48,058 bases of DNA from Anaerolineae bacterium (GTDB lineage: Bacteria > Chloroflexota > Anaerolineae > Aggregatilineales > Aggregatilineaceae). Within the stretch, counting starts at the first letter, position 1; each line of letters starts with the position of its first letter. Positions 1 through 48,058 of the stretch are shown piece after piece. Under the pieces are notes generated by a model. That model did no database searches. It was not told the origin of the DNA and saw nothing but the letters and a program-made list of their open reading frames with translations. The stretch is taken from positions 1 through 48,058 of the forward strand of contig JAFGJA010000322.1 in assembly GCA_016929355.1 (NCBI GenBank). Reading direction: 5' to 3'. The position numbers and the translations under genes were made by a program.

Positions 1-195
1 AAAAACAGCTTGAACACACCCGTTGACGTGGTGCCGCTGACCGTTTCCGAAGTCCGACGTTTGTTGAACCGCTTAGTGTGGCGGATCTCGCACTCTGTCG
101 AACAGCTTTTGGCCTGGTCGTTTTGGCGGCGACAGCACCAAGCTCGCGCGAAAGCCGCTCATTATCGTCGCCATTTAGCTCGTTCGCCTGCTTAA
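1..195 (+). CDS. Transposase C-terminal fragment (IS701 / SRSO17-COG5659-like), running off the left edge
   Basis: Frame 1 is open from nt 1 to TAA at 193-195. The tail ...VEQLLAWSFWRRQHQARAKAAHYRR matches the W-S-x-W-R-R-x-H-Q-x-x-A-x-x-x-H-Y C-terminal signature I recall for IS701-family DDE transposases. Only about 64 aa are visible. Confidence 0.5.
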   Translation, partial: KNSLNTPVDVVPLTVSEVRRLLNRLVWRISHSVEQLLAWSFWRRQHQARAKAAHYRRHLARSPA

Positions 196-229
196 GCGTT
201 TCTGTTACGCTATCTGTGGCTGTAGTATT

Positions 230-353
230 AGAGACCATGCGGTAAGAAGAATGGCCAGTCATTTTGTCGCCCCAAGTTCCATCTTGGGAAAAGATCGCAA
301 GGCGAAAGTCAAAACACATCCGTTATTAGCGCCTATGCTTCCGCATGGTCTCT
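230..353. repeat. Perfect 13-bp inverted repeat AGAGACCATGCGG (230-242) / CCGCATGGTCTCT (341-353) spaced 98 nt; MITE-like or IS-end-associated hairpin
   Basis: Read directly. If the arms are taken as 12 bp, they are flanked by TTA (228-230) and TTA (353-355). It lies 35 nt downstream of the transposase stop. A small CCCAAG/CTTGGG hairpin sits inside it (271-288). Confidence 0.4.
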
Positions 354-655
354 TAAGCTGCTGCTCCGAATTTGCTGTGCTTACCCACCCTCTTTGTCAC
401 ACTAAGTTGCATAAACCTTGCTTCGATGATAAAGTAACGAATAATTAAATCATCTCAAAGTATATTCCTATTTAATGATATTTAGATGTATAGACAATGA
501 TAATACTTATTACAGTTTTAAAATCGCTGGCTTTATTCAGTAAGAACAACATACAGCACCCCAAAATTAAGCATATGATGTAGCCGTTAAACTTGCTATT
601 ATGGGTGTATGGGAACAATTTTGTCTGGATTGCGAATATCATTGGTCAATAGTTG

Positions 656-694
656 GCAATGCTTACGGGCCAGTTTGTTATAGCATTGCGTTTT
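656..694 (+). terminator. Weak terminator-like stem-loop (GCAATGCT-18 nt-AGCATTGC) followed by GTTTT
   Basis: 8-bp perfect stem at 656-663 / 682-689, then a T-run at 691-694. It lies in the AT-rich spacer between the IS fragment and the first operon gene. The loop is long, so this is a weak call. Confidence 0.2.
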
Positions 695-716
695 AGCGGC
701 GATATGGGGAACCATC

Positions 717-722
717 TATAAT
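717..722 (+). promoter_or_regulatory. Candidate -10 box (perfect TATAAT) for the plus-strand operon
   Basis: TATAAT at 717-722, 27 nt upstream of ATG 749. Only a poor -35 (TTAGCG at 693-698, 18-nt spacer). The surrounding 440-720 region is strongly AT-rich. Confidence 0.3.
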
Positions 723-748
723 TCAACATCCCGAGGTAGGAAAATTTT

Positions 749-1984
749 ATGCTGCGTTTTGTCTCATTTATCATGCTAGCAACGACATGGCTTTTAATCG
801 GGATAGCCATGCTTCTAGCAGGCGTAGTGCTAGGAAGCCTCGTGTATTATCCCTGTATCTCGACAACGGCGGGGGGGTACGACTGCCGTGAGATCAATCA
901 CATCATTGCGACAGAATGGCTGCAAGATCGCATTCCTAACGATTCATTAGATACCTATTTATTCATTGGCCCGGCATTATTTACGCTCATAGGATTTTGC
1001 GCCATTTTTGTGGCCCTTCAGATACTTGATCTAACCCTGCGCCGTCATAACCCAAACCAGGCAACCATGGCTATTGGGTTTGGTGTGTTTTTCGTGATCT
1101 TGGTCTTAACAATACGGGCTTTTCTTGGCGGGGAGATCAAAACGCGGGCCGTTGATGCGCGCCAACTTGTTTGTGCAGAAAATCTGCCGGCGAGCATAAA
1201 CATTTCAGAAGCGACAAATGAGCCAGGATGTTTGATCCCACCGGCAAATCCTGATCATCCTTTTTACACGTTCCTAAACATCGACAAAATTAACCAACTC
1301 CGGCGCGGCTTGGTGCTGTTGAGCGCCTGGATTTTGGGTTTGTCGTTGGTTCTGCTGTCCGAATCCACTCGCCCCCCGACTACCGTGCAGCACCAACTCG
1401 AACGGTATGGCGAGGATGTGAGTTGTGAGCGTTGTGGGGCTGTGCCCACTGATGGCGAAACGACACCGTTATGCATTTTATGTATGCATTATTTTGAACC
1501 GAAAGCCACCATCCACGATGCCCAGACCGAATACAAGGAAGGCGATACCATACGTCTGGATATTGAAATTACGCCCAAAGACAATATCCCGATGCGAAAT
1601 GCCGTAATCACGCTGCGCGTGGGTCAATTCTTGAACATCACAAACTACCCAACTGAAAAATCCTGGGAAGCGCGGCCTAACTACCAGGGATCAGTCTGCA
1701 CACAAGTCGAGTTTGTTGGACCAAAAGTTATCGCCACCCAACAAACTATTCCGGTAACGCTAAACGTGCATGAAAGTGTCCAACACCAACGCCGCGCCAA
1801 ACAGGCAGCGATGATTACCATTGAAGCCCACGCGACAGAATACAGCGCAATAGAAGCACAACCAATCAAAGAACACATCACACTGGTTCGCCCGCCTAGT
1901 AGACTTGAAAACATGGAACAATATATGATGAACCACGCGAAGCGGCTACGGTTCTGGCAGCCGCCGGCGGACCTATCAGAATAA
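749..1984 (+). CDS. Polytopic membrane protein with a cytoplasmic CxxC-x12-CxxC zinc-ribbon and a beta-rich C-terminal domain (hypothetical)
   Basis: ATG with a GAGGTAGGA SD-like element upstream. About 4 hydrophobic helices (FIMLATTWLLIGIAMLLAGVVLG, LFIGPALFTLIGFCAIFVAL, MAIGFGVFFVILVLTI, LVLLSAWILGLSLVLL). CERCGAVPTDGETTPLCILC at nt 1424-1483. Confidence 0.75.
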   Translation: MLRFVSFIMLATTWLLIGIAMLLAGVVLGSLVYYPCISTTAGGYDCREINHIIATEWLQDRIPNDSLDTYLFIGPALFTLIGFCAIFVALQILDLTLRRHNPNQATMAIGFGVFFVILVLTIRAFLGGEIKTRAVDARQLVCAENLPASINISEATNEPGCLIPPANPDHPFYTFLNIDKINQLRRGLVLLSAWILGLSLVLLSESTRPPTTVQHQLERYGEDVSCERCGAVPTDGETTPLCILCMHYFEPKATIHDAQTEYKEGDTIRLDIEITPKDNIPMRNAVITLRVGQFLNITNYPTEKSWEARPNYQGSVCTQVEFVGPKVIATQQTIPVTLNVHESVQHQRRAKQAAMITIEAHATEYSAIEAQPIKEHITLVRPPSRLENMEQYMMNHAKRLRFWQPPADLSE

Positions 1985-2009
1985 TGAGTGCGGGAAAGAG
2001 GAAACTTAC

Positions 2010-3140
2010 ATGAAGCGGCTATCCACGCTGCTGATCATCAGTGTTTTATTAGGAATCACAGGTTTGCAGGTTTGCCACGCGCAAGATGGGCCAGACTGTT
2101 CCACAACTTCTGATGTGCGCTGTATCGGCTTATCGCAAGTCAATATTGTTGGTGCAGAAGCCCTGTCCTTATATCCTGGTTTTCGCAATCCCATGCTTGA
2201 ACTGGACATTCAAATACGCGCCCCCGCCCCTCCAGGGATTGACACTGGGTATATTTACGTTGATACGATCAAACAATTGGGCAATCAGGCTCATGCGCTC
2301 AATCACTGCGAACTTGTAATCGTCGCTCTCTCAGACGAGGAAGATCAGTATCTTAAACAGCAAGCTATTATCTGGGATACAGACCGAGAACAACGAGTGC
2401 GTGTGTTTGCATTTTGCAAGCAGATCAATTTGCCCTATGGGGGCGACGCCAGCGCAGCGCGGATGCCATTTCCCAGTCAATCCACCACGATTTCGTTGGA
2501 TGATACCTCGCAGATAGATCAGACTCAGCTTAATACACTCACCGAACTCACCCACAAACTGATCGCGGCTGATTGTAGAGATAGTATTACGGGAGAACCG
2601 ATCACGCTCAGAAGCTTTCAAGCGCAGCTTGCCGTCTTTTTGATTTTCCATACAACGCCCGACGAAACCGATCCCGTTACTGATGCGTGGCAAAAATTTA
2701 AGGATGGCGGGCAAGTGTACGTGGATCAACAGCACGACGATTTTTTCACCTGTCTGCTCCCCGCCGTGAGCACGCCCATCCCGACGCCCACGCCGACCCT
2801 AACACCCACACCTCCCCCAACGTTGGGGCCGGATTTATTTACGGCAACACCGGAGCCACCCACACTTTTCAACCAGACCATTCCTGATACACCAGCCGGT
2901 GACATCAACCTGCTGGAATTACTGTTGGGAGCCGGAGGAGTGATTACAGCCGGGGTGGTTGTGATCGTGTTGACGGGTATGAAGCGAATGCGGCTGGCTT
3001 TGGGGGTGACTGCGCTGTTACTCGCGCTGGGCATTGCCCTTAGCATTCTCTTTCCGAATTTCTGGGAAAACGATCCGGCAGAAAACACGCTCGCACCATC
3101 GCCAACTCATACACCACAAGCCACGCCAGGGGAGAATTAA
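2010..3140 (+). CDS. Secreted protein with a Pro/Thr linker and a C-terminal double-TM anchor (hypothetical)
   Basis: AAGAGGAAA SD. Signal peptide MKRLSTLLIISVLLGITGLQVCHAQD. Linker TPIPTPTPTLTPTPPPT (2772-2822). Hydrophobic segments LLLGAGGVITAGVVVIVL and LALGVTALLLALGIALSILF. Confidence 0.75.
   Translation: MKRLSTLLIISVLLGITGLQVCHAQDGPDCSTTSDVRCIGLSQVNIVGAEALSLYPGFRNPMLELDIQIRAPAPPGIDTGYIYVDTIKQLGNQAHALNHCELVIVALSDEEDQYLKQQAIIWDTDREQRVRVFAFCKQINLPYGGDASAARMPFPSQSTTISLDDTSQIDQTQLNTLTELTHKLIAADCRDSITGEPITLRSFQAQLAVFLIFHTTPDETDPVTDAWQKFKDGGQVYVDQQHDDFFTCLLPAVSTPIPTPTPTLTPTPPPTLGPDLFTATPEPPTLFNQTIPDTPAGDINLLELLLGAGGVITAGVVVIVLTGMKRMRLALGVTALLLALGIALSILFPNFWENDPAENTLAPSPTHTPQATPGEN
2772..2822 (+). 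repeat. Pro/Thr-rich linker-coding low-complexity tract (ACN-CCN repeats)
   Basis: Encodes TPIPTPTPTLTPTPPPT. Confidence 0.85.
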
Positions 3141-3142
3141 CC

Positions 3143-5782
3143 ATGAATCGTCACATCATGGCTCTGGTCGTCATTATCCTGCTGGGCATCAGCATACTGC
3201 TTAACCTGAATTCGGCACTGGCCCAGAACGATCCCCATCCGGCGCTGCTGCTGGTCATTTTGTTAGATGATTCGAGCACCATGTCAGGCATAAATTCAGC
3301 GAACACCGTTGGCTATTCCGTCCTGACCGGGCGCGATCCATCTGATCCGGCTGACGGGCAAGGCGATGGATTATCGACAGGCACGCGCGATGAAGCGGTG
3401 CGCAGCGTGCTCTATTTGCTGGCGAACGATACGCAACAAGCGCATCAGGTGGCGATCATCCAATTCAGTTCGGGAGAAACAACACGCTGGCTCGGTGATG
3501 ACCCGGATACGCCATTCTTTTATACCATTGGTGGTCCTTCATTCAATCGCCAAACCGGATTGAATGCGATCATCAGCCAACTTGACAATCGCCCCGTTTG
3601 GGCAGGCGATTTGAATCCCGGTCCAAGCGATATTGCCACAACACTGGCTAAAGCCGAACAAGCGATTAAGGTGCGTGTCAGTCAAAATTCTGGTAAACCC
3701 GCGATTCTGCTGGTCGCCGACGATGTACCGATGGAAGCACCCTGGAGCGGCCCCGACAAAGCGAATCCCTGGAAACCATTCTCACCTGATCAATTAGTAC
3801 AGTGGACCAGCCGCTATATTCCAGCGCTGGATCAAACGCTGGATATTCTGCGTAACTATCCTGCGTACAATACAACCTGTGCCAACACAATTAACGGCCA
3901 ATCGCAAGGTATTCCAGTGGGAGTGATGGCGCTCGGTGCGGCGAATTGGATCGGCTATGATGGGACTATCGCTGAAGGCACACCCCCCGATGCCTATTAC
4001 CAGCGTATGGTTCAAAGCCTGAGCGATGCCCCCCTTTTTTACACCATTGATCCCAACCTGACACTGGATACAAACCAATTGTACGATGCGTTTCGGACAG
4101 CCAGCACAAGTTTTGTGCGCGATGTGCGCTGTATTAATGCCCAGGATATGCAGCCAACAGTCGCCAACAGCCAGGATATACAGTACACGTTGTCCGTTTC
4201 AAACTTTGATAGTCAGATTCATTTTGTGTTCGATGTATATGATCCGACAATGCAAGTAGTCCCGGAAATTACCCCGGCCCGGTCCAACACAGTCTATACG
4301 TATACTGACGCCAAAGATGCGTCCGCCTCGCGTCAGCTTTCACCAGATGGCGTATGGCGCGAAATCTGGACCTTTAACCATCAGGGGAATTGGGCAGGTG
4401 ATTGGACGATTCGTTTTCCAGGCAACACACAAATCAGGTCGATTACAGCCGAAAAAATAACGGACTCGACCAATCTAACTCTTATCCCTGATCGCAGCCA
4501 ATATGCCGTTGTAGGAGCCGAAGATATTCAGTTCACAGCCGAACTCAAAGCGGGAGATTGGCCGATCTATCATTCCGATCCGTTAATTGACCATATAGAA
4601 GCAACCGTGGCGGGCGAAACATTTCCGGTGACGTTCACGGACGATGATAAACTACTCATCCGTCCCCCGACGGGCAATCTTCCCAATGCGGGACGGCAAT
4701 CTTTTGCGGTGACAGTCTACTTCAAATCCGATGAGTTCGCACCCTGGACTCATGAAATTGCCGACTTTTTCACGTTTTCAGAAGAAATAACGCGGGGCGA
4801 CATCAGCCCTAATAATGGGGATACATGGACCTGCACACTCAGAGAGGATAGCAACGAATTCGGCCAACCGTTTACAGTTCGTTTTGTCAAACCGGAGTCT
4901 ATCAGCAGCGAGGGCGTATTTAACTATATTCGGGTGCAAGTTTACGCCGAGAATCCCGTCGAAAATCCTGCGGCAGAACCCATCGCGCGCCTGCTCTGGG
5001 ATCAATACACAGAAAACTCCACCGCATTTAAAGGCGTAATTCCGTGCGAAAAACTGACACCCAGTAACCAACAAGAGCGCATCTGGATCAAAGCCGAATT
5101 TGCCGATAATACGCCGATTTTTGCCGCGCAGGAGTGGGCTTATGTTCTGGCTCCTACGCCCACGCCACTGCCCACGCTTGTACCCACCCCTTCGATGCTG
5201 CCCACGCCTACCCCGGTTCCACCGGATCAGAAAAATATTGTTGATGAAACGACAGAATTATTCGACAGTGGCGAACCTGGCTACTGGTTGGTGTTAGCTA
5301 TCGGCAGCGCATTAGGCTTGGTCGCGGTGCTGCGCGGCGCACAGATCATACGTTGGTATCTGATGCCACTCTCGTATGTATCGTATACCTTTACCTACCA
5401 GGGGCAGCGCGAGGCTATGCGTCGTGCGCTCGTATGGTATTTGTTGGGGATGCCTTTCAAGTATTCCACGATGATTCCGCGCCACCACATGCCCAGGAAA
5501 AACCGAACGGCGGAGCAGCAGCAACCACCGGCAACACTTGAAGAATCCGCAACAGCGACACCAGATGAAACGCGATCCCAATCGACGCATCCGCAATTGC
5601 GCATCAGGGCTAATCCCGGCGAACTGGGCTTATATATTCAAGCCCCGCCCATCGGGATGATCCGGCTGGATCAACAATTGCTACAAAATCAGGAAACACG
5701 TTACGTGAATCGCAAAAAAATCACTATCCGTATTGGATCAGACTATGAGATCGTTATCCATAATCGCCGCGCCCGTTTCTAA
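3143..5782 (+). CDS. vWA-domain single-pass membrane protein (paralog D, most divergent) with a cytoplasmic FHA-like tail
   Basis: GGGGAGAA SD. Signal peptide ...LNLNSALAQND. MIDAS-like LVILLDDSSTMSG (DxSxT variant). Later ILLVADD strand. PT linker at 5153-5224. TM GYWLVLAIGSALGLVAVL. Roughly 150-aa tail ending ...ITIRIGSDYEIVIHNRRARF. Confidence 0.8.
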   Translation: MNRHIMALVVIILLGISILLNLNSALAQNDPHPALLLVILLDDSSTMSGINSANTVGYSVLTGRDPSDPADGQGDGLSTGTRDEAVRSVLYLLANDTQQAHQVAIIQFSSGETTRWLGDDPDTPFFYTIGGPSFNRQTGLNAIISQLDNRPVWAGDLNPGPSDIATTLAKAEQAIKVRVSQNSGKPAILLVADDVPMEAPWSGPDKANPWKPFSPDQLVQWTSRYIPALDQTLDILRNYPAYNTTCANTINGQSQGIPVGVMALGAANWIGYDGTIAEGTPPDAYYQRMVQSLSDAPLFYTIDPNLTLDTNQLYDAFRTASTSFVRDVRCINAQDMQPTVANSQDIQYTLSVSNFDSQIHFVFDVYDPTMQVVPEITPARSNTVYTYTDAKDASASRQLSPDGVWREIWTFNHQGNWAGDWTIRFPGNTQIRSITAEKITDSTNLTLIPDRSQYAVVGAEDIQFTAELKAGDWPIYHSDPLIDHIEATVAGETFPVTFTDDDKLLIRPPTGNLPNAGRQSFAVTVYFKSDEFAPWTHEIADFFTFSEEITRGDISPNNGDTWTCTLREDSNEFGQPFTVRFVKPESISSEGVFNYIRVQVYAENPVENPAAEPIARLLWDQYTENSTAFKGVIPCEKLTPSNQQERIWIKAEFADNTPIFAAQEWAYVLAPTPTPLPTLVPTPSMLPTPTPVPPDQKNIVDETTELFDSGEPGYWLVLAIGSALGLVAVLRGAQIIRWYLMPLSYVSYTFTYQGQREAMRRALVWYLLGMPFKYSTMIPRHHMPRKNRTAEQQQPPATLEESATATPDETRSQSTHPQLRIRANPGELGLYIQAPPIGMIRLDQQLLQNQETRYVNRKKITIRIGSDYEIVIHNRRARF
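5153..5224 (+). repeat. Pro/Thr-rich linker-coding low-complexity tract
   Basis: Encodes PTPTPLPTLVPTPSMLPTPTPVPP, immediately before the TM of vWA paralog D. Confidence 0.85.
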
Positions 5783-5803
5783 TCGCGTATCGAGGGAAAA
5801 CTT

Positions 5804-8800
5804 ATGAAAAATACCACGCCGATCAACCTACGTCCCACCTTGATCATCGGCCTGGGGGGATCCGGTTCCCGTATCGCTGTGCAACTCAAAGCGCGGTTGG
5901 AAGACGAACTAGGCAGTGATAGTAACTATCACCGGGCGATCAAAATCCTGTGTTTGGATACGGCCAATGAAAAATTTACGGCTCTCCAACCCAATCACCC
6001 CGATCGTGAACCGGTGCGCCTCGCGCCGGATCGGGAATATGTGCGGATCAGCGATGTGCCGTTATATGACTTGATGCGCAGTAAGGAAACCAATGAAGCT
6101 ATCGCCTCGATTTTCCCCGAAGTCCTGCACTCGACTCAAATCGATCAAGGGGCACAGCAGGTCCGGCGGTTGGGACGTATTGCGTTGTTTTATCACTATG
6201 GCCGGATCAAAGAAAAGATCAGCCAGGCAATCCGCGCGCTGCGGCAAATGGATGTAATGGATCGATTGGGTCCGATTGACGATGAGAAAGAACTCTATGT
6301 CGCGGATCGCCAACGACTGCGCGTGTTTGTGCTGAGTTCACTTTGTGGGGGAACCGGTGCCGGCATTTTTATCGACATCGCGTATCTGGCGCGCCATCTG
6401 GCATTGGATGCCGGAGTCCCTTCGACACGTGCGGTGGACGTGATCGGAATGCTGCTGCTGCCGGAAGCGTTTCCTGAAATCTCGACAACGGGCGGCGCAC
6501 GCATCCGGGCTAACGCCTATGCATCACTGCTTGACCTGGAATACTACAATCAAGCCACCGAAGCCGATGAAAAACTCTACCGGGTGGATTTGCCGGGTGA
6601 ACGAATCGAAGTGACGGGCAGTCCATTTTCGCTGTGCTACCTGATTAACAGCAGTGGCCCGCCCGGTACAATGCGCGGGGTGGCCGATCTCGCGCCCATG
6701 TTGGCGGACAGTCTCATGTTGATGATCACCAGCCGCATGGGTGAACAACTTGACGCCACCCTGGATAATGTGCGCGCGTCGCTCACCGTCTATCACGGTG
6801 GATACCGCGCATTTTATAGCGCGCTGGGCATGGCGCAAATCGTTTATCCTTTCGTATGGCTCAAGCAGCAATTTGGACAACGGCTCAAGCGAGAAATCAT
6901 CGAGCGGTTCATTTTGCCGCAAAATATATCCCTGCGCGACACACGCGACGCTGCCCAAAAATGGTTTAATGAGCAGCAAAACTGGATGCGGGCCGAACTT
7001 GACACTGACTTGTTATCGCTTAAGGAAGATGTGGTCAATCGTCTGAAAAATTTCGCGGAAGAAACTCACCTGTATCCTAATCCTACCGCGCAGTTGCAGA
7101 CCGAATACCGCACGTGCGTCCGCCAATTTGAACAGACTATCATCACGCAGGTGCATGATAATGCGGTGGATGTCGAACGACGCTTACGAACGCAACTCAA
7201 CCACGCAGTGGATGATTTTATTGACAAGGGCTTGACCGCAGAGCCGCCGTGCGGTCTCAGTTGGACGCTCACATGGTTGGATGATCTGGCGGCGATAATC
7301 TACAACGAGCTTGAAAACCCAAGTTATCTCGATCATAACGCCCCCTTGAGCGAACACCTGCAAAAAATCTACGCCGTCAACGCCATGCCCTTGCTTGGCG
7401 AGTGGTGGGGACGTAAGCGCAGTATTCCCAGAGCTGCGTATGATCTCAGTGACTACCTGGAAAACCGAGCGGATCGCATCGTCATCGAAAACGAAATGCG
7501 TAACATCTTTCTGAGCAGCATACGGTGGATTGAACAGCATCGTGATCAGGTCAATGCCGCGATCCAGTTCTGGGACCGCGAAAGACGCCGCAGTCAGGAA
7601 CAGGAAAAACCGCAGTACACGCTCGTGACCCAAACCGTCATTGATGAACACGAACTCAACCAACATCTTGCGGCAAAACTGCGCGAAATCCTGCCGGCAG
7701 AAGATGACCAAACCGGCCATGCGTCTCACCTGGACCTGAGAAAACAGGTCGAAAATGCCTTTAAAGATGCGACGAATGGGCAAAGTGGATTATCCCGGTC
7801 ATTGGACCTTAGCACGCGCGAGGAAATTCAGCGTGCGCTGACCCATCTCTGCATGTCGTATTATGATGCAATCACGGATCGGGGGGATGTAATCGAGCAT
7901 CTCAACGAACTCTCCCCCATTCGCCGCGAGGACATGATCCGATCCCTGGGTGATATGGCGCAACCGTTGTTGAGCTACAGTAAAGGACTGCTGCAAGCCA
8001 TTCCGCCGCGCATCATACAGGTGCTAGGAGCCAAAACGCAAAGCGCTGCCGAAGATCATATCCGTCCCCTGATTGGGGATCAGATGGACCTCAGCACAGT
8101 GGCAACACACAATCAAGCCACCACCGCCCTACTAATCACCCATCATGGCATCCCGATTTCGGCGCTTGCCAAACTTGAAACCTATCGGGGGCACTACGAA
8201 CAACTGCAAGACGAACCCAACGCAATTTTCCACCTGGACACAGAGCGCGAAAACGCGCCCTATGATCCGGGATCGTTCTACTTCGTCAATCTGGCCGATT
8301 TCCATACCTATTTCGCCAGGACGCTCGCCTATAACTGGCTGGTGCGCACCCAATACCAGCTTCGCCGCTCGGATAACCGGGTGGATTTACAGGATACCTT
8401 TGCTTTTGACAGCGCGTTTTTCAGCTATTTTTCCATTGCGATTAATCGCCAAATCACGATTATTAACAATGAGATTGAAGCGCTCGAAAACCGCATGGTA
8501 GATCGTTTTACGCTGGATGATTTCACCGTTGGCAAAACGCAGCGTCGATTAAAGCAGTTACACACCATGAACAATGAACTGCAACAGTATCTGGCAACCT
8601 GTATCCCGGCTAGAAACCTTGAAGATGGAGTATTGGTCCTCAACCGAAATGAACACGATTACGCTGATTTCCATGTCATCATGCGCCCCCCGGAAGGACG
8701 CGAACACCCCACGATCCCGGCCCAGACGTTGATTCAGACGCGAGATGCCATCTTTCGCGGGCAATCACGGCTCGTGCCGCAGTTTTTCATTGAGGCTGTC

Positions 8801-9076
8801 AACAACTATTACGCCACCCAACTCCAAACGGACCGGATCACGCTGGAAAATTTGATCAAAACGTTCCTGAGTGAACGCCGATACCGCGACTATGCACATG
8901 ACGATTCCCGCCGCCAGCAAGACTTTACCATGCGATTAAGTCAACCGGGCCAACCAAGCTATGAACTAGAACAGCGTCTTTGTGCAATTTTGAGCGTTTA
9001 CTTGCGCACCCTCAAACAAAAGGACCGGGGTCTTCGCACCAATGGTTATTGGACTCCGAGTGAGGAATTGTTATGA
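5804..9076 (+). CDS. Giant tubulin/FtsZ-like GTPase (Tubulin_2 / FtsZl-1 type), canonical nucleotide loops
   Basis: GAGGGAAAA SD. N-terminal LIIGLGGSGSRIA (T1-like, nt 5840-5872). LSSLCGGTGAGIFIDIAYL (tubulin signature GGGTGSG-like, nt 6344-6364). LLLPEAF...IRANAYASLLDLE (T5/H5-like). No TM segments. Confidence 0.8.
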   Translation: MKNTTPINLRPTLIIGLGGSGSRIAVQLKARLEDELGSDSNYHRAIKILCLDTANEKFTALQPNHPDREPVRLAPDREYVRISDVPLYDLMRSKETNEAIASIFPEVLHSTQIDQGAQQVRRLGRIALFYHYGRIKEKISQAIRALRQMDVMDRLGPIDDEKELYVADRQRLRVFVLSSLCGGTGAGIFIDIAYLARHLALDAGVPSTRAVDVIGMLLLPEAFPEISTTGGARIRANAYASLLDLEYYNQATEADEKLYRVDLPGERIEVTGSPFSLCYLINSSGPPGTMRGVADLAPMLADSLMLMITSRMGEQLDATLDNVRASLTVYHGGYRAFYSALGMAQIVYPFVWLKQQFGQRLKREIIERFILPQNISLRDTRDAAQKWFNEQQNWMRAELDTDLLSLKEDVVNRLKNFAEETHLYPNPTAQLQTEYRTCVRQFEQTIITQVHDNAVDVERRLRTQLNHAVDDFIDKGLTAEPPCGLSWTLTWLDDLAAIIYNELENPSYLDHNAPLSEHLQKIYAVNAMPLLGEWWGRKRSIPRAAYDLSDYLENRADRIVIENEMRNIFLSSIRWIEQHRDQVNAAIQFWDRERRRSQEQEKPQYTLVTQTVIDEHELNQHLAAKLREILPAEDDQTGHASHLDLRKQVENAFKDATNGQSGLSRSLDLSTREEIQRALTHLCMSYYDAITDRGDVIEHLNELSPIRREDMIRSLGDMAQPLLSYSKGLLQAIPPRIIQVLGAKTQSAAEDHIRPLIGDQMDLSTVATHNQATTALLITHHGIPISALAKLETYRGHYEQLQDEPNAIFHLDTERENAPYDPGSFYFVNLADFHTYFARTLAYNWLVRTQYQLRRSDNRVDLQDTFAFDSAFFSYFSIAINRQITIINNEIEALENRMVDRFTLDDFTVGKTQRRLKQLHTMNNELQQYLATCIPARNLEDGVLVLNRNEHDYADFHVIMRPPEGREHPTIPAQTLIQTRDAIFRGQSRLVPQFFIEAVNNYYATQLQTDRITLENLIKTFLSERRYRDYAHDDSRRQQDFTMRLSQPGQPSYELEQRLCAILSVYLRTLKQKDRGLRTNGYWTPSEELL

Positions 9077-11946
9077 GACGTTGTCTAGTTATTGGCCTGG
9101 GGGAAGACAGCCGCCCTACGCTTGAACATACTCAAAAATCCTTTGCCACAGCTAACGCCGCCAATGATTTGCGCACGTTGTGGATCACGTCTGAGAATCC
9201 GGTGGATACCGATCTAAATACGTTAACGCTATCGCTGACGCATAAAAACCTCACCCAACTCTATTATCAGCCTGAAGTGCGCGCGTGGTCAGGCCCGAAC
9301 TGGCGCGAGTGGAAAGAACAGCTTGCGTACAATCGCTTGTATGGCAAACTGGCCCTTTACTGGCATCGACGGCGCGTTGGTGAACATATCATCGCGCTCA
9401 TTAATGAGATCAACCGTGACGACAGCCAACGACTCAACCTGTATCTGGTGGCCTCACTCACCGATCCGTTTGCGAGTGGTGCGCTGCTAGATATGGCCTA
9501 CCTACTGCACCGCACAGCCTTAGCCCGCAGTGGGCGCGTTTACGGAATATTGTTAGTACCCGATACTTTCCATAAACTGTCTACCGGTGAGGCGGGTATT
9601 GATCCGCAAGAAGAACTGCGCGCCAACTGGCGTTACGCCGTTGCCTATGCCGCCTTACGCGAACTCAATTTCGTACAAAGCGCGTGGTCGTTTTACCAGA
9701 GCCAACACCCCGAACCCGTGTTTCGTATCGAAGAAACGCATGTATCGCCTTTTCAGACCGGGGATTGTTATCTGGTTGGCGGACATCTTGATCAGGCCAG
9801 GCGCGCGATTGATCTGAACGCATTGCTGGAACAAACCGGCGATTGGATCGCACTGCATACGCTTACGCCATTTGCCGATTATATTTCTGTGTCGGAAGCC
9901 AATCGCGGACTGGTCAGCAGTTTTGGTATTGTCGCCGGTCCCGCCCGCATCATGGATAACCGGGATACCCGGCTAAATGAGATGACCCAGTGCATTCTGG
10001 ACTACATGCTGCGGAATCCAAACGAGGGCAACGAAACCGCGCTGCGCGTGGATCGCTGGTTTTCACTGCCTGAAACCAATATTCGGGTAGATGAATTTGT
10101 CGAATTATTATCGCAACCCCCGCGACAAACGACAGTTTCGCCATTTGCCTTACGGCTTTCCAATCGAGCGCGGCACGAATTGGATGAACGCGACGCTATC
10201 TTTGCCAAAGCGGTTCGCATTTTGCACGAACAAGAAACCCAACTCGCCCAACACATCCAGACCCAACAACAGACCATGCTGGAAACGATTGACGAAGAAC
10301 TCACCGCATGGCGAGACCGCTATGAGGGCACATTCCCCTCAATTATCGCCCTGCATACCTATATTATCCAGCAGGCGGACAAAATCCTGCGGGCGGGGCG
10401 CACCCAACTCAACCAGATTGAGCAAGAAACATCCACCGCCGCCCGTTTGATGAAAGATTACCGCAGCCAGTTTCTCTATATTGGCAAAGGGTATCCATTC
10501 ACGCAAACGCTTGCTATTCCAGCCCTGTTAATCGTGATTCTGGTTGCGGCAGCTCTCTATATTGCGGCTCAACCGATTGCCTTACTCGCCTGGCTGCTGC
10601 TCAGTCTAACCCTACCTATCACGCTCATCATTCAATTGCAGAACCAGCATTTCCGGCGCGTGCGTAGAAATTTCATTGATGCGCAAACGCTGTTTCTAAA
10701 CCAGCAGCGCCAACTCATGATGACCAGCATTCACAGCGCGTATCAGCAACGATTGCTCGATGGCTTAGAACGCAAGTTGTCAATACCTAATGATTCGACC
10801 AGCCACACCACAAACAATCTGCGCATTGAGCATATCAGCACAGCTTGTAGAACCCTGTTGAGCCAACTGACAGATACGGACATTACGCCCAGCCCGGCAG
10901 TAGAGGAACAGATCACACCCTTACTGCCCGAAATTGCGAATCAGACCAGCACCCGATTATGGGAATTGGAACAGAAAGAACACCCGCTCACACCGGACCA
11001 TGTACAGCGCGTAATTGCCAATATCATCGAACACCATTTACGCATAGAACTGGAATCCAACGAAAAAGATCATCTTGATCAACTCGTTGCTACACAAACT
11101 GAGCACGCGCTAACATTGCTCGCCACAAATGATACCCGTATTGATGAACGACTGCGCCAACCAACGCAAAAGATCATTGGCCTTGAAGGATGGAGCAAAC
11201 AGACGATCAGTGAAATGGCGGGTGAGCAATATAACAACGCCGTTCGTCTGTTTGATCTCACCTCCGAAGAAGAAACCGAGACATACCGGGTGTGGCGCGA
11301 AGGGACTATGCAAGAACGCTGGTTCGTGACGCTGCACCTGCGCAATAATATCCCGCTACAAGCCATCTTGGACTTGAATCAATGGCAGATGGCTTATCAA
11401 AACATGTGTTATGTCCCTGAATTACAGCAAATGCAGCGCTGTTTTTTGCATCCCACACGCGCCGGAATTGCCACACCAGATATTATGCTGCCGCAAGCCA
11501 GCGAGTTTGAACACCTCCCCCTGGTCATCATGGCATTTGTTGTCCTCCTGCGTTTTAGTAATCAGATCAAACTTGAGCAAGATTTATGCCGCGCGACAGG
11601 TGTTCCCGGTGATCCGCGCGCCAACTTTGACGAGTTGTGTGGTGCGTTAGCAGAAAATCCAGATTTAGTATTTCAAACCGATCTGCGTGACTGGCTTAAT
11701 CCGCGCATGGATGCAGACCTGGCGCAGTTACGCGAAGTGTGGCAGGAATTGATGAATCCCAAACCCAGATTTTCGGAAACGTATGCGGATTGGGAAGTGT
11801 GGACCATTGAGCAAATCGACGCGCTGTTAGCCCGGCGGAGCGCCCCGCGCAGCCTGTATGCACTGGCACAGATCGTTGAAAAATTAGTGATTACACCCGA
11901 AGAAATTCGCAGCAAGCGCGCACAATATAGCGGCGTCATGCGGTAA
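9073..11946 (+). CDS. Degenerate (probably GTPase-dead) tubulin-like paralog with an internal TM hairpin
   Basis: ATGA start/stop overlap with the upstream gene. Same architecture, but the loops are eroded: CLVIGLGEDSRPT and ASLTDPFASGALLDMAYLL. Family motif YAVAYAALRELNF is retained. Two hydrophobic helices LAIPALLIVILVAAALYIAA and IALLAWLLLSLTLPITLIIQL (about nt 10510-10640). Confidence 0.65.
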   Translation: MRRCLVIGLGEDSRPTLEHTQKSFATANAANDLRTLWITSENPVDTDLNTLTLSLTHKNLTQLYYQPEVRAWSGPNWREWKEQLAYNRLYGKLALYWHRRRVGEHIIALINEINRDDSQRLNLYLVASLTDPFASGALLDMAYLLHRTALARSGRVYGILLVPDTFHKLSTGEAGIDPQEELRANWRYAVAYAALRELNFVQSAWSFYQSQHPEPVFRIEETHVSPFQTGDCYLVGGHLDQARRAIDLNALLEQTGDWIALHTLTPFADYISVSEANRGLVSSFGIVAGPARIMDNRDTRLNEMTQCILDYMLRNPNEGNETALRVDRWFSLPETNIRVDEFVELLSQPPRQTTVSPFALRLSNRARHELDERDAIFAKAVRILHEQETQLAQHIQTQQQTMLETIDEELTAWRDRYEGTFPSIIALHTYIIQQADKILRAGRTQLNQIEQETSTAARLMKDYRSQFLYIGKGYPFTQTLAIPALLIVILVAAALYIAAQPIALLAWLLLSLTLPITLIIQLQNQHFRRVRRNFIDAQTLFLNQQRQLMMTSIHSAYQQRLLDGLERKLSIPNDSTSHTTNNLRIEHISTACRTLLSQLTDTDITPSPAVEEQITPLLPEIANQTSTRLWELEQKEHPLTPDHVQRVIANIIEHHLRIELESNEKDHLDQLVATQTEHALTLLATNDTRIDERLRQPTQKIIGLEGWSKQTISEMAGEQYNNAVRLFDLTSEEETETYRVWREGTMQERWFVTLHLRNNIPLQAILDLNQWQMAYQNMCYVPELQQMQRCFLHPTRAGIATPDIMLPQASEFEHLPLVIMAFVVLLRFSNQIKLEQDLCRATGVPGDPRANFDELCGALAENPDLVFQTDLRDWLNPRMDADLAQLREVWQELMNPKPRFSETYADWEVWTIEQIDALLARRSAPRSLYALAQIVEKLVITPEEIRSKRAQYSGVMR

Positions 11947-11973
11947 GGGTGGGGAGCAGAGAGGGGTTTTACG

Positions 11974-12996
11974 TTGTCAGATTCATTTAAAATCGGGATT
12001 TGGGGAACTTCACGCGCGGGCAAAACAACATTTCTAGCGATGTTGTACCACACATTTCTTTCCCAGCACGACACCTGGAGCATCCGGGCTGAAAATGAGG
12101 CTCGCCTGTTTGTTGAAACAGCCTTTGAAGATATTTTTAGCGGGCGTTCCTTCCCTGAAAAAACCGTTCGCGCCCAACAATACCAGTACACGATCACCCA
12201 TAAATCAACCCAACAAACATTCATTCTTGAATTTCTGGATGCACCGGGCGAGTTATTTGAGATTTACTATCAGCGCAAGCGGCGCAATGAAAACGTGGTA
12301 GTTGCACAAAGCGAAACCGAACCCCAACTGGCTAATTTGAGCGCAAACGAGTTGTTTAATTATCTCGCTCAATGTGATGGGCTGCTGATATTCATTGATC
12401 CATTGTGGGAATCTAGACCGCATGGGCGGCTGACTTATGCCCAACTGCTCTACCAACTCTTTGAAGATTTACGCCTGGAACGCCCGGATAATCCCCCATT
12501 GGCGGCGTTCTGTCTGGTCAAGGTTGATGGGGTCGATGATTTGTGGGAGACTCGCTTAGATCAAAACCATGCCTGTTACCGGCATAATCCGGCACAACCG
12601 GTTGATAACTGCACCAAACACTGCCCCGTCCTGCAACACATCGGCTGGCAGTTTATGGTGAATCATCTGCCGGGGTTGCTGCCCAATGATCACGCCAAAT
12701 GCTTTACGCTTTCTTCCATTGGGCGCTTTCAAACGGAAGAAACGGACTGGCAACTTAATGTTGGGCTGGGGCACGCCTGGCGGCGCCCACTCTCGCCGCG
12801 CCCGCCCGTGATCAACATGCCGATCATCAACAACGAGCTAGCAGGCGATATTCGTGATATGCCCGTGACGGAAACATTAGAGCCAAGATCGATCAACCGG
12901 ATTGATAAAATTGCGCCCTACAACCTGCTCGCCCCGTTGCTGTGGATGTTAGATGCGCGCCTCTATGATAATGGCAACCCCAATACCATCGTGTAA
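11974..12996 (+). CDS. Small TRAFAC-class GTPase-like P-loop protein (MglA/Arf/CvnD-like motifs) with a C-terminal extension
   Basis: TTG start with GAGAGGGG upstream. G1 GIWGTSRAGKTTFL, G3 FLDAPGELF, then CDGLLIFID, G4-like CLVKVDG, G5-like TLSSIG. Confidence 0.7.
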   Translation: MSDSFKIGIWGTSRAGKTTFLAMLYHTFLSQHDTWSIRAENEARLFVETAFEDIFSGRSFPEKTVRAQQYQYTITHKSTQQTFILEFLDAPGELFEIYYQRKRRNENVVVAQSETEPQLANLSANELFNYLAQCDGLLIFIDPLWESRPHGRLTYAQLLYQLFEDLRLERPDNPPLAAFCLVKVDGVDDLWETRLDQNHACYRHNPAQPVDNCTKHCPVLQHIGWQFMVNHLPGLLPNDHAKCFTLSSIGRFQTEETDWQLNVGLGHAWRRPLSPRPPVINMPIINNELAGDIRDMPVTETLEPRSINRIDKIAPYNLLAPLLWMLDARLYDNGNPNTIV

Positions 12997-13685
12997 TAAA
13001 TGCGTCCATCACTGCCGGACGTATAGGCTACCCCAATTTCGGTGAATAGTGGATTCATCATGTTTTCCCGATGCCCTTGACTATTCCACCAACTGGTAAA
13101 GGCTTGATTCGAGTCAATCTGGAATTGGTACAACACATTTTCGCCAACGGCGCGAAAATCGTAGCCTGCCGCCTGCACCCGATCAGCCGGACGTGATCCA
13201 TCTGACCCGGCATGGTCCAAAAAGGAATTCTGCGCCATATCGTTGCTGTGACCCTGTGCTACCGAGGTCAGCACCGGGTTAATCTGCACTTCTTGTAGAC
13301 CGGCAGCCGTGCGAGCTTCATTGACTAACCGCACGATTTCGGTTTCCTGCGTGTGATCTGCGGCAAAAACGCTTGTCGGAGAAACGCCAGGGGTACGCGA
13401 TGGCCGGACAAACTGTGCCGTTTGCGTGAGCCGCAGCGCGTTGAGTTCCGCAAAGTTTGATGGCGTCATCGTGCTCGTTACCTGATCAACCACTACGGCA
13501 GAAGAAACAGTCGGGTGTTGATCACTCTCTCTTGACTCATTGAATATGAATAACCCCACTGCGGTGATACCGCCAACAAGCACCAGTAATACAATCACCG
13601 CCAGCACAATTTTTACTCGACGCTGGCGTTGTTGGCGGCGGCGCTGAAGCTCACGTTCACGTACCGATGAAATGTTGAATGTCAC
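12963..13685 (-). CDS. Membrane-anchored CAP / SCP / PR-1 (YkwD-like) domain protein
   Basis: GTG start. Arg-rich N-terminus plus TM IVLAVIVLLVLVGGITAVGLFIF. Classic CAP motifs HSNDMAQNSFLDHAGSDGSRPADRVQAAGY...GENV...WWNSQGHRENMMNPLFTEIGVAY...YYTMVLG. Confidence 0.85.
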   Translation of the reverse strand: MTFNISSVRERELQRRRQQRQRRVKIVLAVIVLLVLVGGITAVGLFIFNESRESDQHPTVSSAVVVDQVTSTMTPSNFAELNALRLTQTAQFVRPSRTPGVSPTSVFAADHTQETEIVRLVNEARTAAGLQEVQINPVLTSVAQGHSNDMAQNSFLDHAGSDGSRPADRVQAAGYDFRAVGENVLYQFQIDSNQAFTSWWNSQGHRENMMNPLFTEIGVAYTSGSDGRIYYTMVLGLPLS

Positions 13686-13703
13686 GTGTTATACGCCTAA
13701 AAC

Positions 13704-16376
13704 TTAGAATGTCATCATGCCCGCTTGCCCACCGAAACCGTAGTCATCCGGGTCTTTCAACAGATGGTACACAACACGGTCCTGGGGCATGGGTTCACCT
13801 AAATCAAAGCCCGTGCGCTGGTGAAGAGTCAGCATACTGCCGGGCGTCATCACCCGCGATTGAATGATCTGCTCACGCTGGTTCCATGCGTCAATCCGCA
13901 CCTGGCGCTGATTTGACATACGATCCGTATCACAGGTAATACGCAAGCGTGTGATCGGCGCTTCACGCGGAAGTTGGCGACGCTTTAAGGTGATGGTGTT
14001 GGAATTTTTCGCATCAAGACTGAAATGCCATATTTCATCTTTTTCATTATGAGACAAATCCATCCGCGCGATGACTAACGTGCCATGCGCCGGATGCTTC
14101 CTGCGCCGCCGTTGGCGAATAACTATGGCGGTAGTCAGTCCGATCACCAGCAGCACAAGCAACACAACGCCCGCATAAAACACATAAAGCATGGGATTAG
14201 TCACCCGCTCGACGGTCACGCGGAAATGGCTGGCCTGTGGATTAAGAACATAACGATCCTGCAATTCGCCCTGCATCGTAACTTCAAGATGATACGTACC
14301 TTTGGGGAGATCGCTCACGCTGGTGTAGTACTGTCCGGGTTGGGGACCTGTATTGAAAACCAGATCGCGCACTTCACCCGATTTGTCATCGAACAATTGC
14401 ACCGTCAACACCGGCGAGCCAGCAGGATCAGCCAATGGGGGCACAGCGATCAGTGTGTTATCATCATCCAGGCGCGTTTCAAAGACAATGTCCAGGTCCG
14501 TTGCAGTTAACGGCGGAAAACCTTCTGTCACGTTTTGTTCGGTATTCGGGGCCGGTTCCAGCACAAAAAGGCTAATCATGATGCTGGGCAGCACGCTCAC
14601 CGGCCCAACACGCACAGAGCCAATGGGCGCACTCGATTGTGCGGACACATCCAGATAGAGCGAGCCATTTGTCATCGCTTCGGTCCAAGTGATCCCGGCG
14701 GTATACTGACCATCACCATCAGGATCGGTAAATTCAACTGGCACGATCTCTGTATCCAGCGCATCAACGACTCGGGCGGTGATCTGAATAGCTGAATCTT
14801 GCACGATAGTGCCCGCATCATCCACCACACGCGCGGTTAATTGCACCTCCTCACCGACCAGATAGGCATCAGCCGGAAAATCATCTACTTGCAAGATCAA
14901 TTCACTTACAGTGAACGTATTGAGATCGGATTGGTCAAAAATAATATAATCTTCCCCGGTGGGCAATGTAACACTTGCCGTCAATCCCAGGGTATAGGTC
15001 CCATTCAGGTCTGCCGGATAAACAGTGCTATATGCACCGGGTTGCGTGGATGTAAGCGGCAAGCGCGTTTCAGTCCCATCTGGCAGAGTTAGACGCGCTT
15101 CGACAGCAAGGTCATACGGCGGTGGATAACTGTTGAGTGGAGTTTGGGTCGTGGCGTCAGTCAATGTCACCGTCAACGGCACATCATCGTACTGCCGGAA
15201 TGACCCGCCTGTCACATCTGCCGTTACATCAAGTGGAATCAATTCAAGATAGATGTCAATTCGGTCATTTTGCGACCCGACTTCAAATACCCAATCACCC
15301 GGCACAGGGTTAACAATCGTCCACACTTCAATGGGGCGATCCTGATTGCTGATCGTTACGTCGGGATCGTTAGCCGCCAATGGCAGACCGTTGGATTGTG
15401 TGATCGACAGAACCCCCGGCGAATTACTCGACTTAAACAGCGAGACACGCATTAATCGCTGGTAAGGTGGCACAAAAACAGTATTTATGCCGGGAACAAG
15501 CTGTTGGGCATCGGTCAATCCGCCGCTGGTTTGGTCTTCGCCTGTCGAGGAAACCACCTGGGCCAGAATGCGATAAAACTGCACACCAACCTGCTGATTT
15601 GTTTCCACGAGCGTAGCGCGTTCGGGCAGACCAACAACAGATTGCCAGTCAGCGCTGCGCGTTTGCCAGACATCGCCCGTCGCATCAAGAGCCAGAACAT
15701 AAATCTGGTAGGCGAGTGGAGGAAAGGCACGCTGCACCAGATCGTTCACCGTATCCATGTGCTGCTGCTGGCCGAGGGCGCTTTCACACGAAAAAAAGTT
15801 CGGGCCGGATACGACACAGGGTTGCCCATCCGTGAACAAAATGATCACGCGCAAATGCGACTGATTCGGGTCAGGGGGCAGCGTGTCAAACATGGTTTGG
15901 GCCATCTCAAACGCCGATACAAAGTTAGTATTCCCCAGATTCACTGACCCAAACGTATTGGCTGAAAGTTGGTCGAGAATACCCTGGCGCGTGTTATCCC
16001 ATTCCATCTGGGTAGGTGCGACCTCTGTCCAGTTGAGCGTAACCACCGCATCATCGCCAAAGTTAATGACGGCGGCGCGCACAGTCAGATCGGGCGCAAC
16101 AAGCAGCCGATACTCACCAAGCGTATCCAGCGCATACTGCACCGCTTCAAACCGCAGTTGCAATGGATCGGTTGCTTCGCGGTCAGGATAACCAAAATCT
16201 GCGCCGCCCATGCTGCCGCTTTGATCGACCAAAAACAGCAGGTCCAGACCAGTATAGGCGGGTGATGTATCTTGGGCCTGGGCTAAACTACATACTCCCC
16301 CCTCTACCAGCCAGATCACAATCACCAACAGGCTGCTTATCCATCGTTTATTCATCGTTGTCATCGTCCTCGTCAT
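13704..16376 (-). CDS. vWA-domain single-pass membrane protein (paralog A) with Ig-like repeats and a conserved cytoplasmic tail
   Basis: Three in-frame ATGs at 16376, 16364 and 16355. The last gives an ideal signal peptide MNKRWISSLLVIVIWLVEGGVCSLAQAQD. MIDAS LLFLVDQSGSMGG. FGSVNLGNT, FTDGQPC and VPPYQ motifs shared with paralogs B and C. TM YAGVVLLVLLVIGLTTAIVI, then RRRRKHPAHGTLVI tail ending ...MMTF. Confidence 0.85.
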   Translation of the reverse strand: MTRTMTTMNKRWISSLLVIVIWLVEGGVCSLAQAQDTSPAYTGLDLLFLVDQSGSMGGADFGYPDREATDPLQLRFEAVQYALDTLGEYRLLVAPDLTVRAAVINFGDDAVVTLNWTEVAPTQMEWDNTRQGILDQLSANTFGSVNLGNTNFVSAFEMAQTMFDTLPPDPNQSHLRVIILFTDGQPCVVSGPNFFSCESALGQQQHMDTVNDLVQRAFPPLAYQIYVLALDATGDVWQTRSADWQSVVGLPERATLVETNQQVGVQFYRILAQVVSSTGEDQTSGGLTDAQQLVPGINTVFVPPYQRLMRVSLFKSSNSPGVLSITQSNGLPLAANDPDVTISNQDRPIEVWTIVNPVPGDWVFEVGSQNDRIDIYLELIPLDVTADVTGGSFRQYDDVPLTVTLTDATTQTPLNSYPPPYDLAVEARLTLPDGTETRLPLTSTQPGAYSTVYPADLNGTYTLGLTASVTLPTGEDYIIFDQSDLNTFTVSELILQVDDFPADAYLVGEEVQLTARVVDDAGTIVQDSAIQITARVVDALDTEIVPVEFTDPDGDGQYTAGITWTEAMTNGSLYLDVSAQSSAPIGSVRVGPVSVLPSIMISLFVLEPAPNTEQNVTEGFPPLTATDLDIVFETRLDDDNTLIAVPPLADPAGSPVLTVQLFDDKSGEVRDLVFNTGPQPGQYYTSVSDLPKGTYHLEVTMQGELQDRYVLNPQASHFRVTVERVTNPMLYVFYAGVVLLVLLVIGLTTAIVIRQRRRRKHPAHGTLVIARMDLSHNEKDEIWHFSLDAKNSNTITLKRRQLPREAPITRLRITCDTDRMSNQRQVRIDAWNQREQIIQSRVMTPGSMLTLHQRTGFDLGEPMPQDRVVYHLLKDPDDYGFGGQAGMMTF

Positions 16377-17757
16377 TCCACCAGGACCGATCTTTATGCT
16401 GCATCTCCGCTAAAAAGGTGATCACGTTGGATAAGGTTCCATGCTCTTCGATGAGACGATCCAGATCGCGCCGCGCGATTCGCATCTGGCTGCCATCCGG
16501 CAAAGTCAGGGGCAAAGGGGCCAGTTCGTGATCGGGGTTCGTTTGCTGGGGCGTATTCGGCGCTTGTGGAAGCGCACGCGGCCCACGCGGACTGAGATCG
16601 GTAGGGCCATTGGTAAGCCGGCGCGGATAGGCAGGTCGATCATCGTCGGGCGGGGTAGCTTCCATACGGTTGATACGAGGAGACTGCGGTTCATCCTCCC
16701 AACCGCGCGGGGGATTTTTAGAGGCCCCCACTTTTTGCGTCAGGCGGCTTAACCACCCGCCGCCGCGCGGCCCCTTCGTTTCATCTTCATCGGGGATACG
16801 TGGCGCTTGACCGCGCTCAGACTGCGTTTGGCGCGGCGACGAGGCTGCGGGAGCATAGCCCAGACGCGATATAGCCGGATCGACAGAGGGGAAAGCTTCC
16901 CGTCCCTGGGCAAATACTTCGCGTTCCGAAGTCGAGCGATGATCATCATTGGCAGCAGAAACATTATTCGACATTTCAACAGCCCCAGATTCCGCTCGCC
17001 CGCCCTGCGGCTCCTCTATACTTCGGTTTTCTGTCTGATCTTCCTCAAGTGTGCGTGAACCCGACAGGCCGCTGAGTTTGTGCGTCCATGCGCCGCGCCC
17101 AGAAACACCAACTGGCCCACCGCTATCTGCGTCATCTTGCTGCTGAGTGCGATCACCCGCGCCACCCAGAATCGAAAACGATCCACCGCTGCGTTCACTT
17201 TCCCACACATCTTCATTGTCTTGATCGTTAGTTTCATCTGTCTCAAGCAGATCGGTTTCAGGTGTGTCTAACTCCTGGTCATCGTCGGTTTCGGCTCCAC
17301 CCTCATCCTCGGCCTCCAAGTCTAGACCCGAATCAGGCGCATGGTTGTCGTCTTGATCGGGTTCAGGGTCGTTGGCTACTACGTCGGATTCCTCGCCTGT
17401 CAACCATGCAATAAGCTGTGATCGCGCTTCGTCTGGATCGTCCTGGGCTTTCGCATACCACTGCCGGGACAAGTCATTGAGGATAATCTGTGGGGTTTCG
17501 CTCTCTGCATCGAGAAGTTCCGCCAGTCCAGCTTGCGCCAAAATAGGGAAAAACTCTTCCAGAATTTGGATGATCTGAATTTCACCGCGCAGCCCACCCT
17601 CAACCGGAAACCGTGACGGATCGATTTGATCGCAGATCATCTCCGCATCTAGTGGACAATCATTGCCGCCTTGGCTATCCGCATCAACAACCCCTACCAA
17701 GAGATCAACGAGATGATCATCGTCCAGCTCAAAATCGGCAATTGTCCAGATTGCCAT
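16348..17757 (-). CDS. Hyper-acidic, largely disordered protein with small folded N- and C-terminal domains (hypothetical)
   Basis: The ORF track starts at TTG 17799. ATG 17757 is preferred because GAGGAG sits 6 nt upstream (MAIWTIADFELDDD...). Long D/E/Q/G/P-rich low-complexity core. C-terminus ...LPDGSQMRIARRDLDRLIEEHGTLSNVITFLAEMQ...DEDDDNDE. The 3' end overlaps the next gene by 8-29 nt. Confidence 0.65.
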   Translation of the reverse strand: MAIWTIADFELDDDHLVDLLVGVVDADSQGGNDCPLDAEMICDQIDPSRFPVEGGLRGEIQIIQILEEFFPILAQAGLAELLDAESETPQIILNDLSRQWYAKAQDDPDEARSQLIAWLTGEESDVVANDPEPDQDDNHAPDSGLDLEAEDEGGAETDDDQELDTPETDLLETDETNDQDNEDVWESERSGGSFSILGGAGDRTQQQDDADSGGPVGVSGRGAWTHKLSGLSGSRTLEEDQTENRSIEEPQGGRAESGAVEMSNNVSAANDDHRSTSEREVFAQGREAFPSVDPAISRLGYAPAASSPRQTQSERGQAPRIPDEDETKGPRGGGWLSRLTQKVGASKNPPRGWEDEPQSPRINRMEATPPDDDRPAYPRRLTNGPTDLSPRGPRALPQAPNTPQQTNPDHELAPLPLTLPDGSQMRIARRDLDRLIEEHGTLSNVITFLAEMQHKDRSWWNDEDDDNDE

Positions 17758-17824
17758 ATATCGCTCCTCTATTTCGCCCCCTGGATACCCGGCATTCAAC
17801 CGGGCATCCAGGCTGCGCTGTATG

Positions 17825-20800
17825 TTAACCGAAGATATTCTTGATGAGAATTCGTGTAATCGCGATCAAGTCTTTGATGATTTGCTCATTGCCAAGTTCT
17901 GGCTTGCTATACTGGGCCAACCAACCCTCACCTTCTGAGCGATCCCAGGTATCCAGCGTTTTCAATAATGCCCGGTTTTTCGTATTCGAATACCGATCAT
18001 AGATCGCGCGGGCGTCATCTTCGCTGATACGCGGCTGCCATACACCTGCCGATGGATCCACCCAGTAACCGACAAACTTCAGCAACCCGTCCATAAGAAC
18101 ACCGTTGGGCAGATGCTCAAAATCTCGTTTCGGAATAAGCACCTCATTACCGGACATTTCAGGCATAGTGAAGACCCACCCCTGCCCGGTTTCCTGAAGT
18201 TCCTCATTAACCACCGCCGCCAGCAAATACGCTTCGGCCTTGATGCGGTTCGCCAGACCGGTCACTACTATCGGATTGAACATGCGCGCCGATTGCTTGA
18301 TCTTAACCAACTGTCGTTCGTAAGACAATGCCGTTGCATCTGCTTCAAACACCGCCGAACGCCCCGGCCGCTGAACTGTTCGGACCAACCCCATCTCATC
18401 CATATAGGTGTCGCGGGCGATATTCAGGCTGTTGACAGCATCAATAGTCAGCGCGTCCGCCGTTTGAATCAGCGTCAGCGTGAAACGATCCGTCGTATCC
18501 AACACCTTGAGTTTTTCTTCGTCGTCGTTCAATTTCTCCCGGCGCAAACGGCGCTTCAAATCGTCGATGCGTTCGATGCCTTGATGCGCCGACAAAACGA
18601 TCCCCGGCTGTAAAGCGGTTGCCCGTTCATCGGACATTAACAACACCCCCGAATTTTGTAGCAACCGTGCGAGAGTCGTGGCAATCTCATCCTCACCTAA
18701 TGGGCCTTTGTTCAGAATTTTTGCCAGCCCTTCCTGTTCAGGAATTTCGCGGGCAAAGTAACGTCCCAGGAACAGGATTTTTTCTTCAAAGGTCGCCACA
18801 TCTGCCGGATCAAACGTCACTTCAACTTCCTGGTCGTTGTCATCCCCTGTGCTCGGCAGTTTTAGAACTAATGCCGGTTTGAGAGATTCATCAACTTTCC
18901 AGTAAAGCTGGCGCACACCCTTCTCAATCGGGGTTAGATTATCGCGTTCGTCCGGTTTGAGCATATACGTATCATACCAGACTTCGCGGAGAGGTTCGCC
19001 CTCATTGGTCGTGGTGATGTAGGATCGTGTCTGCAAGTTTTCCTGCTGATTCCACATCTCAGTGATCCGGGCATAGCGCGCAGCGAGGCTCACATGCAGC
19101 GATCCCTGTTTTGCCCCCATCCCCAACGCATCACCCACACTCACCAGATGATCGCGTACTTCACCTGCGATGCTGGCAAATACCTGTAATTGGCCGACCA
19201 CCGGATGTTCAGGATCATCCATAATTTGGCTGATCTGGGAAGCGATTCCCTTCAACGAACCGGGGCCTCCTTCTGCCGCGAGTGTATCCAGGAATGCTTT
19301 TGCTAAACCGATCTTTGCGCCACGACGCAGGACGGGATCGATGGGTTCGGAGGTGCGCGCGTGTTGACCATTCAGTAGCACGCCTACAACCTGTGCTAAC
19401 CACTGCCGCCACGCCTCGTTATCTCGCTCCTCGCGCACTGAAAGCTTGCGCGCAGCACGGCGCACCGTTTCAGCATCATTAGAAACCACACCATTGAAGA
19501 TAAGCCGCCACTCTTTACTCAGTTGCGGTGTACCAAAACGTTCGCCCAGGAACGCCTGAACCAAATCAGCCGGCGCTTGCCGACCACTGATGAACTGTTC
19601 TTTGGCTAGTTCAGGCGCGTAACGCGGCGTTTCCTGGGTATTGCCCATCAACAGCAGTTGCAAGACACGGCGCGCATAACGCACAGTGATGTCTTCCAGC
19701 AAATCGGCAAATGGCAGACGGAACTGGTAAAGCCCCAGGCTGCTGACTGCTAGCTTCCGTTCTCGAAGCTGGACATTAGTTGACACACCGCGCATGGTAT
19801 CACGCCATTGGTCCAGCCCGCCCCGATTGGCGGCTGTATCTAACCACAGCGCGATCCCATCCGCCAAAGACGGATAGATGCCCTTTTCAGGCGCAATGTG
19901 GCTCAAAGACGCTGGTTGGCGCTCACCATCATAGACGTAAACGTCATCAAACAGACTGTCATCCACGTCGCCATCAAAGACCATCGGCATCGCCGGGTCC
20001 GACGTGTATGCCATCGGGAAGGCCGCGCCAATCGCCAGTTGGAACCGTTCCGTTTCACGCAAAGCAGCGATAGTATTTGTCGCGCGACTGAGATCACTGC
20101 GCTGGCGACCTTGCGTGGCGCGATCAGTCAACAGATGACCGACCAGCCGCACTTCCACCAAACCCAGACTTTGCTGCAACTGGCGAACCAGATAAGCTAC
20201 ATCCAGGAATGCGCCCGATCCCACATCGTCACTGAGATCAGTCACCAACAATACGTGCAAACGCTCAGGATCATGCAGCTTTGAGGTTTTGGCTAACTCG
20301 CGTTCGGCCTCCAACACCGTCTGCGCCGCCGTTTGTAACCGTTGCCACAGGTTATCATCGCCCGGTTTGCGCAGATTGTCGATTAAGGCCATACGTCCCA
20401 TAACCCGCCGGTCCTGAAAACCGGTCTTAGGATCGGTAGAACTGCGGATTTCGAGCATCGTCTGGTGATCAATCCATCCTTTGTAGGTTGGATCATCGTT
20501 CACCACGTCGGTCAGTCCACGCAGATTTTCCTGCCATGCCAGAATTTCGTGATCGTCAAGTTGTAACCCATCCGTTTCACGCTCAAGGTGTCGCGCTTGA
20601 CTCCCGTCTAGAATGCAGAGAAGACCGACATTCTGCGAGGGATCGCCTAATTCGGCATTCGCCAGCGTCTTTTTCAGTTGGGTCAAGACCTGCCACCCCG
20701 GATTACCCAGACCAATCACCAGTGAGCCGCGCGGCTTCCACAAAGGCTGCAATTGGCCGCTAGGCAAATTGTCATCCGGACCTAACGGTTCGCGTTGAGG

Positions 20801-23377
20801 CTGCAACGGCGGCAGTTCGGGCAGTTCTTCATCATAGTCCGGCTTACGTAACCAGCACGCCAGCAGCATCAAAGGCAGCAGAGGCAGCAAGCACAGCAGA
20901 GGCAGCGGCCACATTCGGTTTCTCCACTCATCCAGCAAACTTGTCTGGTTAATAGGTTCGCCCCAATAGGGCAGATGTTCAAATACACCTGGTTGGGAAG
21001 CGCCACGCAATTTATATGCGGTGCTGGTGGTCCCATCCGCATAAACATCAACCACGACAATATCAAAGTTCGGATCATAGGCGGTAGTGTTAAACGCCAA
21101 TTTGGTCCCGTTCCGATTCCAGGAAGGCCAGGAATTGCTGGCATTAGGGGCATTACCCGCAATCGGTCCCGCAACGCCTGTTTCCAGATTCAGCAACCAG
21201 ATTTCAGCTTGCGGATCGGAATAGGTGGTTGCGTTCTGATGATGCGTAAAGGCCAACCAGCGACCATCGGGCGAGAATGCCGGGTAGTAGTTCAAACCGT
21301 CATTGGCACTTGCGCCAACAATCGGAATCGGCACGGCGTTCAGCGCGGGGTCTGATGCGATCATGTAAATATCACTCTGATTTAGCGCCAACAAACCAAC
21401 CTCAAGATTGCCTCGGTTGGCGCGTACAAAAGCGATATTCTGACCGTCCGGGGTCCAGGCCGGCATCAGCACCCCGTTTTGGGCGTCCGATGCGTTCTGA
21501 AACTGCTGCCATCCATACGCGGGGGCATCACGGTCAAAAACGAACAATTCCGCATTACTGGTGGTTACAGCCAGTTTGCGACCATCCGGCGAAAACGCGC
21601 CGTATATTGCGTCAATCGGCGGCAAATCCTCGATCAAATCGCCATCAAATTCGGTCAGACGTAAGGCATCATTATCCGGTACAGGGCCAACAATTGCCCC
21701 CACTATTTCTGCCTCACTGCTCACAAAATGGCAACCCAGGCAACTCGCCGTTTCGTTCAAAGAAGATACCTGCGCCGGTTCATCGGCGGCCAAATCACTA
21801 TGCGTTAGGAAAATTCCGCGCTGGCTGCCATCCATCCGCCAGAAGTACACGCTTTCCGGCACATCACACAACACACCGGCGACAGGCTGTAACAACAAAA
21901 ACAGGAGAATCAATAACAGGATTAAGAACAACAAACGCAGCAACCAACACAGCCAATCCCAGATAGTCTTGTGTTTTTTGCTTAATAAGTTGTTCAGCGC
22001 CCGCCACAACAGATACACTCCGATCAGGGCTACGATGATGACCACAATCCAGGGCAGCCAATCCCACCACCCCGGCGCACAAAAATCAAGGCCCAGATCG
22101 GTTGTTCTCCCAATTGTCTCCGTAGGACCGGGATCGCGCAGAACCGCATTCGGTGTTGCCGTTGGTGACGCGGTTGGGGTTGGCGAGGGTGTAGGTGTGG
22201 GCGTATGAGTGGGCGTCGGTGTTGCCGTCGGCTGTAAAATCGTGACTATCGGTCCAATTTCTGTAGCGGCTGCCGGAACGACCTGTCCACAGGGGAAATA
22301 TTCAACCGCCACGGTCCCCACCGTCGCATTGGAGATTGCCATCAGACCGCGCAGTTCGGTTTGTAACTCGACATCCTCACCACTATTCACTTGATCCACA
22401 GTCCATTGAAGCACGTTCGGCGCAGTAGCGGGACCGTTTAACGCCGCATTCGGCACACTAGTGCCAGGAACGATCTGGAAAATTTCTGTATTGACCGTGT
22501 ACGTGATGACCAGGTTATTCGCCACAATTTGGGGCTGAATTTCGCGCGCGATCTGCTCATAGAGTATCGTCAGTTCGCTGGCGCTGGTCGCCAGATACGC
22601 ATCGTCCGGCGAATCGGCAATATCACGCAACGTATCCTCATCTACATCAGCCGGGTCGCCCAGACCAACGGTAATGATACTCGCGCCTGTCAACTGCCGC
22701 GCACGTTCAGCTTCGCGCCGGACCGCACTGGTATCGGAGTCTTCACCGTCCGACAATAACACAATCACCGGATGGGCGTCGCCCTGGTAATTCGCGCTGG
22801 CGCTGGCAAGAATATCGGTTGCCAGTGTTAACCCGTCAGCGATATTCGTGCTGCCACTGGTACGCAGATCATTAATCGCATTTTCCAGTACAGTCTGATC
22901 ACTGGTCAGGTCAACTTCCATGTCGGCATCAGAGTTAAATGACACGATTGCGATTTGATCTGAGGCAGACGATCCTGGGACGAAGTTAAACTGCCGGATA
23001 AACGTCAAAGCCGCCTGTTTGGTCGCATCCAGTTTTGAAATATTTTCCGGCGTATCTTCATCCATGCTGGAAGATGTATCGATTACCAAAACGGCATCCA
23101 CCGGAATTTCACGCGGCACAGCCGGGCATTCACCGCCTTGCAAAGTGATCGTCACCAAAAAGTGATCTTGACCGTCATCATTCACCGGGAATCCTGTTTG
23201 CGGGTCCCCCTGGCGCGCGATGCTTTCCAACCGGATGGTGATTGGGCCAATACCCGCATCTTGCGCCTGACTCGGCATCCCCCATACGGTAAGCGCCAAT
23301 GCTACTAGTATCACCAACAACATGCTGCGCCGACGCAGCAGCGCGTATGATGTAGTCCTAACAGATCTCATAAACAT
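17825..23377 (-). CDS. 1850-aa fusion: signal peptide, vWA, PT linker, 2 TM, PD40/TolB-like beta-propeller (with CxxCH), TM, tubulin-like domain (semi-degenerate loops)
   Basis: Signal peptide ...LTVWGMPSQAQD. MIDAS VLVIDTSSSMDED (nt 23066-23080). PT linker 22151-22231. TMs WLPWIVVIIVALIGVYLLW and WLLRLLFLILLLILLFLLL. PD40 repeats FSPDGRKLAV, WTPDGQNIAF, FSPDGRWLAF, WNRNGTKLAF. TM PLPLLCLLPLLPLMLLACW. Then SLVIGLGNPGWQVL, LLVTDLSDDVGSGAFLDVAYLV and NTIAALRETERF. Confidence 0.8.
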   Translation of the reverse strand: MFMRSVRTTSYALLRRRSMLLVILVALALTVWGMPSQAQDAGIGPITIRLESIARQGDPQTGFPVNDDGQDHFLVTITLQGGECPAVPREIPVDAVLVIDTSSSMDEDTPENISKLDATKQAALTFIRQFNFVPGSSASDQIAIVSFNSDADMEVDLTSDQTVLENAINDLRTSGSTNIADGLTLATDILASASANYQGDAHPVIVLLSDGEDSDTSAVRREAERARQLTGASIITVGLGDPADVDEDTLRDIADSPDDAYLATSASELTILYEQIAREIQPQIVANNLVITYTVNTEIFQIVPGTSVPNAALNGPATAPNVLQWTVDQVNSGEDVELQTELRGLMAISNATVGTVAVEYFPCGQVVPAAATEIGPIVTILQPTATPTPTHTPTPTPSPTPTASPTATPNAVLRDPGPTETIGRTTDLGLDFCAPGWWDWLPWIVVIIVALIGVYLLWRALNNLLSKKHKTIWDWLCWLLRLLFLILLLILLFLLLQPVAGVLCDVPESVYFWRMDGSQRGIFLTHSDLAADEPAQVSSLNETASCLGCHFVSSEAEIVGAIVGPVPDNDALRLTEFDGDLIEDLPPIDAIYGAFSPDGRKLAVTTSNAELFVFDRDAPAYGWQQFQNASDAQNGVLMPAWTPDGQNIAFVRANRGNLEVGLLALNQSDIYMIASDPALNAVPIPIVGASANDGLNYYPAFSPDGRWLAFTHHQNATTYSDPQAEIWLLNLETGVAGPIAGNAPNASNSWPSWNRNGTKLAFNTTAYDPNFDIVVVDVYADGTTSTAYKLRGASQPGVFEHLPYWGEPINQTSLLDEWRNRMWPLPLLCLLPLLPLMLLACWLRKPDYDEELPELPPLQPQREPLGPDDNLPSGQLQPLWKPRGSLVIGLGNPGWQVLTQLKKTLANAELGDPSQNVGLLCILDGSQARHLERETDGLQLDDHEILAWQENLRGLTDVVNDDPTYKGWIDHQTMLEIRSSTDPKTGFQDRRVMGRMALIDNLRKPGDDNLWQRLQTAAQTVLEAERELAKTSKLHDPERLHVLLVTDLSDDVGSGAFLDVAYLVRQLQQSLGLVEVRLVGHLLTDRATQGRQRSDLSRATNTIAALRETERFQLAIGAAFPMAYTSDPAMPMVFDGDVDDSLFDDVYVYDGERQPASLSHIAPEKGIYPSLADGIALWLDTAANRGGLDQWRDTMRGVSTNVQLRERKLAVSSLGLYQFRLPFADLLEDITVRYARRVLQLLLMGNTQETPRYAPELAKEQFISGRQAPADLVQAFLGERFGTPQLSKEWRLIFNGVVSNDAETVRRAARKLSVREERDNEAWRQWLAQVVGVLLNGQHARTSEPIDPVLRRGAKIGLAKAFLDTLAAEGGPGSLKGIASQISQIMDDPEHPVVGQLQVFASIAGEVRDHLVSVGDALGMGAKQGSLHVSLAARYARITEMWNQQENLQTRSYITTTNEGEPLREVWYDTYMLKPDERDNLTPIEKGVRQLYWKVDESLKPALVLKLPSTGDDNDQEVEVTFDPADVATFEEKILFLGRYFAREIPEQEGLAKILNKGPLGEDEIATTLARLLQNSGVLLMSDERATALQPGIVLSAHQGIERIDDLKRRLRREKLNDDEEKLKVLDTTDRFTLTLIQTADALTIDAVNSLNIARDTYMDEMGLVRTVQRPGRSAVFEADATALSYERQLVKIKQSARMFNPIVVTGLANRIKAEAYLLAAVVNEELQETGQGWVFTMPEMSGNEVLIPKRDFEHLPNGVLMDGLLKFVGYWVDPSAGVWQPRISEDDARAIYDRYSNTKNRALLKTLDTWDRSEGEGWLAQYSKPELGNEQIIKDLIAITRILIKNIFG
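22151..22231 (-). repeat. Pro/Thr-rich linker-coding low-complexity tract
   Basis: Encodes PTATPTPTHTPTPTPSPTPTASPTATP, between the vWA domain and the TM hairpin of the fusion protein. Confidence 0.85.
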
Positions 23378-23419
23378 ATCGCTTTCGTAGTATCAAAAAC
23401 TCATCTCTGCCCACATGAT

Positions 23420-23450
23420 GGGGCGAATCAATCCGTCCCGGATTCGCCCC
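23420..23450 (-). terminator. Perfect 10-bp GC-rich stem-loop (GGGGCGAATC-11 nt-GATTCGCCCC) in the only sizeable gap of the minus-strand array
   Basis: Read directly. It lies 38 nt downstream of the stop at 23488 and 43 nt upstream of ATG 23377. There is no U-tract after it on the minus strand, so it may be a partial terminator or an RNA-stability/processing hairpin rather than a classical intrinsic terminator. Confidence 0.3.
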
Positions 23451-23487
23451 TGATTTAAGTAACACCTACAGGCGGGATGCTTGGGGC

Positions 23488-26400
23488 TTACAGTCGCCGA
23501 CTTCCACCCCGAACTTTCTCGTCATAGCGCGCTTCGATGACTCGCCGCAGCCGATCCATTTCACGATCCAGCGCCAAAATCGCAATGGTGTACAAGTCGT
23601 AATCTTCCTGGCGACGACGCTGCTCATCATGCGCATCGCCGCCGGTCAGATTGACACCGGACATGGATAAACGCTCTTGCAGTTCAGGCAACGCAGCCGC
23701 CAATTCCTGACGGAGTTCGCGCGCCATATCGTGCCGGACGACCAGTTCCGCAACACCTAACTGGCGCTGATTACCGGCGGTTCCATTGCCCTCGCGCCCC
23801 AGGAATGCCTCACGATCCCAATTATCCAGCATCAACTCGCCGGTCTCACGATTAACAGAGGGCATGAAAGCTTCAACCCACATGCGCAGTTCTTCATCCA
23901 CCACCACCTGATCCCCATGCGTTTCAAGTAACGCCAGATTATCCCGATCAACCCGGCGGAGCGTGTCTTCGCGTCGCGCCTGGCGTAAGTAATCCAACAC
24001 ACCAGGATAAGGAATCGGGTTACGCATGGTTGCACCGGGCCGTGTGCCGCGAATATCTTCCTCAAGGATGACGTATGTAATCATCGCATCTAGCAGCGAG
24101 GGACGATCAGAGGGTTCCGTGAGATACCAATCAATGATCTCCTTCTTACGTGACTCAAGATCGGGCGCACGCAGTTGCCAGGCAAAGTACGTGCGTGTCT
24201 CATCTCCACCTTCTTCACGGCGGACAATAATCCGGTGTGCCAACAGGAACAGAAAATCGAGGAAGCGCTCTTCATTTTCCAGCAGCAGCACGACACGATC
24301 CGCGAGCAAGCGTCCCGTTTGGCGTAACCGGCGCACAACATCTTTTTCATACTCGATGGCGCGCACTTCTGCCGGGAAAATATGAGTCGTCTGGCGGGTA
24401 TCCCAGGGCAACTCGTTGTAACGTTGGTAGCACTCACCAAATGCGGATATACCGCGCAGTTCGATCAATTCCGCCGTGCTCAGCAGCGTGAGGCGGAAAG
24501 GATTCTCACACTGTGCTGTCTTGAGTGTGGCATAATCTTGTTCGCTAATATCGCCCAAACCTTTTTCGGCTCCCAGGCGGCGCAGCACATTGCCCAAAAA
24601 ACCTGTTTCGTCAGGATTTTCCGAATTATGGCTTGCCAGCAGCACATTGGTCACGATCCGACCTTCAACCTCAGGCCGTTCTGTAATTGAAAGCAGATGC
24701 CCACTCCGCCGGGCCAGATCAATAGCTAGTTGATCTTCATTATCAAGATACTGCTGCATCAAATACTTCAACACACTCTCGCGCTGCACAGCATCGGCAA
24801 AAACACCACGCATATAACCAAGCATCGCCTGGAGATTGCGCTCGGCCCAGCGTGCGCGCCGCTCCTTACGGAACAAGGCAACGGCATCACCCTCACCAAA
24901 GCCGCAGTCCACCACCAACTGATCGCCCTCGACAGCCACCGACCAATTCCAGGCATTGAACATGCGCTCACGCTGCTCTGCCGTTTCAACATATTCGACA
25001 TAACGTCGATTTTCCCACTCAGCATCATTGATAACATGGTGATTTGCCAGTGATTCGGCTTGCCCACGTTCATCCTGCACGCGCCGTGTCCCGCGCAGCA
25101 GTTCGTTATACAAGCCATTGGTATCCGTCGCCAGTACCAACGCCCAACTTTGGAGTTCATCCCGCACCTGATCCAGAAAATCGTAGATATGGCGGAAAGC
25201 CCGCGCCACTGCCGCTCGCGCAAACTCGGTGCGGTAGAATTCGACATATTCTTCCACGCGCGCCAAATAATGATCTTGAGCCACCAGCGCCGGATCGCGC
25301 TTGAGTAAACTTCGTTCCGAAGCCTTAGCCTGCATATCTTGCTGCGCCCGATCCAGGCCAGTTTGCAGATTGCTGCGCATACTGGTGACATAGGTATCGA
25401 TACCCGCGCGCACCTCTTCCATCAAATCACCAACAATAGCGAACAAATTGCGCAACTCCTCGACAACAGCCAGAGTCCAACCCAGTTTGCCAGACTTGGC
25501 CTGAATGGGATCGCGCGTTGAGGTTAATGATCCATTGAGAGTATGCATGATGTACGCGGCCATGTATGCGCGGAAGCGGTTGGTTTGTAAATCAACAAAA
25601 CGATTCAGCGCATCACCGTAGCGACCACCCTGCCGCCCCCCGCCCGTATCCACCGGGCCAAGCTGTGAGGTAATGTAGCGGTCCGCTTTGGTTGCTATAT
25701 CACGCCAGTCTATCGTCGGATCGCCCTGAGGGCGACGTTTATCTGATACCTGTGCATGATTGTAAATCGTGTCTTCGATGATCTGGCGCGTGTCATTGAT
25801 CGCCCCCATCGTCACCGGATCCGCACCAACGGACTGTGGCACGAGCATATTCAACCAGGTGCGCAGGTCATAAGCGCCCAATTCACGCACCGCATTCTGA
25901 CGGTTGAGGGCTTCACGCGCAAAGAAATGATGGGCCTGTTCCCATAATCCCGTCGGCATAATCATCCGGTTCTCGTCACGCGGGTCGGGGAGCGGCGTGT
26001 GTTTGGTCATCAACTGCTCAACGATGAGCACCGGTTTTTCGCCCCGGTACTCTGGGTTATCCTCATAGCTGACACGGAGCATATAGCCATCATCATTATA
26101 GGTCTGCCCCGGCACAATCGCTTGCACAATTTCCTTGCCCAACCGGTACGACCAGGCTTCGATCATTTGTTGGACGGGCAAAATGATGGAATACGCGCCT
26201 AAAGAGCTAACCATTGCCTGCTTGCCAACACGTCCCTGGCGTTCAGCGATAGCGTTTGGCATATTAGCCAGCACCTGCTCATTGACTTCCCCGAAGCTCG
26301 GATCGACAAAACTCGCAATGGCATCAGCGACTACTGAGGCTGATCCGTCTTTAAGGCTGCGCGCATTCATGCGCATTTCGCCTTCACCATCCAGGATGTA

Positions 26401-27231
26401 CACAAAATCGTAGAGTTTTTCGCGGTTCTTGGCTCGCCAGATCGAACGATTGCCACCTGAACGCTCGCCATGATAGTACATCGGGTAGCCGTAACGATAA
26501 TCTTCACTCAAGGTGAAGCGTTGCAGTTCGCGCATGGCCGCAAATGCGCGCCCTTTAGCGGATTCAATCTTATTCGAGTCCAGATCGCGGGCGAACGCCT
26601 GCGGCAAATAGAAGAAACCACGCAGGGTGATATTAATGTTGTTGTTCGCCGCCACCCGCCGGATGATATGCGGCACATCAAGAAACAAACCAGCCCCCGT
26701 ACCACCAGCCATTGACCCGACGATCATCACCAGGATCGTATTACCAGTTTGCCGCGCGAGGCTGGTCAACTTGGTATCAAGCACCGTTGCGACGGGTGAA
26801 TTAGCTGGTTGGGCAACTGAACGAAACAAAGCCAAACGCCCCAACTGCCGGAACATACCAGCGCCTTTATCCAAGTTAAACATGGAGCGCGGCAGTTCCT
26901 TCAAATAACGTTCAGCCAACAACCAGGACCGAATTTGAGGATATTCTTCAGTGTCCGCGACGAGACGCACCATTTCATACGCATCACCGCCAACGTGGAC
27001 ATACTCATACGGCTCTAACGAGACAGTTCCGACGCCTGTGCCCTGCTCCCGAATCATCCCATCGGCCCCAACGCCGACTATCGGCTCATCCGCAGTATCT
27101 AACACGGCTAACCCAATTCGCTTGGGAATCTCGTTATTGTACATATCCATCAACTGGCGCTTAACATGCACCAGTGTCCACGCACCAGACCCCCCCAACC
27201 CGATAATCAATGCCGCTAGTGGCTCCGCCAT
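23488..27231 (-). CDS. Giant tubulin/FtsZ-like GTPase (Tubulin_2 / FtsZl-1 type), canonical nucleotide loops
   Basis: AAGGA SD. ALIIGLGGSGAWTLV. MIVGSMAGGTGAGLFLDVPHII (nt 26689-26709). FYLPQAF...GRAFAAMRELQRF. No TM segments. Confidence 0.8.
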   Translation of the reverse strand: MAEPLAALIIGLGGSGAWTLVHVKRQLMDMYNNEIPKRIGLAVLDTADEPIVGVGADGMIREQGTGVGTVSLEPYEYVHVGGDAYEMVRLVADTEEYPQIRSWLLAERYLKELPRSMFNLDKGAGMFRQLGRLALFRSVAQPANSPVATVLDTKLTSLARQTGNTILVMIVGSMAGGTGAGLFLDVPHIIRRVAANNNINITLRGFFYLPQAFARDLDSNKIESAKGRAFAAMRELQRFTLSEDYRYGYPMYYHGERSGGNRSIWRAKNREKLYDFVYILDGEGEMRMNARSLKDGSASVVADAIASFVDPSFGEVNEQVLANMPNAIAERQGRVGKQAMVSSLGAYSIILPVQQMIEAWSYRLGKEIVQAIVPGQTYNDDGYMLRVSYEDNPEYRGEKPVLIVEQLMTKHTPLPDPRDENRMIMPTGLWEQAHHFFAREALNRQNAVRELGAYDLRTWLNMLVPQSVGADPVTMGAINDTRQIIEDTIYNHAQVSDKRRPQGDPTIDWRDIATKADRYITSQLGPVDTGGGRQGGRYGDALNRFVDLQTNRFRAYMAAYIMHTLNGSLTSTRDPIQAKSGKLGWTLAVVEELRNLFAIVGDLMEEVRAGIDTYVTSMRSNLQTGLDRAQQDMQAKASERSLLKRDPALVAQDHYLARVEEYVEFYRTEFARAAVARAFRHIYDFLDQVRDELQSWALVLATDTNGLYNELLRGTRRVQDERGQAESLANHHVINDAEWENRRYVEYVETAEQRERMFNAWNWSVAVEGDQLVVDCGFGEGDAVALFRKERRARWAERNLQAMLGYMRGVFADAVQRESVLKYLMQQYLDNEDQLAIDLARRSGHLLSITERPEVEGRIVTNVLLASHNSENPDETGFLGNVLRRLGAEKGLGDISEQDYATLKTAQCENPFRLTLLSTAELIELRGISAFGECYQRYNELPWDTRQTTHIFPAEVRAIEYEKDVVRRLRQTGRLLADRVVLLLENEERFLDFLFLLAHRIIVRREEGGDETRTYFAWQLRAPDLESRKKEIIDWYLTEPSDRPSLLDAMITYVILEEDIRGTRPGATMRNPIPYPGVLDYLRQARREDTLRRVDRDNLALLETHGDQVVVDEELRMWVEAFMPSVNRETGELMLDNWDREAFLGREGNGTAGNQRQLGVAELVVRHDMARELRQELAAALPELQERLSMSGVNLTGGDAHDEQRRRQEDYDLYTIAILALDREMDRLRRVIEARYDEKVRGGSRRL

Positions 27232-27264
27232 AACTATCCTTTCCTTTCAGCCATGTGTGGCAGG

Positions 27265-29985
27265 TTAGAATCTCGCTTCCGTATTGTTGCCAATAATATA
27301 TTCCACTAAATAACCAGGGCGCTGCACCCGATGCATGATCCGATCTTCGCCTTCCATAATCGGCAGACTGCTGCGCGGAATTTGATTTTCATCTGCGCCC
27401 CGAATACGGATGTCATCCAGGTAGAAGGCTTTTTCTTCGCTCACTTTGGGATCGTTATGGGTAGACACAACAATCTTTTCGAATTCCCCGATATTACGGA
27501 AAGTCTTTTTGTTTACCCCGAAGGCAGCGAGCGAAATTGTCGTCACAATGTCTTCATGGCCTTGTGTATCGCGCGTTTTAAGGACTAACGTGCCTTGCAA
27601 TGGATTTTGACGGCGTCGTTGATAGATAACCACCGCACCGATCACAATAGCCAGCAGACCAATGATCAACCCCAAGATCACGATCCCACCAACTATGGTT
27701 ACGATTGACCATTCGCGGTTGTGTTCAACTACTGCCCGTGACGGATTCCAGTCATAATCGCCAACCAACGCCATTGCCGGCGATTGAACACTGGCTTCGA
27801 CCTTATAATCGCCACGCCCCCGGTGCTCCAGGGTGGTCTGGTAGATACCTTTGCTCACTTCGACCATCTGCGTTGTGAGGTCTTCGGATTCATCGCCGTG
27901 CTTCAAGATCACTGTCGGGCGCGTCTCCGTCCCACTGGTGAGATCGCTTAACGAAACCGCATTGTTCGATTCATCTCTGATTTCAACCTGAATAACGAGC
28001 GGGGTTTTACCCAGAAACTCAAACGGCCATACCTCTTCAGACGATCCATTTTCAGGACGCAAAACCAACACACGCAAATCTATGATCGGGCGAACTTCCA
28101 ACGGCAGCAGGGTCGAACCAACAGCATCAAATGTGCCATCCGTCGCCGGCCACCCAACCGCTACATCGACCACATACTGCCCCGGCTGGTCAATGACCAG
28201 ATCAGACAACACCTCACCCACATTGGCTGTCGGGCTATTAGGGTATACAGTATCCTGTAACACGACGGTTCCAGCCTGGTCGGTAGCTGTCACTTGAAAG
28301 GCCATATCTGCGGCGGCGGGCAAAGGCTGCCCCGATACTTTCGTGCGAATTTCGGCGCGCAAGCCCACTGGCTGCCCTGCGCGTTGGCTGGCGGGATTTA
28401 GCCCGTTGATGTCGACATAAGACTCCTGAATGGTGATCATGTCACGCTGAGTGCCCTGCGCGTCAATCACGACATTTTTCATCGTCGCATCTCGCAGCAC
28501 ATAGACAACCTGACCAGCATTATCGAGATAACTCGCATCCAGGCGCACTTCGAAATCACCAGAGAAACGTAAGAATTCGGTGGCCGTAAACTGGTTGATG
28601 CCTGGTGCATTAGCCGTATCCAGCGCCAATGGAATCTCATAATCAGGCGGCCCCTGGGGTGTCGTGATCCCGTCGGTGCGGTAGAGTTTGAGGACCACAT
28701 CCAGTTTATAATTCGGATTGAGCGGATCGCCATAGACAGCAAGCGGCACACCTGTCCCATCCACAATGCGCGCTGTGAATGTGATCGGGGTATACATAAA
28801 CAGTTCGGGCTGCCCCGGCGTGGCGGGGATCACTTCGGCTGCCCCCACAGCGCTGATCAGATCGGTCACCGCTTCGACATTTTGAATCAAATTCGAGGGT
28901 TGAACCTGGGATAAATCCAACTGCCACTGCCCCGGTTCAGGCAAGAGAATTTCATACGTTTGGATTGCAGTTCCCACCCCCTGTGTTTTAACAGGAGATT
29001 GTGTGCCATCAGGCCGCCGGACAATCTCGTTGGTGATTGGGGTATTATCGGTTTTGAAAATATTGATGCGCAAAAACTGCTGGTAAGGCGGTACATCAAA
29101 GACACCAACACCGTTATTCAGTGGAATGGTCTGTCGCCGTACAGCGCTGCTGATCTGGCTGATCAGGTCAGTCAGAATGCGATTGAACTCACTAGAAATT
29201 TCTGCCCCATTCATCACCTGAACATACTGTTCCATTGGGTTACAGCCTGCCGCTTGGTTGGCGCATACAATCGTCTCCCAAGCCGTTTGCCATTTGGTAA
29301 AAAATTGATTGTTGGCATCAGAGATAACCACATAGAGTTTGTAGTCAGGGAAATTGGTGCGCATTAACTCTTCAATACGCGCCAAATGAGCGGTTTTAGT
29401 CTGATCGTTGCAAGTATTAGATGCACACGGTTCCCCATCGGTCAGCAATACAATGGCCTTGAGATGCTGGGTTCCCGTTGCCGATGGAGCAGGAGCCTGA
29501 TCAAACATCTGCTTGGCTTCGCGTAGCGCTTCATACATATCTGTATTGCCCAGATTGACATTGCCAAAACGTTGATCAGAAATGTCTGTTCCCAAACGCT
29601 GCGCATCAGCATCTTGCAAATAGCTGAGATTTGTCCAATCCAACAGCAACCGTTGTGAATCACCGAAACCGAACAACCCCATGTTGACTTCCAGTGGATC
29701 ATAGTTTTTCACAAGGTCCTGAAATTGGTAAAGCCATTGCAACGAATATTGCGGAGCCTGGAATCGCAACCCATCGGGGTCTGTACCATTTCCCCAATAG
29801 TCAGGCGCACCACAGGGAATGCCACAGGTGCTACCACTTTGATCGACTACAAACAGCATATCGACGCCGCTGTATACTGGCGGTGAAGGCGACTGCGCCT
29901 GAACCGATGTGCTCGCAACGTGTAAACCTGCAACCAGCACCCCCAACGCGCCGATTAAAACGAGCCACTTCCTTACATTAGCCAT
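27265..29985 (-). CDS. vWA-domain single-pass membrane protein (paralog B) with a conserved cytoplasmic tail
   Basis: The ORF track starts at GTG 29994. ATG 29985 has AAGGTGA 5 nt upstream. Signal peptide MANVRKWLVLIGALGVLVAGLHVASTSVQAQS. MIDAS MLFVVDQSGSTCG. FGNVNLGNT, LTDGEPC, VPPYQ. TM IVGGIVILGLIIGLLAIVIGAVVI. Tail RRRQNPLQGTLVL... ending TEARF. Confidence 0.85.
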   Translation of the reverse strand: MANVRKWLVLIGALGVLVAGLHVASTSVQAQSPSPPVYSGVDMLFVVDQSGSTCGIPCGAPDYWGNGTDPDGLRFQAPQYSLQWLYQFQDLVKNYDPLEVNMGLFGFGDSQRLLLDWTNLSYLQDADAQRLGTDISDQRFGNVNLGNTDMYEALREAKQMFDQAPAPSATGTQHLKAIVLLTDGEPCASNTCNDQTKTAHLARIEELMRTNFPDYKLYVVISDANNQFFTKWQTAWETIVCANQAAGCNPMEQYVQVMNGAEISSEFNRILTDLISQISSAVRRQTIPLNNGVGVFDVPPYQQFLRINIFKTDNTPITNEIVRRPDGTQSPVKTQGVGTAIQTYEILLPEPGQWQLDLSQVQPSNLIQNVEAVTDLISAVGAAEVIPATPGQPELFMYTPITFTARIVDGTGVPLAVYGDPLNPNYKLDVVLKLYRTDGITTPQGPPDYEIPLALDTANAPGINQFTATEFLRFSGDFEVRLDASYLDNAGQVVYVLRDATMKNVVIDAQGTQRDMITIQESYVDINGLNPASQRAGQPVGLRAEIRTKVSGQPLPAAADMAFQVTATDQAGTVVLQDTVYPNSPTANVGEVLSDLVIDQPGQYVVDVAVGWPATDGTFDAVGSTLLPLEVRPIIDLRVLVLRPENGSSEEVWPFEFLGKTPLVIQVEIRDESNNAVSLSDLTSGTETRPTVILKHGDESEDLTTQMVEVSKGIYQTTLEHRGRGDYKVEASVQSPAMALVGDYDWNPSRAVVEHNREWSIVTIVGGIVILGLIIGLLAIVIGAVVIYQRRRQNPLQGTLVLKTRDTQGHEDIVTTISLAAFGVNKKTFRNIGEFEKIVVSTHNDPKVSEEKAFYLDDIRIRGADENQIPRSSLPIMEGEDRIMHRVQRPGYLVEYIIGNNTEARF

Positions 29986-30021
29986 TATCTTCACCTTAAT
30001 ATTTCATTTGATTAAAAACAA

Positions 30022-31605
30022 TCATTGCCAGTTTAGGGCTGATGTGTTGATCTCAACGAATGCAAAAACTTCGCGCCATGTCCAGGTGGAATCCGTTGCC
30101 GGGTTTGTCAACATAAGATCGCTTCTGTAGTCTATATCTAATCTATCTGTCGTAAAAGTTAGAAACATATCTGGTTTATTTGTTTGAACATAGGTATCCC
30201 ATGCCGTTATAGCCATGATCGTACCTTTTTCAGCTTCAAATGCGGTATCTGGCACATAAAAGCGGACTAAACCGGTAGTTGTGGGACGATTTGCATCCCA
30301 TGTTTGCGTTGTATGCAATCGAAAATTCACAGGGATTTCATTTTCAGGAAACGTCAGTGTGGCTCCATTTGGCAATTGTAACACAGCAGTGGGATCGATA
30401 ATTCGGACGGTACGCGCAGTGAAAATTGTGGTATCGGTATATTGCAAAGCGCGGCCATCTTGTCCTGGCGCTAATATTTCCCAACCAACCACCCAGGTTT
30501 CCCGCCACGGAGAAAAGCCCGTATAAATATACGGTGCTGTCGGATCCCACACTGTTTCAGTCGCCACACACTCACCATCAGCGATCACACTACGGGGCGC
30601 AGTTGGATATTGCGGAAAATAATTGTTATCTGGCGCAGCATAGGGCACAGCGCCAACGTGATAACAGATCACCGCTATCGTTTTTATCCCATGTCCCCGT
30701 TCATCCCGCGCCGCAACACCGATATAGGCTCGCTCATCCAGGGACCAAAACACTCTATCGCTGATCTGAACATCCAGGTGCGCGGCGGGTGGCCCCCAAT
30801 AAACCGGCACACAGTTTTCCCCCATATCCATCCGGTCAGCCAACCGTACACACAATGTCCCCTGCCCTCTTACGGGAGTTGTTGGTGCAATATACCGTAC
30901 CAGTGTACTGCCCGGCTGCATCTCAAGTCGCACCGCTTCAGCCTGATCGTCTGCGGTCTGCAACAAACCGGCTGATGCACCCACCACAACGGGGTAACGC
31001 CCGCCTAAGGTAGCGGGATACGTTTGCAGATTGAGCGCAACATCCTGGGCCATGCCGGTTGCGATAACGAGCGGTCCATCAAAGCCCAATGTGACCGTCT
31101 GCCTGACCAATGTCAACTCCGCCGTATCCTGCGCACGTCCGAGGCGCGGCACATCAATAATAGCGGAAAGAAGCACCTGACTTTCGCTGCCCGTTTCACC
31201 CGCCGTGTAGACCGTCATGGCCTGCCCATCAGCAAGCGGGACACTGATTGGATTAACGCTACCACCGCCCTCGACCCGAAAAAACACTGTCAAGCCTTGC
31301 ATTTCCAAACTGGGCGGCGCGCTCACGGTCACAGTTACCCGTGTTGTTGAATGTCCGTCACCGGGCAGTTGCTGATCCGGCACATCAACAGTAACTGCAA
31401 TGTTGACATCGGATAGTTGTGGTGTTGGCGTAAACGTGGGCGACGGTATAGGGGTTATCGTCGCCGTAGGAACCGGCGTGAGTGTCGGGGTGGATGTCAG
31501 TATTTTGGCATCTTGACCACATGCTGCCAGCAGAATCACAACCATCAACCAGAACCAACACGATACGCGGCGCACACCTCGCTCACCAGCAAACCCTCGC
31601 ACCAC
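30022..31605 (-). CDS. Lipoprotein with a PT linker and a bacterial Ig-like (Big_1/invasin-like) domain plus an unknown beta-rich domain
   Basis: GTG start with GAGGGAG SD. Lipobox-like VVILLAACGQ. Linker TSTPTLTPVPTATITPIPSPTFTPTP (31420-31497). GDGHSTTRVTVTVSA...VFFRVEGGGSV...ADGQAMTVYTAGETG resembles Big_1. Confidence 0.6.
   Translation of the reverse strand: MVRGFAGERGVRRVSCWFWLMVVILLAACGQDAKILTSTPTLTPVPTATITPIPSPTFTPTPQLSDVNIAVTVDVPDQQLPGDGHSTTRVTVTVSAPPSLEMQGLTVFFRVEGGGSVNPISVPLADGQAMTVYTAGETGSESQVLLSAIIDVPRLGRAQDTAELTLVRQTVTLGFDGPLVIATGMAQDVALNLQTYPATLGGRYPVVVGASAGLLQTADDQAEAVRLEMQPGSTLVRYIAPTTPVRGQGTLCVRLADRMDMGENCVPVYWGPPAAHLDVQISDRVFWSLDERAYIGVAARDERGHGIKTIAVICYHVGAVPYAAPDNNYFPQYPTAPRSVIADGECVATETVWDPTAPYIYTGFSPWRETWVVGWEILAPGQDGRALQYTDTTIFTARTVRIIDPTAVLQLPNGATLTFPENEIPVNFRLHTTQTWDANRPTTTGLVRFYVPDTAFEAEKGTIMAITAWDTYVQTNKPDMFLTFTTDRLDIDYRSDLMLTNPATDSTWTWREVFAFVEINTSALNWQ
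31420..31497 (-). repeat. Pro/Thr-rich linker-coding low-complexity tract
   Basis: Encodes TSTPTLTPVPTATITPIPSPTFTPTP, after the lipobox of the Ig-like lipoprotein. Confidence 0.85.
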
Positions 31606-31635
31606 ATTACTCCCTCTACATGCTACAACCCATCC

Positions 31636-33039
31636 CTATTGTTCTGCCCACAACTCCGCCCCCGTATCAGACCGCACCCAGGCTAACCCTTCTCCTAGAG
31701 CAACTTGATACCATATCCAATCAGATCGTTGTCCATCAACTTGCAAAATCATCAAAGGATAAACCAAAATTACATCATTTACACTGCGTAACAAAGCCCC
31801 ATTAACTGAAGGTTCGGCTCGAAAATTTACAGAGGTAGGATTTGCAGGAATATATACTAACGGAGTCGGTGACACCGGACCTAACCTAATACCCAGGTCT
31901 GTAGGCTTGATACTAATCGTAAACGAAGGCACGCTCGCTGGATTTGCATCATCTGCTACGGGTTGGAAAATAAACTTTTGGCTCTCGCCCGGTGCAAATT
32001 CCCATAGATGGTCATTTGTCAGTTCAGAAGATACGCACTCGTCATTGATAACAAACACACCGGGTAACGTAATATTCACATTGACCTGGTAATGACGCTC
32101 TATGTTTCCGGTTGGATAATCAGTTTCCAACCCAACGACCAGTGGATAAAAGGGTCGCGTTAAATCCAAAGCCGGGCAGGATTCGGCTAACTTTGTTTGG
32201 CGATCTACATCAAATTCTGCGGCGGTAGTTTCAAATTTAATCGGCAGCGCATCACGTCGGATTTCTATGGGTAATACTACCGCGCGTTCGTTATAGATAT
32301 GGAATTCAAGATCAATCATGCCCAACTTATTTGCATCGAGCGGGGGGCAATACACAGCGCTGCGGATCGTATTAGCCCCAATCACAATCGCAGATGTCCT
32401 TACATTTTGCGCACATCCTTCAGCACTATCCGCCACGATGCCCACCGGGGCAACTGGCGTGATCTCTAGTGACTGGGTGGTTGTATTAGCAATCATCAAT
32501 GGGATAAACTGCGTACTGCCCGCATAAACCACTGGATCACCTTCTACCCATACAACGATAGAGAAAGGAGTCGTGATTTCATCCGGGGCTGGTGCAGCCT
32601 GAGTCAACGCCTCCGCCACGGTTGTGCCCACTATCTCCTGCGCGCGTTGCTCATACAGTCGCTGCTGCGCATCTAAGGTCTGCTGCTGATTGACAACTAC
32701 AGCTTGAGCGGTTCGCGTTGCATTCATATCAAGAGTCGGCATGATGATCGGTGATGCGGTAACGGCGGCGTCATTTGTGTTATCCGGCACAGGTGACTCA
32801 ACCGGGGATACTTGAACCGTTGGCGTCAGCAAGTTTAACAATGCGACCTGTGTTCGTTCCAAACCATCAATGGTATTTTGTTGTCGCTGGCGTGACACTA
32901 ATCCGAATGCAAAGGCCATACCAGCTACAACCACAGCGAGTATCACAAAACCATACACGATCCACCCGCGATCATTACCGGCAGCAGTAGCTAACCGAAA
33001 GCGTACCGGAGGGGCATTCCGTTTTGGATCACTCGCCAT
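31636..33039 (-). CDS. N-terminally membrane-anchored extracytoplasmic protein with a C-terminal bacterial SH3 (SH3b/SH3_3) domain
   Basis: AAGGAG SD. TM GWIVYGFVILAVVVAGMAFAFGLV. C-terminus SVNFRAEPSVNGALLRSVNDV...QVDGQRSDWIWYQVALGEGLAWVRSD fits the SH3b pattern (VNVRxxPS...W.kV...G..GWV). Confidence 0.65.
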   Translation of the reverse strand: MASDPKRNAPPVRFRLATAAGNDRGWIVYGFVILAVVVAGMAFAFGLVSRQRQQNTIDGLERTQVALLNLLTPTVQVSPVESPVPDNTNDAAVTASPIIMPTLDMNATRTAQAVVVNQQQTLDAQQRLYEQRAQEIVGTTVAEALTQAAPAPDEITTPFSIVVWVEGDPVVYAGSTQFIPLMIANTTTQSLEITPVAPVGIVADSAEGCAQNVRTSAIVIGANTIRSAVYCPPLDANKLGMIDLEFHIYNERAVVLPIEIRRDALPIKFETTAAEFDVDRQTKLAESCPALDLTRPFYPLVVGLETDYPTGNIERHYQVNVNITLPGVFVINDECVSSELTNDHLWEFAPGESQKFIFQPVADDANPASVPSFTISIKPTDLGIRLGPVSPTPLVYIPANPTSVNFRAEPSVNGALLRSVNDVILVYPLMILQVDGQRSDWIWYQVALGEGLAWVRSDTGAELWAEQ

Positions 33040-35020
33040 GTGTTACGCTCCTTGAGTCGTTCGTGTCTTCGTCAGAAGTTTCTACCGGGTTAGCTGCTCG
33101 CCCCATAATGCGATCACTTTGTTGAGCTTTTTTACATGCCACCTGATACCAATAATTGATGACGCTCAAATTCCCCTCATTATTATCTGCCAGGGCCGCT
33201 AATTCCTCCCCAAATTTTGGGAGAGGTTCGCGCTTTTTCATCACACGCTGATACACATTCAATCGCTTAACATGGTACATCAGCGCACGATTCCAGTCTG
33301 GGAAAACTTTTCCAAACGCGGCCACCGAACATGAAGAAACTAATCTCAACAGGTCGTCGATTAGCTCCAGGCGTTCTGTATCTTTTTGCACCTCTGTATA
33401 AACCGAATCAACAAAATAGCACAAGAGAGCAACTTCTGCATTTATTAAGGCGCTAAACTGGCGCTGAAACATGGCTAAATTATTGTTCAGGCCTGTTTGA
33501 TACTCATTGATTTGATTATTGACTCGAGTGGCAAGCGCGCTTGTTTGCGTATCGAGATCGGTTTTTAAGGTGTTCTGTTGGGTTATAAATTCCCGCCTCA
33601 ACACGGCCATCTCGTCCAAAATCGCTTGATTAGCATCCCGGATAGCGCGATTGATGGCGGCTGAATCTGGAGGCGGAGGCAAGACAGGCATTTCTGACTG
33701 CGCTTTCGCCAACTCATCCAATCGATCAGTCAATGTCTGGATAGTCGTTATATGGGTTTTAGCCTGCTCGCGCATGGATTTTTGCGTTTCTTCGTTCTGA
33801 TCCACGATCTGCTGTGCCATCCTTTGCAGATTGTCTACCAGACTACGTATGGCTTGTTCATCACCTAAAATATCACTCATATCCCACCCTATATCATTTG
33901 ATTGGCGGATTAAATCTATGATCGCTGTGAAGATAGGGAGCGGTTGTTCCAGTATCGAATGCTTCTCTGGGTTTTCAATCTGATTATCAAGCGCTAAGGC
34001 ACGCCAGTCGAGAAAGTGTTGATATAACCCATTGTACTCTTCGATAAGCCTGCGAATGTCCTGTATCGCCATATCGTCATTGACACCCGCTAAAGTTCGC
34101 TTAATCTCGTCCCAAAGTACATCCACAACGTTGACCACAGGATAAACATCACGAATATCTGCGATGCGTTTAGTTTTGACCGCCTGAGCAATGTCTTGAT
34201 GGGCACGATCAATAGCGCTGCGGGCTATATCATTAAGCTGTGCGATCAGAAACGGCGCATTCCAATGCGAGGTTTGTAGCTCATCGCGCAATTGTAATGC
34301 GCGAGGCAGTGCAATATTGAGCGGCAGATCATCAGAACGATGGCGCACAAACCGCACGATATCGCCGACCGGCGCTAACTTAGCCCGCAGCCAACCATGC
34401 ACCGCCTCACTACTCAGGGCAAGCGCCAGATAATAGATGTCTTCGATTTGCTCGGCGGGCTGCTCATCAGCTAAGGCAGTTTGCAATTCCACGATCAACC
34501 GATCAGCATACATCCTGCCCGGCAGCGAGTCTTGGACCAACCAGTCACGTTGATCACTCTTGGTAGGAAAATATAGATAAGGGATGTTTTCCAAACTCTG
34601 CTGCGCTTTGTGCCACAGCGCATATCGCTCCTCAAGCCGCCAAGCCGCTCGCCGGTAATTGATCGCCTCCTGACGCAACATAATTTCGGCTTCAAGCTGA
34701 TCCAACATCTGTTCAAAAACTTCGAGCGCATGATCCCCTAAATCGGCCTGGACCCGCTCGCGCGCTGCGCGGGCACGTTCCGTAGCCGCCGCAAGGTCTG
34801 CTTCGTCATCCTCACCGGGATCACGCACCAGAGTTTTCATTACCGCGAGTATATCAGTCTGCAAGTCACGGGTGAGCATTTCGCTGCGACTCAGACTCCA
34901 TTGTTTTTCAAATGCATCACGCGCCGTTTTGAGTGCGCTCAACACCACATCCCACCGCTCCAGCGTTTGCCGAGTGATCAGATCGATGGCGTTGAAAGAA
35001 AGATTCCTTTCCGATGTCAT
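33029..35020 (-). CDS. 663-aa cytoplasmic alpha-helical / coiled-coil protein (hypothetical)
   Basis: AAGGGG SD 2 nt after the upstream stop. No TM or signal peptide. Long heptad-like charged helices (e.g. RARAARERVQADLGDHALEVFEQMLDQLEAEIMLRQEAINYRRAAWRLEERYALW). The 3' end overlaps the next start by 11 nt. Confidence 0.7.
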   Translation of the reverse strand: MTSERNLSFNAIDLITRQTLERWDVVLSALKTARDAFEKQWSLSRSEMLTRDLQTDILAVMKTLVRDPGEDDEADLAAATERARAARERVQADLGDHALEVFEQMLDQLEAEIMLRQEAINYRRAAWRLEERYALWHKAQQSLENIPYLYFPTKSDQRDWLVQDSLPGRMYADRLIVELQTALADEQPAEQIEDIYYLALALSSEAVHGWLRAKLAPVGDIVRFVRHRSDDLPLNIALPRALQLRDELQTSHWNAPFLIAQLNDIARSAIDRAHQDIAQAVKTKRIADIRDVYPVVNVVDVLWDEIKRTLAGVNDDMAIQDIRRLIEEYNGLYQHFLDWRALALDNQIENPEKHSILEQPLPIFTAIIDLIRQSNDIGWDMSDILGDEQAIRSLVDNLQRMAQQIVDQNEETQKSMREQAKTHITTIQTLTDRLDELAKAQSEMPVLPPPPDSAAINRAIRDANQAILDEMAVLRREFITQQNTLKTDLDTQTSALATRVNNQINEYQTGLNNNLAMFQRQFSALINAEVALLCYFVDSVYTEVQKDTERLELIDDLLRLVSSCSVAAFGKVFPDWNRALMYHVKRLNVYQRVMKKREPLPKFGEELAALADNNEGNLSVINYWYQVACKKAQQSDRIMGRAANPVETSDEDTNDSRSVTHGE

Positions 35021-35022
35021 CG

Positions 35023-36171
35023 CTACCCCTTATCCCAATGACGATAGCCACTCGTTGAAGCTGGTCGCAAAAGCCGATTAACATAGTCATATGCGGCATC
35101 AAGTTCATCGCGCTCCAAGCGCGCCACAATTTCCCGGCTGTGCGGATCATCAAAACCACGTGTGATAAATTGACTCACGAGTGTGTCCCGATTCTCTTTA
35201 TCTTGCTCACCACATCCCGCGACCCGCCACGCTAAATCGGCCCAAACCGTTTCACATTCCTCCGGTGAAAGCGCAGCCGGAGCGGGTAATAAATTGCTCA
35301 GTTCATCCAGAAGCGATGGTTGATTATTTGCCAACTCATCCGCGTTCATAACCAGCAATGCCAGCCACACTTCCAACGCGCGCCGCAACGGGGTATGACT
35401 GGGATAGCCAGAGGAATCGACAAATCGGCGTTGAATATCGGTATGGACCGCCACGGCCAGAATCGCCCGCAAACCCACGCTAGGGAAACCACCCGGCACG
35501 TCAGGATACTCGCGGGGAAGCCATAACAGATCATTGAATGGTTTGAATGGCGGGGAGCCAATCCGTTCCAGCAGCAATTGATGCCATAACTGCCCAAAAA
35601 CTTGCAGTTCGGCAGCCAAAAAATCGGGGGTAGCAGGGTTAAGCACGTTCCAATCAATGATGATTAGCCGCCCCTGCTCATCTAGAAAAAAGTCCTTCAC
35701 TTTGCGATCAGTACAGGAACGCTGCAACATTCGCACAGTTTCCATGACACGCGCGTAATCAAGCGCCGCCCTGACCGCCATTTCTTCGGCGGCGATCCAA
35801 TTGCCATCAGCCAATAAGTGCTGGATACTTCTTGATAGGAGCGACGCATAATAGGGCATGACTAACACGCCCCCATCGGTTGCCATATCGTCGCGCTGCC
35901 CCCAAGCTACTGAAGGCAAGGGCACACGTTCAGCAAACCGGTAACGCTCCCACAAGGCTTTCAGAATATTATACTCCGTTTTAAATTCAGTCAGAGTCGC
36001 CGGGGTATGCGGCACTTTGACAACATACCGGCCATCATGTGTCGAATAAATCGCACCCACCATCCCTTTCCCGATGCGATTGTCCAGATTATCGTCATAG
36101 ATGACCGTATCCAATAGAGGCATATCACCAACAATATCCTGTTGGTTGATCCTAACGCGAATTTCTGACAT
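35023..36171 (-). CDS. Protein-kinase-fold (ePK/APH-like) protein with a helical C-terminal extension
   Basis: GAAAGGGG SD. G-loop-like IGKGMVGAIY, lysine strand RYVVKVP, helix-C Glu in EFKTEYNILKAL, hinge VLVMPYY, catalytic-loop-like CTDRKVKDFFLD (HRDxKxxN with N->D), and IIIDWN in place of DFG. Confidence 0.55.
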   Translation of the reverse strand: MSEIRVRINQQDIVGDMPLLDTVIYDDNLDNRIGKGMVGAIYSTHDGRYVVKVPHTPATLTEFKTEYNILKALWERYRFAERVPLPSVAWGQRDDMATDGGVLVMPYYASLLSRSIQHLLADGNWIAAEEMAVRAALDYARVMETVRMLQRSCTDRKVKDFFLDEQGRLIIIDWNVLNPATPDFLAAELQVFGQLWHQLLLERIGSPPFKPFNDLLWLPREYPDVPGGFPSVGLRAILAVAVHTDIQRRFVDSSGYPSHTPLRRALEVWLALLVMNADELANNQPSLLDELSNLLPAPAALSPEECETVWADLAWRVAGCGEQDKENRDTLVSQFITRGFDDPHSREIVARLERDELDAAYDYVNRLLRPASTSGYRHWDKG

Positions 36172-36187
36172 TCAGGCCCCTTTCAAG

Positions 36188-39100
36188 CTAGTAGACCAGC
36201 CGTTTGCGAATCGCTGTATTATAGTTTTCGAACAGGGTCTGCGCAGTATGCGCCAATAGCAGCATTAGCTCTCGTTCGTGATCCCCTGCGTGTTCGGCAC
36301 GCGCTAAACAGCGTGTATAGAGCTGCTGCATCAATTCCGCACGGCGCGCTTGCCGTAAGGCCCAGGGTTGACCTTCGCGCTGATAGACACTGATCGCCCA
36401 CTGCCAGTATTCACCCGGTGACGGCTTCTGGTTGGGATCGAACCAGGATTCCAGCGTATCATCAATATAGGTATCCACCCGAGCCTGGATCATTAATGCC
36501 GCAACAGACAGTGAGCCTTCCCCATAAGTATTTTCCGTCAACCAACCATCCGCCAGGCAAAAATCATACACCGCATAGTAGTAATCCGGTACGGCAGCGG
36601 GCTGCCCCAACCACACTGTATCGGCTATATAATCCGCAGTGGCAGGTAAGATCAACGCGTAACTGTTCCGATGACCATCGGTGTACTCGATCTTGCGCAA
36701 CCATTCCAGCGCTTCAACCCACGCCAGCCATTCCAGCCGTTCACGGTACGCCAACAAGACCACCGTCGAAGGCGCTAACCATTGATTTTCACCCGCCAAT
36801 AAACCAGCCCGCTTCATGGCTACTTCCAATTCTGCGGCGGCGGCTTCGCGGGGAAACACGTACATCTGCTGGCGATCACGGGCGCGCAGTCCCATATAGG
36901 CTGCTTGCACGCGCTGATAGCCGTGTGTAGCGCGCATGGGAATCACTTCCGTATTGGCAAATGCCAGAATATGCGCCCGGCTGCCGGTACTCGCTCGCTC
37001 AAAATTAGCGAGTTCGGTGGTTTCGATCTGCACCAGCAGATTTTCGATCATCTCATTTTGGCGCGATGATGCGCGCGATTTATCCGGCTCCAACAAAAAA
37101 TGGGTGCGACTCACCTTATCGGGATAGGTTCCCGTCAACAGCGAATCCACCCGGCGCAAAGTATCCCCTATGGCACGGGTATGACGACCCAAACCGGATA
37201 AAACGTAATCCCATAAACTAAGGCCATCCGTCAAGGAAATCACAAAACGTTCTGCCTCACGCCAAAAACGCTGCGCATTCTCCTCATAATCATAGTCATG
37301 AGCAGGGGGAAGCAGGGGAAGATGAAGCAGCGTGAGTTCAAACTGAACCGCCGCTAATGATTCAAATGCGCCATCATCTGGCTTACGCACATGCCATACC
37401 AATTGCTCGGCCAATTCGCTCACATAAGGTTGAATCCGCGAGGCATAAAAAGTCGCCGCCCATTTTTCATCAAAGAGCCAGTAACGCCCATCATGGCGTG
37501 TTACCCGTTCATCAAACTGATCTTTGCGATCCGCCATTTGCTGATAAAGGGCGCGGTCATCCGCGCAAACGATATGCTGCATAGCTTCCAGGCGAGGCAT
37601 AACATCGTGTAATGCGTCAACCCAATCCGTCACCATCTGTGTCAGGATACGCAGTCCAATCTGGCGTTTGAGCATCACCGTGATGTCATTGGCAAGCGCT
37701 ACATAATGCTGCGTTTCGCGCGTTGGCCGCACCGGCGTTACGGGCATCAAGCGGTTGGTGAGTTGGACCAATGTCCCGCTATACAGCCGGAGTTGCGACA
37801 AGCGAGCATGGATGGGTGTCTGTTGCTGGCGCGCCTCTTCCAACGCACGCTGAACCTGTTCCAATTCCTGGGTCAGATGGGACAACGCCGCGAGTGTATG
37901 CGTGATCCCGACCCCTGTTAATAAATGCTGGATCAGCGCGACCAGACTGTTATTGAACCGGACTCGCTGCCCATTTGCCGCGCGGTGCAGTGTCATGTAA
38001 TAGTCGCCATGCGTCACTTCCGGCGAGTCAATATCGTTAACCGCCGCTTCCAACGGCCCAAATAAACTGGTTAACTGCTTTTCAATGTGTTCGCAAAACC
38101 GGCAGGCCGCACCGCTCCCCAAAAATTTCAAGGCATCGTTAGCATTGGGTTTCCAGTACAGTTTAGCCGAGGCCAGATGTGCGATCTCGCGTATTTGGTC
38201 GGCATACATATCATCCAGCCCGCAAATCCATTGCGCAAACTGGATCGGATCAGCTTCATTCAACCGGCGGATGACACTGGCGCTAGTTTCTAGTTTGAGC
38301 AGATGACTCAAGACGCGCGGACTATAAACCAGGTGATCGTGATCGCTACGAATCCCAGTTTGTTCAACGCCCCAGCGCCGTAATTCATCCCGCCAACGCT
38401 GCGCCGGCATAGTGAGATGAAGATGCTGCGCTAATGCTTCATGCGCCAACCGCGCGCTCCACACATTTTGGGCCAGAGTATGCGGAAACACAGCCGCCGC
38501 CGTGCGCTGCGTACCAACTAACAATTCATCTTCGAGACCAACAGTATCTTTGACCGCTTCTAAGTTAATCCAGTTTTCCTGTATGAACCGCGCGCCAAAA
38601 CGCTGATCGATCTGCGCCAACAACGCATCGCTCCACTGGGCGATCAGATGTTGATCGGCATGGGGATCGTCCTGCGCGGGCCGTTCGCCATAGAGCCGGA
38701 TGTAATCAACTGGACAGCGGGCATCAAGGGTAATGGTGGAAGGCAGCACCGCCAACGGGAAAACATGCGAGGTCAGACACGACTGTTCCAATTCACGCAG
38801 AGCGGCAAAGGCGTTCGCCGCAGTACGAAGCTGGTCGTCAGTCTCCGCGTGAACCGGCAGCGCAATATATGTAATTAACCGCATATGCTGCCCCGTGACA
38901 CCGCGCAGCGCGTGGCGCAGCACGGTTGCGAGATCAAGCAGTAACGCCGATCCCACTAGCTCATCCAGCGATGTGAGCAGGTAAATGTTAGCATCCGATA
39001 CACGTCCGTATTGTAAAACACGGGTGGTATGCTGCTGCATAAAGCGCACGAGGGGTTGGTATGCATACGTCAGATGTTTCAAAAACATCAATCGCACTAA

Positions 39101-39412
39101 CTGGCGATTGTTGCGATCCATCAACCAATCCGCAGTTAACCGCTGTCGTGTAAGGCCAGTCGGGTCTAGCCAACCGTGTATCATATCAGGCGCGCTGGCA
39201 CGTTCGGGCTGGGCCAGCCAATCCGAGGCATCTGTATAGAGATCGTAATACGGGATCGTGGGCGCAGGCGGAGTCTCACCAATACCAACAGACAGGAGCG
39301 ATACAGCCTGCATCGCATCCTGCCCGTAAGCATGACCAATCTGTTCGGCAAGATCAGCTAAAGTGAGCGCACCGATTCTGCCAATACCAAGCATAAACGC
39401 AGGCAATACCAT
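36188..39412 (-). CDS. Degenerate (probably GTPase-dead) tubulin-like paralog, soluble
   Basis: Its ATG shares one nt with the upstream TGA (TGATG at 39410-39414). AFMLGIGRIGALTL and YLLTSLDELVGSALLLDLATVL sit at the positions of the T1 and signature loops. YIALPVHAE...ANAFAALRELEQ is retained. Confidence 0.6.
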   Translation of the reverse strand: MVLPAFMLGIGRIGALTLADLAEQIGHAYGQDAMQAVSLLSVGIGETPPAPTIPYYDLYTDASDWLAQPERASAPDMIHGWLDPTGLTRQRLTADWLMDRNNRQLVRLMFLKHLTYAYQPLVRFMQQHTTRVLQYGRVSDANIYLLTSLDELVGSALLLDLATVLRHALRGVTGQHMRLITYIALPVHAETDDQLRTAANAFAALRELEQSCLTSHVFPLAVLPSTITLDARCPVDYIRLYGERPAQDDPHADQHLIAQWSDALLAQIDQRFGARFIQENWINLEAVKDTVGLEDELLVGTQRTAAAVFPHTLAQNVWSARLAHEALAQHLHLTMPAQRWRDELRRWGVEQTGIRSDHDHLVYSPRVLSHLLKLETSASVIRRLNEADPIQFAQWICGLDDMYADQIREIAHLASAKLYWKPNANDALKFLGSGAACRFCEHIEKQLTSLFGPLEAAVNDIDSPEVTHGDYYMTLHRAANGQRVRFNNSLVALIQHLLTGVGITHTLAALSHLTQELEQVQRALEEARQQQTPIHARLSQLRLYSGTLVQLTNRLMPVTPVRPTRETQHYVALANDITVMLKRQIGLRILTQMVTDWVDALHDVMPRLEAMQHIVCADDRALYQQMADRKDQFDERVTRHDGRYWLFDEKWAATFYASRIQPYVSELAEQLVWHVRKPDDGAFESLAAVQFELTLLHLPLLPPAHDYDYEENAQRFWREAERFVISLTDGLSLWDYVLSGLGRHTRAIGDTLRRVDSLLTGTYPDKVSRTHFLLEPDKSRASSRQNEMIENLLVQIETTELANFERASTGSRAHILAFANTEVIPMRATHGYQRVQAAYMGLRARDRQQMYVFPREAAAAELEVAMKRAGLLAGENQWLAPSTVVLLAYRERLEWLAWVEALEWLRKIEYTDGHRNSYALILPATADYIADTVWLGQPAAVPDYYYAVYDFCLADGWLTENTYGEGSLSVAALMIQARVDTYIDDTLESWFDPNQKPSPGEYWQWAISVYQREGQPWALRQARRAELMQQLYTRCLARAEHAGDHERELMLLLAHTAQTLFENYNTAIRKRLVY

Positions 39413-42400
39413 CAGAAGCTCGACAAATCTCCAAAGGCACTAGCAGGCAAAGTTTCCGTTTCATCCGTAAATTTCACGGCGTAGAACCTCGCCCCTTGCT
39501 GATCAGTGTAGAAATAACGAGGCTCATTCGGTTTAAGGTCTAGCAGATAATCCTGCGACCCAACGGTTAACTCCGCGTAAGCACCACCCACACGAGATAC
39601 ATCACGTTGGCGACGAGTAGTGACCATAATTCGGTTAAACAGAGCCGCCGTGAGGTCTGGACTGCGGAGCAAATTACGGCGCGGAACCTGCATCGTATTA
39701 CGCTTGGTAGGCAGGGCTATATCCCAAACCGGCTCTAACTCGCCACCGTTTTGCATACTATGACGCGGCAATCGATAAAGGGCCAACGTACCACTCAACG
39801 GCGCAACCCGCCGTCTACGACTAAAGAAGATTATGAGGAAAATTGCTATGACAATACAGGCCAAAAAAGTCAGCGCGCCATAAATTTCAACTAACCGTAC
39901 CAGATTTCTATTCACCCGCAGACTGGCAACCATTAATGGATTACCCGTCTGGCTGGTCAACGAAGACGCATATTCAAACCGGGTTGTATCTAGTTGCGGC
40001 GCATCGGGACTATCAACTAGCAGTTCAAACTGGACAAAATAATTGCCAGCCTCAAGATTCGTCAATTCGGCAACATACACGCCTTCTTTTTCACTGCGCG
40101 TGAGTTCGATTCCCAAATCTTCTGCCAGATTCCCCGTACCATCAGCGCGCACGATGCTAAACTTGAACGGAATCGGCGCAGTTGTATTCTCAGAAGCCGC
40201 CGTGCCCGCTTCGCCCATGAAGTGCGGATGGATCAATTGACCCGCTTCATCCAGAAACGCAATCTCAATACTACGTGCGGCCTGTGGCCATGACACGATG
40301 CTTGCCCCCCCGAATTCAGGGATATTCACATAATCGAACATGGTATAGTCGGGTGAGCTACTGTCGCGTTCCGCATCGCGGGATGTCATTGGCGAAATAT
40401 CAAGCGGCTTTCCGTCTTCATCCAAGAGCGCTAACGACAAACGTGCAGTTACGGTGGAAATCACGTTTGCCAATTCAAACTGCCCCATAGCGACTGGCCC
40501 TACTCCACCAATCGGTTTGAGGTCGCTCGTCATGGTCATGGTCATTGAAAAGCTGCATTCGCCGGTATCAAAGCGCAGTTCCGGGCGGGCAATGAGCAAA
40601 TTTCCTTCTTGCCGCAGTGCCGTAACCCGTTCGGGTTGCGCCGGACAGCCGACACCGTCGTCATAGATGATCTGTGCGGATAAACCAGGGGGTAACTCCG
40701 CAGGTGTTGTTTCTGTCCCAACCCACACCTTCACACTTAAGGTTTCACTGCGCGGTTGGTTAATCTGCGTAATACTGTTAGGTTTGGCACTCGATACCGC
40801 AGGGGTATCGCCCACCTGACGCCAGAACGTCAACGTACCGACCTGTAGAGCAAGCGGGACATTCGGCTTAAGGAAAGTATATTGATCGGTCAGCGTTAAG
40901 GTCTGCCCGGCGGTTGAATCATCATTCTCCGTACCTGAATCCTCACCCGCCAATGGGATAGTAATTTCAGGCCAATCCGGTTGGGGTTGTGCGTCAAACA
41001 CGGCATTATATGCCCCTTCGTACAGCGGCAAAAATGTCTCACTGACGCACCGATTCACATCGCAGGTCATTTCTAGCGGAATAGATTCACCAACAGGCGA
41101 CTGCACACTGGCGGTGAAAATCGGTTCATAATCTAAATCGATCCATGATACACCGTCGGGATCGTGAATCGTATAGACCAACCGCACCGGCTGGTATTGC
41201 AGTTGGGATGTGGGATCGGCGCTTTCCCAACTAAGCTGTGATTCCGCCTGACGGTACATAATGCGCATATTCACCCCGCCCCCACTGGGGTCCTGGACCG
41301 TCCAGGTTCCCGCGCGGGGTCGATTGAAACGCAGATAACGCATCGTGCCCGAATTGGACGCAAAAATGGGTTCGTCAATCGTCTGACTTTCACCATTCGC
41401 GGTGATTGTGGGCAGCGTTGCAGACCGTGACAGCAGCAGCATTTCCAAATATTCTTGATAGGGTGGAACTTCAAAACTGCCCGTTGACGCCACCAGACCC
41501 AATGTTCGCCCAATTTGAGCGTCATCGGCGCTGTCTCCACCAGCAATAGCCAGCGTCAATTGTTCGGCCAATATGTCAAACATCGCCTGCGGCAGTTCGT
41601 TAATCGAATTTAGCTGCATAAACGCACCAGCGCGCCGGGTGGTTTCGTTTTCCCATACGGCGTGTGTAGCTCGCAAGCTGGCCCCGCGATTTTCAGTATC
41701 CCATATCGCCAGGTCAGAGATATGAAGCACAATCGGAACAATATCCGATTGCAGGAGTTGGCTGTGTGCATACTGCAAATGGTTGGTCATAACATTGGGT
41801 GACATACAATCCGAATTGTAGACTTGCAGGTTGTCATTGACACGCTGCTCGCTATAAGTACCGACAGGTTTGCAGGGCAGGCTGTCCGTGATAATGACCA
41901 ACACACGGCGCGCAGTACCATCGGCCTGCGCTGTCGAAAATAAGTTGTTCACCCCGGTGTATAGCGCGATAAAATCAGAGTTACGGACTTCGTTATTTTG
42001 CGGCGGCGTAGGTTGGATTTCTGGCAGGTTTGCCAGAGATACAGTGTTAAGCACTGTCCAATCCATCAACGTTTGTGTGGTTTCGTCAAACCCAACCACT
42101 GCCGTATGCACCTGAAAATAGGCGGCTAACTCTGGGCGGGATTGCAGTTGGCGGGCCAACCACTGAATATTATTCCGCGTTACATCAAACCGTTCGCCCG
42201 TCCGGTCTGTAGCCGGTGTATTGAGCGGCAGCAGGGCATACCCGATATCGACTAACGACACCTGACCCAGACTCTGGCGACTGTCATCGCGCGACATACT
42301 CCCCGATAAATCCAATGCGATCACTACTTCCAGGTTATCGTAAGCGGTGTCCGTCTGTGCCTGAGTAGAGGTAATGAAGGTTAATCCGCCCCATATCCCG

Positions 42401-42444
42401 AATAAGAAAATACCGACCCATACCATTTTAAATAATGGCTTCAT
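39412..42444 (-). CDS. vWA-domain single-pass membrane protein (paralog C) with a conserved cytoplasmic tail
   Basis: The ORF track starts at GTG 42480. ATG 42444 (GGAGGC 11 nt upstream) gives signal peptide MKPLFKMVWVGIFLFGIWGGLTFITSTQAQTD. MIDAS VVIALDLSGSMSRD. IITDSLPC. VPPYQ. TM ALTFLACIVIAIFLIIFF. Tail RRRRVAPLSGTLAL... ending DLSSF. Confidence 0.85.
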   Translation of the reverse strand: MKPLFKMVWVGIFLFGIWGGLTFITSTQAQTDTAYDNLEVVIALDLSGSMSRDDSRQSLGQVSLVDIGYALLPLNTPATDRTGERFDVTRNNIQWLARQLQSRPELAAYFQVHTAVVGFDETTQTLMDWTVLNTVSLANLPEIQPTPPQNNEVRNSDFIALYTGVNNLFSTAQADGTARRVLVIITDSLPCKPVGTYSEQRVNDNLQVYNSDCMSPNVMTNHLQYAHSQLLQSDIVPIVLHISDLAIWDTENRGASLRATHAVWENETTRRAGAFMQLNSINELPQAMFDILAEQLTLAIAGGDSADDAQIGRTLGLVASTGSFEVPPYQEYLEMLLLSRSATLPTITANGESQTIDEPIFASNSGTMRYLRFNRPRAGTWTVQDPSGGGVNMRIMYRQAESQLSWESADPTSQLQYQPVRLVYTIHDPDGVSWIDLDYEPIFTASVQSPVGESIPLEMTCDVNRCVSETFLPLYEGAYNAVFDAQPQPDWPEITIPLAGEDSGTENDDSTAGQTLTLTDQYTFLKPNVPLALQVGTLTFWRQVGDTPAVSSAKPNSITQINQPRSETLSVKVWVGTETTPAELPPGLSAQIIYDDGVGCPAQPERVTALRQEGNLLIARPELRFDTGECSFSMTMTMTSDLKPIGGVGPVAMGQFELANVISTVTARLSLALLDEDGKPLDISPMTSRDAERDSSSPDYTMFDYVNIPEFGGASIVSWPQAARSIEIAFLDEAGQLIHPHFMGEAGTAASENTTAPIPFKFSIVRADGTGNLAEDLGIELTRSEKEGVYVAELTNLEAGNYFVQFELLVDSPDAPQLDTTRFEYASSLTSQTGNPLMVASLRVNRNLVRLVEIYGALTFLACIVIAIFLIIFFSRRRRVAPLSGTLALYRLPRHSMQNGGELEPVWDIALPTKRNTMQVPRRNLLRSPDLTAALFNRIMVTTRRQRDVSRVGGAYAELTVGSQDYLLDLKPNEPRYFYTDQQGARFYAVKFTDETETLPASAFGDLSSF

Positions 42445-42488
42445 AAAACTATATGCCTCCGTCCTACCTGCTACGCACACTACTTAGT

Positions 42489-43370
42489 CTACAACGAAGT
42501 TCGATCAATGTCGTCACGATATAATGCGGGGTACCACCCTGGCAAGTCCAGATCGTCCCGATAATACGACACCTGCCGGAACTCTAAGGTGGCGGATTCC
42601 AAATCATCTGATAATGTGACTACCACGTAAGTGGGTGTGTTATCTGGCACACGAGGAAACCCCACACTACCGGGATTGACATAGAGTGGGTGTTCGCTTA
42701 ACCCACTGAACGTATGTTGTCCTGTTTTGTGATTCGGGACAGGTTTGGCGGTTTGATCGCTGGCATCCCAGTGCCATATACCAGATACATGAGTATGTGC
42801 CGTGATAATTATACGCAGGGCCTCAGCCCTGGGCAAACGAACCAGCAAGCTGCGCACCGCATCTCCGATCCGCGCGTCACTGTCGTTAGTTTGTGAATAG
42901 GCCCGCACTACATCCACGCTGCCATCGTCACAGAGCGCATAATGCGCATGGGCGACATAGATTCCCGGACGTGGTGGTTCAGTCGCATACGGGTGAAGTT
43001 GGTTCAAAAAGTTCCTTATCTCGTCCCCGCGCACATATTTATCCAATTCCTCGCGGTTTTTTTCGCCCGTGAAAGTCGCCAGTTTACCATTGCCGCCGAC
43101 CACCGACCCATCTACGTGCCCATGCAATACTTTATCGAGAATCACCATCTCATGGTTGCCGATCAACCATGCCCGCCGGTCACGCGGCGCTTGTTGTTGG
43201 TAGACCGGCCATAACAAATTCAGCGTCTTAACTGCATTAGGCCCACGCCCAATCATATCACCGAGACACCACACTACTTTGATTTTCTGCGCAGCAATGT
43301 CATCCAGCACGGCGCTGGTAGCTGCATTGTTGGCATGAGTATCTGCGATAATAGCAATCCGTTCACTCAT
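42489..43370 (-). CDS. Calcineurin-like metallophosphoesterase with PPP/ApaH-type motifs (candidate Ser/Thr phosphoprotein phosphatase)
   Basis: The ORF track starts at GTG 43391. ATG 43370 has GGGGGA 5 nt upstream and puts motif I near the N-terminus: IAIIADTHAN (DxH), CLGDMIGRGP (GDxxDRG-like), LIGNHE (GNHE), ITAHTHV, NPGSVG. Confidence 0.8.
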   Translation of the reverse strand: MSERIAIIADTHANNAATSAVLDDIAAQKIKVVWCLGDMIGRGPNAVKTLNLLWPVYQQQAPRDRRAWLIGNHEMVILDKVLHGHVDGSVVGGNGKLATFTGEKNREELDKYVRGDEIRNFLNQLHPYATEPPRPGIYVAHAHYALCDDGSVDVVRAYSQTNDSDARIGDAVRSLLVRLPRAEALRIIITAHTHVSGIWHWDASDQTAKPVPNHKTGQHTFSGLSEHPLYVNPGSVGFPRVPDNTPTYVVVTLSDDLESATLEFRQVSYYRDDLDLPGWYPALYRDDIDRTSL

Positions 43371-43393
43371 AACATCCCCCACATTGAGCACAT

Positions 43394-46300
43394 TTACCGA
43401 CTCGCCCGTCTAGCCTCTAATAATACAGGATGATTTTCCAAGTTAGTCACTTGCGGATTTTGCGGGCAAAGCCGACGCAATCCGACCAACATCTGATCGG
43501 CTTCTTGCACAAGTGGCGTCAAACGCTGGCGACGTTTACGGCGATTCATACGCACTGTCAACACTTCATCCATAGCCGTCAACAAACCGTTAAACTCAAC
43601 GCGCCGCCGATCCCAATCCGCCTCAACCGTGTTAATCCGCGCTAACTCATGATGAACCTCTTCAACATATTGGTTGTAACGCTGGTAACGGTGACGCTCC
43701 ATCCATTCCAGAATGTTCCGTCCACGCCTGGACCCGGCGCGTTTCTGTGCTAGCGCATAATCGGCCAGCGCGTTATCTTCCGCAACCGGCGGGGTACTCA
43801 CGGCTTCCAACGCTTTTTGCAGCCCGATTTTATCAGCGTAAGTGGGATCATCGAACCCATACAGCGCCCCTTCTACCAATTGCTGCGCCAGGACAAAATT
43901 CCCCTTCTCCTGCTCAATCACCGCTCGCTGTTTAATCTGCGGCCATACAATCACAGCAGGATCGGGTTGCGCCGTTTGGTTGAGAAGTTCTTCCGGTTGG
44001 ACTATATTAGGCGCACCAAATTGCTGCGACCAATCAACTATAATTTCAAACTGCCGGAGTCTCATACTAATCAACTGCAAGATCGCATCCCACCCCATCA
44101 CATCGCTGTCGGTCCAAACGTCACGCACACGCACTTCGCGGTATAACATCATCTCCTTGAACATATTTTTGTAAATACGTGTTTCCTCGACAGTTTTTGC
44201 TTTTTGCGCGGCCTCAACGAAGCGCTCAGCGCGCATATCATCCTGAACACCCGTCAACAGATTGACAAGATCACGTAGTTCAGAAAAACGTTTATCGAAG
44301 CGGGATTTCAGATCATCCTCAACCCAGGGATGCTGATCAAGATCGTCCTCAATCGCACGCACTTCAGCCAGGAAATTCTCCCACGCCTGTCGATATTCGC
44401 GTTCGAAATCATGCCAATTGTTATTGCCATCATCACGCGGTTCATAGTTGCGCACAAAGTTCTCAAACGATTCACCCGCATTCAGGAAATGCTGAAGTTT
44501 TCCGCGCAGTTCATCTAATGCCGGAATCTGTTCCGCACAGGTTCTAATCAGGAGCGTCCCATGCTCACGCAACGCATCAAGACCGTGGAACAATTCAACC
44601 AAATCGCGGATGAGGCGCACATAGTTCAGGTAATTCACAACTGCAACGCGCTTATTCTCCAATGCTTTTCGCGCCTGCCCAACAGAAATGCCTTCAGGGG
44701 AAAACGCCCTGGCGTATAGGCGATCTACATCCTCCACAATCACCCCAGAAAGCTGTGTGAGCTGACGCAACATCCAGACACCTGCCGGATCATCTTCATC
44801 TAACACTAGCAATTTCGCATAGAGCGGCAGTGTATCCGGTGTCAACCCGACATAATTATCCGGGTCGTTCCCGCCGAGGCGTTGCAGTGCTTCGCGCAAA
44901 TCCGCCTGAACTTGATGCACCCGTTCGTCAAACCAACGCTGCAAGGCGGGAAGTGTTTCGCGGCATGGGGCGAATGCCTCATCCCAACGATCATACGCCT
45001 GTTGAAACAGCGCAAGTTCGACAGCAACTTGCAACCGCTCTTCTACTTCGCGCATAGAATCGCCAATGGCGGGTCCCGCCAGCGCAACCTGAATATACTC
45101 CTTCGCATGGTCGATGACGTGGCGCTGGTTTGGCGCAAGTTTATCTTTTTCTGCGGTACGAATCTGGTTTTCCAACGCACGGGCAATGTCACTCACATCA
45201 TGGAGCAGTTCACGGCGCGTTTTCAGATCGGGCGTATACTGCGCATGAGTCAACATGACTCGGATGCGCCACACCAAATATTGAGTGTGATCGATGGGAT
45301 CCGCCGTATCGGTGGCATCTTCCGCTAACTCGCGCGCGATCTCGATCAATTCGCTGATCCACTCGCTCACGGCGTCGGCATTCAAACCGCGCTCTCCCGG
45401 CTCTAGCAAACGGTCAATCTGCATTTCTTTTTGCTGTTTTTTGACTGCCGCAATTTGTTTGCGGATGTAAGCCACATCTTCCCAACTGGGGTGCGACTCG
45501 AGCAACGTTTGCCATTGTTCAATCGCCGCATCAAGGTGTTTGGCATTCGCATGATCACGCGCCAACTGTGCCCCTTCATAAAGCCGGTAGCGTCGCCGCA
45601 CACGCTGCGCTTGATCGGGATCGAGATCACCGAGATCGGTCAATGCTTCCTGAAATTCAGCCCGATCAAACTCGGTATCGATTTTAAGATTATTGAATCG
45701 CCCCAAAATCTGTTGGACCCACTGCACACGTGCATCTTCCAAAAACCGATCACGGGTGCGGCGTTCGGTCAGATTGACAAAATTCTTGATACTTTGCAGT
45801 TGGCGATACGCCTCGCCGGGACGACCTTCAGCCAATAATTGTTGCCCGCGCGTCAATGTATCCCGATCCCGATCCAATTCACGGGACCGGTGACGGATGT
45901 CTTCCAACCGGTCAATGAGTTTATTGCGCAAATCGTTTTGCAGACCATCCCCGGTGATAGTGTGCTCAAGCTGCGCGATCACCTCATCATAACCTTCACT
46001 AGCTAATAACCGATCCAGATCCAAAAATAACAAATGTGCATCGAGATTCAACGCCAGATCATCAAACTCCTGAGTAAACGCTGTATCTCGTTCGGAAGCT
46101 GTGCGCGCGGCATCGAGAGCACGCTGCACTCTATCGCGGCGCGGATTCCCCAAATATTCACGCAACCGCTCCAATTCTGCTTCTGCGTTCAAGCGCAGCG
46201 TAACTTCGCCTTTCAAACGCTCATAGAGGGGATGCACTTCATAGTATTGGCGTAGATGGAAATCATTTTCCAGAGCGCGCATGATTCTTGCTGCGGCATC

Positions 46301-47677
46301 CAGATTATCGTTATGCAACTGCCCATCAATTTGATCGAGTTTATCCTGAACCTCGCGCAGGGCGGTATGCATGTCATCTATCAAGCGCAGATGCGAGTCA
46401 ATCCGAAGCTCCCTTTGCATCGGTTGGAACGTATCCAGAATAATTTTGGTGCGATGCATAGCCTCTTCTGGATTTTGCTGCTGAATCAATCCTTCTAGCT
46501 GGGCGCTATCTTCTTCCAACAGTAAGTTGGCGGTGGTTTCCAGCGCACTCCGCACGTTATCAACTTTATCTGAATAATGTGCCCCTTCGTAAGCACGCAG
46601 GGCATCCTCGTAATAACGCCAAGCCTGCACAATATCACGATCCAACACATTGGTCGCTGCCTCGGCATGTCGTTCTGCCTCATTCAGTTTTTCCAATGCC
46701 TGATCGATGAGATCACCTAAATTTTCAATCTGGCGTATCCGGTCTGAAGAGAGCCAATCGTTACCAAGCAGTTCTGCTAATGAAACAGGTCGAAGCTCTA
46801 TCGCACCTAATGCGCCAGCCTCCAGGCCAGGGTCTTCAGGCTCTTCGAATTTGCGATACTCATTTAATGTCTCCAGTGCGGCACGTGGCTTGTAGTTATC
46901 CAGATGACGGCGGGCTGTATCAATGTAATCCACCACACGCCCATCAATAAACCCGCGAGCCTGCGCGGCGGCGTGCTCACGAGCTTGTGCTTTGGGGTGA
47001 CGTGTGCCAATATTGCCGCGCCCGTCCACCACTGGCACGAGTTCCCCATCAGGAACCGAATCAATAAAGACCAGGGTTTTGACATACTGCCCCAATAATG
47101 CCCCAGATGTCAGCGCTTCAGTTTCTATCGTGGCGCGTTCACGGCGAGCACGTGCCTGCTGTGCCAATTCCTGTAATCGGGTGTTCCCCTCGTGATCGGC
47201 AGAGGCATCACGCGCAATTTCATACGCCCGATCATAAAGTTCTTTTAATACGCTCGCGGTGGCGCTGCTTTCGCTCTCGCGTTGCGCGCGCTCCCACAGA
47301 TCATTAACCTCATTGTAGATAGTGAGATAATCCAGATATTTGGCTTGTTCAGCACGCAGCGCACGCACGCGCCGAATATAGCTTTCCAGTTCGGCATCAG
47401 AGTCGCTAATGACCGCGCGCTGCCAGAGCGCAATCCATTCATCAACGACATGATCACGGTCAAAATCCACCAGATCGCGGGCCATCTCTACATCGAGTTC
47501 AGCCTGTGCTTGATCGATAGCGGCGCGAGCCTGGTGGCGTATAGTTTTGCGTACTTCACCGAGATCGGTAGTTAGTTCAAGATCGGCTTCGTGTTCCTGT
47601 GTATAACGATAAGCATCCCCATACCGACCTAGATTGCGCAAACGCTCTACTTCATTAAAATACTGGTCAATTGCCAC
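43394..47677 (-). CDS. 1427-aa cytoplasmic all-alpha repeat / coiled-coil protein (hypothetical scaffold); first gene of the minus-strand array
   Basis: GTG start with AAGGGTGA upstream. No TM or signal peptide. TPR-like helical hairpins (e.g. ERLRNLGRYGDAYRYTQ, LLAEGRPGEAYRQLQSI). Charged helical composition throughout. No catalytic motif recognised. Confidence 0.7.
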   Translation of the reverse strand: MAIDQYFNEVERLRNLGRYGDAYRYTQEHEADLELTTDLGEVRKTIRHQARAAIDQAQAELDVEMARDLVDFDRDHVVDEWIALWQRAVISDSDAELESYIRRVRALRAEQAKYLDYLTIYNEVNDLWERAQRESESSATASVLKELYDRAYEIARDASADHEGNTRLQELAQQARARRERATIETEALTSGALLGQYVKTLVFIDSVPDGELVPVVDGRGNIGTRHPKAQAREHAAAQARGFIDGRVVDYIDTARRHLDNYKPRAALETLNEYRKFEEPEDPGLEAGALGAIELRPVSLAELLGNDWLSSDRIRQIENLGDLIDQALEKLNEAERHAEAATNVLDRDIVQAWRYYEDALRAYEGAHYSDKVDNVRSALETTANLLLEEDSAQLEGLIQQQNPEEAMHRTKIILDTFQPMQRELRIDSHLRLIDDMHTALREVQDKLDQIDGQLHNDNLDAAARIMRALENDFHLRQYYEVHPLYERLKGEVTLRLNAEAELERLREYLGNPRRDRVQRALDAARTASERDTAFTQEFDDLALNLDAHLLFLDLDRLLASEGYDEVIAQLEHTITGDGLQNDLRNKLIDRLEDIRHRSRELDRDRDTLTRGQQLLAEGRPGEAYRQLQSIKNFVNLTERRTRDRFLEDARVQWVQQILGRFNNLKIDTEFDRAEFQEALTDLGDLDPDQAQRVRRRYRLYEGAQLARDHANAKHLDAAIEQWQTLLESHPSWEDVAYIRKQIAAVKKQQKEMQIDRLLEPGERGLNADAVSEWISELIEIARELAEDATDTADPIDHTQYLVWRIRVMLTHAQYTPDLKTRRELLHDVSDIARALENQIRTAEKDKLAPNQRHVIDHAKEYIQVALAGPAIGDSMREVEERLQVAVELALFQQAYDRWDEAFAPCRETLPALQRWFDERVHQVQADLREALQRLGGNDPDNYVGLTPDTLPLYAKLLVLDEDDPAGVWMLRQLTQLSGVIVEDVDRLYARAFSPEGISVGQARKALENKRVAVVNYLNYVRLIRDLVELFHGLDALREHGTLLIRTCAEQIPALDELRGKLQHFLNAGESFENFVRNYEPRDDGNNNWHDFEREYRQAWENFLAEVRAIEDDLDQHPWVEDDLKSRFDKRFSELRDLVNLLTGVQDDMRAERFVEAAQKAKTVEETRIYKNMFKEMMLYREVRVRDVWTDSDVMGWDAILQLISMRLRQFEIIVDWSQQFGAPNIVQPEELLNQTAQPDPAVIVWPQIKQRAVIEQEKGNFVLAQQLVEGALYGFDDPTYADKIGLQKALEAVSTPPVAEDNALADYALAQKRAGSRRGRNILEWMERHRYQRYNQYVEEVHHELARINTVEADWDRRRVEFNGLLTAMDEVLTVRMNRRKRRQRLTPLVQEADQMLVGLRRLCPQNPQVTNLENHPVLLEARRASR

Positions 47678-47723
47678 GAGGCTTCACCCTTCCCATTAAA
47701 CGCCTTGACCTAAATAATAAAGT

Positions 47724-47729
47724 ATTATA
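47724..47729 (-). promoter_or_regulatory. Candidate -10 box (perfect TATAAT on the minus strand) for the 35-kb array
   Basis: ATTATA on the plus strand at 47724-47729, about 47 nt upstream of GTG 47677. Possible -35 TTCATA with an 18-nt spacer. Lies in an AT-rich intergenic region. Confidence 0.3.
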
Positions 47730-48001
47730 TCCCTGAATAAGCTCCAATATGAAATGATTTTGCTCCCAATATTACTGTATATTTATCAAACGTATCAGGC
47801 CTAAAAGTTAGGGGCACAGGGGGTGATCCCCAACTAAAGTGTGTTTAAGGCTCAAAAAGGTCCTAAACCTTGACAAACAAGCCCCTGAGACGACAATGGT
47901 CCAGGCGTTTGGGATCATGAGTAGATGGTACGGATCGAGCAACGAATTATTGCGCTACTGGGGCCTTATGCTAGTACAACTTGGCGAAAAATCATCATCA
48001 G

Positions 48002-48058
48002 TTAAGCCTGAAGTGGGCGTCCGGTATAGGTCCATTTGAAAGGCTTAGCCATTGTGCG
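48002..48058 (-). CDS. Transposase C-terminal fragment (IS630-like), running off the right edge
   Basis: The minus-strand frame reads ...RTMAKPFKWTYTGRPLQA then TAA (48004-48002). The AKPF[KR]WTY..G.PL tail is what I recall for IS630-family DDE transposases. Only 18 aa are visible, so this is tentative. Confidence 0.35.
   Translation of the reverse strand, partial: RTMAKPFKWTYTGRPLQA

What the first reader, a model, noticed from the sequence alone, without database searches (positions are those of the whole stretch)
749..47677. Iterated vWA membrane-receptor / giant tubulin-like GTPase modules: five of each in one locus
**Seen in sequence.**
- Five proteins share the plan signal peptide, vWA with a MIDAS DxSxS motif, beta-sandwich region, one TM, cytoplasmic tail (3143-5782, 13704-16376, 27265-29985, 39412-42444, and the N-terminus of 17825-23377).
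- Paralogs A, B and C share FG[SN]VNLGNT (A and B), TD[GS]xPC and VPPYQ motifs.
- Five 950-1250-aa regions share N-terminal [IL]GLGGSG-type and GGTGAG-type loops plus an [AN]xxAALRE[LT] motif (5804-9076, 9073-11946, 23488-27231, 36188-39412, and the C-terminus of the fusion).
- A vWA gene lies directly 5' of a tubulin-like gene three times.

**Established knowledge.**
- GGGTG[ST]G is the tubulin/FtsZ signature.
- Large bacterial 'Tubulin_2' proteins correspond, as far as I recall, to the FtsZl-1 family that Makarova and Koonin (2010) proposed to act in membrane remodelling. No mechanism or phenotype is known to me.

**Inference.**
- The locus encodes a multi-subunit transmembrane machine in which extracellular vWA (integrin-I-domain-like) modules are coupled to a cytoplasmic tubulin-like polymer.
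- Candidate roles are surface adhesion or gliding of a filamentous bacterium, envelope remodelling, or an NTPase-based conflict/defence system.
- The degree of in-locus paralogy (5+5) is unusual.
Basis: partly seen in the sequence, partly recalled or inferred. Interest (0 to 1): 0.92.

Follow-up and report, generated by a model that had tools for sequence, protein, structure and literature searches.

The report
Expanded vWA / tubulin-like (FtsZl1) membrane locus
This 47-kb locus from an Anaerolineae-like bacterium is an unusually large version of an operon type predicted in 2010 but never tested, which pairs cell-surface vWA receptors with cytoplasmic tubulin-like proteins; the linkage is not new, but the locus shows how the two sides are joined across the membrane.

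Summary
The window has five Tubulin_2 (FtsZl1) domains and five membrane-anchored extracellular vWA proteins, one pair fused in a single 1850-aa protein. A vWA gene lies directly 5' of a tubulin-like gene three times.

Corrections:
- Only two tubulin-like proteins (5804-9076, 23488-27231) keep the GGTGAG GTP loop. The other three are degenerate, and their orthologs are too.
- The first vWA protein has DxSxT, not DxSxS.

The central inference is already published. Makarova & Koonin (2010) described vWA + FtsZl1 + GTPase operons. Kaur et al. (2020) re-read tubulin + vWA + DO-GTPase neighbourhoods as conflict systems. I found no experimental study.

What this analysis adds:
- An AlphaFold model of the first tubulin-like protein matches FtsZ, CetZ and tubulin.
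- The vWA protein models as an adhesin/integrin/ANTXR2-like type I receptor with a conserved cytoplasmic β-domain.
- Across about 22 loci, each intact, soluble Tubulin_2 is followed by a degenerate paralog with a transmembrane hairpin.
- vWA–propeller–Tubulin_2 fusions recur.
- The three-module superlocus is conserved in other Anaerolineae metagenome-assembled genomes.

The most likely mechanism is outside-in coupling of vWA receptors to membrane-anchored tubulin-like GTPase assemblies. The biological role (conflict response or envelope remodelling) is unresolved. It is a new variant of a known kind, of moderate interest.

The parts
749..1984 (+). g01. Membrane protein of 411 aa with 4 TMs, followed by a CxxC-x13-CxxC zinc-ribbon-like motif and a soluble C-terminal part. 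First gene of module A.
   Evidence: TM scan and sequence. Orthologs occupy the same position in L001 and L087/L088. No Pfam family.
2010..3140 (+). g02. Protein of 376 aa with a signal peptide and 2 C-terminal TMs. Module A.
   Evidence: TM scan. Orthologs occupy the same position in L001, L003 and L087.
3143..5782 (+). g03. Divergent vWA receptor of module A: signal peptide, vWA with a DDSST (DxSxT) MIDAS variant, β-rich ectodomain, TM at 715-733, 146-aa cytoplasmic tail.
   Evidence: No Pfam hit. hhalign of its family against the g08 family gives probability 99.3%, E 1.6e-20. Iterated vWA HMM gives 2e-19. TM scan.
5804..9076 (+). g04. Soluble Tubulin_2/FtsZl1 protein of 1090 aa with intact T1 (IGLGGSG), T3 and T4 (GGTGAG) loops. 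It has an FtsZ-like N-terminal domain (about 1-370), a long helical stalk, an α/β domain (about 736-868) and a helical C-terminus.
   Evidence: Pfam 8.6e-54. AlphaFold pLDDT 86.4. Foldseek top hits are FtsZ, CetZ and tubulin. Loops.
9073..11946 (+). g05. Degenerate Tubulin_2 paralog of 957 aa (T1 IGLGEDS, T4 TDPFASG) with a mid-protein hydrophobic hairpin (481-499 and 502-522). Predicted membrane anchor and partner of g04.
   Evidence: Pfam 1.8e-9. Loops. The hairpin and its conservation in the downstream paralog of about 22 loci are shown.
11974..12996 (+). g06. DO-GTPase-family P-loop GTPase of 340 aa (GTSRAGKT, DAPGE, VKVD). Last gene of module A.
   Evidence: Pfam DO-GTPase2 1e-9 (38.8 bits, cut-off 27) and DO-GTPase1 3.9e-8. 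Sequence. Orthologs at the same position in L001, L003 and L008.
12963..13685 (-). g07. N-terminally TM-anchored CAP/YkwD-domain protein of 240 aa. Last gene of the minus-strand operon. Its domain is fused to propeller-Tubulin_2 proteins elsewhere.
   Evidence: Pfam CAP 3.2e-21. CAP appears in the fusion relatives P0128-P0130, P0135 and P0136. The 1686-aa CAP-PD40-Tubulin_2 protein of L086 hits g07 at 3e-20.
13704..16376 (-). g08. vWA receptor of 890 aa: signal peptide, vWA (DQSGS MIDAS) at 43-278, about five β-sandwich domains at 291-725, TM at 728-758, conserved cytoplasmic β-domain at 766-874.
   Evidence: Pfam VWA_2 4.8e-12. AlphaFold pLDDT 87.9. Foldseek matches SpaC adhesin, integrin αXβ2, ANTXR2 and C3/A2M MG domains.
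16348..17799 (-). g09. Highly acidic, apparently disordered protein of 483 aa. A gene sits at this position in relatives, but its sequence is not conserved.
   Evidence: Sequence. No Pfam or PDB match. ORFs of 440 and 617 aa occupy the same position in L084 and L085, with no phmmer hit.
17825..23377 (-). g10. Fusion protein of 1850 aa: signal peptide, vWA (DTSSS) at 94-269, TM at 440, TM at 478, PD40/TolB-like β-propeller at about 630-780, TM at 825, degenerate Tubulin_2 (T4 SDDVGSG) at 886-1239, helical C-terminus.
   Evidence: Pfam VWA 9.7e-25, PD40 1.6e-12, Tubulin_2 1.1e-16. TMs. The architecture is conserved in P0122-P0136. Loops.
23488..27231 (-). g11. Soluble Tubulin_2 protein of 1247 aa with intact IGLGGSG and GGTGAG loops. 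Active partner in module B.
   Evidence: Pfam 3.5e-41. Loops. Orthologs in L001, L008, L084 and L085.
27265..29994 (-). g12. vWA receptor of 909 aa (DQSGS), paralog of g08, with a TM at 771-789 and a 120-aa tail.
   Evidence: Pfam VWA_2 5.6e-6. BLASTP against g08 gives 1.1e-50. TM scan.
30022..31605 (-). g13. Predicted lipoprotein of 527 aa (LLAAC lipobox) with a Pro/Thr linker and Ig-like β domains.
   Evidence: Sequence. Weak Big_1/Invasin_D3 hits at 0.03-0.04. A 576-aa Invasin_D3-like protein sits at the equivalent position in L084.
31636..33039 (-). g14. Protein of 467 aa with one N-terminal TM and an extracytoplasmic part. A possible C-terminal SH3-like region is very weakly supported.
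   Evidence: TM scan. Pfam SH3_3 at 0.66 only.
33029..35020 (-). g15. Cytoplasmic helical/coiled-coil protein of 663 aa.
   Evidence: Only coiled-coil-type weak hits. PADLOC ZorA3 tail region at 1.7e-4.
35023..36171 (-). g16. Protein of 382 aa with kinase-like motifs (GKGMVGAIY…VVKV, DRKVKD, IIDWN). Possible atypical kinase or pseudokinase.
   Evidence: Pfam APH at 0.014, below threshold. Motifs read from the sequence. No PDB hit. The 1183-aa protein of L084 hits it at 4e-10.
36188..39412 (-). g17. Degenerate, soluble Tubulin_2 protein of 1074 aa (T1 LGIGRIG, T4 DELVGSA). Module C.
   Evidence: Pfam 1.3e-10. Loops. No TM apart from a T1-region artefact.
39412..42480 (-). g18. vWA receptor of 1022 aa (DLSGS), a distant paralog of g08 and g12, with a TM at 868-886 and a 136-aa tail.
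   Evidence: Pfam VWA_2 at 0.007, below the cut-off. BLASTP against g08 and g12 gives 8e-6 and 4e-7. It shares the TDSLPC and VPPYQ motifs. Iterated HMM gives 2.8e-27, but that profile was seeded with g18's own vWA domain.
42489..43391 (-). g19. Calcineurin-like phosphoesterase of 300 aa (DxH, GDxxxRG, GNHE).
   Evidence: Pfam Metallophos 1.6e-12. Weak NCBIfam YfcE/ApaH-type phosphodiesterase hits. An ortholog lies next to a g20-like gene in L001.
43394..47677 (-). g20. Cytoplasmic, mostly helical protein of 1427 aa from no known family. First gene of the minus-strand operon.
   Evidence: No significant Pfam, PDB or PADLOC match. A 1466-aa ortholog in L001 scores 6e-23.

Best explanation
The locus is a three-module expansion of the FtsZl1 (Pfam Tubulin_2) / vWA / GTPase system predicted by Makarova & Koonin (2010), in an Anaerolineae-like Chloroflexota genome.

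**Shown**
- Five type I or polytopic membrane proteins are predicted to display a vWA domain and tandem β-sandwich domains outside the cell. The four stand-alone ones also carry a cytoplasmic tail; in g08, g12 and g18 it is a conserved β-domain of about 110 aa, while g03's tail differs.
- Five tubulin-superfamily proteins lie on the cytoplasmic side.
- Two of them (g04, g11) are soluble and keep the GTP-binding loops.
- Three are degenerate. Of these, g05 is tied to the membrane by a hydrophobic hairpin and g10 is fused through three TMs to a vWA domain and a β-propeller.

**Inferred mechanism**
1. A ligand binds at the extracellular MIDAS site, or the receptors cluster.
2. The signal passes across the membrane to the tails and to the membrane-anchored dead paralogs.
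3. These recruit or nucleate the active paralogs into GTP-dependent hetero-oligomers on the inner membrane face.
4. The long helical stalks then scaffold or remodel the membrane.
5. The DO-GTPase g06, and possibly a kinase-like protein (g16) and a phosphoesterase (g19), set the threshold.

I consider a triggered envelope or conflict response somewhat more likely than constitutive housekeeping remodelling (about 0.4 against 0.35). The data do not decide between them.
For: **Family membership and fold**
- Tubulin_2 is above threshold five times.
- The AlphaFold model of g04 (pLDDT 86.4) matches FtsZ, CetZ and tubulin in nearly all of the top 50 Foldseek hits, at probability 1.0 and target-normalised TM-score 0.42-0.50.

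**Receptor nature of the vWA proteins**
- The AlphaFold model of g08 (pLDDT 87.9) matches SpaC adhesin, integrin αXβ2 and ANTXR2.

**Physical coupling across the membrane**
- The g10 fusion is conserved in at least 15 protein clusters down to 26% identity.
- A second vWA+Tubulin_2 fusion class and a CAP-propeller-Tubulin_2 fusion also exist.

**Conserved linkage**
- A vWA ORF lies within 10 kb in 56 of 83 Tubulin_2 loci across many phyla. It is nearly always on the same strand and directly 5'.

**Active/dead pairing**
- Every Tubulin_2 with an intact T4 loop lacks a TM.
- In about 22 distinct loci the next gene is a T4-degenerate paralog, nearly always with a mid-protein TM hairpin.

**Regulators**
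- A DO-GTPase sits at the conserved position.
- FHA (16 of 144), PP2C (6) and Ser/Thr kinase (5) are the commonest operon partners in distant loci.

**Conflict-type context in relatives**
- TIR and ThsA_Macro genes sit within or beside the superlocus in L087/L088, and a TIR+FHA gene lies near L003.
- MmeI fragments lie beside L085. Macro domains occur in 7 partner ORFs.
- Kaur et al. classify tubulin + vWA + DO-GTPase neighbourhoods as conflict systems.
Against: - No interaction between the vWA tails and any Tubulin_2 protein was tested.
- The g04 model shows helices where FtsZ has its C-terminal β-domain. No T7 catalytic loop could be identified (secondary structure). Makarova & Koonin made the same point. 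Polymerisation is therefore an assumption.
- Three of the five paralogs probably cannot bind GTP.
- No PADLOC model matches any Tubulin_2, vWA or DO-GTPase gene here. The only hits are weak and off-target (g07 to PD-T4-6 at about 0.006, g15 to the ZorA3 tail at 1.7e-4).
- GAP1, the defining partner of DO-GTPase systems, is absent.
- Gene order is kept across orthologs sharing only 37-47% identity with g04. This suggests long vertical retention, which is more typical of housekeeping machinery.
- The defence-gene neighbours were seen in a few loci only, with no background statistics.
- The tail domain matches no known family, and the FHA idea was not supported.
Confidence: 0.55

Rival explanations
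1. Constitutive membrane-remodelling or cytoskeletal machine, the original Makarova-Koonin reading. FtsZl1 polymers anchored to vWA membrane proteins would shape the membrane, septa, cell-cell junctions or vesicles of a filamentous bacterium as part of normal growth, with no link to conflict.
For: - Proposed in PMC2875224.
- Gene order is conserved across deeply diverged Anaerolineae metagenome-assembled genomes.
- The long helical stalk and the membrane hairpin recall dynamin-like proteins. There is a weak Foldseek hit to the bacterial dynamin-like protein BDLP at probability 0.75.
- FHA, PP2C and Ser/Thr kinase partners also typify regulation of cell-envelope growth (the comparison rests on general knowledge).
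- No known defence model matches the core Tubulin_2, vWA or DO-GTPase genes.
Against: - Distribution is patchy and the partner genes vary strongly by lineage.
- Paralogs and positional partners diverge very quickly; g09 is an example.
- TIR, Macro and restriction-modification genes are neighbours in some loci.
- The BDLP match has a TM-score of only 0.12-0.17.
Confidence: 0.3
2. Surface adhesion or gliding apparatus, one of the first reader's candidate roles. vWA adhesins would be moved or tensioned by a cytoplasmic tubulin-like track.
For: - The closest structural match of g08 is the pilus-tip adhesin SpaC, followed by integrin.
- The locus encodes extracellular CAP, Ig-like and β-propeller modules.
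- The host lineage is filamentous (general knowledge about Anaerolineae).
Against: - No motor, pilus, sortase or known gliding genes are in the window.
- The same vWA-Tubulin_2 pair occurs in many organisms from phyla with very different lifestyles.
- Three of the five tubulin-like proteins lack GTP-binding loops.
Confidence: 0.07
3. Non-polymerising signalling scaffold. The Tubulin_2 domains would act as GTP-regulated switches or pseudo-GTPase adaptors (dimers, not filaments) that relay receptor state to effectors such as the phosphoesterase g19, without remodelling the membrane.
For: - The FtsZ C-terminal domain and a recognisable T7 loop are missing.
- Most paralogs here are dead.
- The consistent 1:1 active/dead gene pairing suggests heterodimers.
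- Phospho-signalling partners are frequent.
Against: - According to Makarova & Koonin's reply to their reviewer, every characterised member of the FtsZ/tubulin superfamily forms filaments.
- Stalks of about 350 residues and total sizes near 1000 aa are large for a simple switch.
Confidence: 0.2

Closest known systems
FtsZl1 / vWA / GTPase operons (Makarova & Koonin 2010, Biol Direct 5:33; Pfam Tubulin_2 PF13809)
   Same: [quoted passage not shown]
- A vWA gene with an intact MIDAS motif, a signal peptide and a TM in the same operon.
- A diverged P-loop GTPase.
- Many lineage-specific membrane proteins.
- Chloroflexi were already among the sampled lineages.
   Different: - Three modules with 5+5 copies on 47 kb, rather than one pair.
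- A vWA-propeller-Tubulin_2 fusion.
- Conserved pairing of an active soluble paralog with a dead membrane-anchored one. The text I read does not mention this.
- No OmpA protein and no canonical protein kinase.
GAP1-N2-type DO-GTPase conflict systems, tubulin theme (Kaur, Burroughs, Iyer & Aravind 2020, eLife 9:e52696)
   Same: - A DO-GTPase.
- Two or more tubulin-domain proteins with helical C-terminal extensions.
- vWA proteins with TM helices and an extracellular vWA domain.
- A calcineurin-like phosphoesterase of the kind listed as an effector.
- Association with multicellular or filamentous lineages.
   Different: - No GAP1 (N2, M or C domains) and no FNIII component detected by Pfam.
- Only one DO-GTPase, with no zinc ribbon.
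- The paper restricts the tubulin theme to Firmicutes and Actinobacteria. The closest relatives of this locus are Anaerolineae.
FtsZ with its membrane anchors (FtsA, ZipA, SepF), and αβ-tubulin / BtubAB heterodimers
   Same: - An FtsZ/tubulin GTPase fold.
- A soluble GTP-binding subunit that needs a membrane tether.
- Pairing of two paralogous subunits that differ in nucleotide chemistry. This analogy rests on general knowledge.
   Different: - The tether here is itself a degenerate tubulin-family paralog, either inserted by a hairpin or fused to a receptor.
- No FtsZ_C or Tubulin_C domain, and no PF00091 hit.
- Polymerisation has not been shown.
Integrin αI-domain receptors and ANTXR2/CMG2 (eukaryotic type I vWA receptors linked to the cytoskeleton)
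   Same: - An extracellular MIDAS vWA domain plus Ig-like domains, one TM and a cytoplasmic tail.
- Foldseek matches to integrin αXβ2 (2.5e-13) and ANTXR2 (target-normalised TM-score 0.51).
   Different: - The resemblance is one of fold and layout only, at 10-12% identity.
- The cytoplasmic partner is tubulin-like rather than actin-linked.
- No homology of the tails was detected.
Dynamin-like proteins with a membrane hairpin (BDLP, mitofusin/atlastin type)
   Same: A GTPase head, a long helical bundle and a hydrophobic hairpin that inserts in the membrane (g05 type). There is a weak Foldseek match of g04 to BDLP.
   Different: - The GTPase fold is different (tubulin/FtsZ, not dynamin).
- The hairpin sits on the dead paralog.
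- The TM-score to BDLP is only 0.12-0.17, so the resemblance is at most convergent.

Membership tests
FtsZl1 / Pfam Tubulin_2 (PF13809) | Match to the family HMM above the gathering score (27 bits) | tested here: met
   The five regions score 183.6, 37.8, 61.5, 142.1 and 41.6 bits.
FtsZl1 / Pfam Tubulin_2 (PF13809) | N-terminal domain with the FtsZ/tubulin nucleotide-binding fold | tested here: met
   Tested for g04 only. AlphaFold pLDDT is 86.4. Foldseek's top 50 hits are nearly all FtsZ, CetZ or tubulin, at probability 1.0 and target-normalised TM-score 0.42-0.50.
FtsZl1 / Pfam Tubulin_2 (PF13809) | Tubulin signature loop GGGTG(S/T)G (T4) and glycine-rich T1 loop | tested here: inconclusive
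   Met in g04 and g11 (GGTGAG, GLGGSG). Not met in g05, g10 and g17 (TDPFASG, SDDVGSG, DELVGSA). The degeneracy is conserved in orthologs.
FtsZl1 / Pfam Tubulin_2 (PF13809) | Architecture: FtsZ-like domain, extended coiled-coil, α-helical C-terminal domain, no FtsZ_C or Tubulin_C | tested here: met
   Secondary structure of the g04 model: helices over 377-720 and 870-1075, with one α/β insert at 736-868. No FtsZ_C or Tubulin_C hit in Pfam.
FtsZl1 / Pfam Tubulin_2 (PF13809) | GTP-dependent filament formation (a superfamily property) | not testable with these tools
   Needs biochemistry or electron microscopy. Makarova & Koonin themselves left it open.
vWA/FtsZl1 predicted operon (Makarova & Koonin 2010) | A vWA-domain gene with an intact MIDAS motif in the same operon as FtsZl1 | tested here: met
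   Five vWA proteins: DxSxS in four and DxSxT in g03. Three are directly 5' of a Tubulin_2 gene. The same arrangement holds in 56 of 83 related loci.
vWA/FtsZl1 predicted operon (Makarova & Koonin 2010) | A diverged P-loop GTPase in the operon | tested here: met
   g06: DO-GTPase2 at 38.8 bits against a cut-off of 27, with Walker A, DAPGE and VKVD motifs.
vWA/FtsZl1 predicted operon (Makarova & Koonin 2010) | Ser/Thr protein kinase and/or OmpA-family protein (frequent, not obligatory) | tested here: inconclusive
   No Pkinase or OmpA hit in the window. g16 has kinase-like motifs, but its APH hit is only E 0.014. Kinase, PP2C and FHA genes are common partners in distant loci.
GAP1-N2-type DO-GTPase conflict system (Kaur et al. 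2020) | DO-GTPase component | tested here: met
   g06 hits DO-GTPase2 and DO-GTPase1.
GAP1-N2-type DO-GTPase conflict system (Kaur et al. 2020) | GAP1 protein (GAP1-N2, -M and -C domains) adjacent to or fused with the GTPase | tested here: not met
   No GAP1 family appears among the Pfam hits for any of the 20 proteins at E<=0.01, nor for the unassigned proteins at E<=5. The gene after g06 is on the other strand.
GAP1-N2-type DO-GTPase conflict system (Kaur et al. 2020) | FNIII-repeat component | tested here: not met
   No fn3 Pfam hit. The β-sandwich repeats of the vWA proteins match MG/Ig-like domains structurally.
GAP1-N2-type DO-GTPase conflict system (Kaur et al. 2020) | Tubulin theme: two tubulin genes with helical tails, plus vWA genes including a TM form with an extracellular vWA domain | tested here: met
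Canonical FtsZ/tubulin (PF00091 plus FtsZ_C or Tubulin_C) | Match to PF00091 and a C-terminal activation domain with a T7 loop | tested here: not met
   No PF00091, FtsZ_C or Tubulin_C hit. A profile search of PDB sequences finds no relatives. The model is helical after S6/H7.
Catalogued anti-phage defence systems (PADLOC-DB 2.0) | Match of any component to a defence-system model | tested here: not met
   Only a weak ZorA3 coiled-coil hit for g15 (1.7e-4) and PD-T4-6 hits near 0.006 for g07.

The most novel reading that the evidence does not exclude
Chloroflexota would carry a bacterial counterpart of integrin-to-cytoskeleton coupling, built from tubulin-superfamily heterodimers.

In this reading, each extracellular vWA receptor signals through its conserved cytoplasmic β-domain to a catalytically dead Tubulin_2 subunit that is inserted in the membrane. 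That subunit templates the assembly of a soluble, GTP-competent paralog into a dynamin-like membrane-remodelling polymer. The filamentous organism uses this to seal off or reshape cells in response to an external cue such as phage attack or damage to a neighbouring cell.

The active/dead, soluble/anchored gene pairing (about 22 loci) and the recurrent receptor-tubulin fusions would then be the first anatomical description of how FtsZl1 systems span the membrane.
Probability: 0.2. Interest if true: 0.85.

Novelty: new variant of a known kind. Interest (0 to 1): 0.5.

Why it matters
FtsZl1/Tubulin_2 is a large branch of the tubulin superfamily: 4426 clusters at 50% identity match at E<=1e-3. I found no experimental data on it in 16 years of literature. 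Two incompatible predicted roles stand side by side, membrane remodelling and immune conflict.

A reviewer of the 2010 paper asked how a cytoplasmic FtsZ-like protein could work with secreted vWA proteins. This locus and its relatives suggest an answer:
- The vWA proteins are TM-anchored receptors with conserved cytoplasmic domains.
- One receptor is fused to a tubulin-like domain.
- Each GTP-competent paralog is paired with a membrane-anchored dead paralog.

That turns a vague prediction into specific experiments on heterodimer formation, liposome remodelling and receptor-tail binding. It also nominates compact gene sets (g03-g06, or g12-g10) for reconstitution.

Tried and rejected
- **FHA-like tail.** I suspected that the cytoplasmic tails of g08, g12 and g18 were FHA-like. 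A profile of 29 tails found nothing in PDB sequences (best E 8.5), and no member hit FHA in Pfam. The idea is not supported. The fold could not be searched on its own.
- **GAP1 or FNIII partners.** None found.
- **Known defence systems.** PADLOC gave no meaningful hit.
- **Solved structures of relatives.** A profile of g04 orthologs hit only coiled-coil noise. g09, g16 and g20 had no PDB relatives.
- **Recent duplication.** No long DNA repeats. The only direct repeat is a 36-nt stretch that falls on the conserved juxtamembrane motif of g08 and g12.
- **Non-coding RNA or tRNA in the window.** None.
- **Left-edge ORF fragment (1-195).** I suspected a transposase, but NCBIfam gave only a sub-threshold, irrelevant hit. 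It remains unidentified.
- **Source genome.** The genome-contig scan returned no identical contig; the best match was 47% identity. The taxonomic assignment therefore rests on the best hits being Anaerolineae.
- **Search with the g06 GTPase.** An iterated search recovered it only in the five closest loci. It is not a universal partner.
- **BDLP resemblance of g04.** The TM-score is too low for the match to count as homology.

Full report
**1. What is in the window**

Positions 749-47677 are filled by 20 large ORFs. They form two convergent operons. Six genes lie on the + strand (g01-g06, 749-12996). Fourteen lie on the − strand (g20-g07, 47677 down to 12963).

- g04, 5804-9076: 8.6e-54
- g05, 9073-11946: 1.8e-9
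- g10, residues 886-1239 of 17825-23377: 1.1e-16
- g11, 23488-27231: 3.5e-41
- g17, 36188-39412: 1.3e-10

The vWA domain is supported as follows:
- g10 (9.7e-25) and g08 (4.8e-12) are clear.
- g12 is just above threshold (27.4 bits).
- g18 is below threshold (0.007).
- g03 has no Pfam hit, even at E<=5.
- g18 is tied to g08 and g12 by BLASTP (8e-6 and 4e-7) and by shared motifs.
- g03 is tied to them by profile-profile comparison of its ortholog family with the g08 family: probability 99.3%, E 1.6e-20, 418 columns. Its DDSST aligns with the DQSGS MIDAS motif.

A hydrophobicity scan gives an N-terminal signal-like segment, one C-terminal TM and a tail of 120-146 aa for g03, g08, g12 and g18. 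The fusion g10 has a signal peptide plus TMs at 440, 478 and 825.

The core count of five plus five, and three vWA-then-tubulin gene pairs, is therefore confirmed.

**2. Corrections to the observation**

- The GGTGAG loop exists only in g04 and g11.
- g10 has SDDVGSG, g05 has TDPFASG and g17 has DELVGSA. Their T1 and T3 loops are degenerate too.
- This is not recent decay. Orthologs of g10 (P0122-P0126, 62-36% identity) keep SDDV[GS]xx. Orthologs of g05 are degenerate in the same way. Orthologs of g11 keep GGTGAG.
- The motifs FG[SN]VNLGNT, TD[GS]xPC and VPPYQ belong to g08, g12 and partly g18. They do not occur in g03.
- The paralogs share 21-28% identity, and there is no DNA-level repeat structure. 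The iteration is ancient.

**3. Origin**

The best relatives of g04 are Anaerolineae metagenome-assembled genomes at 47% identity or less. No identical contig was found among the GTDB species representatives. The window therefore comes from an unsampled Anaerolineae-like member of the Chloroflexota.

**4. Fold**

*g04.* The AlphaFold model, built with 41 homologs, has mean pLDDT 86.4 and pTM 0.78.
- Foldseek against the PDB returns FtsZ, CetZ and tubulins as nearly all of the top 50 hits. Values are E from 2.6e-4, probability 1.0, about 350 aligned columns and target-normalised TM-score 0.42-0.50.
- After the nucleotide-binding domain the model is helical (377-720). It then has an α/β insert (736-868) and ends in helices.
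- I see no four-stranded FtsZ C-terminal domain and could not identify a T7 loop. This agrees with Makarova & Koonin's statement that nothing beyond helix H5 could be aligned.
- A sequence profile finds no solved relative.

*g08.* The model has pLDDT 87.9.
- It shows vWA (43-278), about five β-sandwich domains (291-725), a TM helix (728-758) and a confidently modelled cytoplasmic β-domain (766-874).
- Its best structural matches are the pilus-tip adhesin SpaC (1.7e-16), integrin αXβ2, complement and α2-macroglobulin MG domains, and ANTXR2 (target-normalised TM-score 0.51).

**5. The linkage is conserved, and already published**

A scan of one genome per GTDB species found 346 relatives. I examined the 80 loci kept from that scan plus three fetched earlier (83 in all).
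- An iterated vWA profile finds a vWA ORF within 10 kb of the Tubulin_2 gene in 56 of the 83 loci. It is almost always on the same strand and directly 5', with gaps of −100 to +700 bp.
- These loci span Chloroflexota, Melainabacteria/Cyanobacteria, Acidobacteriota, Bacteroidales, Vulcanimicrobiota, Spirochaetes and Meiothermus.
- The family is large: 4426 clusters at 50% identity match at E<=1e-3.

This is exactly what Makarova & Koonin reported in 2010. [quoted passage not shown] Santana-Molina et al. 2023 equate FtsZl1 with Tubulin_2.

Kaur et al. 2020 describe DO-GTPase/GAP1-N2 neighbourhoods with two tubulin genes and TM-anchored extracellular vWA proteins. They read them as conflict systems. 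g06 is a DO-GTPase.

Five literature searches found no experimental study.

**6. What this locus adds**

*(a) Three conserved modules.*
- Module A (g01-g06) recurs in the same order in L001, L003/L005 and L087, and in part (no g01/g02 homolog detected) in L007 and L008.
- Module B (g12-g11-g10-x-g08) recurs in L084, L085, L086 and L088.
- Module C (vWA, degenerate Tubulin_2, g16/g15-like, Ig-like protein) recurs in L084. The g20/g19/vWA part recurs in L001.
- The modules are co-located on single contigs in several assemblies. The 5+5 superlocus is therefore a lineage trait.

*(b) Rosetta-stone fusions.*
- The g10 architecture is kept in at least 15 protein clusters, down to 26% identity.
- Some of these add a CAP domain homologous to g07.
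- A shorter vWA+Tubulin_2 fusion class and a CAP-propeller-Tubulin_2 protein also exist.

*(c) Active/dead pairing.*
- In the 80-plus loci, every Tubulin_2 with an intact T4 loop lacks a TM segment.
- In about 22 distinct loci, mostly Chloroflexota, the next gene is a T4-degenerate paralog, nearly always with two hydrophobic segments mid-protein. g05 is of this type.
- In the window the pairs are g04+g05 and g11+g10, where the dead domain is tethered by fusion. g17 is a dead, soluble singleton.
- I did not see this pairing described in the parts of the two papers I read.

*(d) A conserved tail domain.* The tails of g08, g12 and g18 and their orthologs share a juxtamembrane RRxHPAxGxL motif, a β-rich domain and often a C-terminal Phe. 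No known family matches them.

*(e) Operon partners in distant loci.*
- The commonest are FHA (16 of 144 ORFs), Macro (7), PP2C (6) and Ser/Thr kinase (5).
- TIR, ThsA_Macro and MmeI genes lie beside or inside some related loci.

**7. Mechanism**

*Shown:* the topology and the domain composition.

*Inferred:*
- Extracellular vWA/MIDAS receptors report ligand binding or clustering across the membrane.
- The dead, membrane-anchored paralogs act as anchors or nucleators for the GTP-competent soluble paralogs.
- The resulting assemblies, with about 350-residue helical stalks, scaffold or remodel the membrane.
- g06 and possibly g16 and g19 tune the threshold.

This answers the topology objection raised by a reviewer of the 2010 paper. 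Polymerisation itself remains an assumption.

*Role.* I put a triggered conflict or envelope response at about 0.4, constitutive remodelling at about 0.35, adhesion or gliding below 0.1, and a non-polymerising switch as a mechanistic alternative.
- Evidence for conflict: variable partners, TIR, Macro and restriction-modification neighbours, and the DO-GTPase.
- Evidence against: no PADLOC hit to the core genes, no GAP1, and deep conservation of gene order.

**8. Verdict**

The feature is real and was mostly described correctly. Its central inference, however, has been in the literature since 2010 and 2020.

I would not file it under the GAP1-N2 DO-GTPase system, because GAP1 and FNIII were tested for and not found. 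It is a member of the FtsZl1/vWA/GTPase kind, in an expanded Chloroflexota variant.

Interest is moderate. The system is uncharacterised, and the anatomy found here (fusions, active/dead pairing with a membrane hairpin, a receptor tail domain) makes it directly testable.

Noticed in passing
window 12963-12996: The two operons converge, and their last genes overlap by 34 bp at their 3' ends: g06 ends at 12996 on + and g07 ends at 12963 on −. One terminator-like hairpin lies at 13021-13003 on the − strand, which is no more than chance would give.
   Followed up: partly
window 1-748: An ORF running off the left edge ends at 195 with an Arg/His-rich C-terminus (…WSFWRRQHQARAKAAHYRRHLARSPA). From memory it resembles IS-element transposase C-termini, but NCBIfam gave only an irrelevant sub-threshold hit. 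Positions 196-748 hold only short ORFs (54-65 aa). The first 2 kb has the lowest GC content in the window (0.47).
   Followed up: partly
window 16348-17799 (g09): An extremely acidic, apparently disordered 483-aa protein lies between the fusion gene and g08. ORFs of 440 and 617 aa sit at the same position in L084 and L085 but show no detectable sequence similarity. The slot is conserved while its content diverges quickly.
   Followed up: partly
window 13707-14102, 27268-27612, 39415-39807 (tails of g08, g12, g18); DNA repeat 14073-14108 / 27583-27618: The cytoplasmic tails share a juxtamembrane RRxHPAxGxL motif and a β-rich domain of about 110 aa. Many orthologs end in a C-terminal Phe (…MMTF, …EARF, …LSSF). 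No known family matches. This may be a docking module for the tubulin-like proteins.
   Followed up: partly
L087 1163-2317 and 16215-16781; L088 14090-15244; L003 19920-20768; L085 380-1791: Defence-type genes lie inside or beside related superloci. A TIR protein sits between modules B and A, and a ThsA_Macro gene lies nearby, on contig ctg315253. A TIR_2+FHA protein lies near L003. MmeI restriction-modification fragments lie next to L085. No background statistics were computed.
   Followed up: partly
L010-L083, same-strand neighbours of Tubulin_2: Across distant loci the most frequent operon partners are FHA (16 of 144 ORFs), Macro (7), PP2C (6), Ser/Thr kinase (5) and TPR proteins. Many Melainabacteria and Obscuribacterales loci have an ORF of about 206 aa just downstream of the Tubulin_2 gene. 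I suspect these account for the Macro hits, but I did not check individually.
   Followed up: partly
L085 3371-9902: In this ENA contig the g12-like vWA gene is split into three ORFs (113, 180 and 593 aa) and the g11-like Tubulin_2 gene into two (567 and 665 aa). In L087 the g05-like gene is split into three pieces. This could be pseudogenisation or assembly frameshifts.
   Followed up: no
window 33029-35020 (g15): The coiled-coil region (residues 389-552) weakly matches the tail region of the PADLOC ZorA3 model (E 1.7e-4). This is probably compositional coiled-coil similarity.
   Followed up: no
window 35023-36171 (g16); L084 17449-21000: g16 carries protein-kinase-like motifs (Gly-rich loop + VVKV, DRKVKD, IIDWN), but its only Pfam hit is a sub-threshold APH match (0.014). 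A 1183-aa protein in L084 matches g16 (4e-10) and also contains a coiled-coil region. It may be a fusion of g16- and g15-like parts.
   Followed up: partly
window 749-1984 (g01): After its four TMs, g01 has a CxxC-x13-CxxC motif (CERCGAVPTDGETTPLCILC) that looks like a zinc ribbon. Kaur et al. report zinc ribbons fused to DO-GTPases. Here the GTPase g06 has none, and the motif sits on a separate membrane protein of the same operon.
   Followed up: no
L086 392-5452: A 1686-aa protein on a 3.68-Mb contig combines a CAP domain (homologous to g07, 3e-20), a PD40/Tricorn-type propeller and Tubulin_2. It lies directly after a vWA-propeller-Tubulin_2 fusion. The extracellular head of these fusions is therefore interchangeable between vWA and CAP.
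   Followed up: partly

Follow-up and report, generated by a model that had tools for sequence, protein, structure and literature searches.

Why would a bacterial locus keep, side by side, one gene for a tubulin-like protein with intact glycine-rich loops and another in which these loops appear to be destroyed? The question was raised by a 48,058-nt stretch of DNA from an Anaerolineae bacterium (the window), in which the original prediction had noted such a pair and compared it to alpha/beta-tubulin and BtubA/B. The two genes, referred to below as canonical and variant (Table 1), are ancient, full-length paralogues of the FtsZ-like-1 (FtsZl1; Pfam Tubulin_2) branch of the tubulin/FtsZ superfamily.

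Table 1. Positions in the window of the canonical/variant gene pair, its sequence features and the associated genes
Feature	Position	Strand	Details
Divergent vWA-type type-I membrane protein	3143..5782	+	879 aa; N-terminal signal/anchor, TM aa 715-733, ~145-aa cytoplasmic tail
Canonical FtsZl1 protein	5804..9076	+	1090-aa ORF
T1-type loop GLGGSG, canonical protein	5849..5866	+	Translation; aligned columns
T4-type tubulin signature CGGTGAG, canonical protein	6344..6364	+	Translation; aligned columns
Candidate T7-like loop, canonical protein	6740..6775	+	Tentative assignment; AF2 secondary structure
ATGA stop/start overlap of the two paralogues	9073..9076	+	AGGA 8 nt upstream
Variant FtsZl1 paralogue, '[D/E/N]PFASG + TM hairpin' subfamily	9073..11946	+	957-aa ORF
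T1-equivalent GLGEDS, variant	9094..9111	+	Glycines 1-2 kept, next two gone
DPFASG at the T4 position, variant, in place of GGTG[S/A]G	9463..9480	+	Aligned columns
Two-helix membrane hairpin, variant aa 476-523	10498..10641	+	Kyte-Doolittle up to 2.81; AF2
DO-GTPase (P-loop TRAFAC GTPase)	11974..12996	+	340 aa; 27 nt downstream of variant
vWA-TM-PD40-TM-FtsZl1 fusion, loops GLGNPG and DDVGSGA	17825..23377	-	1850 aa; Pfam, TM, motifs
Second canonical FtsZl1, GLGGSG and AGGTGAG	23488..27231	-	1247 aa; Pfam, motifs
Third non-canonical FtsZl1, soluble, GIGRIG and DELVGSA	36188..39412	-	1074 aa; Pfam, motifs

Two FtsZl1 paralogues with different loops

The FtsZl1 family was defined by a GGGTG(S/T)G-type loop, and its operons encode membrane proteins with vWA domains together with a divergent P-loop GTPase (Makarova & Koonin 2010, PMC2875224). 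Both kinds of partner are present in the window, and both proteins of the pair exceeded the PF13809 gathering score of 27: the canonical protein with 183.6 bits (E 8.6e-54) and the variant with 37.8 bits (E 1.8e-9). The helical-extension architecture described for FtsZl1 (PMC2875224) was likewise found in both. In the AlphaFold2 (AF2) models, each has an alpha/beta N-domain to ~aa 350, helices of 40-70 residues and a mixed C-terminal part. The canonical protein is laid out as a tubulin/FtsZ-fold N-domain (aa 1-370), a long helical stalk, and a C-terminal alpha/beta domain with helices. The top Foldseek matches of its predicted model (pLDDT 86.1, pTM 0.76) were CetZ2, FtsZ, tubulin and TubZ, with a probability of 1.00 and TM(target) of 0.41-0.50 (entries 4b45 (CetZ2), 6rvn, 4dxd and 5zue).

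The canonical protein keeps all of its family's conserved nucleotide-loop blocks. GLGGSG and CGGTGAG, the intact loops quoted in the original prediction, were recovered in the translation, and across 41 orthologues and relatives (set A3) the residues G18, G19 and G21 of the former and C181, G182, G183, T184, G185 and G187 of the latter were invariant. A candidate T7-like loop, GEQLDATLDNVR, lies between a long helix of the core and a short helix that precedes the next strand (AF2 H293-320 / H324-328 / E338-347), and it resembles the FtsZ T7 sequence NVDFADVR. Within this segment G313, D321 and N322 were invariant in 41/41 A3 sequences and D317 was present in 15 of the 17 canonical-partner orthologues profiled; D321 is Ala in the second canonical copy of the window, so it is not conserved there. 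The assignment as T7, at the topologically expected place in the model, is tentative. No experimental characterisation of FtsZl1 proteins, polymerisation included, was found in the literature searched.

The variant shares only ~16% identity with the canonical paralogues, and the two families aligned with an hhalign probability of 99.8 across 665 columns. The variant is predicted to keep a tubulin/FtsZ-like fold: its AF2 model (pLDDT 82.9; N-domain >90), which may lean toward the canonical fold because the input alignment contained canonical sequences, matched TubZ (3v3t), CetZ (3zid), tubulins and FtsZ in Foldseek with a probability of 1.00 (TM(target) 0.41-0.46 for 3v3t, 3zid, 4u39 and 2r6r). 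Its loops are different. The original prediction correctly placed GLGEDS and DPFASG at the aligned columns of T1 and T4, and its description of them as eroded did not hold, since the T4 stretch is replaced by an invariant DPFASG motif. In a column-by-column profile the canonical invariants G19, G21, D52-T53, G116-A117-Q118-Q119, G182-G183-T184-G185, E221, N237 and D317/D321-N322 were substituted or deleted in the variant. By loop, this amounts to the third and fourth glycines of T1, D-T of T2, G-A-Q-Q of T3 and G-G-T-G of T4, and the putative T7/H8 segment is substituted with ~13 residues deleted. PF00091, which matched weakly over the T4 stretch in 36/41 canonical relatives, did not match even weakly in any of 14 variant proteins. 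The fold residues G16, G18, R121, G124, S186, G187, D191, A193, Y194, P220 and P274-F275 are kept. Since the variant lacks the signature loop (DPFASGA), it belongs to FtsZl1 by homology and fold rather than by catalytic signature. Judged from its sequence, it has probably lost nucleotide binding. It still has GxG of T1 and S-G of T4, and a distant subclade keeps the GxGxxG pattern, so a remodelled pocket might bind some ligand.

The original prediction had also placed a two-helix membrane hairpin in the variant, and this was borne out. The hydrophobic stretch is interrupted by Q-P and falls on two AF2 helices (476-497 and 501-569). It is located at the tip of the helical stalk in the model, and the canonical family has a gap at this place when the two families are aligned with hhalign. 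Both flanks of the hairpin are basic, suggesting that both ends should be cytoplasmic. The long intact non-canonical ORF, whose retention had been pointed out, is under selection and carries this membrane anchor.

Gene order and evolution of the variant subfamily

As originally reported, the variant gene starts within the stop codon of the canonical gene. The open frame has no start codon before the conserved N-terminus other than the ATG of this junction, which makes the 4-nt overlap obligatory. The same ATGA (-4) junction was found in L006, L009 and L019 and a -1 junction (TAATG/TGATG) in L013 and L014; most of the remaining canonical/variant junctions lie within 15 nt. The canonical gene is directly upstream of the variant in the window and in L001, L003, L005-L007, L009, L010, L012-L014, L017-L022 and L024-L027, and the pair, with its order and tight junction, recurs in ~20 independent contigs, which is above chance. 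The order canonical, variant, DO-GTPase was found in ~20 Anaerolineae loci, with the genes usually overlapping or nearly touching. In L008 an intact variant gene follows 407 nt of non-coding sequence and is itself followed by unrelated genes, and in L017 the pair is present and the DO-GTPase is not adjacent. The canonical and variant genes are transcribed together, and their translation is mostly coupled.

The DO-GTPase, a conserved third partner immediately downstream of the variant, had not been part of the original prediction. It matched PF19993 with 38.8 bits and PF19975 with 33.4 bits (both >27) and carries the motifs GTSRAGKT, DAPGE (with the Walker-B glutamate) and VKVD. An orthologue is the next gene after the variant in most loci, and in two loci (L013 and L014/P0148) the variant is fused to it. 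The fused GTPase parts matched the GTPase of the window with phmmer E-values of 2e-41 to 5e-41 and were assigned to DO-GTPase2 by Pfam.

The variant subfamily is small, with ~50 clusters among 1.84 billion representatives; an exhaustive profile search gave 51 matches <1e-30. Its 14 closest members (set A2) all matched PF13809 (best E 6e-13), and all 14 have an invariant DPFASG although their overall identity is only 24-31%, which indicates a new constrained function and not decay. In the exhaustive search the T4 position read [D/E/N][P/A/S]FASG in nearly all full-length members, and the membrane hairpin was at the same site in every one of them. At this level of identity the subfamily has 28 invariant columns, and its C-terminal domain has the conserved motifs HPTRxGxAxPD and FSExYADWE. 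Intact ORFs of ~900-1050 aa were found in ~40 cluster representatives. On L018, a contig of low coverage, the variant gene is split into three ORFs.

The canonical and variant clades were each monophyletic in 200/200 neighbour-joining bootstraps, which together with the ~16% shared identity indicates that the duplication is ancient. Divergence within the clade was 1.19 for the variant and 0.70 for the canonical proteins, so that the variant evolves 1.7 times faster. The variant subfamily is distinct, faster-evolving and strongly constrained, and its nucleotide-loop blocks are exchanged rather than eroded.

Other FtsZl1 copies and related systems

The window encodes five Tubulin_2 domains, as originally predicted and with the motifs then quoted: those of the canonical protein (9e-54), the variant (2e-9), the second canonical copy (4e-41), the soluble third non-canonical copy (1e-10) and the fusion (1e-16). 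The GGGTG(S/T)G-type signature loop is present in the two canonical copies (CGGTGAG and AGGTGAG) and absent from the variant (DPFASGA), the soluble copy (DELVGSA) and the fusion (DDVGSGA). The corresponding loops are GVGESG and DDGGS in the L003 orthologue of the fusion and GLGPTG and DLGQAAGS in the L001 orthologue of the soluble copy. The view that canonical and degenerate paralogues are paired and coupled held for the first two genes and their recurrent junctions; they are the only such pair in the locus. A second pair proposed between 23488 and 36188 is unsupported, because 23488 adjoins the fusion copy, its membrane-bound neighbour across a gap of 111 nt. The second canonical copy has the vWA gene 27265-29994 before it and the fusion after it, an order also seen in L007, and the soluble copy is coupled to a vWA-type gene (39412-42480), whose stop its start overlaps (TGATG).

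At least five vWA-type proteins accompany the five Tubulin_2 domains. The vWA genes are located at 13704, 27265 and 39412 and within the fusion, with a cryptic vWA at 3143. This last gene is always directly upstream of the canonical gene and its product has no Pfam match. A profile of nine orthologues aligned with the vWA profile of the locus (hhalign probability 98.2, E 3e-14, 409 columns), and the alignment contains a DDSxT MIDAS-like motif. vWA-type membrane genes are upstream of each other FtsZl1 gene, and vWA-Tubulin_2 fusions recur across loci. A calcineurin-like phosphoesterase is a further conserved component, located away from the canonical/variant pair in the window.

In the text of PMC2875224 a search found no loop-less conserved subfamily, no canonical/non-canonical gene pair and no membrane hairpin at the tip of a stalk; the sole TM-fused FtsZl1 protein mentioned there is archaeal, with N-terminal helices. 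The locus also resembles the GAP1-N2 type of DO-GTPase 'GTPase-centric' conflict systems, which have tubulin and vWA components (Kaur, Burroughs, Iyer & Aravind 2020, PMC7159879). Both have a DO-GTPase with a glutamate in its Walker B motif (DAPGE), proteins in which a tubulin domain is combined with helical regions at the C-terminus (encoded by two genes in Firmicutes) and vWA proteins with the vWA domain outside the cell; both are also membrane-proximal and occur in filamentous or multicellular bacteria including Chloroflexi. In contrast, GAP1 is beside or fused to the DO-GTPase in those systems, whereas the variant tubulin occupies that position here. Taking the Pfam copy used to cover GAP1, no such domain was found among the 20 ORFs of the window (E up to 0.01), in the 14 variant proteins (E up to 1) or in a conserved 1427-aa protein and three counterparts (E up to 1; phmmer-confirmed orthologues in L001/L014, positional counterpart in L017). 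No FNIII component was found by Pfam in the 20 ORFs or their orthologues, and no component of the locus matched a PADLOC defence model. The tubulin theme is limited to Firmicutes and Actinobacteria in PMC7159879, whereas the present loci are from Anaerolineae, and an active/inactive tubulin distinction, a TM hairpin or a variant-GTPase fusion is not mentioned there.

Bacterial dynamin-like proteins (BDLP) are similar in overall layout, with a GTPase head on a long stalk of antiparallel helices that ends in a hydrophobic tip; they differ in the head, which here has a tubulin/FtsZ fold. Foldseek gave weak dynamin-type matches for the canonical model (BDLP 2j69 and MxA 5gtm, with TM-scores of only 0.15-0.18), and one of the 14 variant proteins had a weak BDLP likeness (PF21808, E 3.6e-5). 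Matches to the ClyA-type toxins SmhB, AhlB and MakA (TM 0.19-0.38) were equally weak and probably reflect just the shape of a long helical hairpin.

Possible roles of the membrane-embedded paralogue

We propose, with a probability of about 0.5, that the variant is a membrane-embedded pseudo-GTPase that docks the active paralogue and links it to the switch of a P-loop GTPase within a large vWA/FtsZl1 system. Independent of nucleotide and fixed in the cytoplasmic membrane, it would bind the soluble GTP-binding paralogue via its retained tubulin-fold face and/or the homologous stalk, with coupled translation setting a stoichiometry of ~1:1. It may then act as the membrane anchor and as a nucleator or cap for FtsZl1 assembly, and the DO-GTPase switch would gate its engagement. 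In the larger system each of the other FtsZl1 paralogues would have, as a partner or as part of the same polypeptide, a type-I membrane protein whose vWA domain is extracellular, and sensing outside the cell would thereby be linked to GTP-dependent assembly at the inner membrane face. The proposed tethering or nucleation of a GTP-dependent polymer at a site or membrane is shared, as a functional analogy only, with gamma-tubulin, FtsA, ZipA and SepF. gamma-Tubulin is likewise a paralogue of the polymer subunit, and gamma-TuSC is among the Foldseek matches of the variant; unlike the variant, gamma-tubulin binds GTP and is not inserted into the membrane, and FtsA, ZipA and SepF have unrelated folds.

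A more specific form of this proposal, which we consider rather unlikely, draws on the intradimer N-site of tubulin, which is non-hydrolysing. The T7-less face of an integral-membrane pseudo-tubulin would cap the canonical GTP site; the resulting heterodimer would be stable and, like the N-site, non-hydrolysing, and a dedicated P-loop GTPase would switch the availability of the pseudo-tubulin. Such a hybrid tubulin-fold/P-loop machine might nucleate a membrane-attached polymer on extracellular vWA signals in multicellular bacteria.

Alternatively, active and inactive subunits might alternate along an obligate heteropolymer, similar to alpha/beta-tubulin or BtubA/B, and every other subunit would then be embedded in the membrane. 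Like those pairs, the two proteins are paralogues of tubulin fold (the predicted fold matched tubulin and BtubA/B chains with Foldseek probabilities of 0.99-1.00), and one of the interfaces should be catalytically silent; a T7-less subunit over the canonical GTP would give a non-hydrolysing interface like the N-site. The adjacent, translationally coupled genes also favour a 1:1 stoichiometry. However, both subunits of alpha/beta-tubulin and of BtubA/B bind GTP, whereas the variant lacks the residues equivalent to T1, T2, T3 and T4 and its putative T7/H8 segment is deleted, so that an alternating filament would be left without any catalytic interface. The tubulin subunits are not integral membrane proteins, and FtsZl1 proteins lack the tubulin/FtsZ C-terminal domain and have stalks of 600-700 aa. 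The faster evolution of the variant would be unusual for co-polymer subunits that share two interfaces each, and the model presupposes that FtsZl1 proteins polymerise. The analogy drawn in the original prediction fails on the defining point of GTP binding by both subunits and, taken strictly, is weak, and we regard an alternating heteropolymer as improbable.

We give no better odds to a dominant-negative or decoy role, in which the dead paralogue sequesters or poisons active FtsZl1, or baits an invader protein that targets it, and so keeps the system off until it is released by the DO-GTPase or by a vWA sensor. Inactive enzyme versions are a recurrent theme in NTP-dependent conflict systems, where such roles have been proposed (Kaur et al. 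2020, PMC7159879). A variant without the pocket and T7-like residues has the expected look of a filament-end poison, and its faster evolution would fit a component in an arms race. However, a decoy needs neither the conserved hairpin and C-terminal domain nor the GTPase fusion, the invariant DPFASG points to a specific structural role, and the PADLOC result also argues against it.

It is more doubtful still that the variant is a re-tooled sensor. In this reading its pocket, remodelled to GLG...DPFASG, would hold a ligand other than GTP, for example a lipid head group, a peptide or a signal derived from a nucleotide, and the variant would pass this on to the canonical paralogue or the DO-GTPase. 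The invariant D-P-F-A-S-G and the kept GxG, S-G, D140 and A142-Y143 round the former pocket exceed the needs of a scaffold, and the phosphoesterase conserved in the locus is predicted to act on nucleotides in related systems (PMC7159879). Nevertheless, the sequence suggests no ligand, Pro and Asp in a phosphate-binding loop would disfavour nucleotides, and in the window the phosphoesterase is encoded away from the pair. Lastly, a functionless decaying duplicate, whether a gene on its way to becoming a pseudogene or an artefact of annotating a recent tandem duplication, would fit the low Pfam score, the loss of all glycine-rich loops and the three ORFs of L018, but is effectively refuted by the subfamily-wide conservation of intact ORFs and invariant columns, the ancient clade split and the confident AF2 model.

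Within the tubulin/FtsZ superfamily, FtsZl1 is among the branches that have diverged most, and it has been little studied. With a docking pseudo-GTPase as the preferred reading, the three-gene module represents a concrete minimal system, consisting of a GTP-loop paralogue, a membrane-inserted DPFASG paralogue and a P-loop GTPase, in some loci fused to the DPFASG paralogue, and gives a testable idea of how an uncharacterised cytoskeleton-like system may be anchored and switched. It would add a prokaryotic active/pseudo-active tubulin-fold pair, and bears on the origin of heterotypic tubulin pairs through duplication followed by loss of catalysis and on signal transfer across the membrane by the large vWA/GTPase systems found in filamentous bacteria.

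Canonical and variant genes across related loci

The original prediction described coupled tubulin-like genes, and the pairing of a canonical with a non-canonical gene through an ATGA overlap was borne out, with the ORFs, junction and motif coordinates verified. The two genes lie within a tightly packed ORF series on the plus strand, 749 to 12996. The junction between canonical and variant genes reads TTATGAGAC, so that the variant ATG shares the TGA of the canonical stop. In the variant frame no other start codon occurs from the upstream stop to the conserved N-terminus, and this ATG is preceded by an AGGA 8 nt upstream. A promoter and terminator scan of window positions 1-14000 gave chance-level matches only, and the gene junctions carried no terminator. 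An alignment of the window's five tubulin-like domains with MAFFT placed GLGGSG opposite GLGEDS and CGGTGAG opposite DPFASGA, and confirmed the motifs quoted for the copies at 23488 and 36188 and for the fusion. All five domains matched Pfam PF13809 Tubulin_2 (183.6, 37.8, 142.1, 41.6 and 61.5 bits; cut-off 27), which is the FtsZ-like 1 (FtsZl1) family of Makarova and Koonin (PMC2875224).

Features of the window and of related loci (L numbers) on other contigs
Feature	Locus	Coordinates	Strand	Description
ORF	window	749-1984	+	
ORF	window	2010-3140	+	
Membrane protein	window	3143-5782	+	879 aa
Canonical FtsZl1	window	5804-9076	+	1090 aa; start ...LIIGLGGSGSR, internal SSLCGGTGAG
Variant FtsZl1	window	9073-11946	+	957 aa; N-terminus MRRCLVIGLGEDSRP, internal SLTDPFASGA
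DO-GTPase	window	11974-12996	+	Pfam DO-GTPase2 and DO-GTPase1; GTSRAGKT, DAPGE, VKVD
CAP-domain protein	window	12963-13685		separate membrane-anchored gene, operon end
vWA protein	window	13704-16376	-	
vWA-PD40-FtsZl1 fusion	window	17825-23377	-	membrane-bound; GLGNPG, DDVGSG
Canonical FtsZl1, copy 2	window	23488-27231	-	
vWA protein	window	27265-29994	-	
Probable lipoprotein	window	30022-31605	-	527 aa
FtsZl1 paralog	window	36188-39412	-	
TGATG stop/start overlap	window	39410-39414	-	
Weak-vWA protein	window	39412-42480	-	
Large soluble protein and phosphoesterase	window	42489-47677	-	conserved gene pair
Counterpart of that gene pair	L001	14208-19494		
Counterpart of that gene pair	L014	1-4861		
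Fusion ortholog	L003 (L003/L004)	19873-22700		~1850-1880 aa
Canonical copy 2, then fusion	L007	15757-21666		
Variant locus lacking a partner	L008	1-7595		
Variant-DO-GTPase fusion	L013	13255-17325		1356 aa
Variant-DO-GTPase fusion	L014	13219-17247		1342 aa
Distant-clade locus	L017	1-19612		GCA_039029935.1

Wherever flanking DNA suffices, the variant is immediately preceded, on its own strand, by the canonical gene, with L008 as the exception. The window has the pair, and so do L001, L003, L005, L006, L007, L009, L010, L012, L013, L014, L017, L018, L019, L020, L021, L022, L024, L025, L026 and L027; since some are near-duplicates, distinct canonical/variant loci were counted as at least 17. The junction, given as the distance between the canonical stop (last base) and the variant start, is -4 nt (ATGA) in the window, L006, L009 and L019 and -1 nt (TAATG or TGATG) in L013 and L014. 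Overlaps of -8 and -19 nt occur in L007 and L001, short gaps of +3, +11 and +15 nt in L005, L003 and L010, and longer gaps of +48 and +67 nt in L012 and L017, respectively. In L018, on a contig with 3x coverage, the variant is broken into three ORFs. L008 holds an intact variant gene (product P0146) with 407 nt upstream, free of ORFs, to the contig end, and downstream it has unrelated housekeeping genes (UDP-glucose dehydrogenase, MscS, FHA). It is the sole locus seen where neither the canonical partner nor the DO-GTPase adjoins the variant, and could reflect relocation or an assembly chimera.

In a crude neighbour-joining analysis of the N-domains (Poisson distances), the canonical and variant clades were each monophyletic in 200/200 bootstraps, with a mean within-clade distance of 1.19 for the variant compared to 0.70 for the canonical partner. 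This makes the duplication old and the variant the faster-evolving of the two. A recent tandem duplicate was ruled out by 16% identity and the monophyly of both clades. The same trees split all non-GGTG from GGTG copies in 162/200 bootstraps, possibly a long-branch or motif-column effect.

Loop exchange and membrane hairpin in the variant

A word-indexed search with the variant returned only 13 homologs, at 24-31% identity, and D131-P132-F133-A134-S135-G136 was invariant in their alignment with it, as were the blocks YAALRELNF, SPFxTGD, HPTRxGxAxPD and FSExYADWE. The variant, predicted to be an eroded copy, is instead a conserved subfamily. When 1.84 billion representatives were searched exhaustively with a profile, 327 matches fell below 1e-3 and 51 below 1e-30. 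Almost every full-length family member carried [D/E/N][P/A/S]FASG at the DPFASG position, together with a hydrophobic hairpin near aa 440-590, including a distant subclade that reads EPFASG or NPFASG. A third homolog search, run with the wider alignment A4, brought next to nothing, and A4 itself was too diverse to yield patterns.

The canonical-partner family is better conserved (31-47% identity), with G18, G19, G21, D52, T53, G116, A117, R121, G124, R125, C181, G182, G183, T184, G185, G187, D191, N237, D321 and N322 invariant. In the combined alignment, the nucleotide-loop residues of the variant are systematically exchanged for a constrained motif: all those expected to line the pocket differ, namely the second half of T1, a D-T fitting T2, G-A-Q-Q fitting T3, G-G-T-G of T4, E221 and N237. 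The putative T7/H8 region is deleted, its D-x-x-x-D-N segment being substituted or deleted. Seemingly structural residues are retained (G16, G18, R121, G124, S186, G187, D191, A193, Y194, P220, P274 and F275). Consistent with this pattern, the classical Tubulin/FtsZ model PF00091 weakly matched 36 of 41 canonical relatives but 0 of 14 variant proteins. The T2, T3 and T7 blocks were assigned by their order relative to AlphaFold2 strands and helices and by family alignment rather than by residue-level superposition, and their labels partly follow FtsZ motifs. The canonical N-domain had no sequence match among PDB chains, and a profile search yielded nothing beyond coiled-coil noise, so the T-loop mapping rests on the family alignment and the AlphaFold2 topology.

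AlphaFold2 modelled the canonical protein confidently (pLDDT 86.1, pTM 0.76) and the variant at pLDDT 82.9, with its N-domain mostly above 90, from an input alignment that mixed variant and canonical sequences. For both models, CetZ, FtsZ, tubulin and TubZ were the top Foldseek matches in the PDB (probability 1.00, TM(target) 0.3-0.5). Whereas FtsZ has a four-stranded C-terminal domain, both models have a single strand in its place after the core helix, followed by helices of 40-70 residues. Such a layout fits the account of FtsZl1 as a family with no recognisable T6-H7 or C-terminal domain (Makarova and Koonin 2010, PMC2875224). The canonical and variant families aligned over 665 columns in hhalign (probability 99.8), indicating that they are paralogous along most of their length; the variant hairpin is a gap in the canonical family. 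In the predicted structure the hairpin helices (476-497 and 501-569) lie at the turn of a long helical stalk, and residues 476-523 are hydrophobic, with a Q-P break and basic residues on either flank.

Both stalks also gave low-TM Foldseek matches to ClyA-family alpha-pore-forming toxins (SmhB, AhlB, MakA) and to BDLP/MxA stalks, and one of 14 variant homologs matched a bacterial dynamin-like helical domain in Pfam (E 3.6e-5). Homology to BDLP or ClyA toxins was ruled out by TM values of 0.15-0.38 and this single Pfam match; the likeness of the models is probably one of shape only, that of long helical hairpins.

DO-GTPase and vWA-type neighbours

A DO-GTPase ortholog follows the variant in most loci, again frequently with a 4-nt overlap. 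In L013 and L014 the two are naturally fused (DPFASG/EPFASG): the last 340 aa of these ORFs correspond to the DO-GTPase of the window (phmmer 5e-41 and 2e-41, respectively), with the P-loop GTPQVGKT, and the L014 protein, P0148, matches both Tubulin_2 and DO-GTPase2 in Pfam. Gene fusion is classical evidence for joint action, suggesting that the variant and the DO-GTPase act together. The distant-clade L017 has an NPFASG variant and a canonical FtsZl1 with no adjacent DO-GTPase; its neighbours are FHA, an FHA-kinase, a 1530-aa PP2C/zinc-ribbon protein and a TniB-like P-loop protein.

By its DO-GTPase match the locus belongs with the GTPase-centric systems that Kaur et al. described, some of which include tubulin and vWA genes (PMC7159879), and the entire 48-kb window is one system of this type. 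It combines five FtsZl1 paralogs with at least five vWA-type type-I membrane proteins, and further encodes a calcineurin-like phosphoesterase, a CAP-domain protein and several unknown membrane proteins. Metagenome-assembled genomes of Anaerolineae (Chloroflexota) supply all of its closest relatives. Unlike the DO-GTPase systems of Kaur et al., of which GAP1 and FNIII are further hallmarks (PMC7159879), the Anaerolineae locus showed no GAP1 or FNIII component in Pfam searches of window ORFs and orthologs. The variant itself was ruled out as GAP1, having no profile match. PADLOC and NCBIfam gave no match for the eight components tested.

The 879-aa membrane protein has no Pfam match and always lies directly upstream of canonical FtsZl1. 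Its ortholog profile matched the locus's vWA proteins (probability 98.2) and it has a DDSxT MIDAS-like motif, identifying it by profile-profile comparison as a cryptic vWA-type protein. With this prediction, all window FtsZl1 genes except the variant follow, or are fused to, a vWA-type membrane protein (3143 to 5804, 27265 to 23488, 39412 to 36188), the last two genes being coupled by the TGATG overlap. Fusions of vWA and Tubulin_2 recur elsewhere. The window fusion follows canonical copy 2 at a distance of 111 nt; its tubulin domain is non-canonical, as in the L003 ortholog (GVGESG, DDGGS), and L007 keeps the same order. The window thus has two neighbour pairs of a soluble canonical then a membrane-bound non-canonical protein, and gene order sets 23488 beside the fusion, not with 36188 as had been proposed. 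The single available ortholog of 36188 is likewise non-canonical (GLGPTG, DLGQAAGS), and a metagenome scan for relatives found none.

The vWA proteins at 13704, 27265 and 39412 have a signal or anchor, an extracellular vWA domain, one TM segment close to the C-terminus and a cytoplasmic tail. The tail spans 120-140 aa, has an invariant RRR..P..G...L...N (alignment A7) and could serve as a docking site for FtsZl1 partners. The conserved gene pair at the far end of the opposite-strand operon encodes a ~1430-1470-aa soluble protein without a recognisable domain and the calcineurin-like phosphoesterase; in L001 it directly follows the DO-GTPase. Its position suggests a GAP1 analogue, although no GAP1 profile gave a match. 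The N-terminal hydrophobic segment of the 527-aa product ends in a lipobox-like LLAAC, and this is probably a lipoprotein of the system. In L003/L004 the fusion ortholog further contains CAP, thioredoxin and Tricorn_N/PD40 domains on the same polypeptide.

Possible roles of the variant

We propose, with a confidence of roughly 0.5, that the variant acts as a membrane partner of its canonical paralog. It would have lost GTP binding and be unable to stimulate hydrolysis in its neighbour, and would sit in the membrane with its two large domains both cytoplasmic. There it would bind the soluble GTP-binding paralog, serving as anchor and as nucleator or cap, with the DO-GTPase gating this engagement.

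The original prediction invoked the logic of alpha/beta-tubulin, which holds loosely in that a paralog pair has one silent interface. It breaks down on a defining point: both tubulin subunits bind GTP, whereas here the pocket-lining residues of the variant are replaced. An alternating heteropolymer of canonical and variant proteins is unlikely. A role as a dominant-negative or decoy subunit appears just as doubtful, and re-tooling into a ligand sensor slightly more so. A decaying duplicate is highly improbable, pseudogenisation or neutral erosion being ruled out by the invariant columns and by intact ORFs in ~40 clusters.

Earlier publications cover the FtsZl1 family, its vWA/GTPase context and DO-GTPase-tubulin systems. 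A term search of PMC2875224 and PMC7159879 found no canonical/variant pair, DPFASG subfamily, stalk-tip hairpin or DO-GTPase fusion. A literature search found no later work on the family, although subscription journals lay outside its coverage and absence is not proof. Within the literature searchable, new here are the conserved canonical/variant pair, the DPFASG subfamily with its stalk-tip hairpin and the variant-DO-GTPase fusion.

Follow-up and report, generated by a model that had tools for sequence, protein, structure and literature searches.

Nucleotide-dependent proteins of the tubulin family are cytoplasmic, and FtsZ is tethered to the membrane by separate adaptors, FtsA, ZipA and SepF, that bind its C-terminal peptide. 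The function of SepF as a membrane adaptor of FtsZ has been described (PMC8178401). In 2010 a comparative-genomics study defined the FtsZl1 (Tubulin_2) family together with its vWA partners, in operons that also encode GTPases and kinases (Makarova & Koonin, PMC2875224). In that study T6-H7 elements were not identifiable in FtsZl1 and filament formation was left open; the only fusions mentioned were with kinases at the N-terminus, together with one archaeal FtsZl1, a disrupted one, that carries TM helices at its N-terminus (PMC2875224). The association was revisited in 2020, when tubulin and TM-vWA components were described in DO-GTPase systems (Kaur, Burroughs, Iyer & Aravind, PMC7159879). 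The published system combines two tubulins with two vWA proteins, one linked to YtkA and the other a multi-TM protein with an extracellular vWA, and the tubulin theme was restricted to Firmicutes and Actinobacteria (PMC7159879). The association of vWA with FtsZl1 and the existence of TM-bearing vWA partners are thus already published (PMC2875224, PMC7159879). In the literature we found no report of function tests or polymerisation, and no GTP binding or hydrolysis data, for any FtsZl1 member.

The window, that is, the whole 48,058-nucleotide stretch of Anaerolineae DNA that was analysed, encodes a protein in which these components are covalently joined. A single ATG-initiated ORF of 1850 amino acids at 17825..23377 on the (-) strand, the strand of all fusion features given below, runs without an internal stop, as the original prediction had stated, and its base composition is even throughout. 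The motifs quoted in that prediction are all present: VIDTSSSMDED at residues 99-109, SKKHKT at 466-471, RKPDYDEE at 844-851, VIGLGNPG at 887-894, DDVGSGAFLDVAYL at 1050-1063 and AALRETE at 1104-1110, together with [FW][ST]PDG-type repeats at about residues 596, 641, 702 and 753, the last of which is the variant WNRNG. Independent Chloroflexota assemblies contain at least 15 homologues that are colinear over the full length (27-62% identity), and a search of GTDB genomes for related loci, which used the narrower alignment A3, placed full-length homologues in six Chloroflexota species genomes, one of them on a 3.68-Mb contig. An assembly chimera or sequencing frameshift that falsely fused a tubulin-like gene with one for a membrane vWA/propeller protein, a concern already voiced in the prediction, could appeal to the disrupted versions present on two related contigs, one frameshifted (L005) and one with an in-frame TGA (L006), but these breaks fall inside domains and away from the domain junction. 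Many independent assemblies and sources yield colinear homologues, the most distant at 27% identity, one homologue lies on the 3.68-Mb contig, and base composition is uniform, so the chance of such an artefact is negligible; the chimera was rejected and the fusion is a real, conserved single gene.

The N-terminally extended architecture is common to about 80-96 clusters at 50% identity. At least 250 amino acids precede the tubulin domain in 96 of the 150 best clusters (50% identity), and TM segments lie in the N-terminal extension of 80 of the 83 extended relatives examined. The fusion family comprises at least 80 clusters at 50% identity and has to date been seen only in Chloroflexota. Simpler fusions, consisting of a signal peptide, a vWA domain, one TM segment and Tubulin_2, also occur (P0020, P0021, P0025, P0029). 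The N-terminal parts of extended relatives bear typically extracytoplasmic modules, namely CAP and DsbA-like thioredoxin domains, with CAP joined to the propeller-tubulin architecture in P0008, P0009, P0010, P0015, P0016, L007 and P0105-type proteins.

The fusion begins with a predicted signal peptide (residues 1-38; 23264..23377), recognized by sequence reading and hydropathy from a basic n-region, a hydrophobic core and an SQA/QD junction; an equivalent N-terminal hydrophobic segment is present in most homologues. It is followed by a vWA domain at residues 94-269 (22571..23098), which matches VWA PF00092 with an E-value of 1e-24 and 88 bits against a cut-off of 23.8. The MIDAS motif of this domain (DxSxS...T...D) is intact, its residues D100, S102, S104, T177 and D210 being invariant in the 12 sequences of alignment A3. 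Weak Integrin_beta vWA matches were seen in some relatives. A Pro/Thr-rich linker occupies residues 383-410 (22148..22231), and a PT-rich stretch is kept in the A3 consensus.

A CxxCH motif newly noticed here, C546-L-G-C549-H550 (21728..21742), is predicted to lie outside the cell and stands just before the propeller. It is kept in 17 of the 18 sequences of alignment A2 and invariant in A3, with H550 invariant in both alignments and both cysteines invariant or nearly so, and it is present in about 60 of the 83 extended relatives; M638 is likewise invariant in A3. The fusion shares with c-type cytochromes a CxxCH in a predicted extracytoplasmic segment, which may be regarded as a candidate heme site, and profile searches with the fusion gave no match to a cytochrome family. 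The TolB-like beta-propeller itself extends over residues 505-815 or so (20933..21865), where Pfam detects PD40 (E 2e-12) and four PD40-type repeats can be read in the sequence. An AlphaFold2 model of residues 495-829 has a pLDDT of 89.7, and its best Foldseek match is the TolB propeller (E 1e-15, TM 0.63-0.65). The propeller fold and PD40 repeats are common to the fusion and TolB of the Tol-Pal system, but the fusion is without the TolB N-terminal domain, and its propeller lies between two TM segments with the CxxCH ahead of it. Orthology to TolB was rejected, the TIGR02800 equivalog scoring 50.8 bits against a cut-off of 343.15.

Three TM segments, all kept in homologues, follow from hydropathy: TM1 at residues 440-462 or thereabouts (21992..22060), where flanking charges were also considered, TM2 at about 476-498 (21884..21952) and TM3 at about 822-843 (20849..20914). 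TM1 and TM2 are separated by a short basic loop, NLLSKKHKTIWDW (residues 463-475; 21953..21991), which carries three K/R in 13 residues, against three to six in the same loop of homologues, and is predicted from this charge count to be cytoplasmic. A Pro/acidic linker, predicted to be cytoplasmic, runs from RKPDYDEE through residues 844-885 (20723..20848). The charge bias at TM3 taken alone is ambiguous, as the 17 residues preceding it contain two K/R and RK stands among the first residues that follow. An inverted topology with the tubulin-like part extracytoplasmic could draw on this weak bias, but it is very improbable, because a signal peptide at the N-terminus followed by three TM segments can only put the C-terminus in the cytoplasm, the loop between TM1 and TM2 is rich in K/R in every homologue, the N-terminal parts hold the CAP, DsbA-like, PT-linker and conserved-Cys features, and nucleotide-dependent tubulin-family proteins belong to the cytoplasm. 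The positive-inside topology of the original prediction is supported in that its signals (the signal peptide, the K/R-rich loop and the basic residues after TM3) are kept across homologues, and it would place the vWA domain and propeller outside and the tubulin-like domain inside.

The tubulin-like (Tubulin_2/FtsZl1) domain spans residues 886-1239 (19661..20722). It matches Tubulin_2 PF13809 with an E-value of 1e-16 and 61.5 bits against a cut-off of 27, over profile positions 1-355 of 356. AlphaFold2 modelled residues 845-1850 with a pLDDT of 87.4 and a pTM of 0.84, and the top 50 PDB fold matches of this model in Foldseek all belong to the tubulin/FtsZ superfamily (CetZ, gamma-tubulin, TubZ, FtsZ), the best being 4b46 (E 1e-4, TM (target) 0.50). 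By sequence, no solved relative was found in the PDB with the tubulin-like domain alone or with a 10-sequence profile. The domain assignments of the original prediction were borne out, with vWA, PD40 and Tubulin_2 matches far above chance and AlphaFold2 models that agree for the propeller and the tubulin-like domain. The domain is followed by a C-terminal extension (residues 1240-1850; 17825..19660) that is helical by AlphaFold2 secondary structure, and BLAST matches fusion residues 1541-1731 to residues 811-1009, in the C-terminal part, of the product of the adjacent gene at 23488-27231.

Two nucleotide-binding signatures of the fused domain depart from those of its canonical paralogues, which carry GLGG[ST]G in T1 and GS[LM]xGGTG[AS]G in T4. 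The T1-type loop reads LVIGLGNPG (residues 886-894; 20696..20722) and the T4-type signature position reads TDLSDDVGSG (residues 1046-1055; 20213..20242), each identified from motifs and lying in a strand-loop-helix of the model. The glycine signatures GxGGxG (T1) and GGTG[ST]G (T4) are absent in the fusion and its closest orthologues (GLGNPG; DLSDDVGSG), and exact GGTG[AS]G occurs in none of the fusions compared. The motifs therefore suggest that the fused tubulin-like domain is probably nucleotide-impaired and may have lost nucleotide binding altogether. This impairment is not universal among fusions, because a sister clade retains GxGGTG and a near-canonical T4, GG[MF](G)SG. A further motif conserved in A3, NTIAALRETERF (residues 1101-1112; 20042..20077), in which R1107, E1108, R1111 and F1112 are invariant, would correspond to the T7 loop/H8. 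In a rough neighbour-joining tree of tubulin domains, built without support values and with the placement of P0020 and P0021 left out, the three-TM propeller-type fusions form one clade and the upstream partners another.

Immediately upstream of the fusion lies a gene for a stand-alone Tubulin_2 paralogue of 1247 amino acids (23488..27231 (-); Pfam E 3.5e-41) with GLGGSG and GGTGAG motifs, and in nine of nine loci a canonical GGTG[AS]G stand-alone paralogue occupies this position. Beyond it, in an upstream position that is conserved in related loci, is a stand-alone vWA gene (27265..29994 (-); Pfam, hydropathy) whose product has a signal peptide, a DQSGS MIDAS motif, a TM segment at 771-789 and a cytoplasmic tail. 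Directly downstream of the fusion is a gene for a 483-aa protein with no family match (16348..17799 (-)); this slot, matched by position, holds unannotated genes of 498 aa in L002 and 617 aa in L001. It is followed by a second stand-alone vWA gene (13704..16376 (-); signal peptide, DQSGS, TM 735-753; Pfam, hydropathy), whose L002 counterpart has a faint YtkA match. The conserved gene string is vWA(DQSGS), Tubulin_2, fusion, an unannotated gene of about 500-600 aa, and vWA.

Further along are genes for a TM-anchored CAP-domain protein (12963..13685 (-); Pfam) and a DO-GTPase with Walker A GTSRAGKT (11974..12996 (+); DO-GTPase2 PF19993 E 1e-9, DO-GTPase1 PF19975 E 4e-8). The (+) strand also encodes a vWA-like membrane protein (3143..5782; signal peptide, VILLDDSST, PT linker, TM 715-733), in which Pfam detects no vWA, the signal peptide and DxSxT motif alone marking it as such; a canonical stand-alone Tubulin_2 paralogue of 1090 amino acids (5804..9076; Pfam E 9e-54, motifs); and a degenerate Tubulin_2-like paralogue (9073..11946; GLGEDS, SLTDPFASG; Pfam, motifs) with a hydrophobic hairpin at about 480-525. 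On the (-) strand are another degenerate Tubulin_2 paralogue (36188..39412; GIGRIG, SLDELVGSA; Pfam E 1e-10, motifs) and a stand-alone vWA protein (39412..42480; signal peptide, DLSGS, TM 868-886; Pfam, hydropathy, BLAST). The vWA-then-tubulin gene order that had been noted three times elsewhere in the window is present in all three pairs (39412-42480/36188-39412, 27265-29994/23488-27231 and 3143-5782/5804-9076). The stand-alone vWA and vWA-like proteins share a layout of signal peptide, vWA, C-terminal TM segment and a tail of about 120-150 aa, so that the logic of vWA outside and tubulin inside fits the whole locus. By hydropathy many membrane proteins are encoded here, and Pfam at E-values up to 10 gave nothing convincing for nine unannotated neighbours.

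The original prediction had taken the fusion as evidence that the separate vWA and tubulin-like proteins interact across the membrane. The fusion is real and its predicted layout is outside/inside, but its vWA, of the PF00092 type, is neither an orthologue nor a close paralogue of the stand-alone vWA partners: these are paralogues of one another, and BLAST found no similarity between them and the fused vWA. The fusion is therefore not simply one split pair that has been joined. A search for split versions found no clean split orthologue, and the two apparent ones are disrupted genes. P0018/L005 is frameshifted, with an out-of-frame C-terminus and a next ORF whose start falls midway along the T1 helix, and in P0017/L006 one in-frame TGA interrupts a CarboxypepD_reg-like domain. 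In some relatives (P0008, P0015, P0016, L006) a second vWA lies on the predicted cytoplasmic side with the tubulin or is inserted within the tubulin domain, so the link between vWA and tubulin is not only one across the membrane. The degenerate fused domain and its constant canonical neighbour suggest a heterotypic partnership, which the prediction had not considered.

The fusion resembles the FtsZl1 systems in its above-threshold Tubulin_2 domain with a long helical region C-terminal to it, and in its neighbourhood of MIDAS-intact vWA proteins, a divergent P-loop GTPase and many membrane proteins. It differs in that its tubulin domain is the cytoplasmic C-terminal end, by prediction, of a multi-pass membrane protein whose ectodomains and TM segments make up about 840 aa, and in its degenerate glycine signatures. 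With the GAP1-N2 DO-GTPase systems the locus shares a DO-GTPase and multicellular hosts. It also has at least two tubulin-domain proteins with helical tails, and vWA proteins that may correspond to the two published classes, YtkA appearing only as a faint match in L002. The hosts here are Chloroflexota, however, and the multi-TM vWA and second tubulin are one polypeptide to which a CxxCH-propeller has been added; GAP1 and FNIII families gave no Pfam match in any ORF of the window, including the unannotated ones to E 10, although very divergent versions are possible. Like the FtsZ adaptors, the fusion would bring a tubulin-superfamily protein to the cytoplasmic face of the membrane, but it carries its TM segments and ectodomains covalently, within the tubulin-like protein itself.

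The explanation we lean towards, as somewhat better than an even chance, is that the fusion is a membrane-anchored, nucleotide-impaired subunit through which binding outside the cell is coupled to the assembly of its canonical partner. After signal-peptide cleavage it would be a membrane-integral component of the FtsZl1-vWA system with three TM passes. A vWA adhesion domain (metal-dependent, MIDAS intact), a beta-rich region and the PT linker would lie outside, as would, between TM2 and TM3, the TolB-like propeller with the conserved CxxCH ahead of it, and the tubulin-fold domain and long helical tail would lie inside. The fused domain would be fixed at the membrane and serve the canonical FtsZl1 protein as anchor, nucleator or end-cap, and ligand binding by the ectodomains would be coupled to the place or time of cytoplasmic assembly, if any polymer is formed at all. 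It is unlikely, by comparison, that the fused domain itself binds nucleotide and self-assembles into a ligand-gated, membrane-tethered polymer, with the upstream paralogue merely a co-regulated relative. The sister clade with GxGGTG and a near-canonical T4, the retained RE..RF motif and overall tubulin fold, and a helical C-terminal region common to stand-alone paralogues would all suit such a self-assembling receptor, but the clade represented in the window shows N-P in T1 and, at the GSxxGG position, a conserved acidic DLSDD, and the canonical paralogue adjoins in nine of nine loci.

Two proposals concern the role of the system. It is possible, though on the whole doubtful, that the locus has a role in conflict or immunity, as the Chloroflexota counterpart of the tubulin/vWA conflict systems of the DO-GTPase (GAP1-N2) type in multicellular prokaryotes. 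Its ectodomains would then serve as sensors of an invader or a damaged neighbour, with a response assembly built from the tubulin-like proteins; this reading addresses role and not mechanism, and is compatible with a membrane-anchored coupling subunit. It is favoured by the DO-GTPase, the published pairing of two tubulins with two vWA proteins, the faint YtkA match on the L002 downstream vWA, the strongly modular ectodomains with numerous paralogues, and hosts that are filamentous Anaerolineae, multicellular according to PMC7159879. Against it, Pfam detected no GAP1, FNIII or recognized effector domain at the locus, PADLOC returned no match for eight locus proteins (the fusion, three tubulin-like paralogues, two vWA proteins and the DO-GTPase among them), and the locus is chromosomal in L007. 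A role in envelope or membrane remodelling, or in cell-cell or sheath adhesion of filamentous cells, with the fusion tying the surface to an internal scaffold, follows the original FtsZl1 proposal (PMC2875224) and is suggested by the TolB-like propeller and vWA, which are typical envelope- or adhesion-binding modules, and by the many membrane proteins of the locus. It too is possible but on the whole doubtful, and it relies on the same contextual argument that backs the conflict reading.

No description of a covalent vWA-TM-tubulin fusion was found in the literature, where the search led only to the two comparative-genomics papers on the known systems (PMC2875224, PMC7159879). The original prediction knew of no described membrane-integral tubulin or FtsZ homologue with sensor ectodomains; this stands for the full fusion, of which no report was found, but one TM-fused archaeal FtsZl1 has been published. 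What is new appears to be the covalent ectodomain-TM-tubulin architecture only, the vWA/FtsZl1 association being already known. The family fixes the geometry of the system, with binding domains predicted outside, a tubulin-like module inside and a canonical paralogue always adjacent, and makes a vague vWA/tubulin association specific and testable as a link between the cell surface and an internal filament-type protein.

In integrins, a vWA/I-type domain with a MIDAS and a beta-propeller lie outside the cell, and adaptor proteins bind the cytoskeleton. The fusion is alike by analogy only, with a MIDAS-bearing vWA and a propeller predicted outside and TM segments leading to a cytoskeletal-type module; its overall architecture is non-homologous, its propeller is of the TolB/PD40 type, and the cytoskeletal module is covalently attached. 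It is possible, though less likely than not, that the fusions are the first family of integral-membrane-receptor tubulin/FtsZ proteins, in which a pseudo-GTPase nucleates, caps or anchors a filament of the canonical FtsZl1 encoded by the adjacent gene, beneath modular ectodomains that comprise vWA, CAP and DsbA-like modules and a TolB-type propeller whose CxxCH may bear heme. If this is true, a cytoplasmic polymer of the tubulin-like kind would be under the direct control of binding or redox state outside the cell, which in filamentous Chloroflexota would amount to a prokaryotic, covalent counterpart of integrin-to-cytoskeleton coupling. The fusions would also be the first large tubulin-superfamily group to own TM segments and ectodomains, and would bear on the way in which proteins of the cytoskeleton came to be linked to the cell surface.

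The gene at 17825..23377 (minus strand) is a single uninterrupted ORF of 1850 codons, with an ATG start, no internal stop and a base composition that is uniform along its length. All of the motifs quoted in the original prediction were found in the order claimed, and the proposed domain set is borne out by Pfam matches to VWA (residues 94-269, E 1e-24), PD40 repeats and Tubulin_2 (PF13809, the FtsZl1 family; residues 886-1239, E 1e-16, with 61.5 bits where the cut-off is 27). NCBIfam added only a TolB-propeller similarity below threshold. A Kyte-Doolittle scan located a signal-like N-terminus and three hydrophobic segments (TM1 to TM3, at ~440-462, ~476-498 and ~822-843), and, in the vWA domain, the MIDAS residues (D100, S102, S104, T177 and D210) show no variation across 12 homologues. 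With 22 aligned relatives as input, AlphaFold2 modelled residues 845-1850 at a pLDDT of 87.4 and a pTM of 0.84, and the model's top 50 structural matches in the PDB all belong to the tubulin/FtsZ superfamily (CetZ1, CetZ2, gamma-tubulin, TubZ and FtsZ; for CetZ1 4b46, E 1e-4 and TM 0.50 on target). PDB sequence and HMM searches with the fused tubulin-like domain found no relative, and the family is without any solved structure. For residues 495-829 (pLDDT 89.7) the best match to the model is the TolB beta-propeller (E 1e-15, TM 0.63-0.65); the score is far under the TolB equivalog threshold, and the domain is therefore assigned to a TolB-like fold and not to TolB itself.

A search of 5.8 billion proteins recovered 15 full-length colinear homologues of the fusion (27-62% identity), whose named sources are Anaerolineae MAGs. 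VWA, PD40/Tricorn-type propeller and Tubulin_2 matches are present in all except P0011, for which the precomputed domain list lacks PD40 and Tubulin_2. Among GTDB species genomes the full-length fusion is found only in Chloroflexota MAGs (Aggregatilineales, Anaerolineae and unclassified Chloroflexota), with one copy on a 3.68-Mb contig. An assembly chimera is rejected as an explanation of the ORF, the fusion being a family with full-length colinear homologues in other assemblies. HMMER, run exhaustively over 1.84 billion representatives, gave 537 matches at E <=1e-3 and 89 at E <=1e-30; among the best 150 clusters, at least 250 residues lie N-terminal to the tubulin-like domain in 96, and at least 600 in 79. 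By a crude scan, 80 of 83 extended clusters have TM segments ahead of this domain, and most have a signal-like N-terminus. The relatives' ectodomains are modular, drawing on CAP, DsbA-like thioredoxin, one or two vWA, PD40 propeller and CarboxypepD_reg domains, with Tubulin_2 always last; the simpler fusions (P0020, P0021, P0025 and P0029) consist of a signal peptide, vWA, one TM and Tubulin_2. In an Aggregatilineales genome (L007, 5992-16436), two tandem membrane-spanning fusions of vWA-propeller-Tubulin_2 (1793 aa) and CAP-propeller-Tubulin_2 (1686 aa) architecture lie directly behind a canonical stand-alone Tubulin_2.

The positive-inside topology that had been claimed is favoured by a signal peptide with a cleavage site between SQA and QD, by 3-6 K/R in the TM1-TM2 loop of every homologue, against acidic or neutral stretches on the far sides of these two TMs, and by basic residues directly past TM3. 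The charge bias is weak at TM3 taken alone, so the parity of the topology depends on the signal peptide and the hairpin. PT-rich linkers, conserved cysteines and, in relatives, CAP and DsbA-like domains are all found in the N-terminal parts. From these sequence features we infer that the vWA domain and the propeller lie outside and the tubulin-like part inside. Just after TM2 and before the propeller, on the predicted outer side, is a CxxCH motif (SCLGCH; C546, C549 and H550; 21728-21742, minus strand), a motif for c-type heme attachment. It is kept in 17 of 18 aligned relatives, with the His invariant and both Cys nearly so, and in about 60 of the 83 extended family members; a Met within the propeller (M638) is also invariant. 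A profile search of the fusion gave no match to cytochrome profiles. The motif may be a c-type heme site, for which the predicted compartment would be fitting. The CxxCH and propeller module also stands alone as a 553-aa signal-peptide protein in a Pseudodesulfovibrio genome (L014, 5365-7026).

The entire 48-kb contig is one system. On the plus strand, genes for a 4-TM protein and a signal-peptide protein with two TMs are followed by those for a vWA-like protein (3143-5782), a canonical Tubulin_2 (5804-9076), a degenerate Tubulin_2 (9073-11946) and a DO-GTPase (11974-12996). The minus-strand string is headed by a 1427-aa protein with no significant family match (43394-47677), a Metallophos phosphatase (42489-43391), a vWA protein (39412-42480), a degenerate Tubulin_2 (36188-39412) and a 382-aa protein (35023-36171) with a glycine-rich GKGMVGAIY and a weak APH/kinase-like match (E 0.014). 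It continues with proteins of 663, 467 and 527 aa, a vWA protein (27265-29994), a canonical Tubulin_2 (23488-27231) just before the fusion, then a 483-aa protein, a vWA protein (13704-16376) and a small TM-anchored CAP protein (12963-13685). The four stand-alone vWA or vWA-like proteins are built alike: a signal peptide is followed by DxSx[ST] at residues 38-53, and their only TM lies ~120-150 residues from the C-terminus. The 382-aa protein and the phosphatase, encoded in one operon, may form a phospho-regulatory pair, and phospho-regulation has likewise been noted for FtsZl1 operons. The convergent DO-GTPase and CAP genes share 34 bases where their 3′ ends overlap. CAP, a stand-alone protein here, is elsewhere fused N-terminally to the propeller-TM-tubulin architecture (P0008, P0009, P0010, P0015 and P0016; L007, 11376-16436), which is a second fusion link in the system.

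In related loci a common gene string recurs: vWA (DQSGS), a stand-alone Tubulin_2 of ~1180-1250 aa and then the fusion, followed by an unannotated gene (~500-600 aa) and vWA. In all nine loci having upstream sequence, the fusion is directly preceded by a gene for a stand-alone Tubulin_2 whose nucleotide-binding loops read exactly GLGG[ST]G (T1) and GGTG[AS]G (T4); the exact T4 form is absent from every fusion protein checked. In the window fusion and its closest orthologues (36-62% identity), T1 reads GLG[NARV]xG and T4 reads [TAS]DLSD[DA]V[GS][SGA][GS], with acidic residues replacing the expected phosphate-binding glycines, and in the AlphaFold2 model both positions fall at FtsZ-like strand-loop-helix junctions. 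A sister clade of fusions retains GxGGTG and has GG[MF](G)SG at T4. A rough neighbour-joining tree groups the 3-TM propeller-type fusions in one clade and the upstream partners in another; among the one-TM fusions, P0025 and P0029 fall outside the former, and P0020 and P0021 are misplaced through a cutting error. In the window, the next gene after either canonical one encodes a degenerate Tubulin_2 that is membrane-associated (9073-11946 after 5804-9076 on the plus strand, the fusion after 23488-27231 on the minus strand), an arrangement that suggests active/inactive pairs; the paralogue at 36188-39412 is also degenerate. The 9073-11946 product carries GLGEDS, SLTDPFASG and an internal double hydrophobic segment (~480-525) that looks like a membrane hairpin within a helical region, and a similar hairpin is seen in P0020, P0021, P0025 and P0029.

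The original prediction further took the fusion as evidence that separate vWA and tubulin-like proteins interact across the membrane. The logic holds at the level of domains and of a membrane-spanning system, but not for a specific contact: BLAST found no similarity between the fused vWA and the stand-alone vWA partners of the window, which are paralogues of one another, and no clean split forms were found. The only two apparent split orthologues are each a disrupted gene. One (L005, 10001-16283) is a CAP-vWA-propeller-tubulin gene broken by frameshifts, whose called product P0018 has an Arg/Pro-rich out-of-frame end and whose following ORF begins within the T1 helix. The other (L006) is interrupted by a single in-frame TGA (3497-3499), which falls in a CarboxypepD_reg-like domain 18 nt ahead of an ATG; nonsense mutation, sequencing error and recoding are all possible origins of this TGA. 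In some relatives a second vWA lies past TM3, on the predicted cytoplasmic side beside the tubulin-like domain, or is inserted inside Tubulin_2 (P0008, P0015 and P0016; L006, 3518-7162), so that the association of vWA with tubulin does not run across the membrane in every case. In split pairs, the tubulin-like protein is within reach only of the vWA protein's short tail on the cytoplasmic side. The fusion thus supports systems that span the membrane, not a particular vWA-tubulin contact; the observation itself is confirmed and its interpretation upheld in part.

The locus matches two published descriptions: vWA/FtsZl1 operons, which also hold GTPases and kinases (PMC2875224), and tubulin-containing GAP1-N2 DO-GTPase systems, which combine two tubulins with two vWA proteins, one of the latter being a multi-TM protein with its vWA domain extracellular (PMC7159879). 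No GAP1 or FNIII components were detected among the window genes, and PADLOC models matched none of the eight locus proteins scanned. The system itself is already known, and what seems new is the covalent membrane-spanning ectodomain-tubulin fusion family, of which no description was found in the accessible literature. We give a little better than an even chance to a composite explanation in which the fusion is a membrane-fixed, probably nucleotide-impaired tubulin-like subunit that would work with the canonical FtsZl1 of the upstream gene, as its anchor, nucleator or cap, the ligand-binding ectodomains coupling events outside to a putative assembly inside. Possible biological roles for such a system are conflict or immunity (Kaur et al.) and envelope remodelling or adhesion (Makarova & Koonin).
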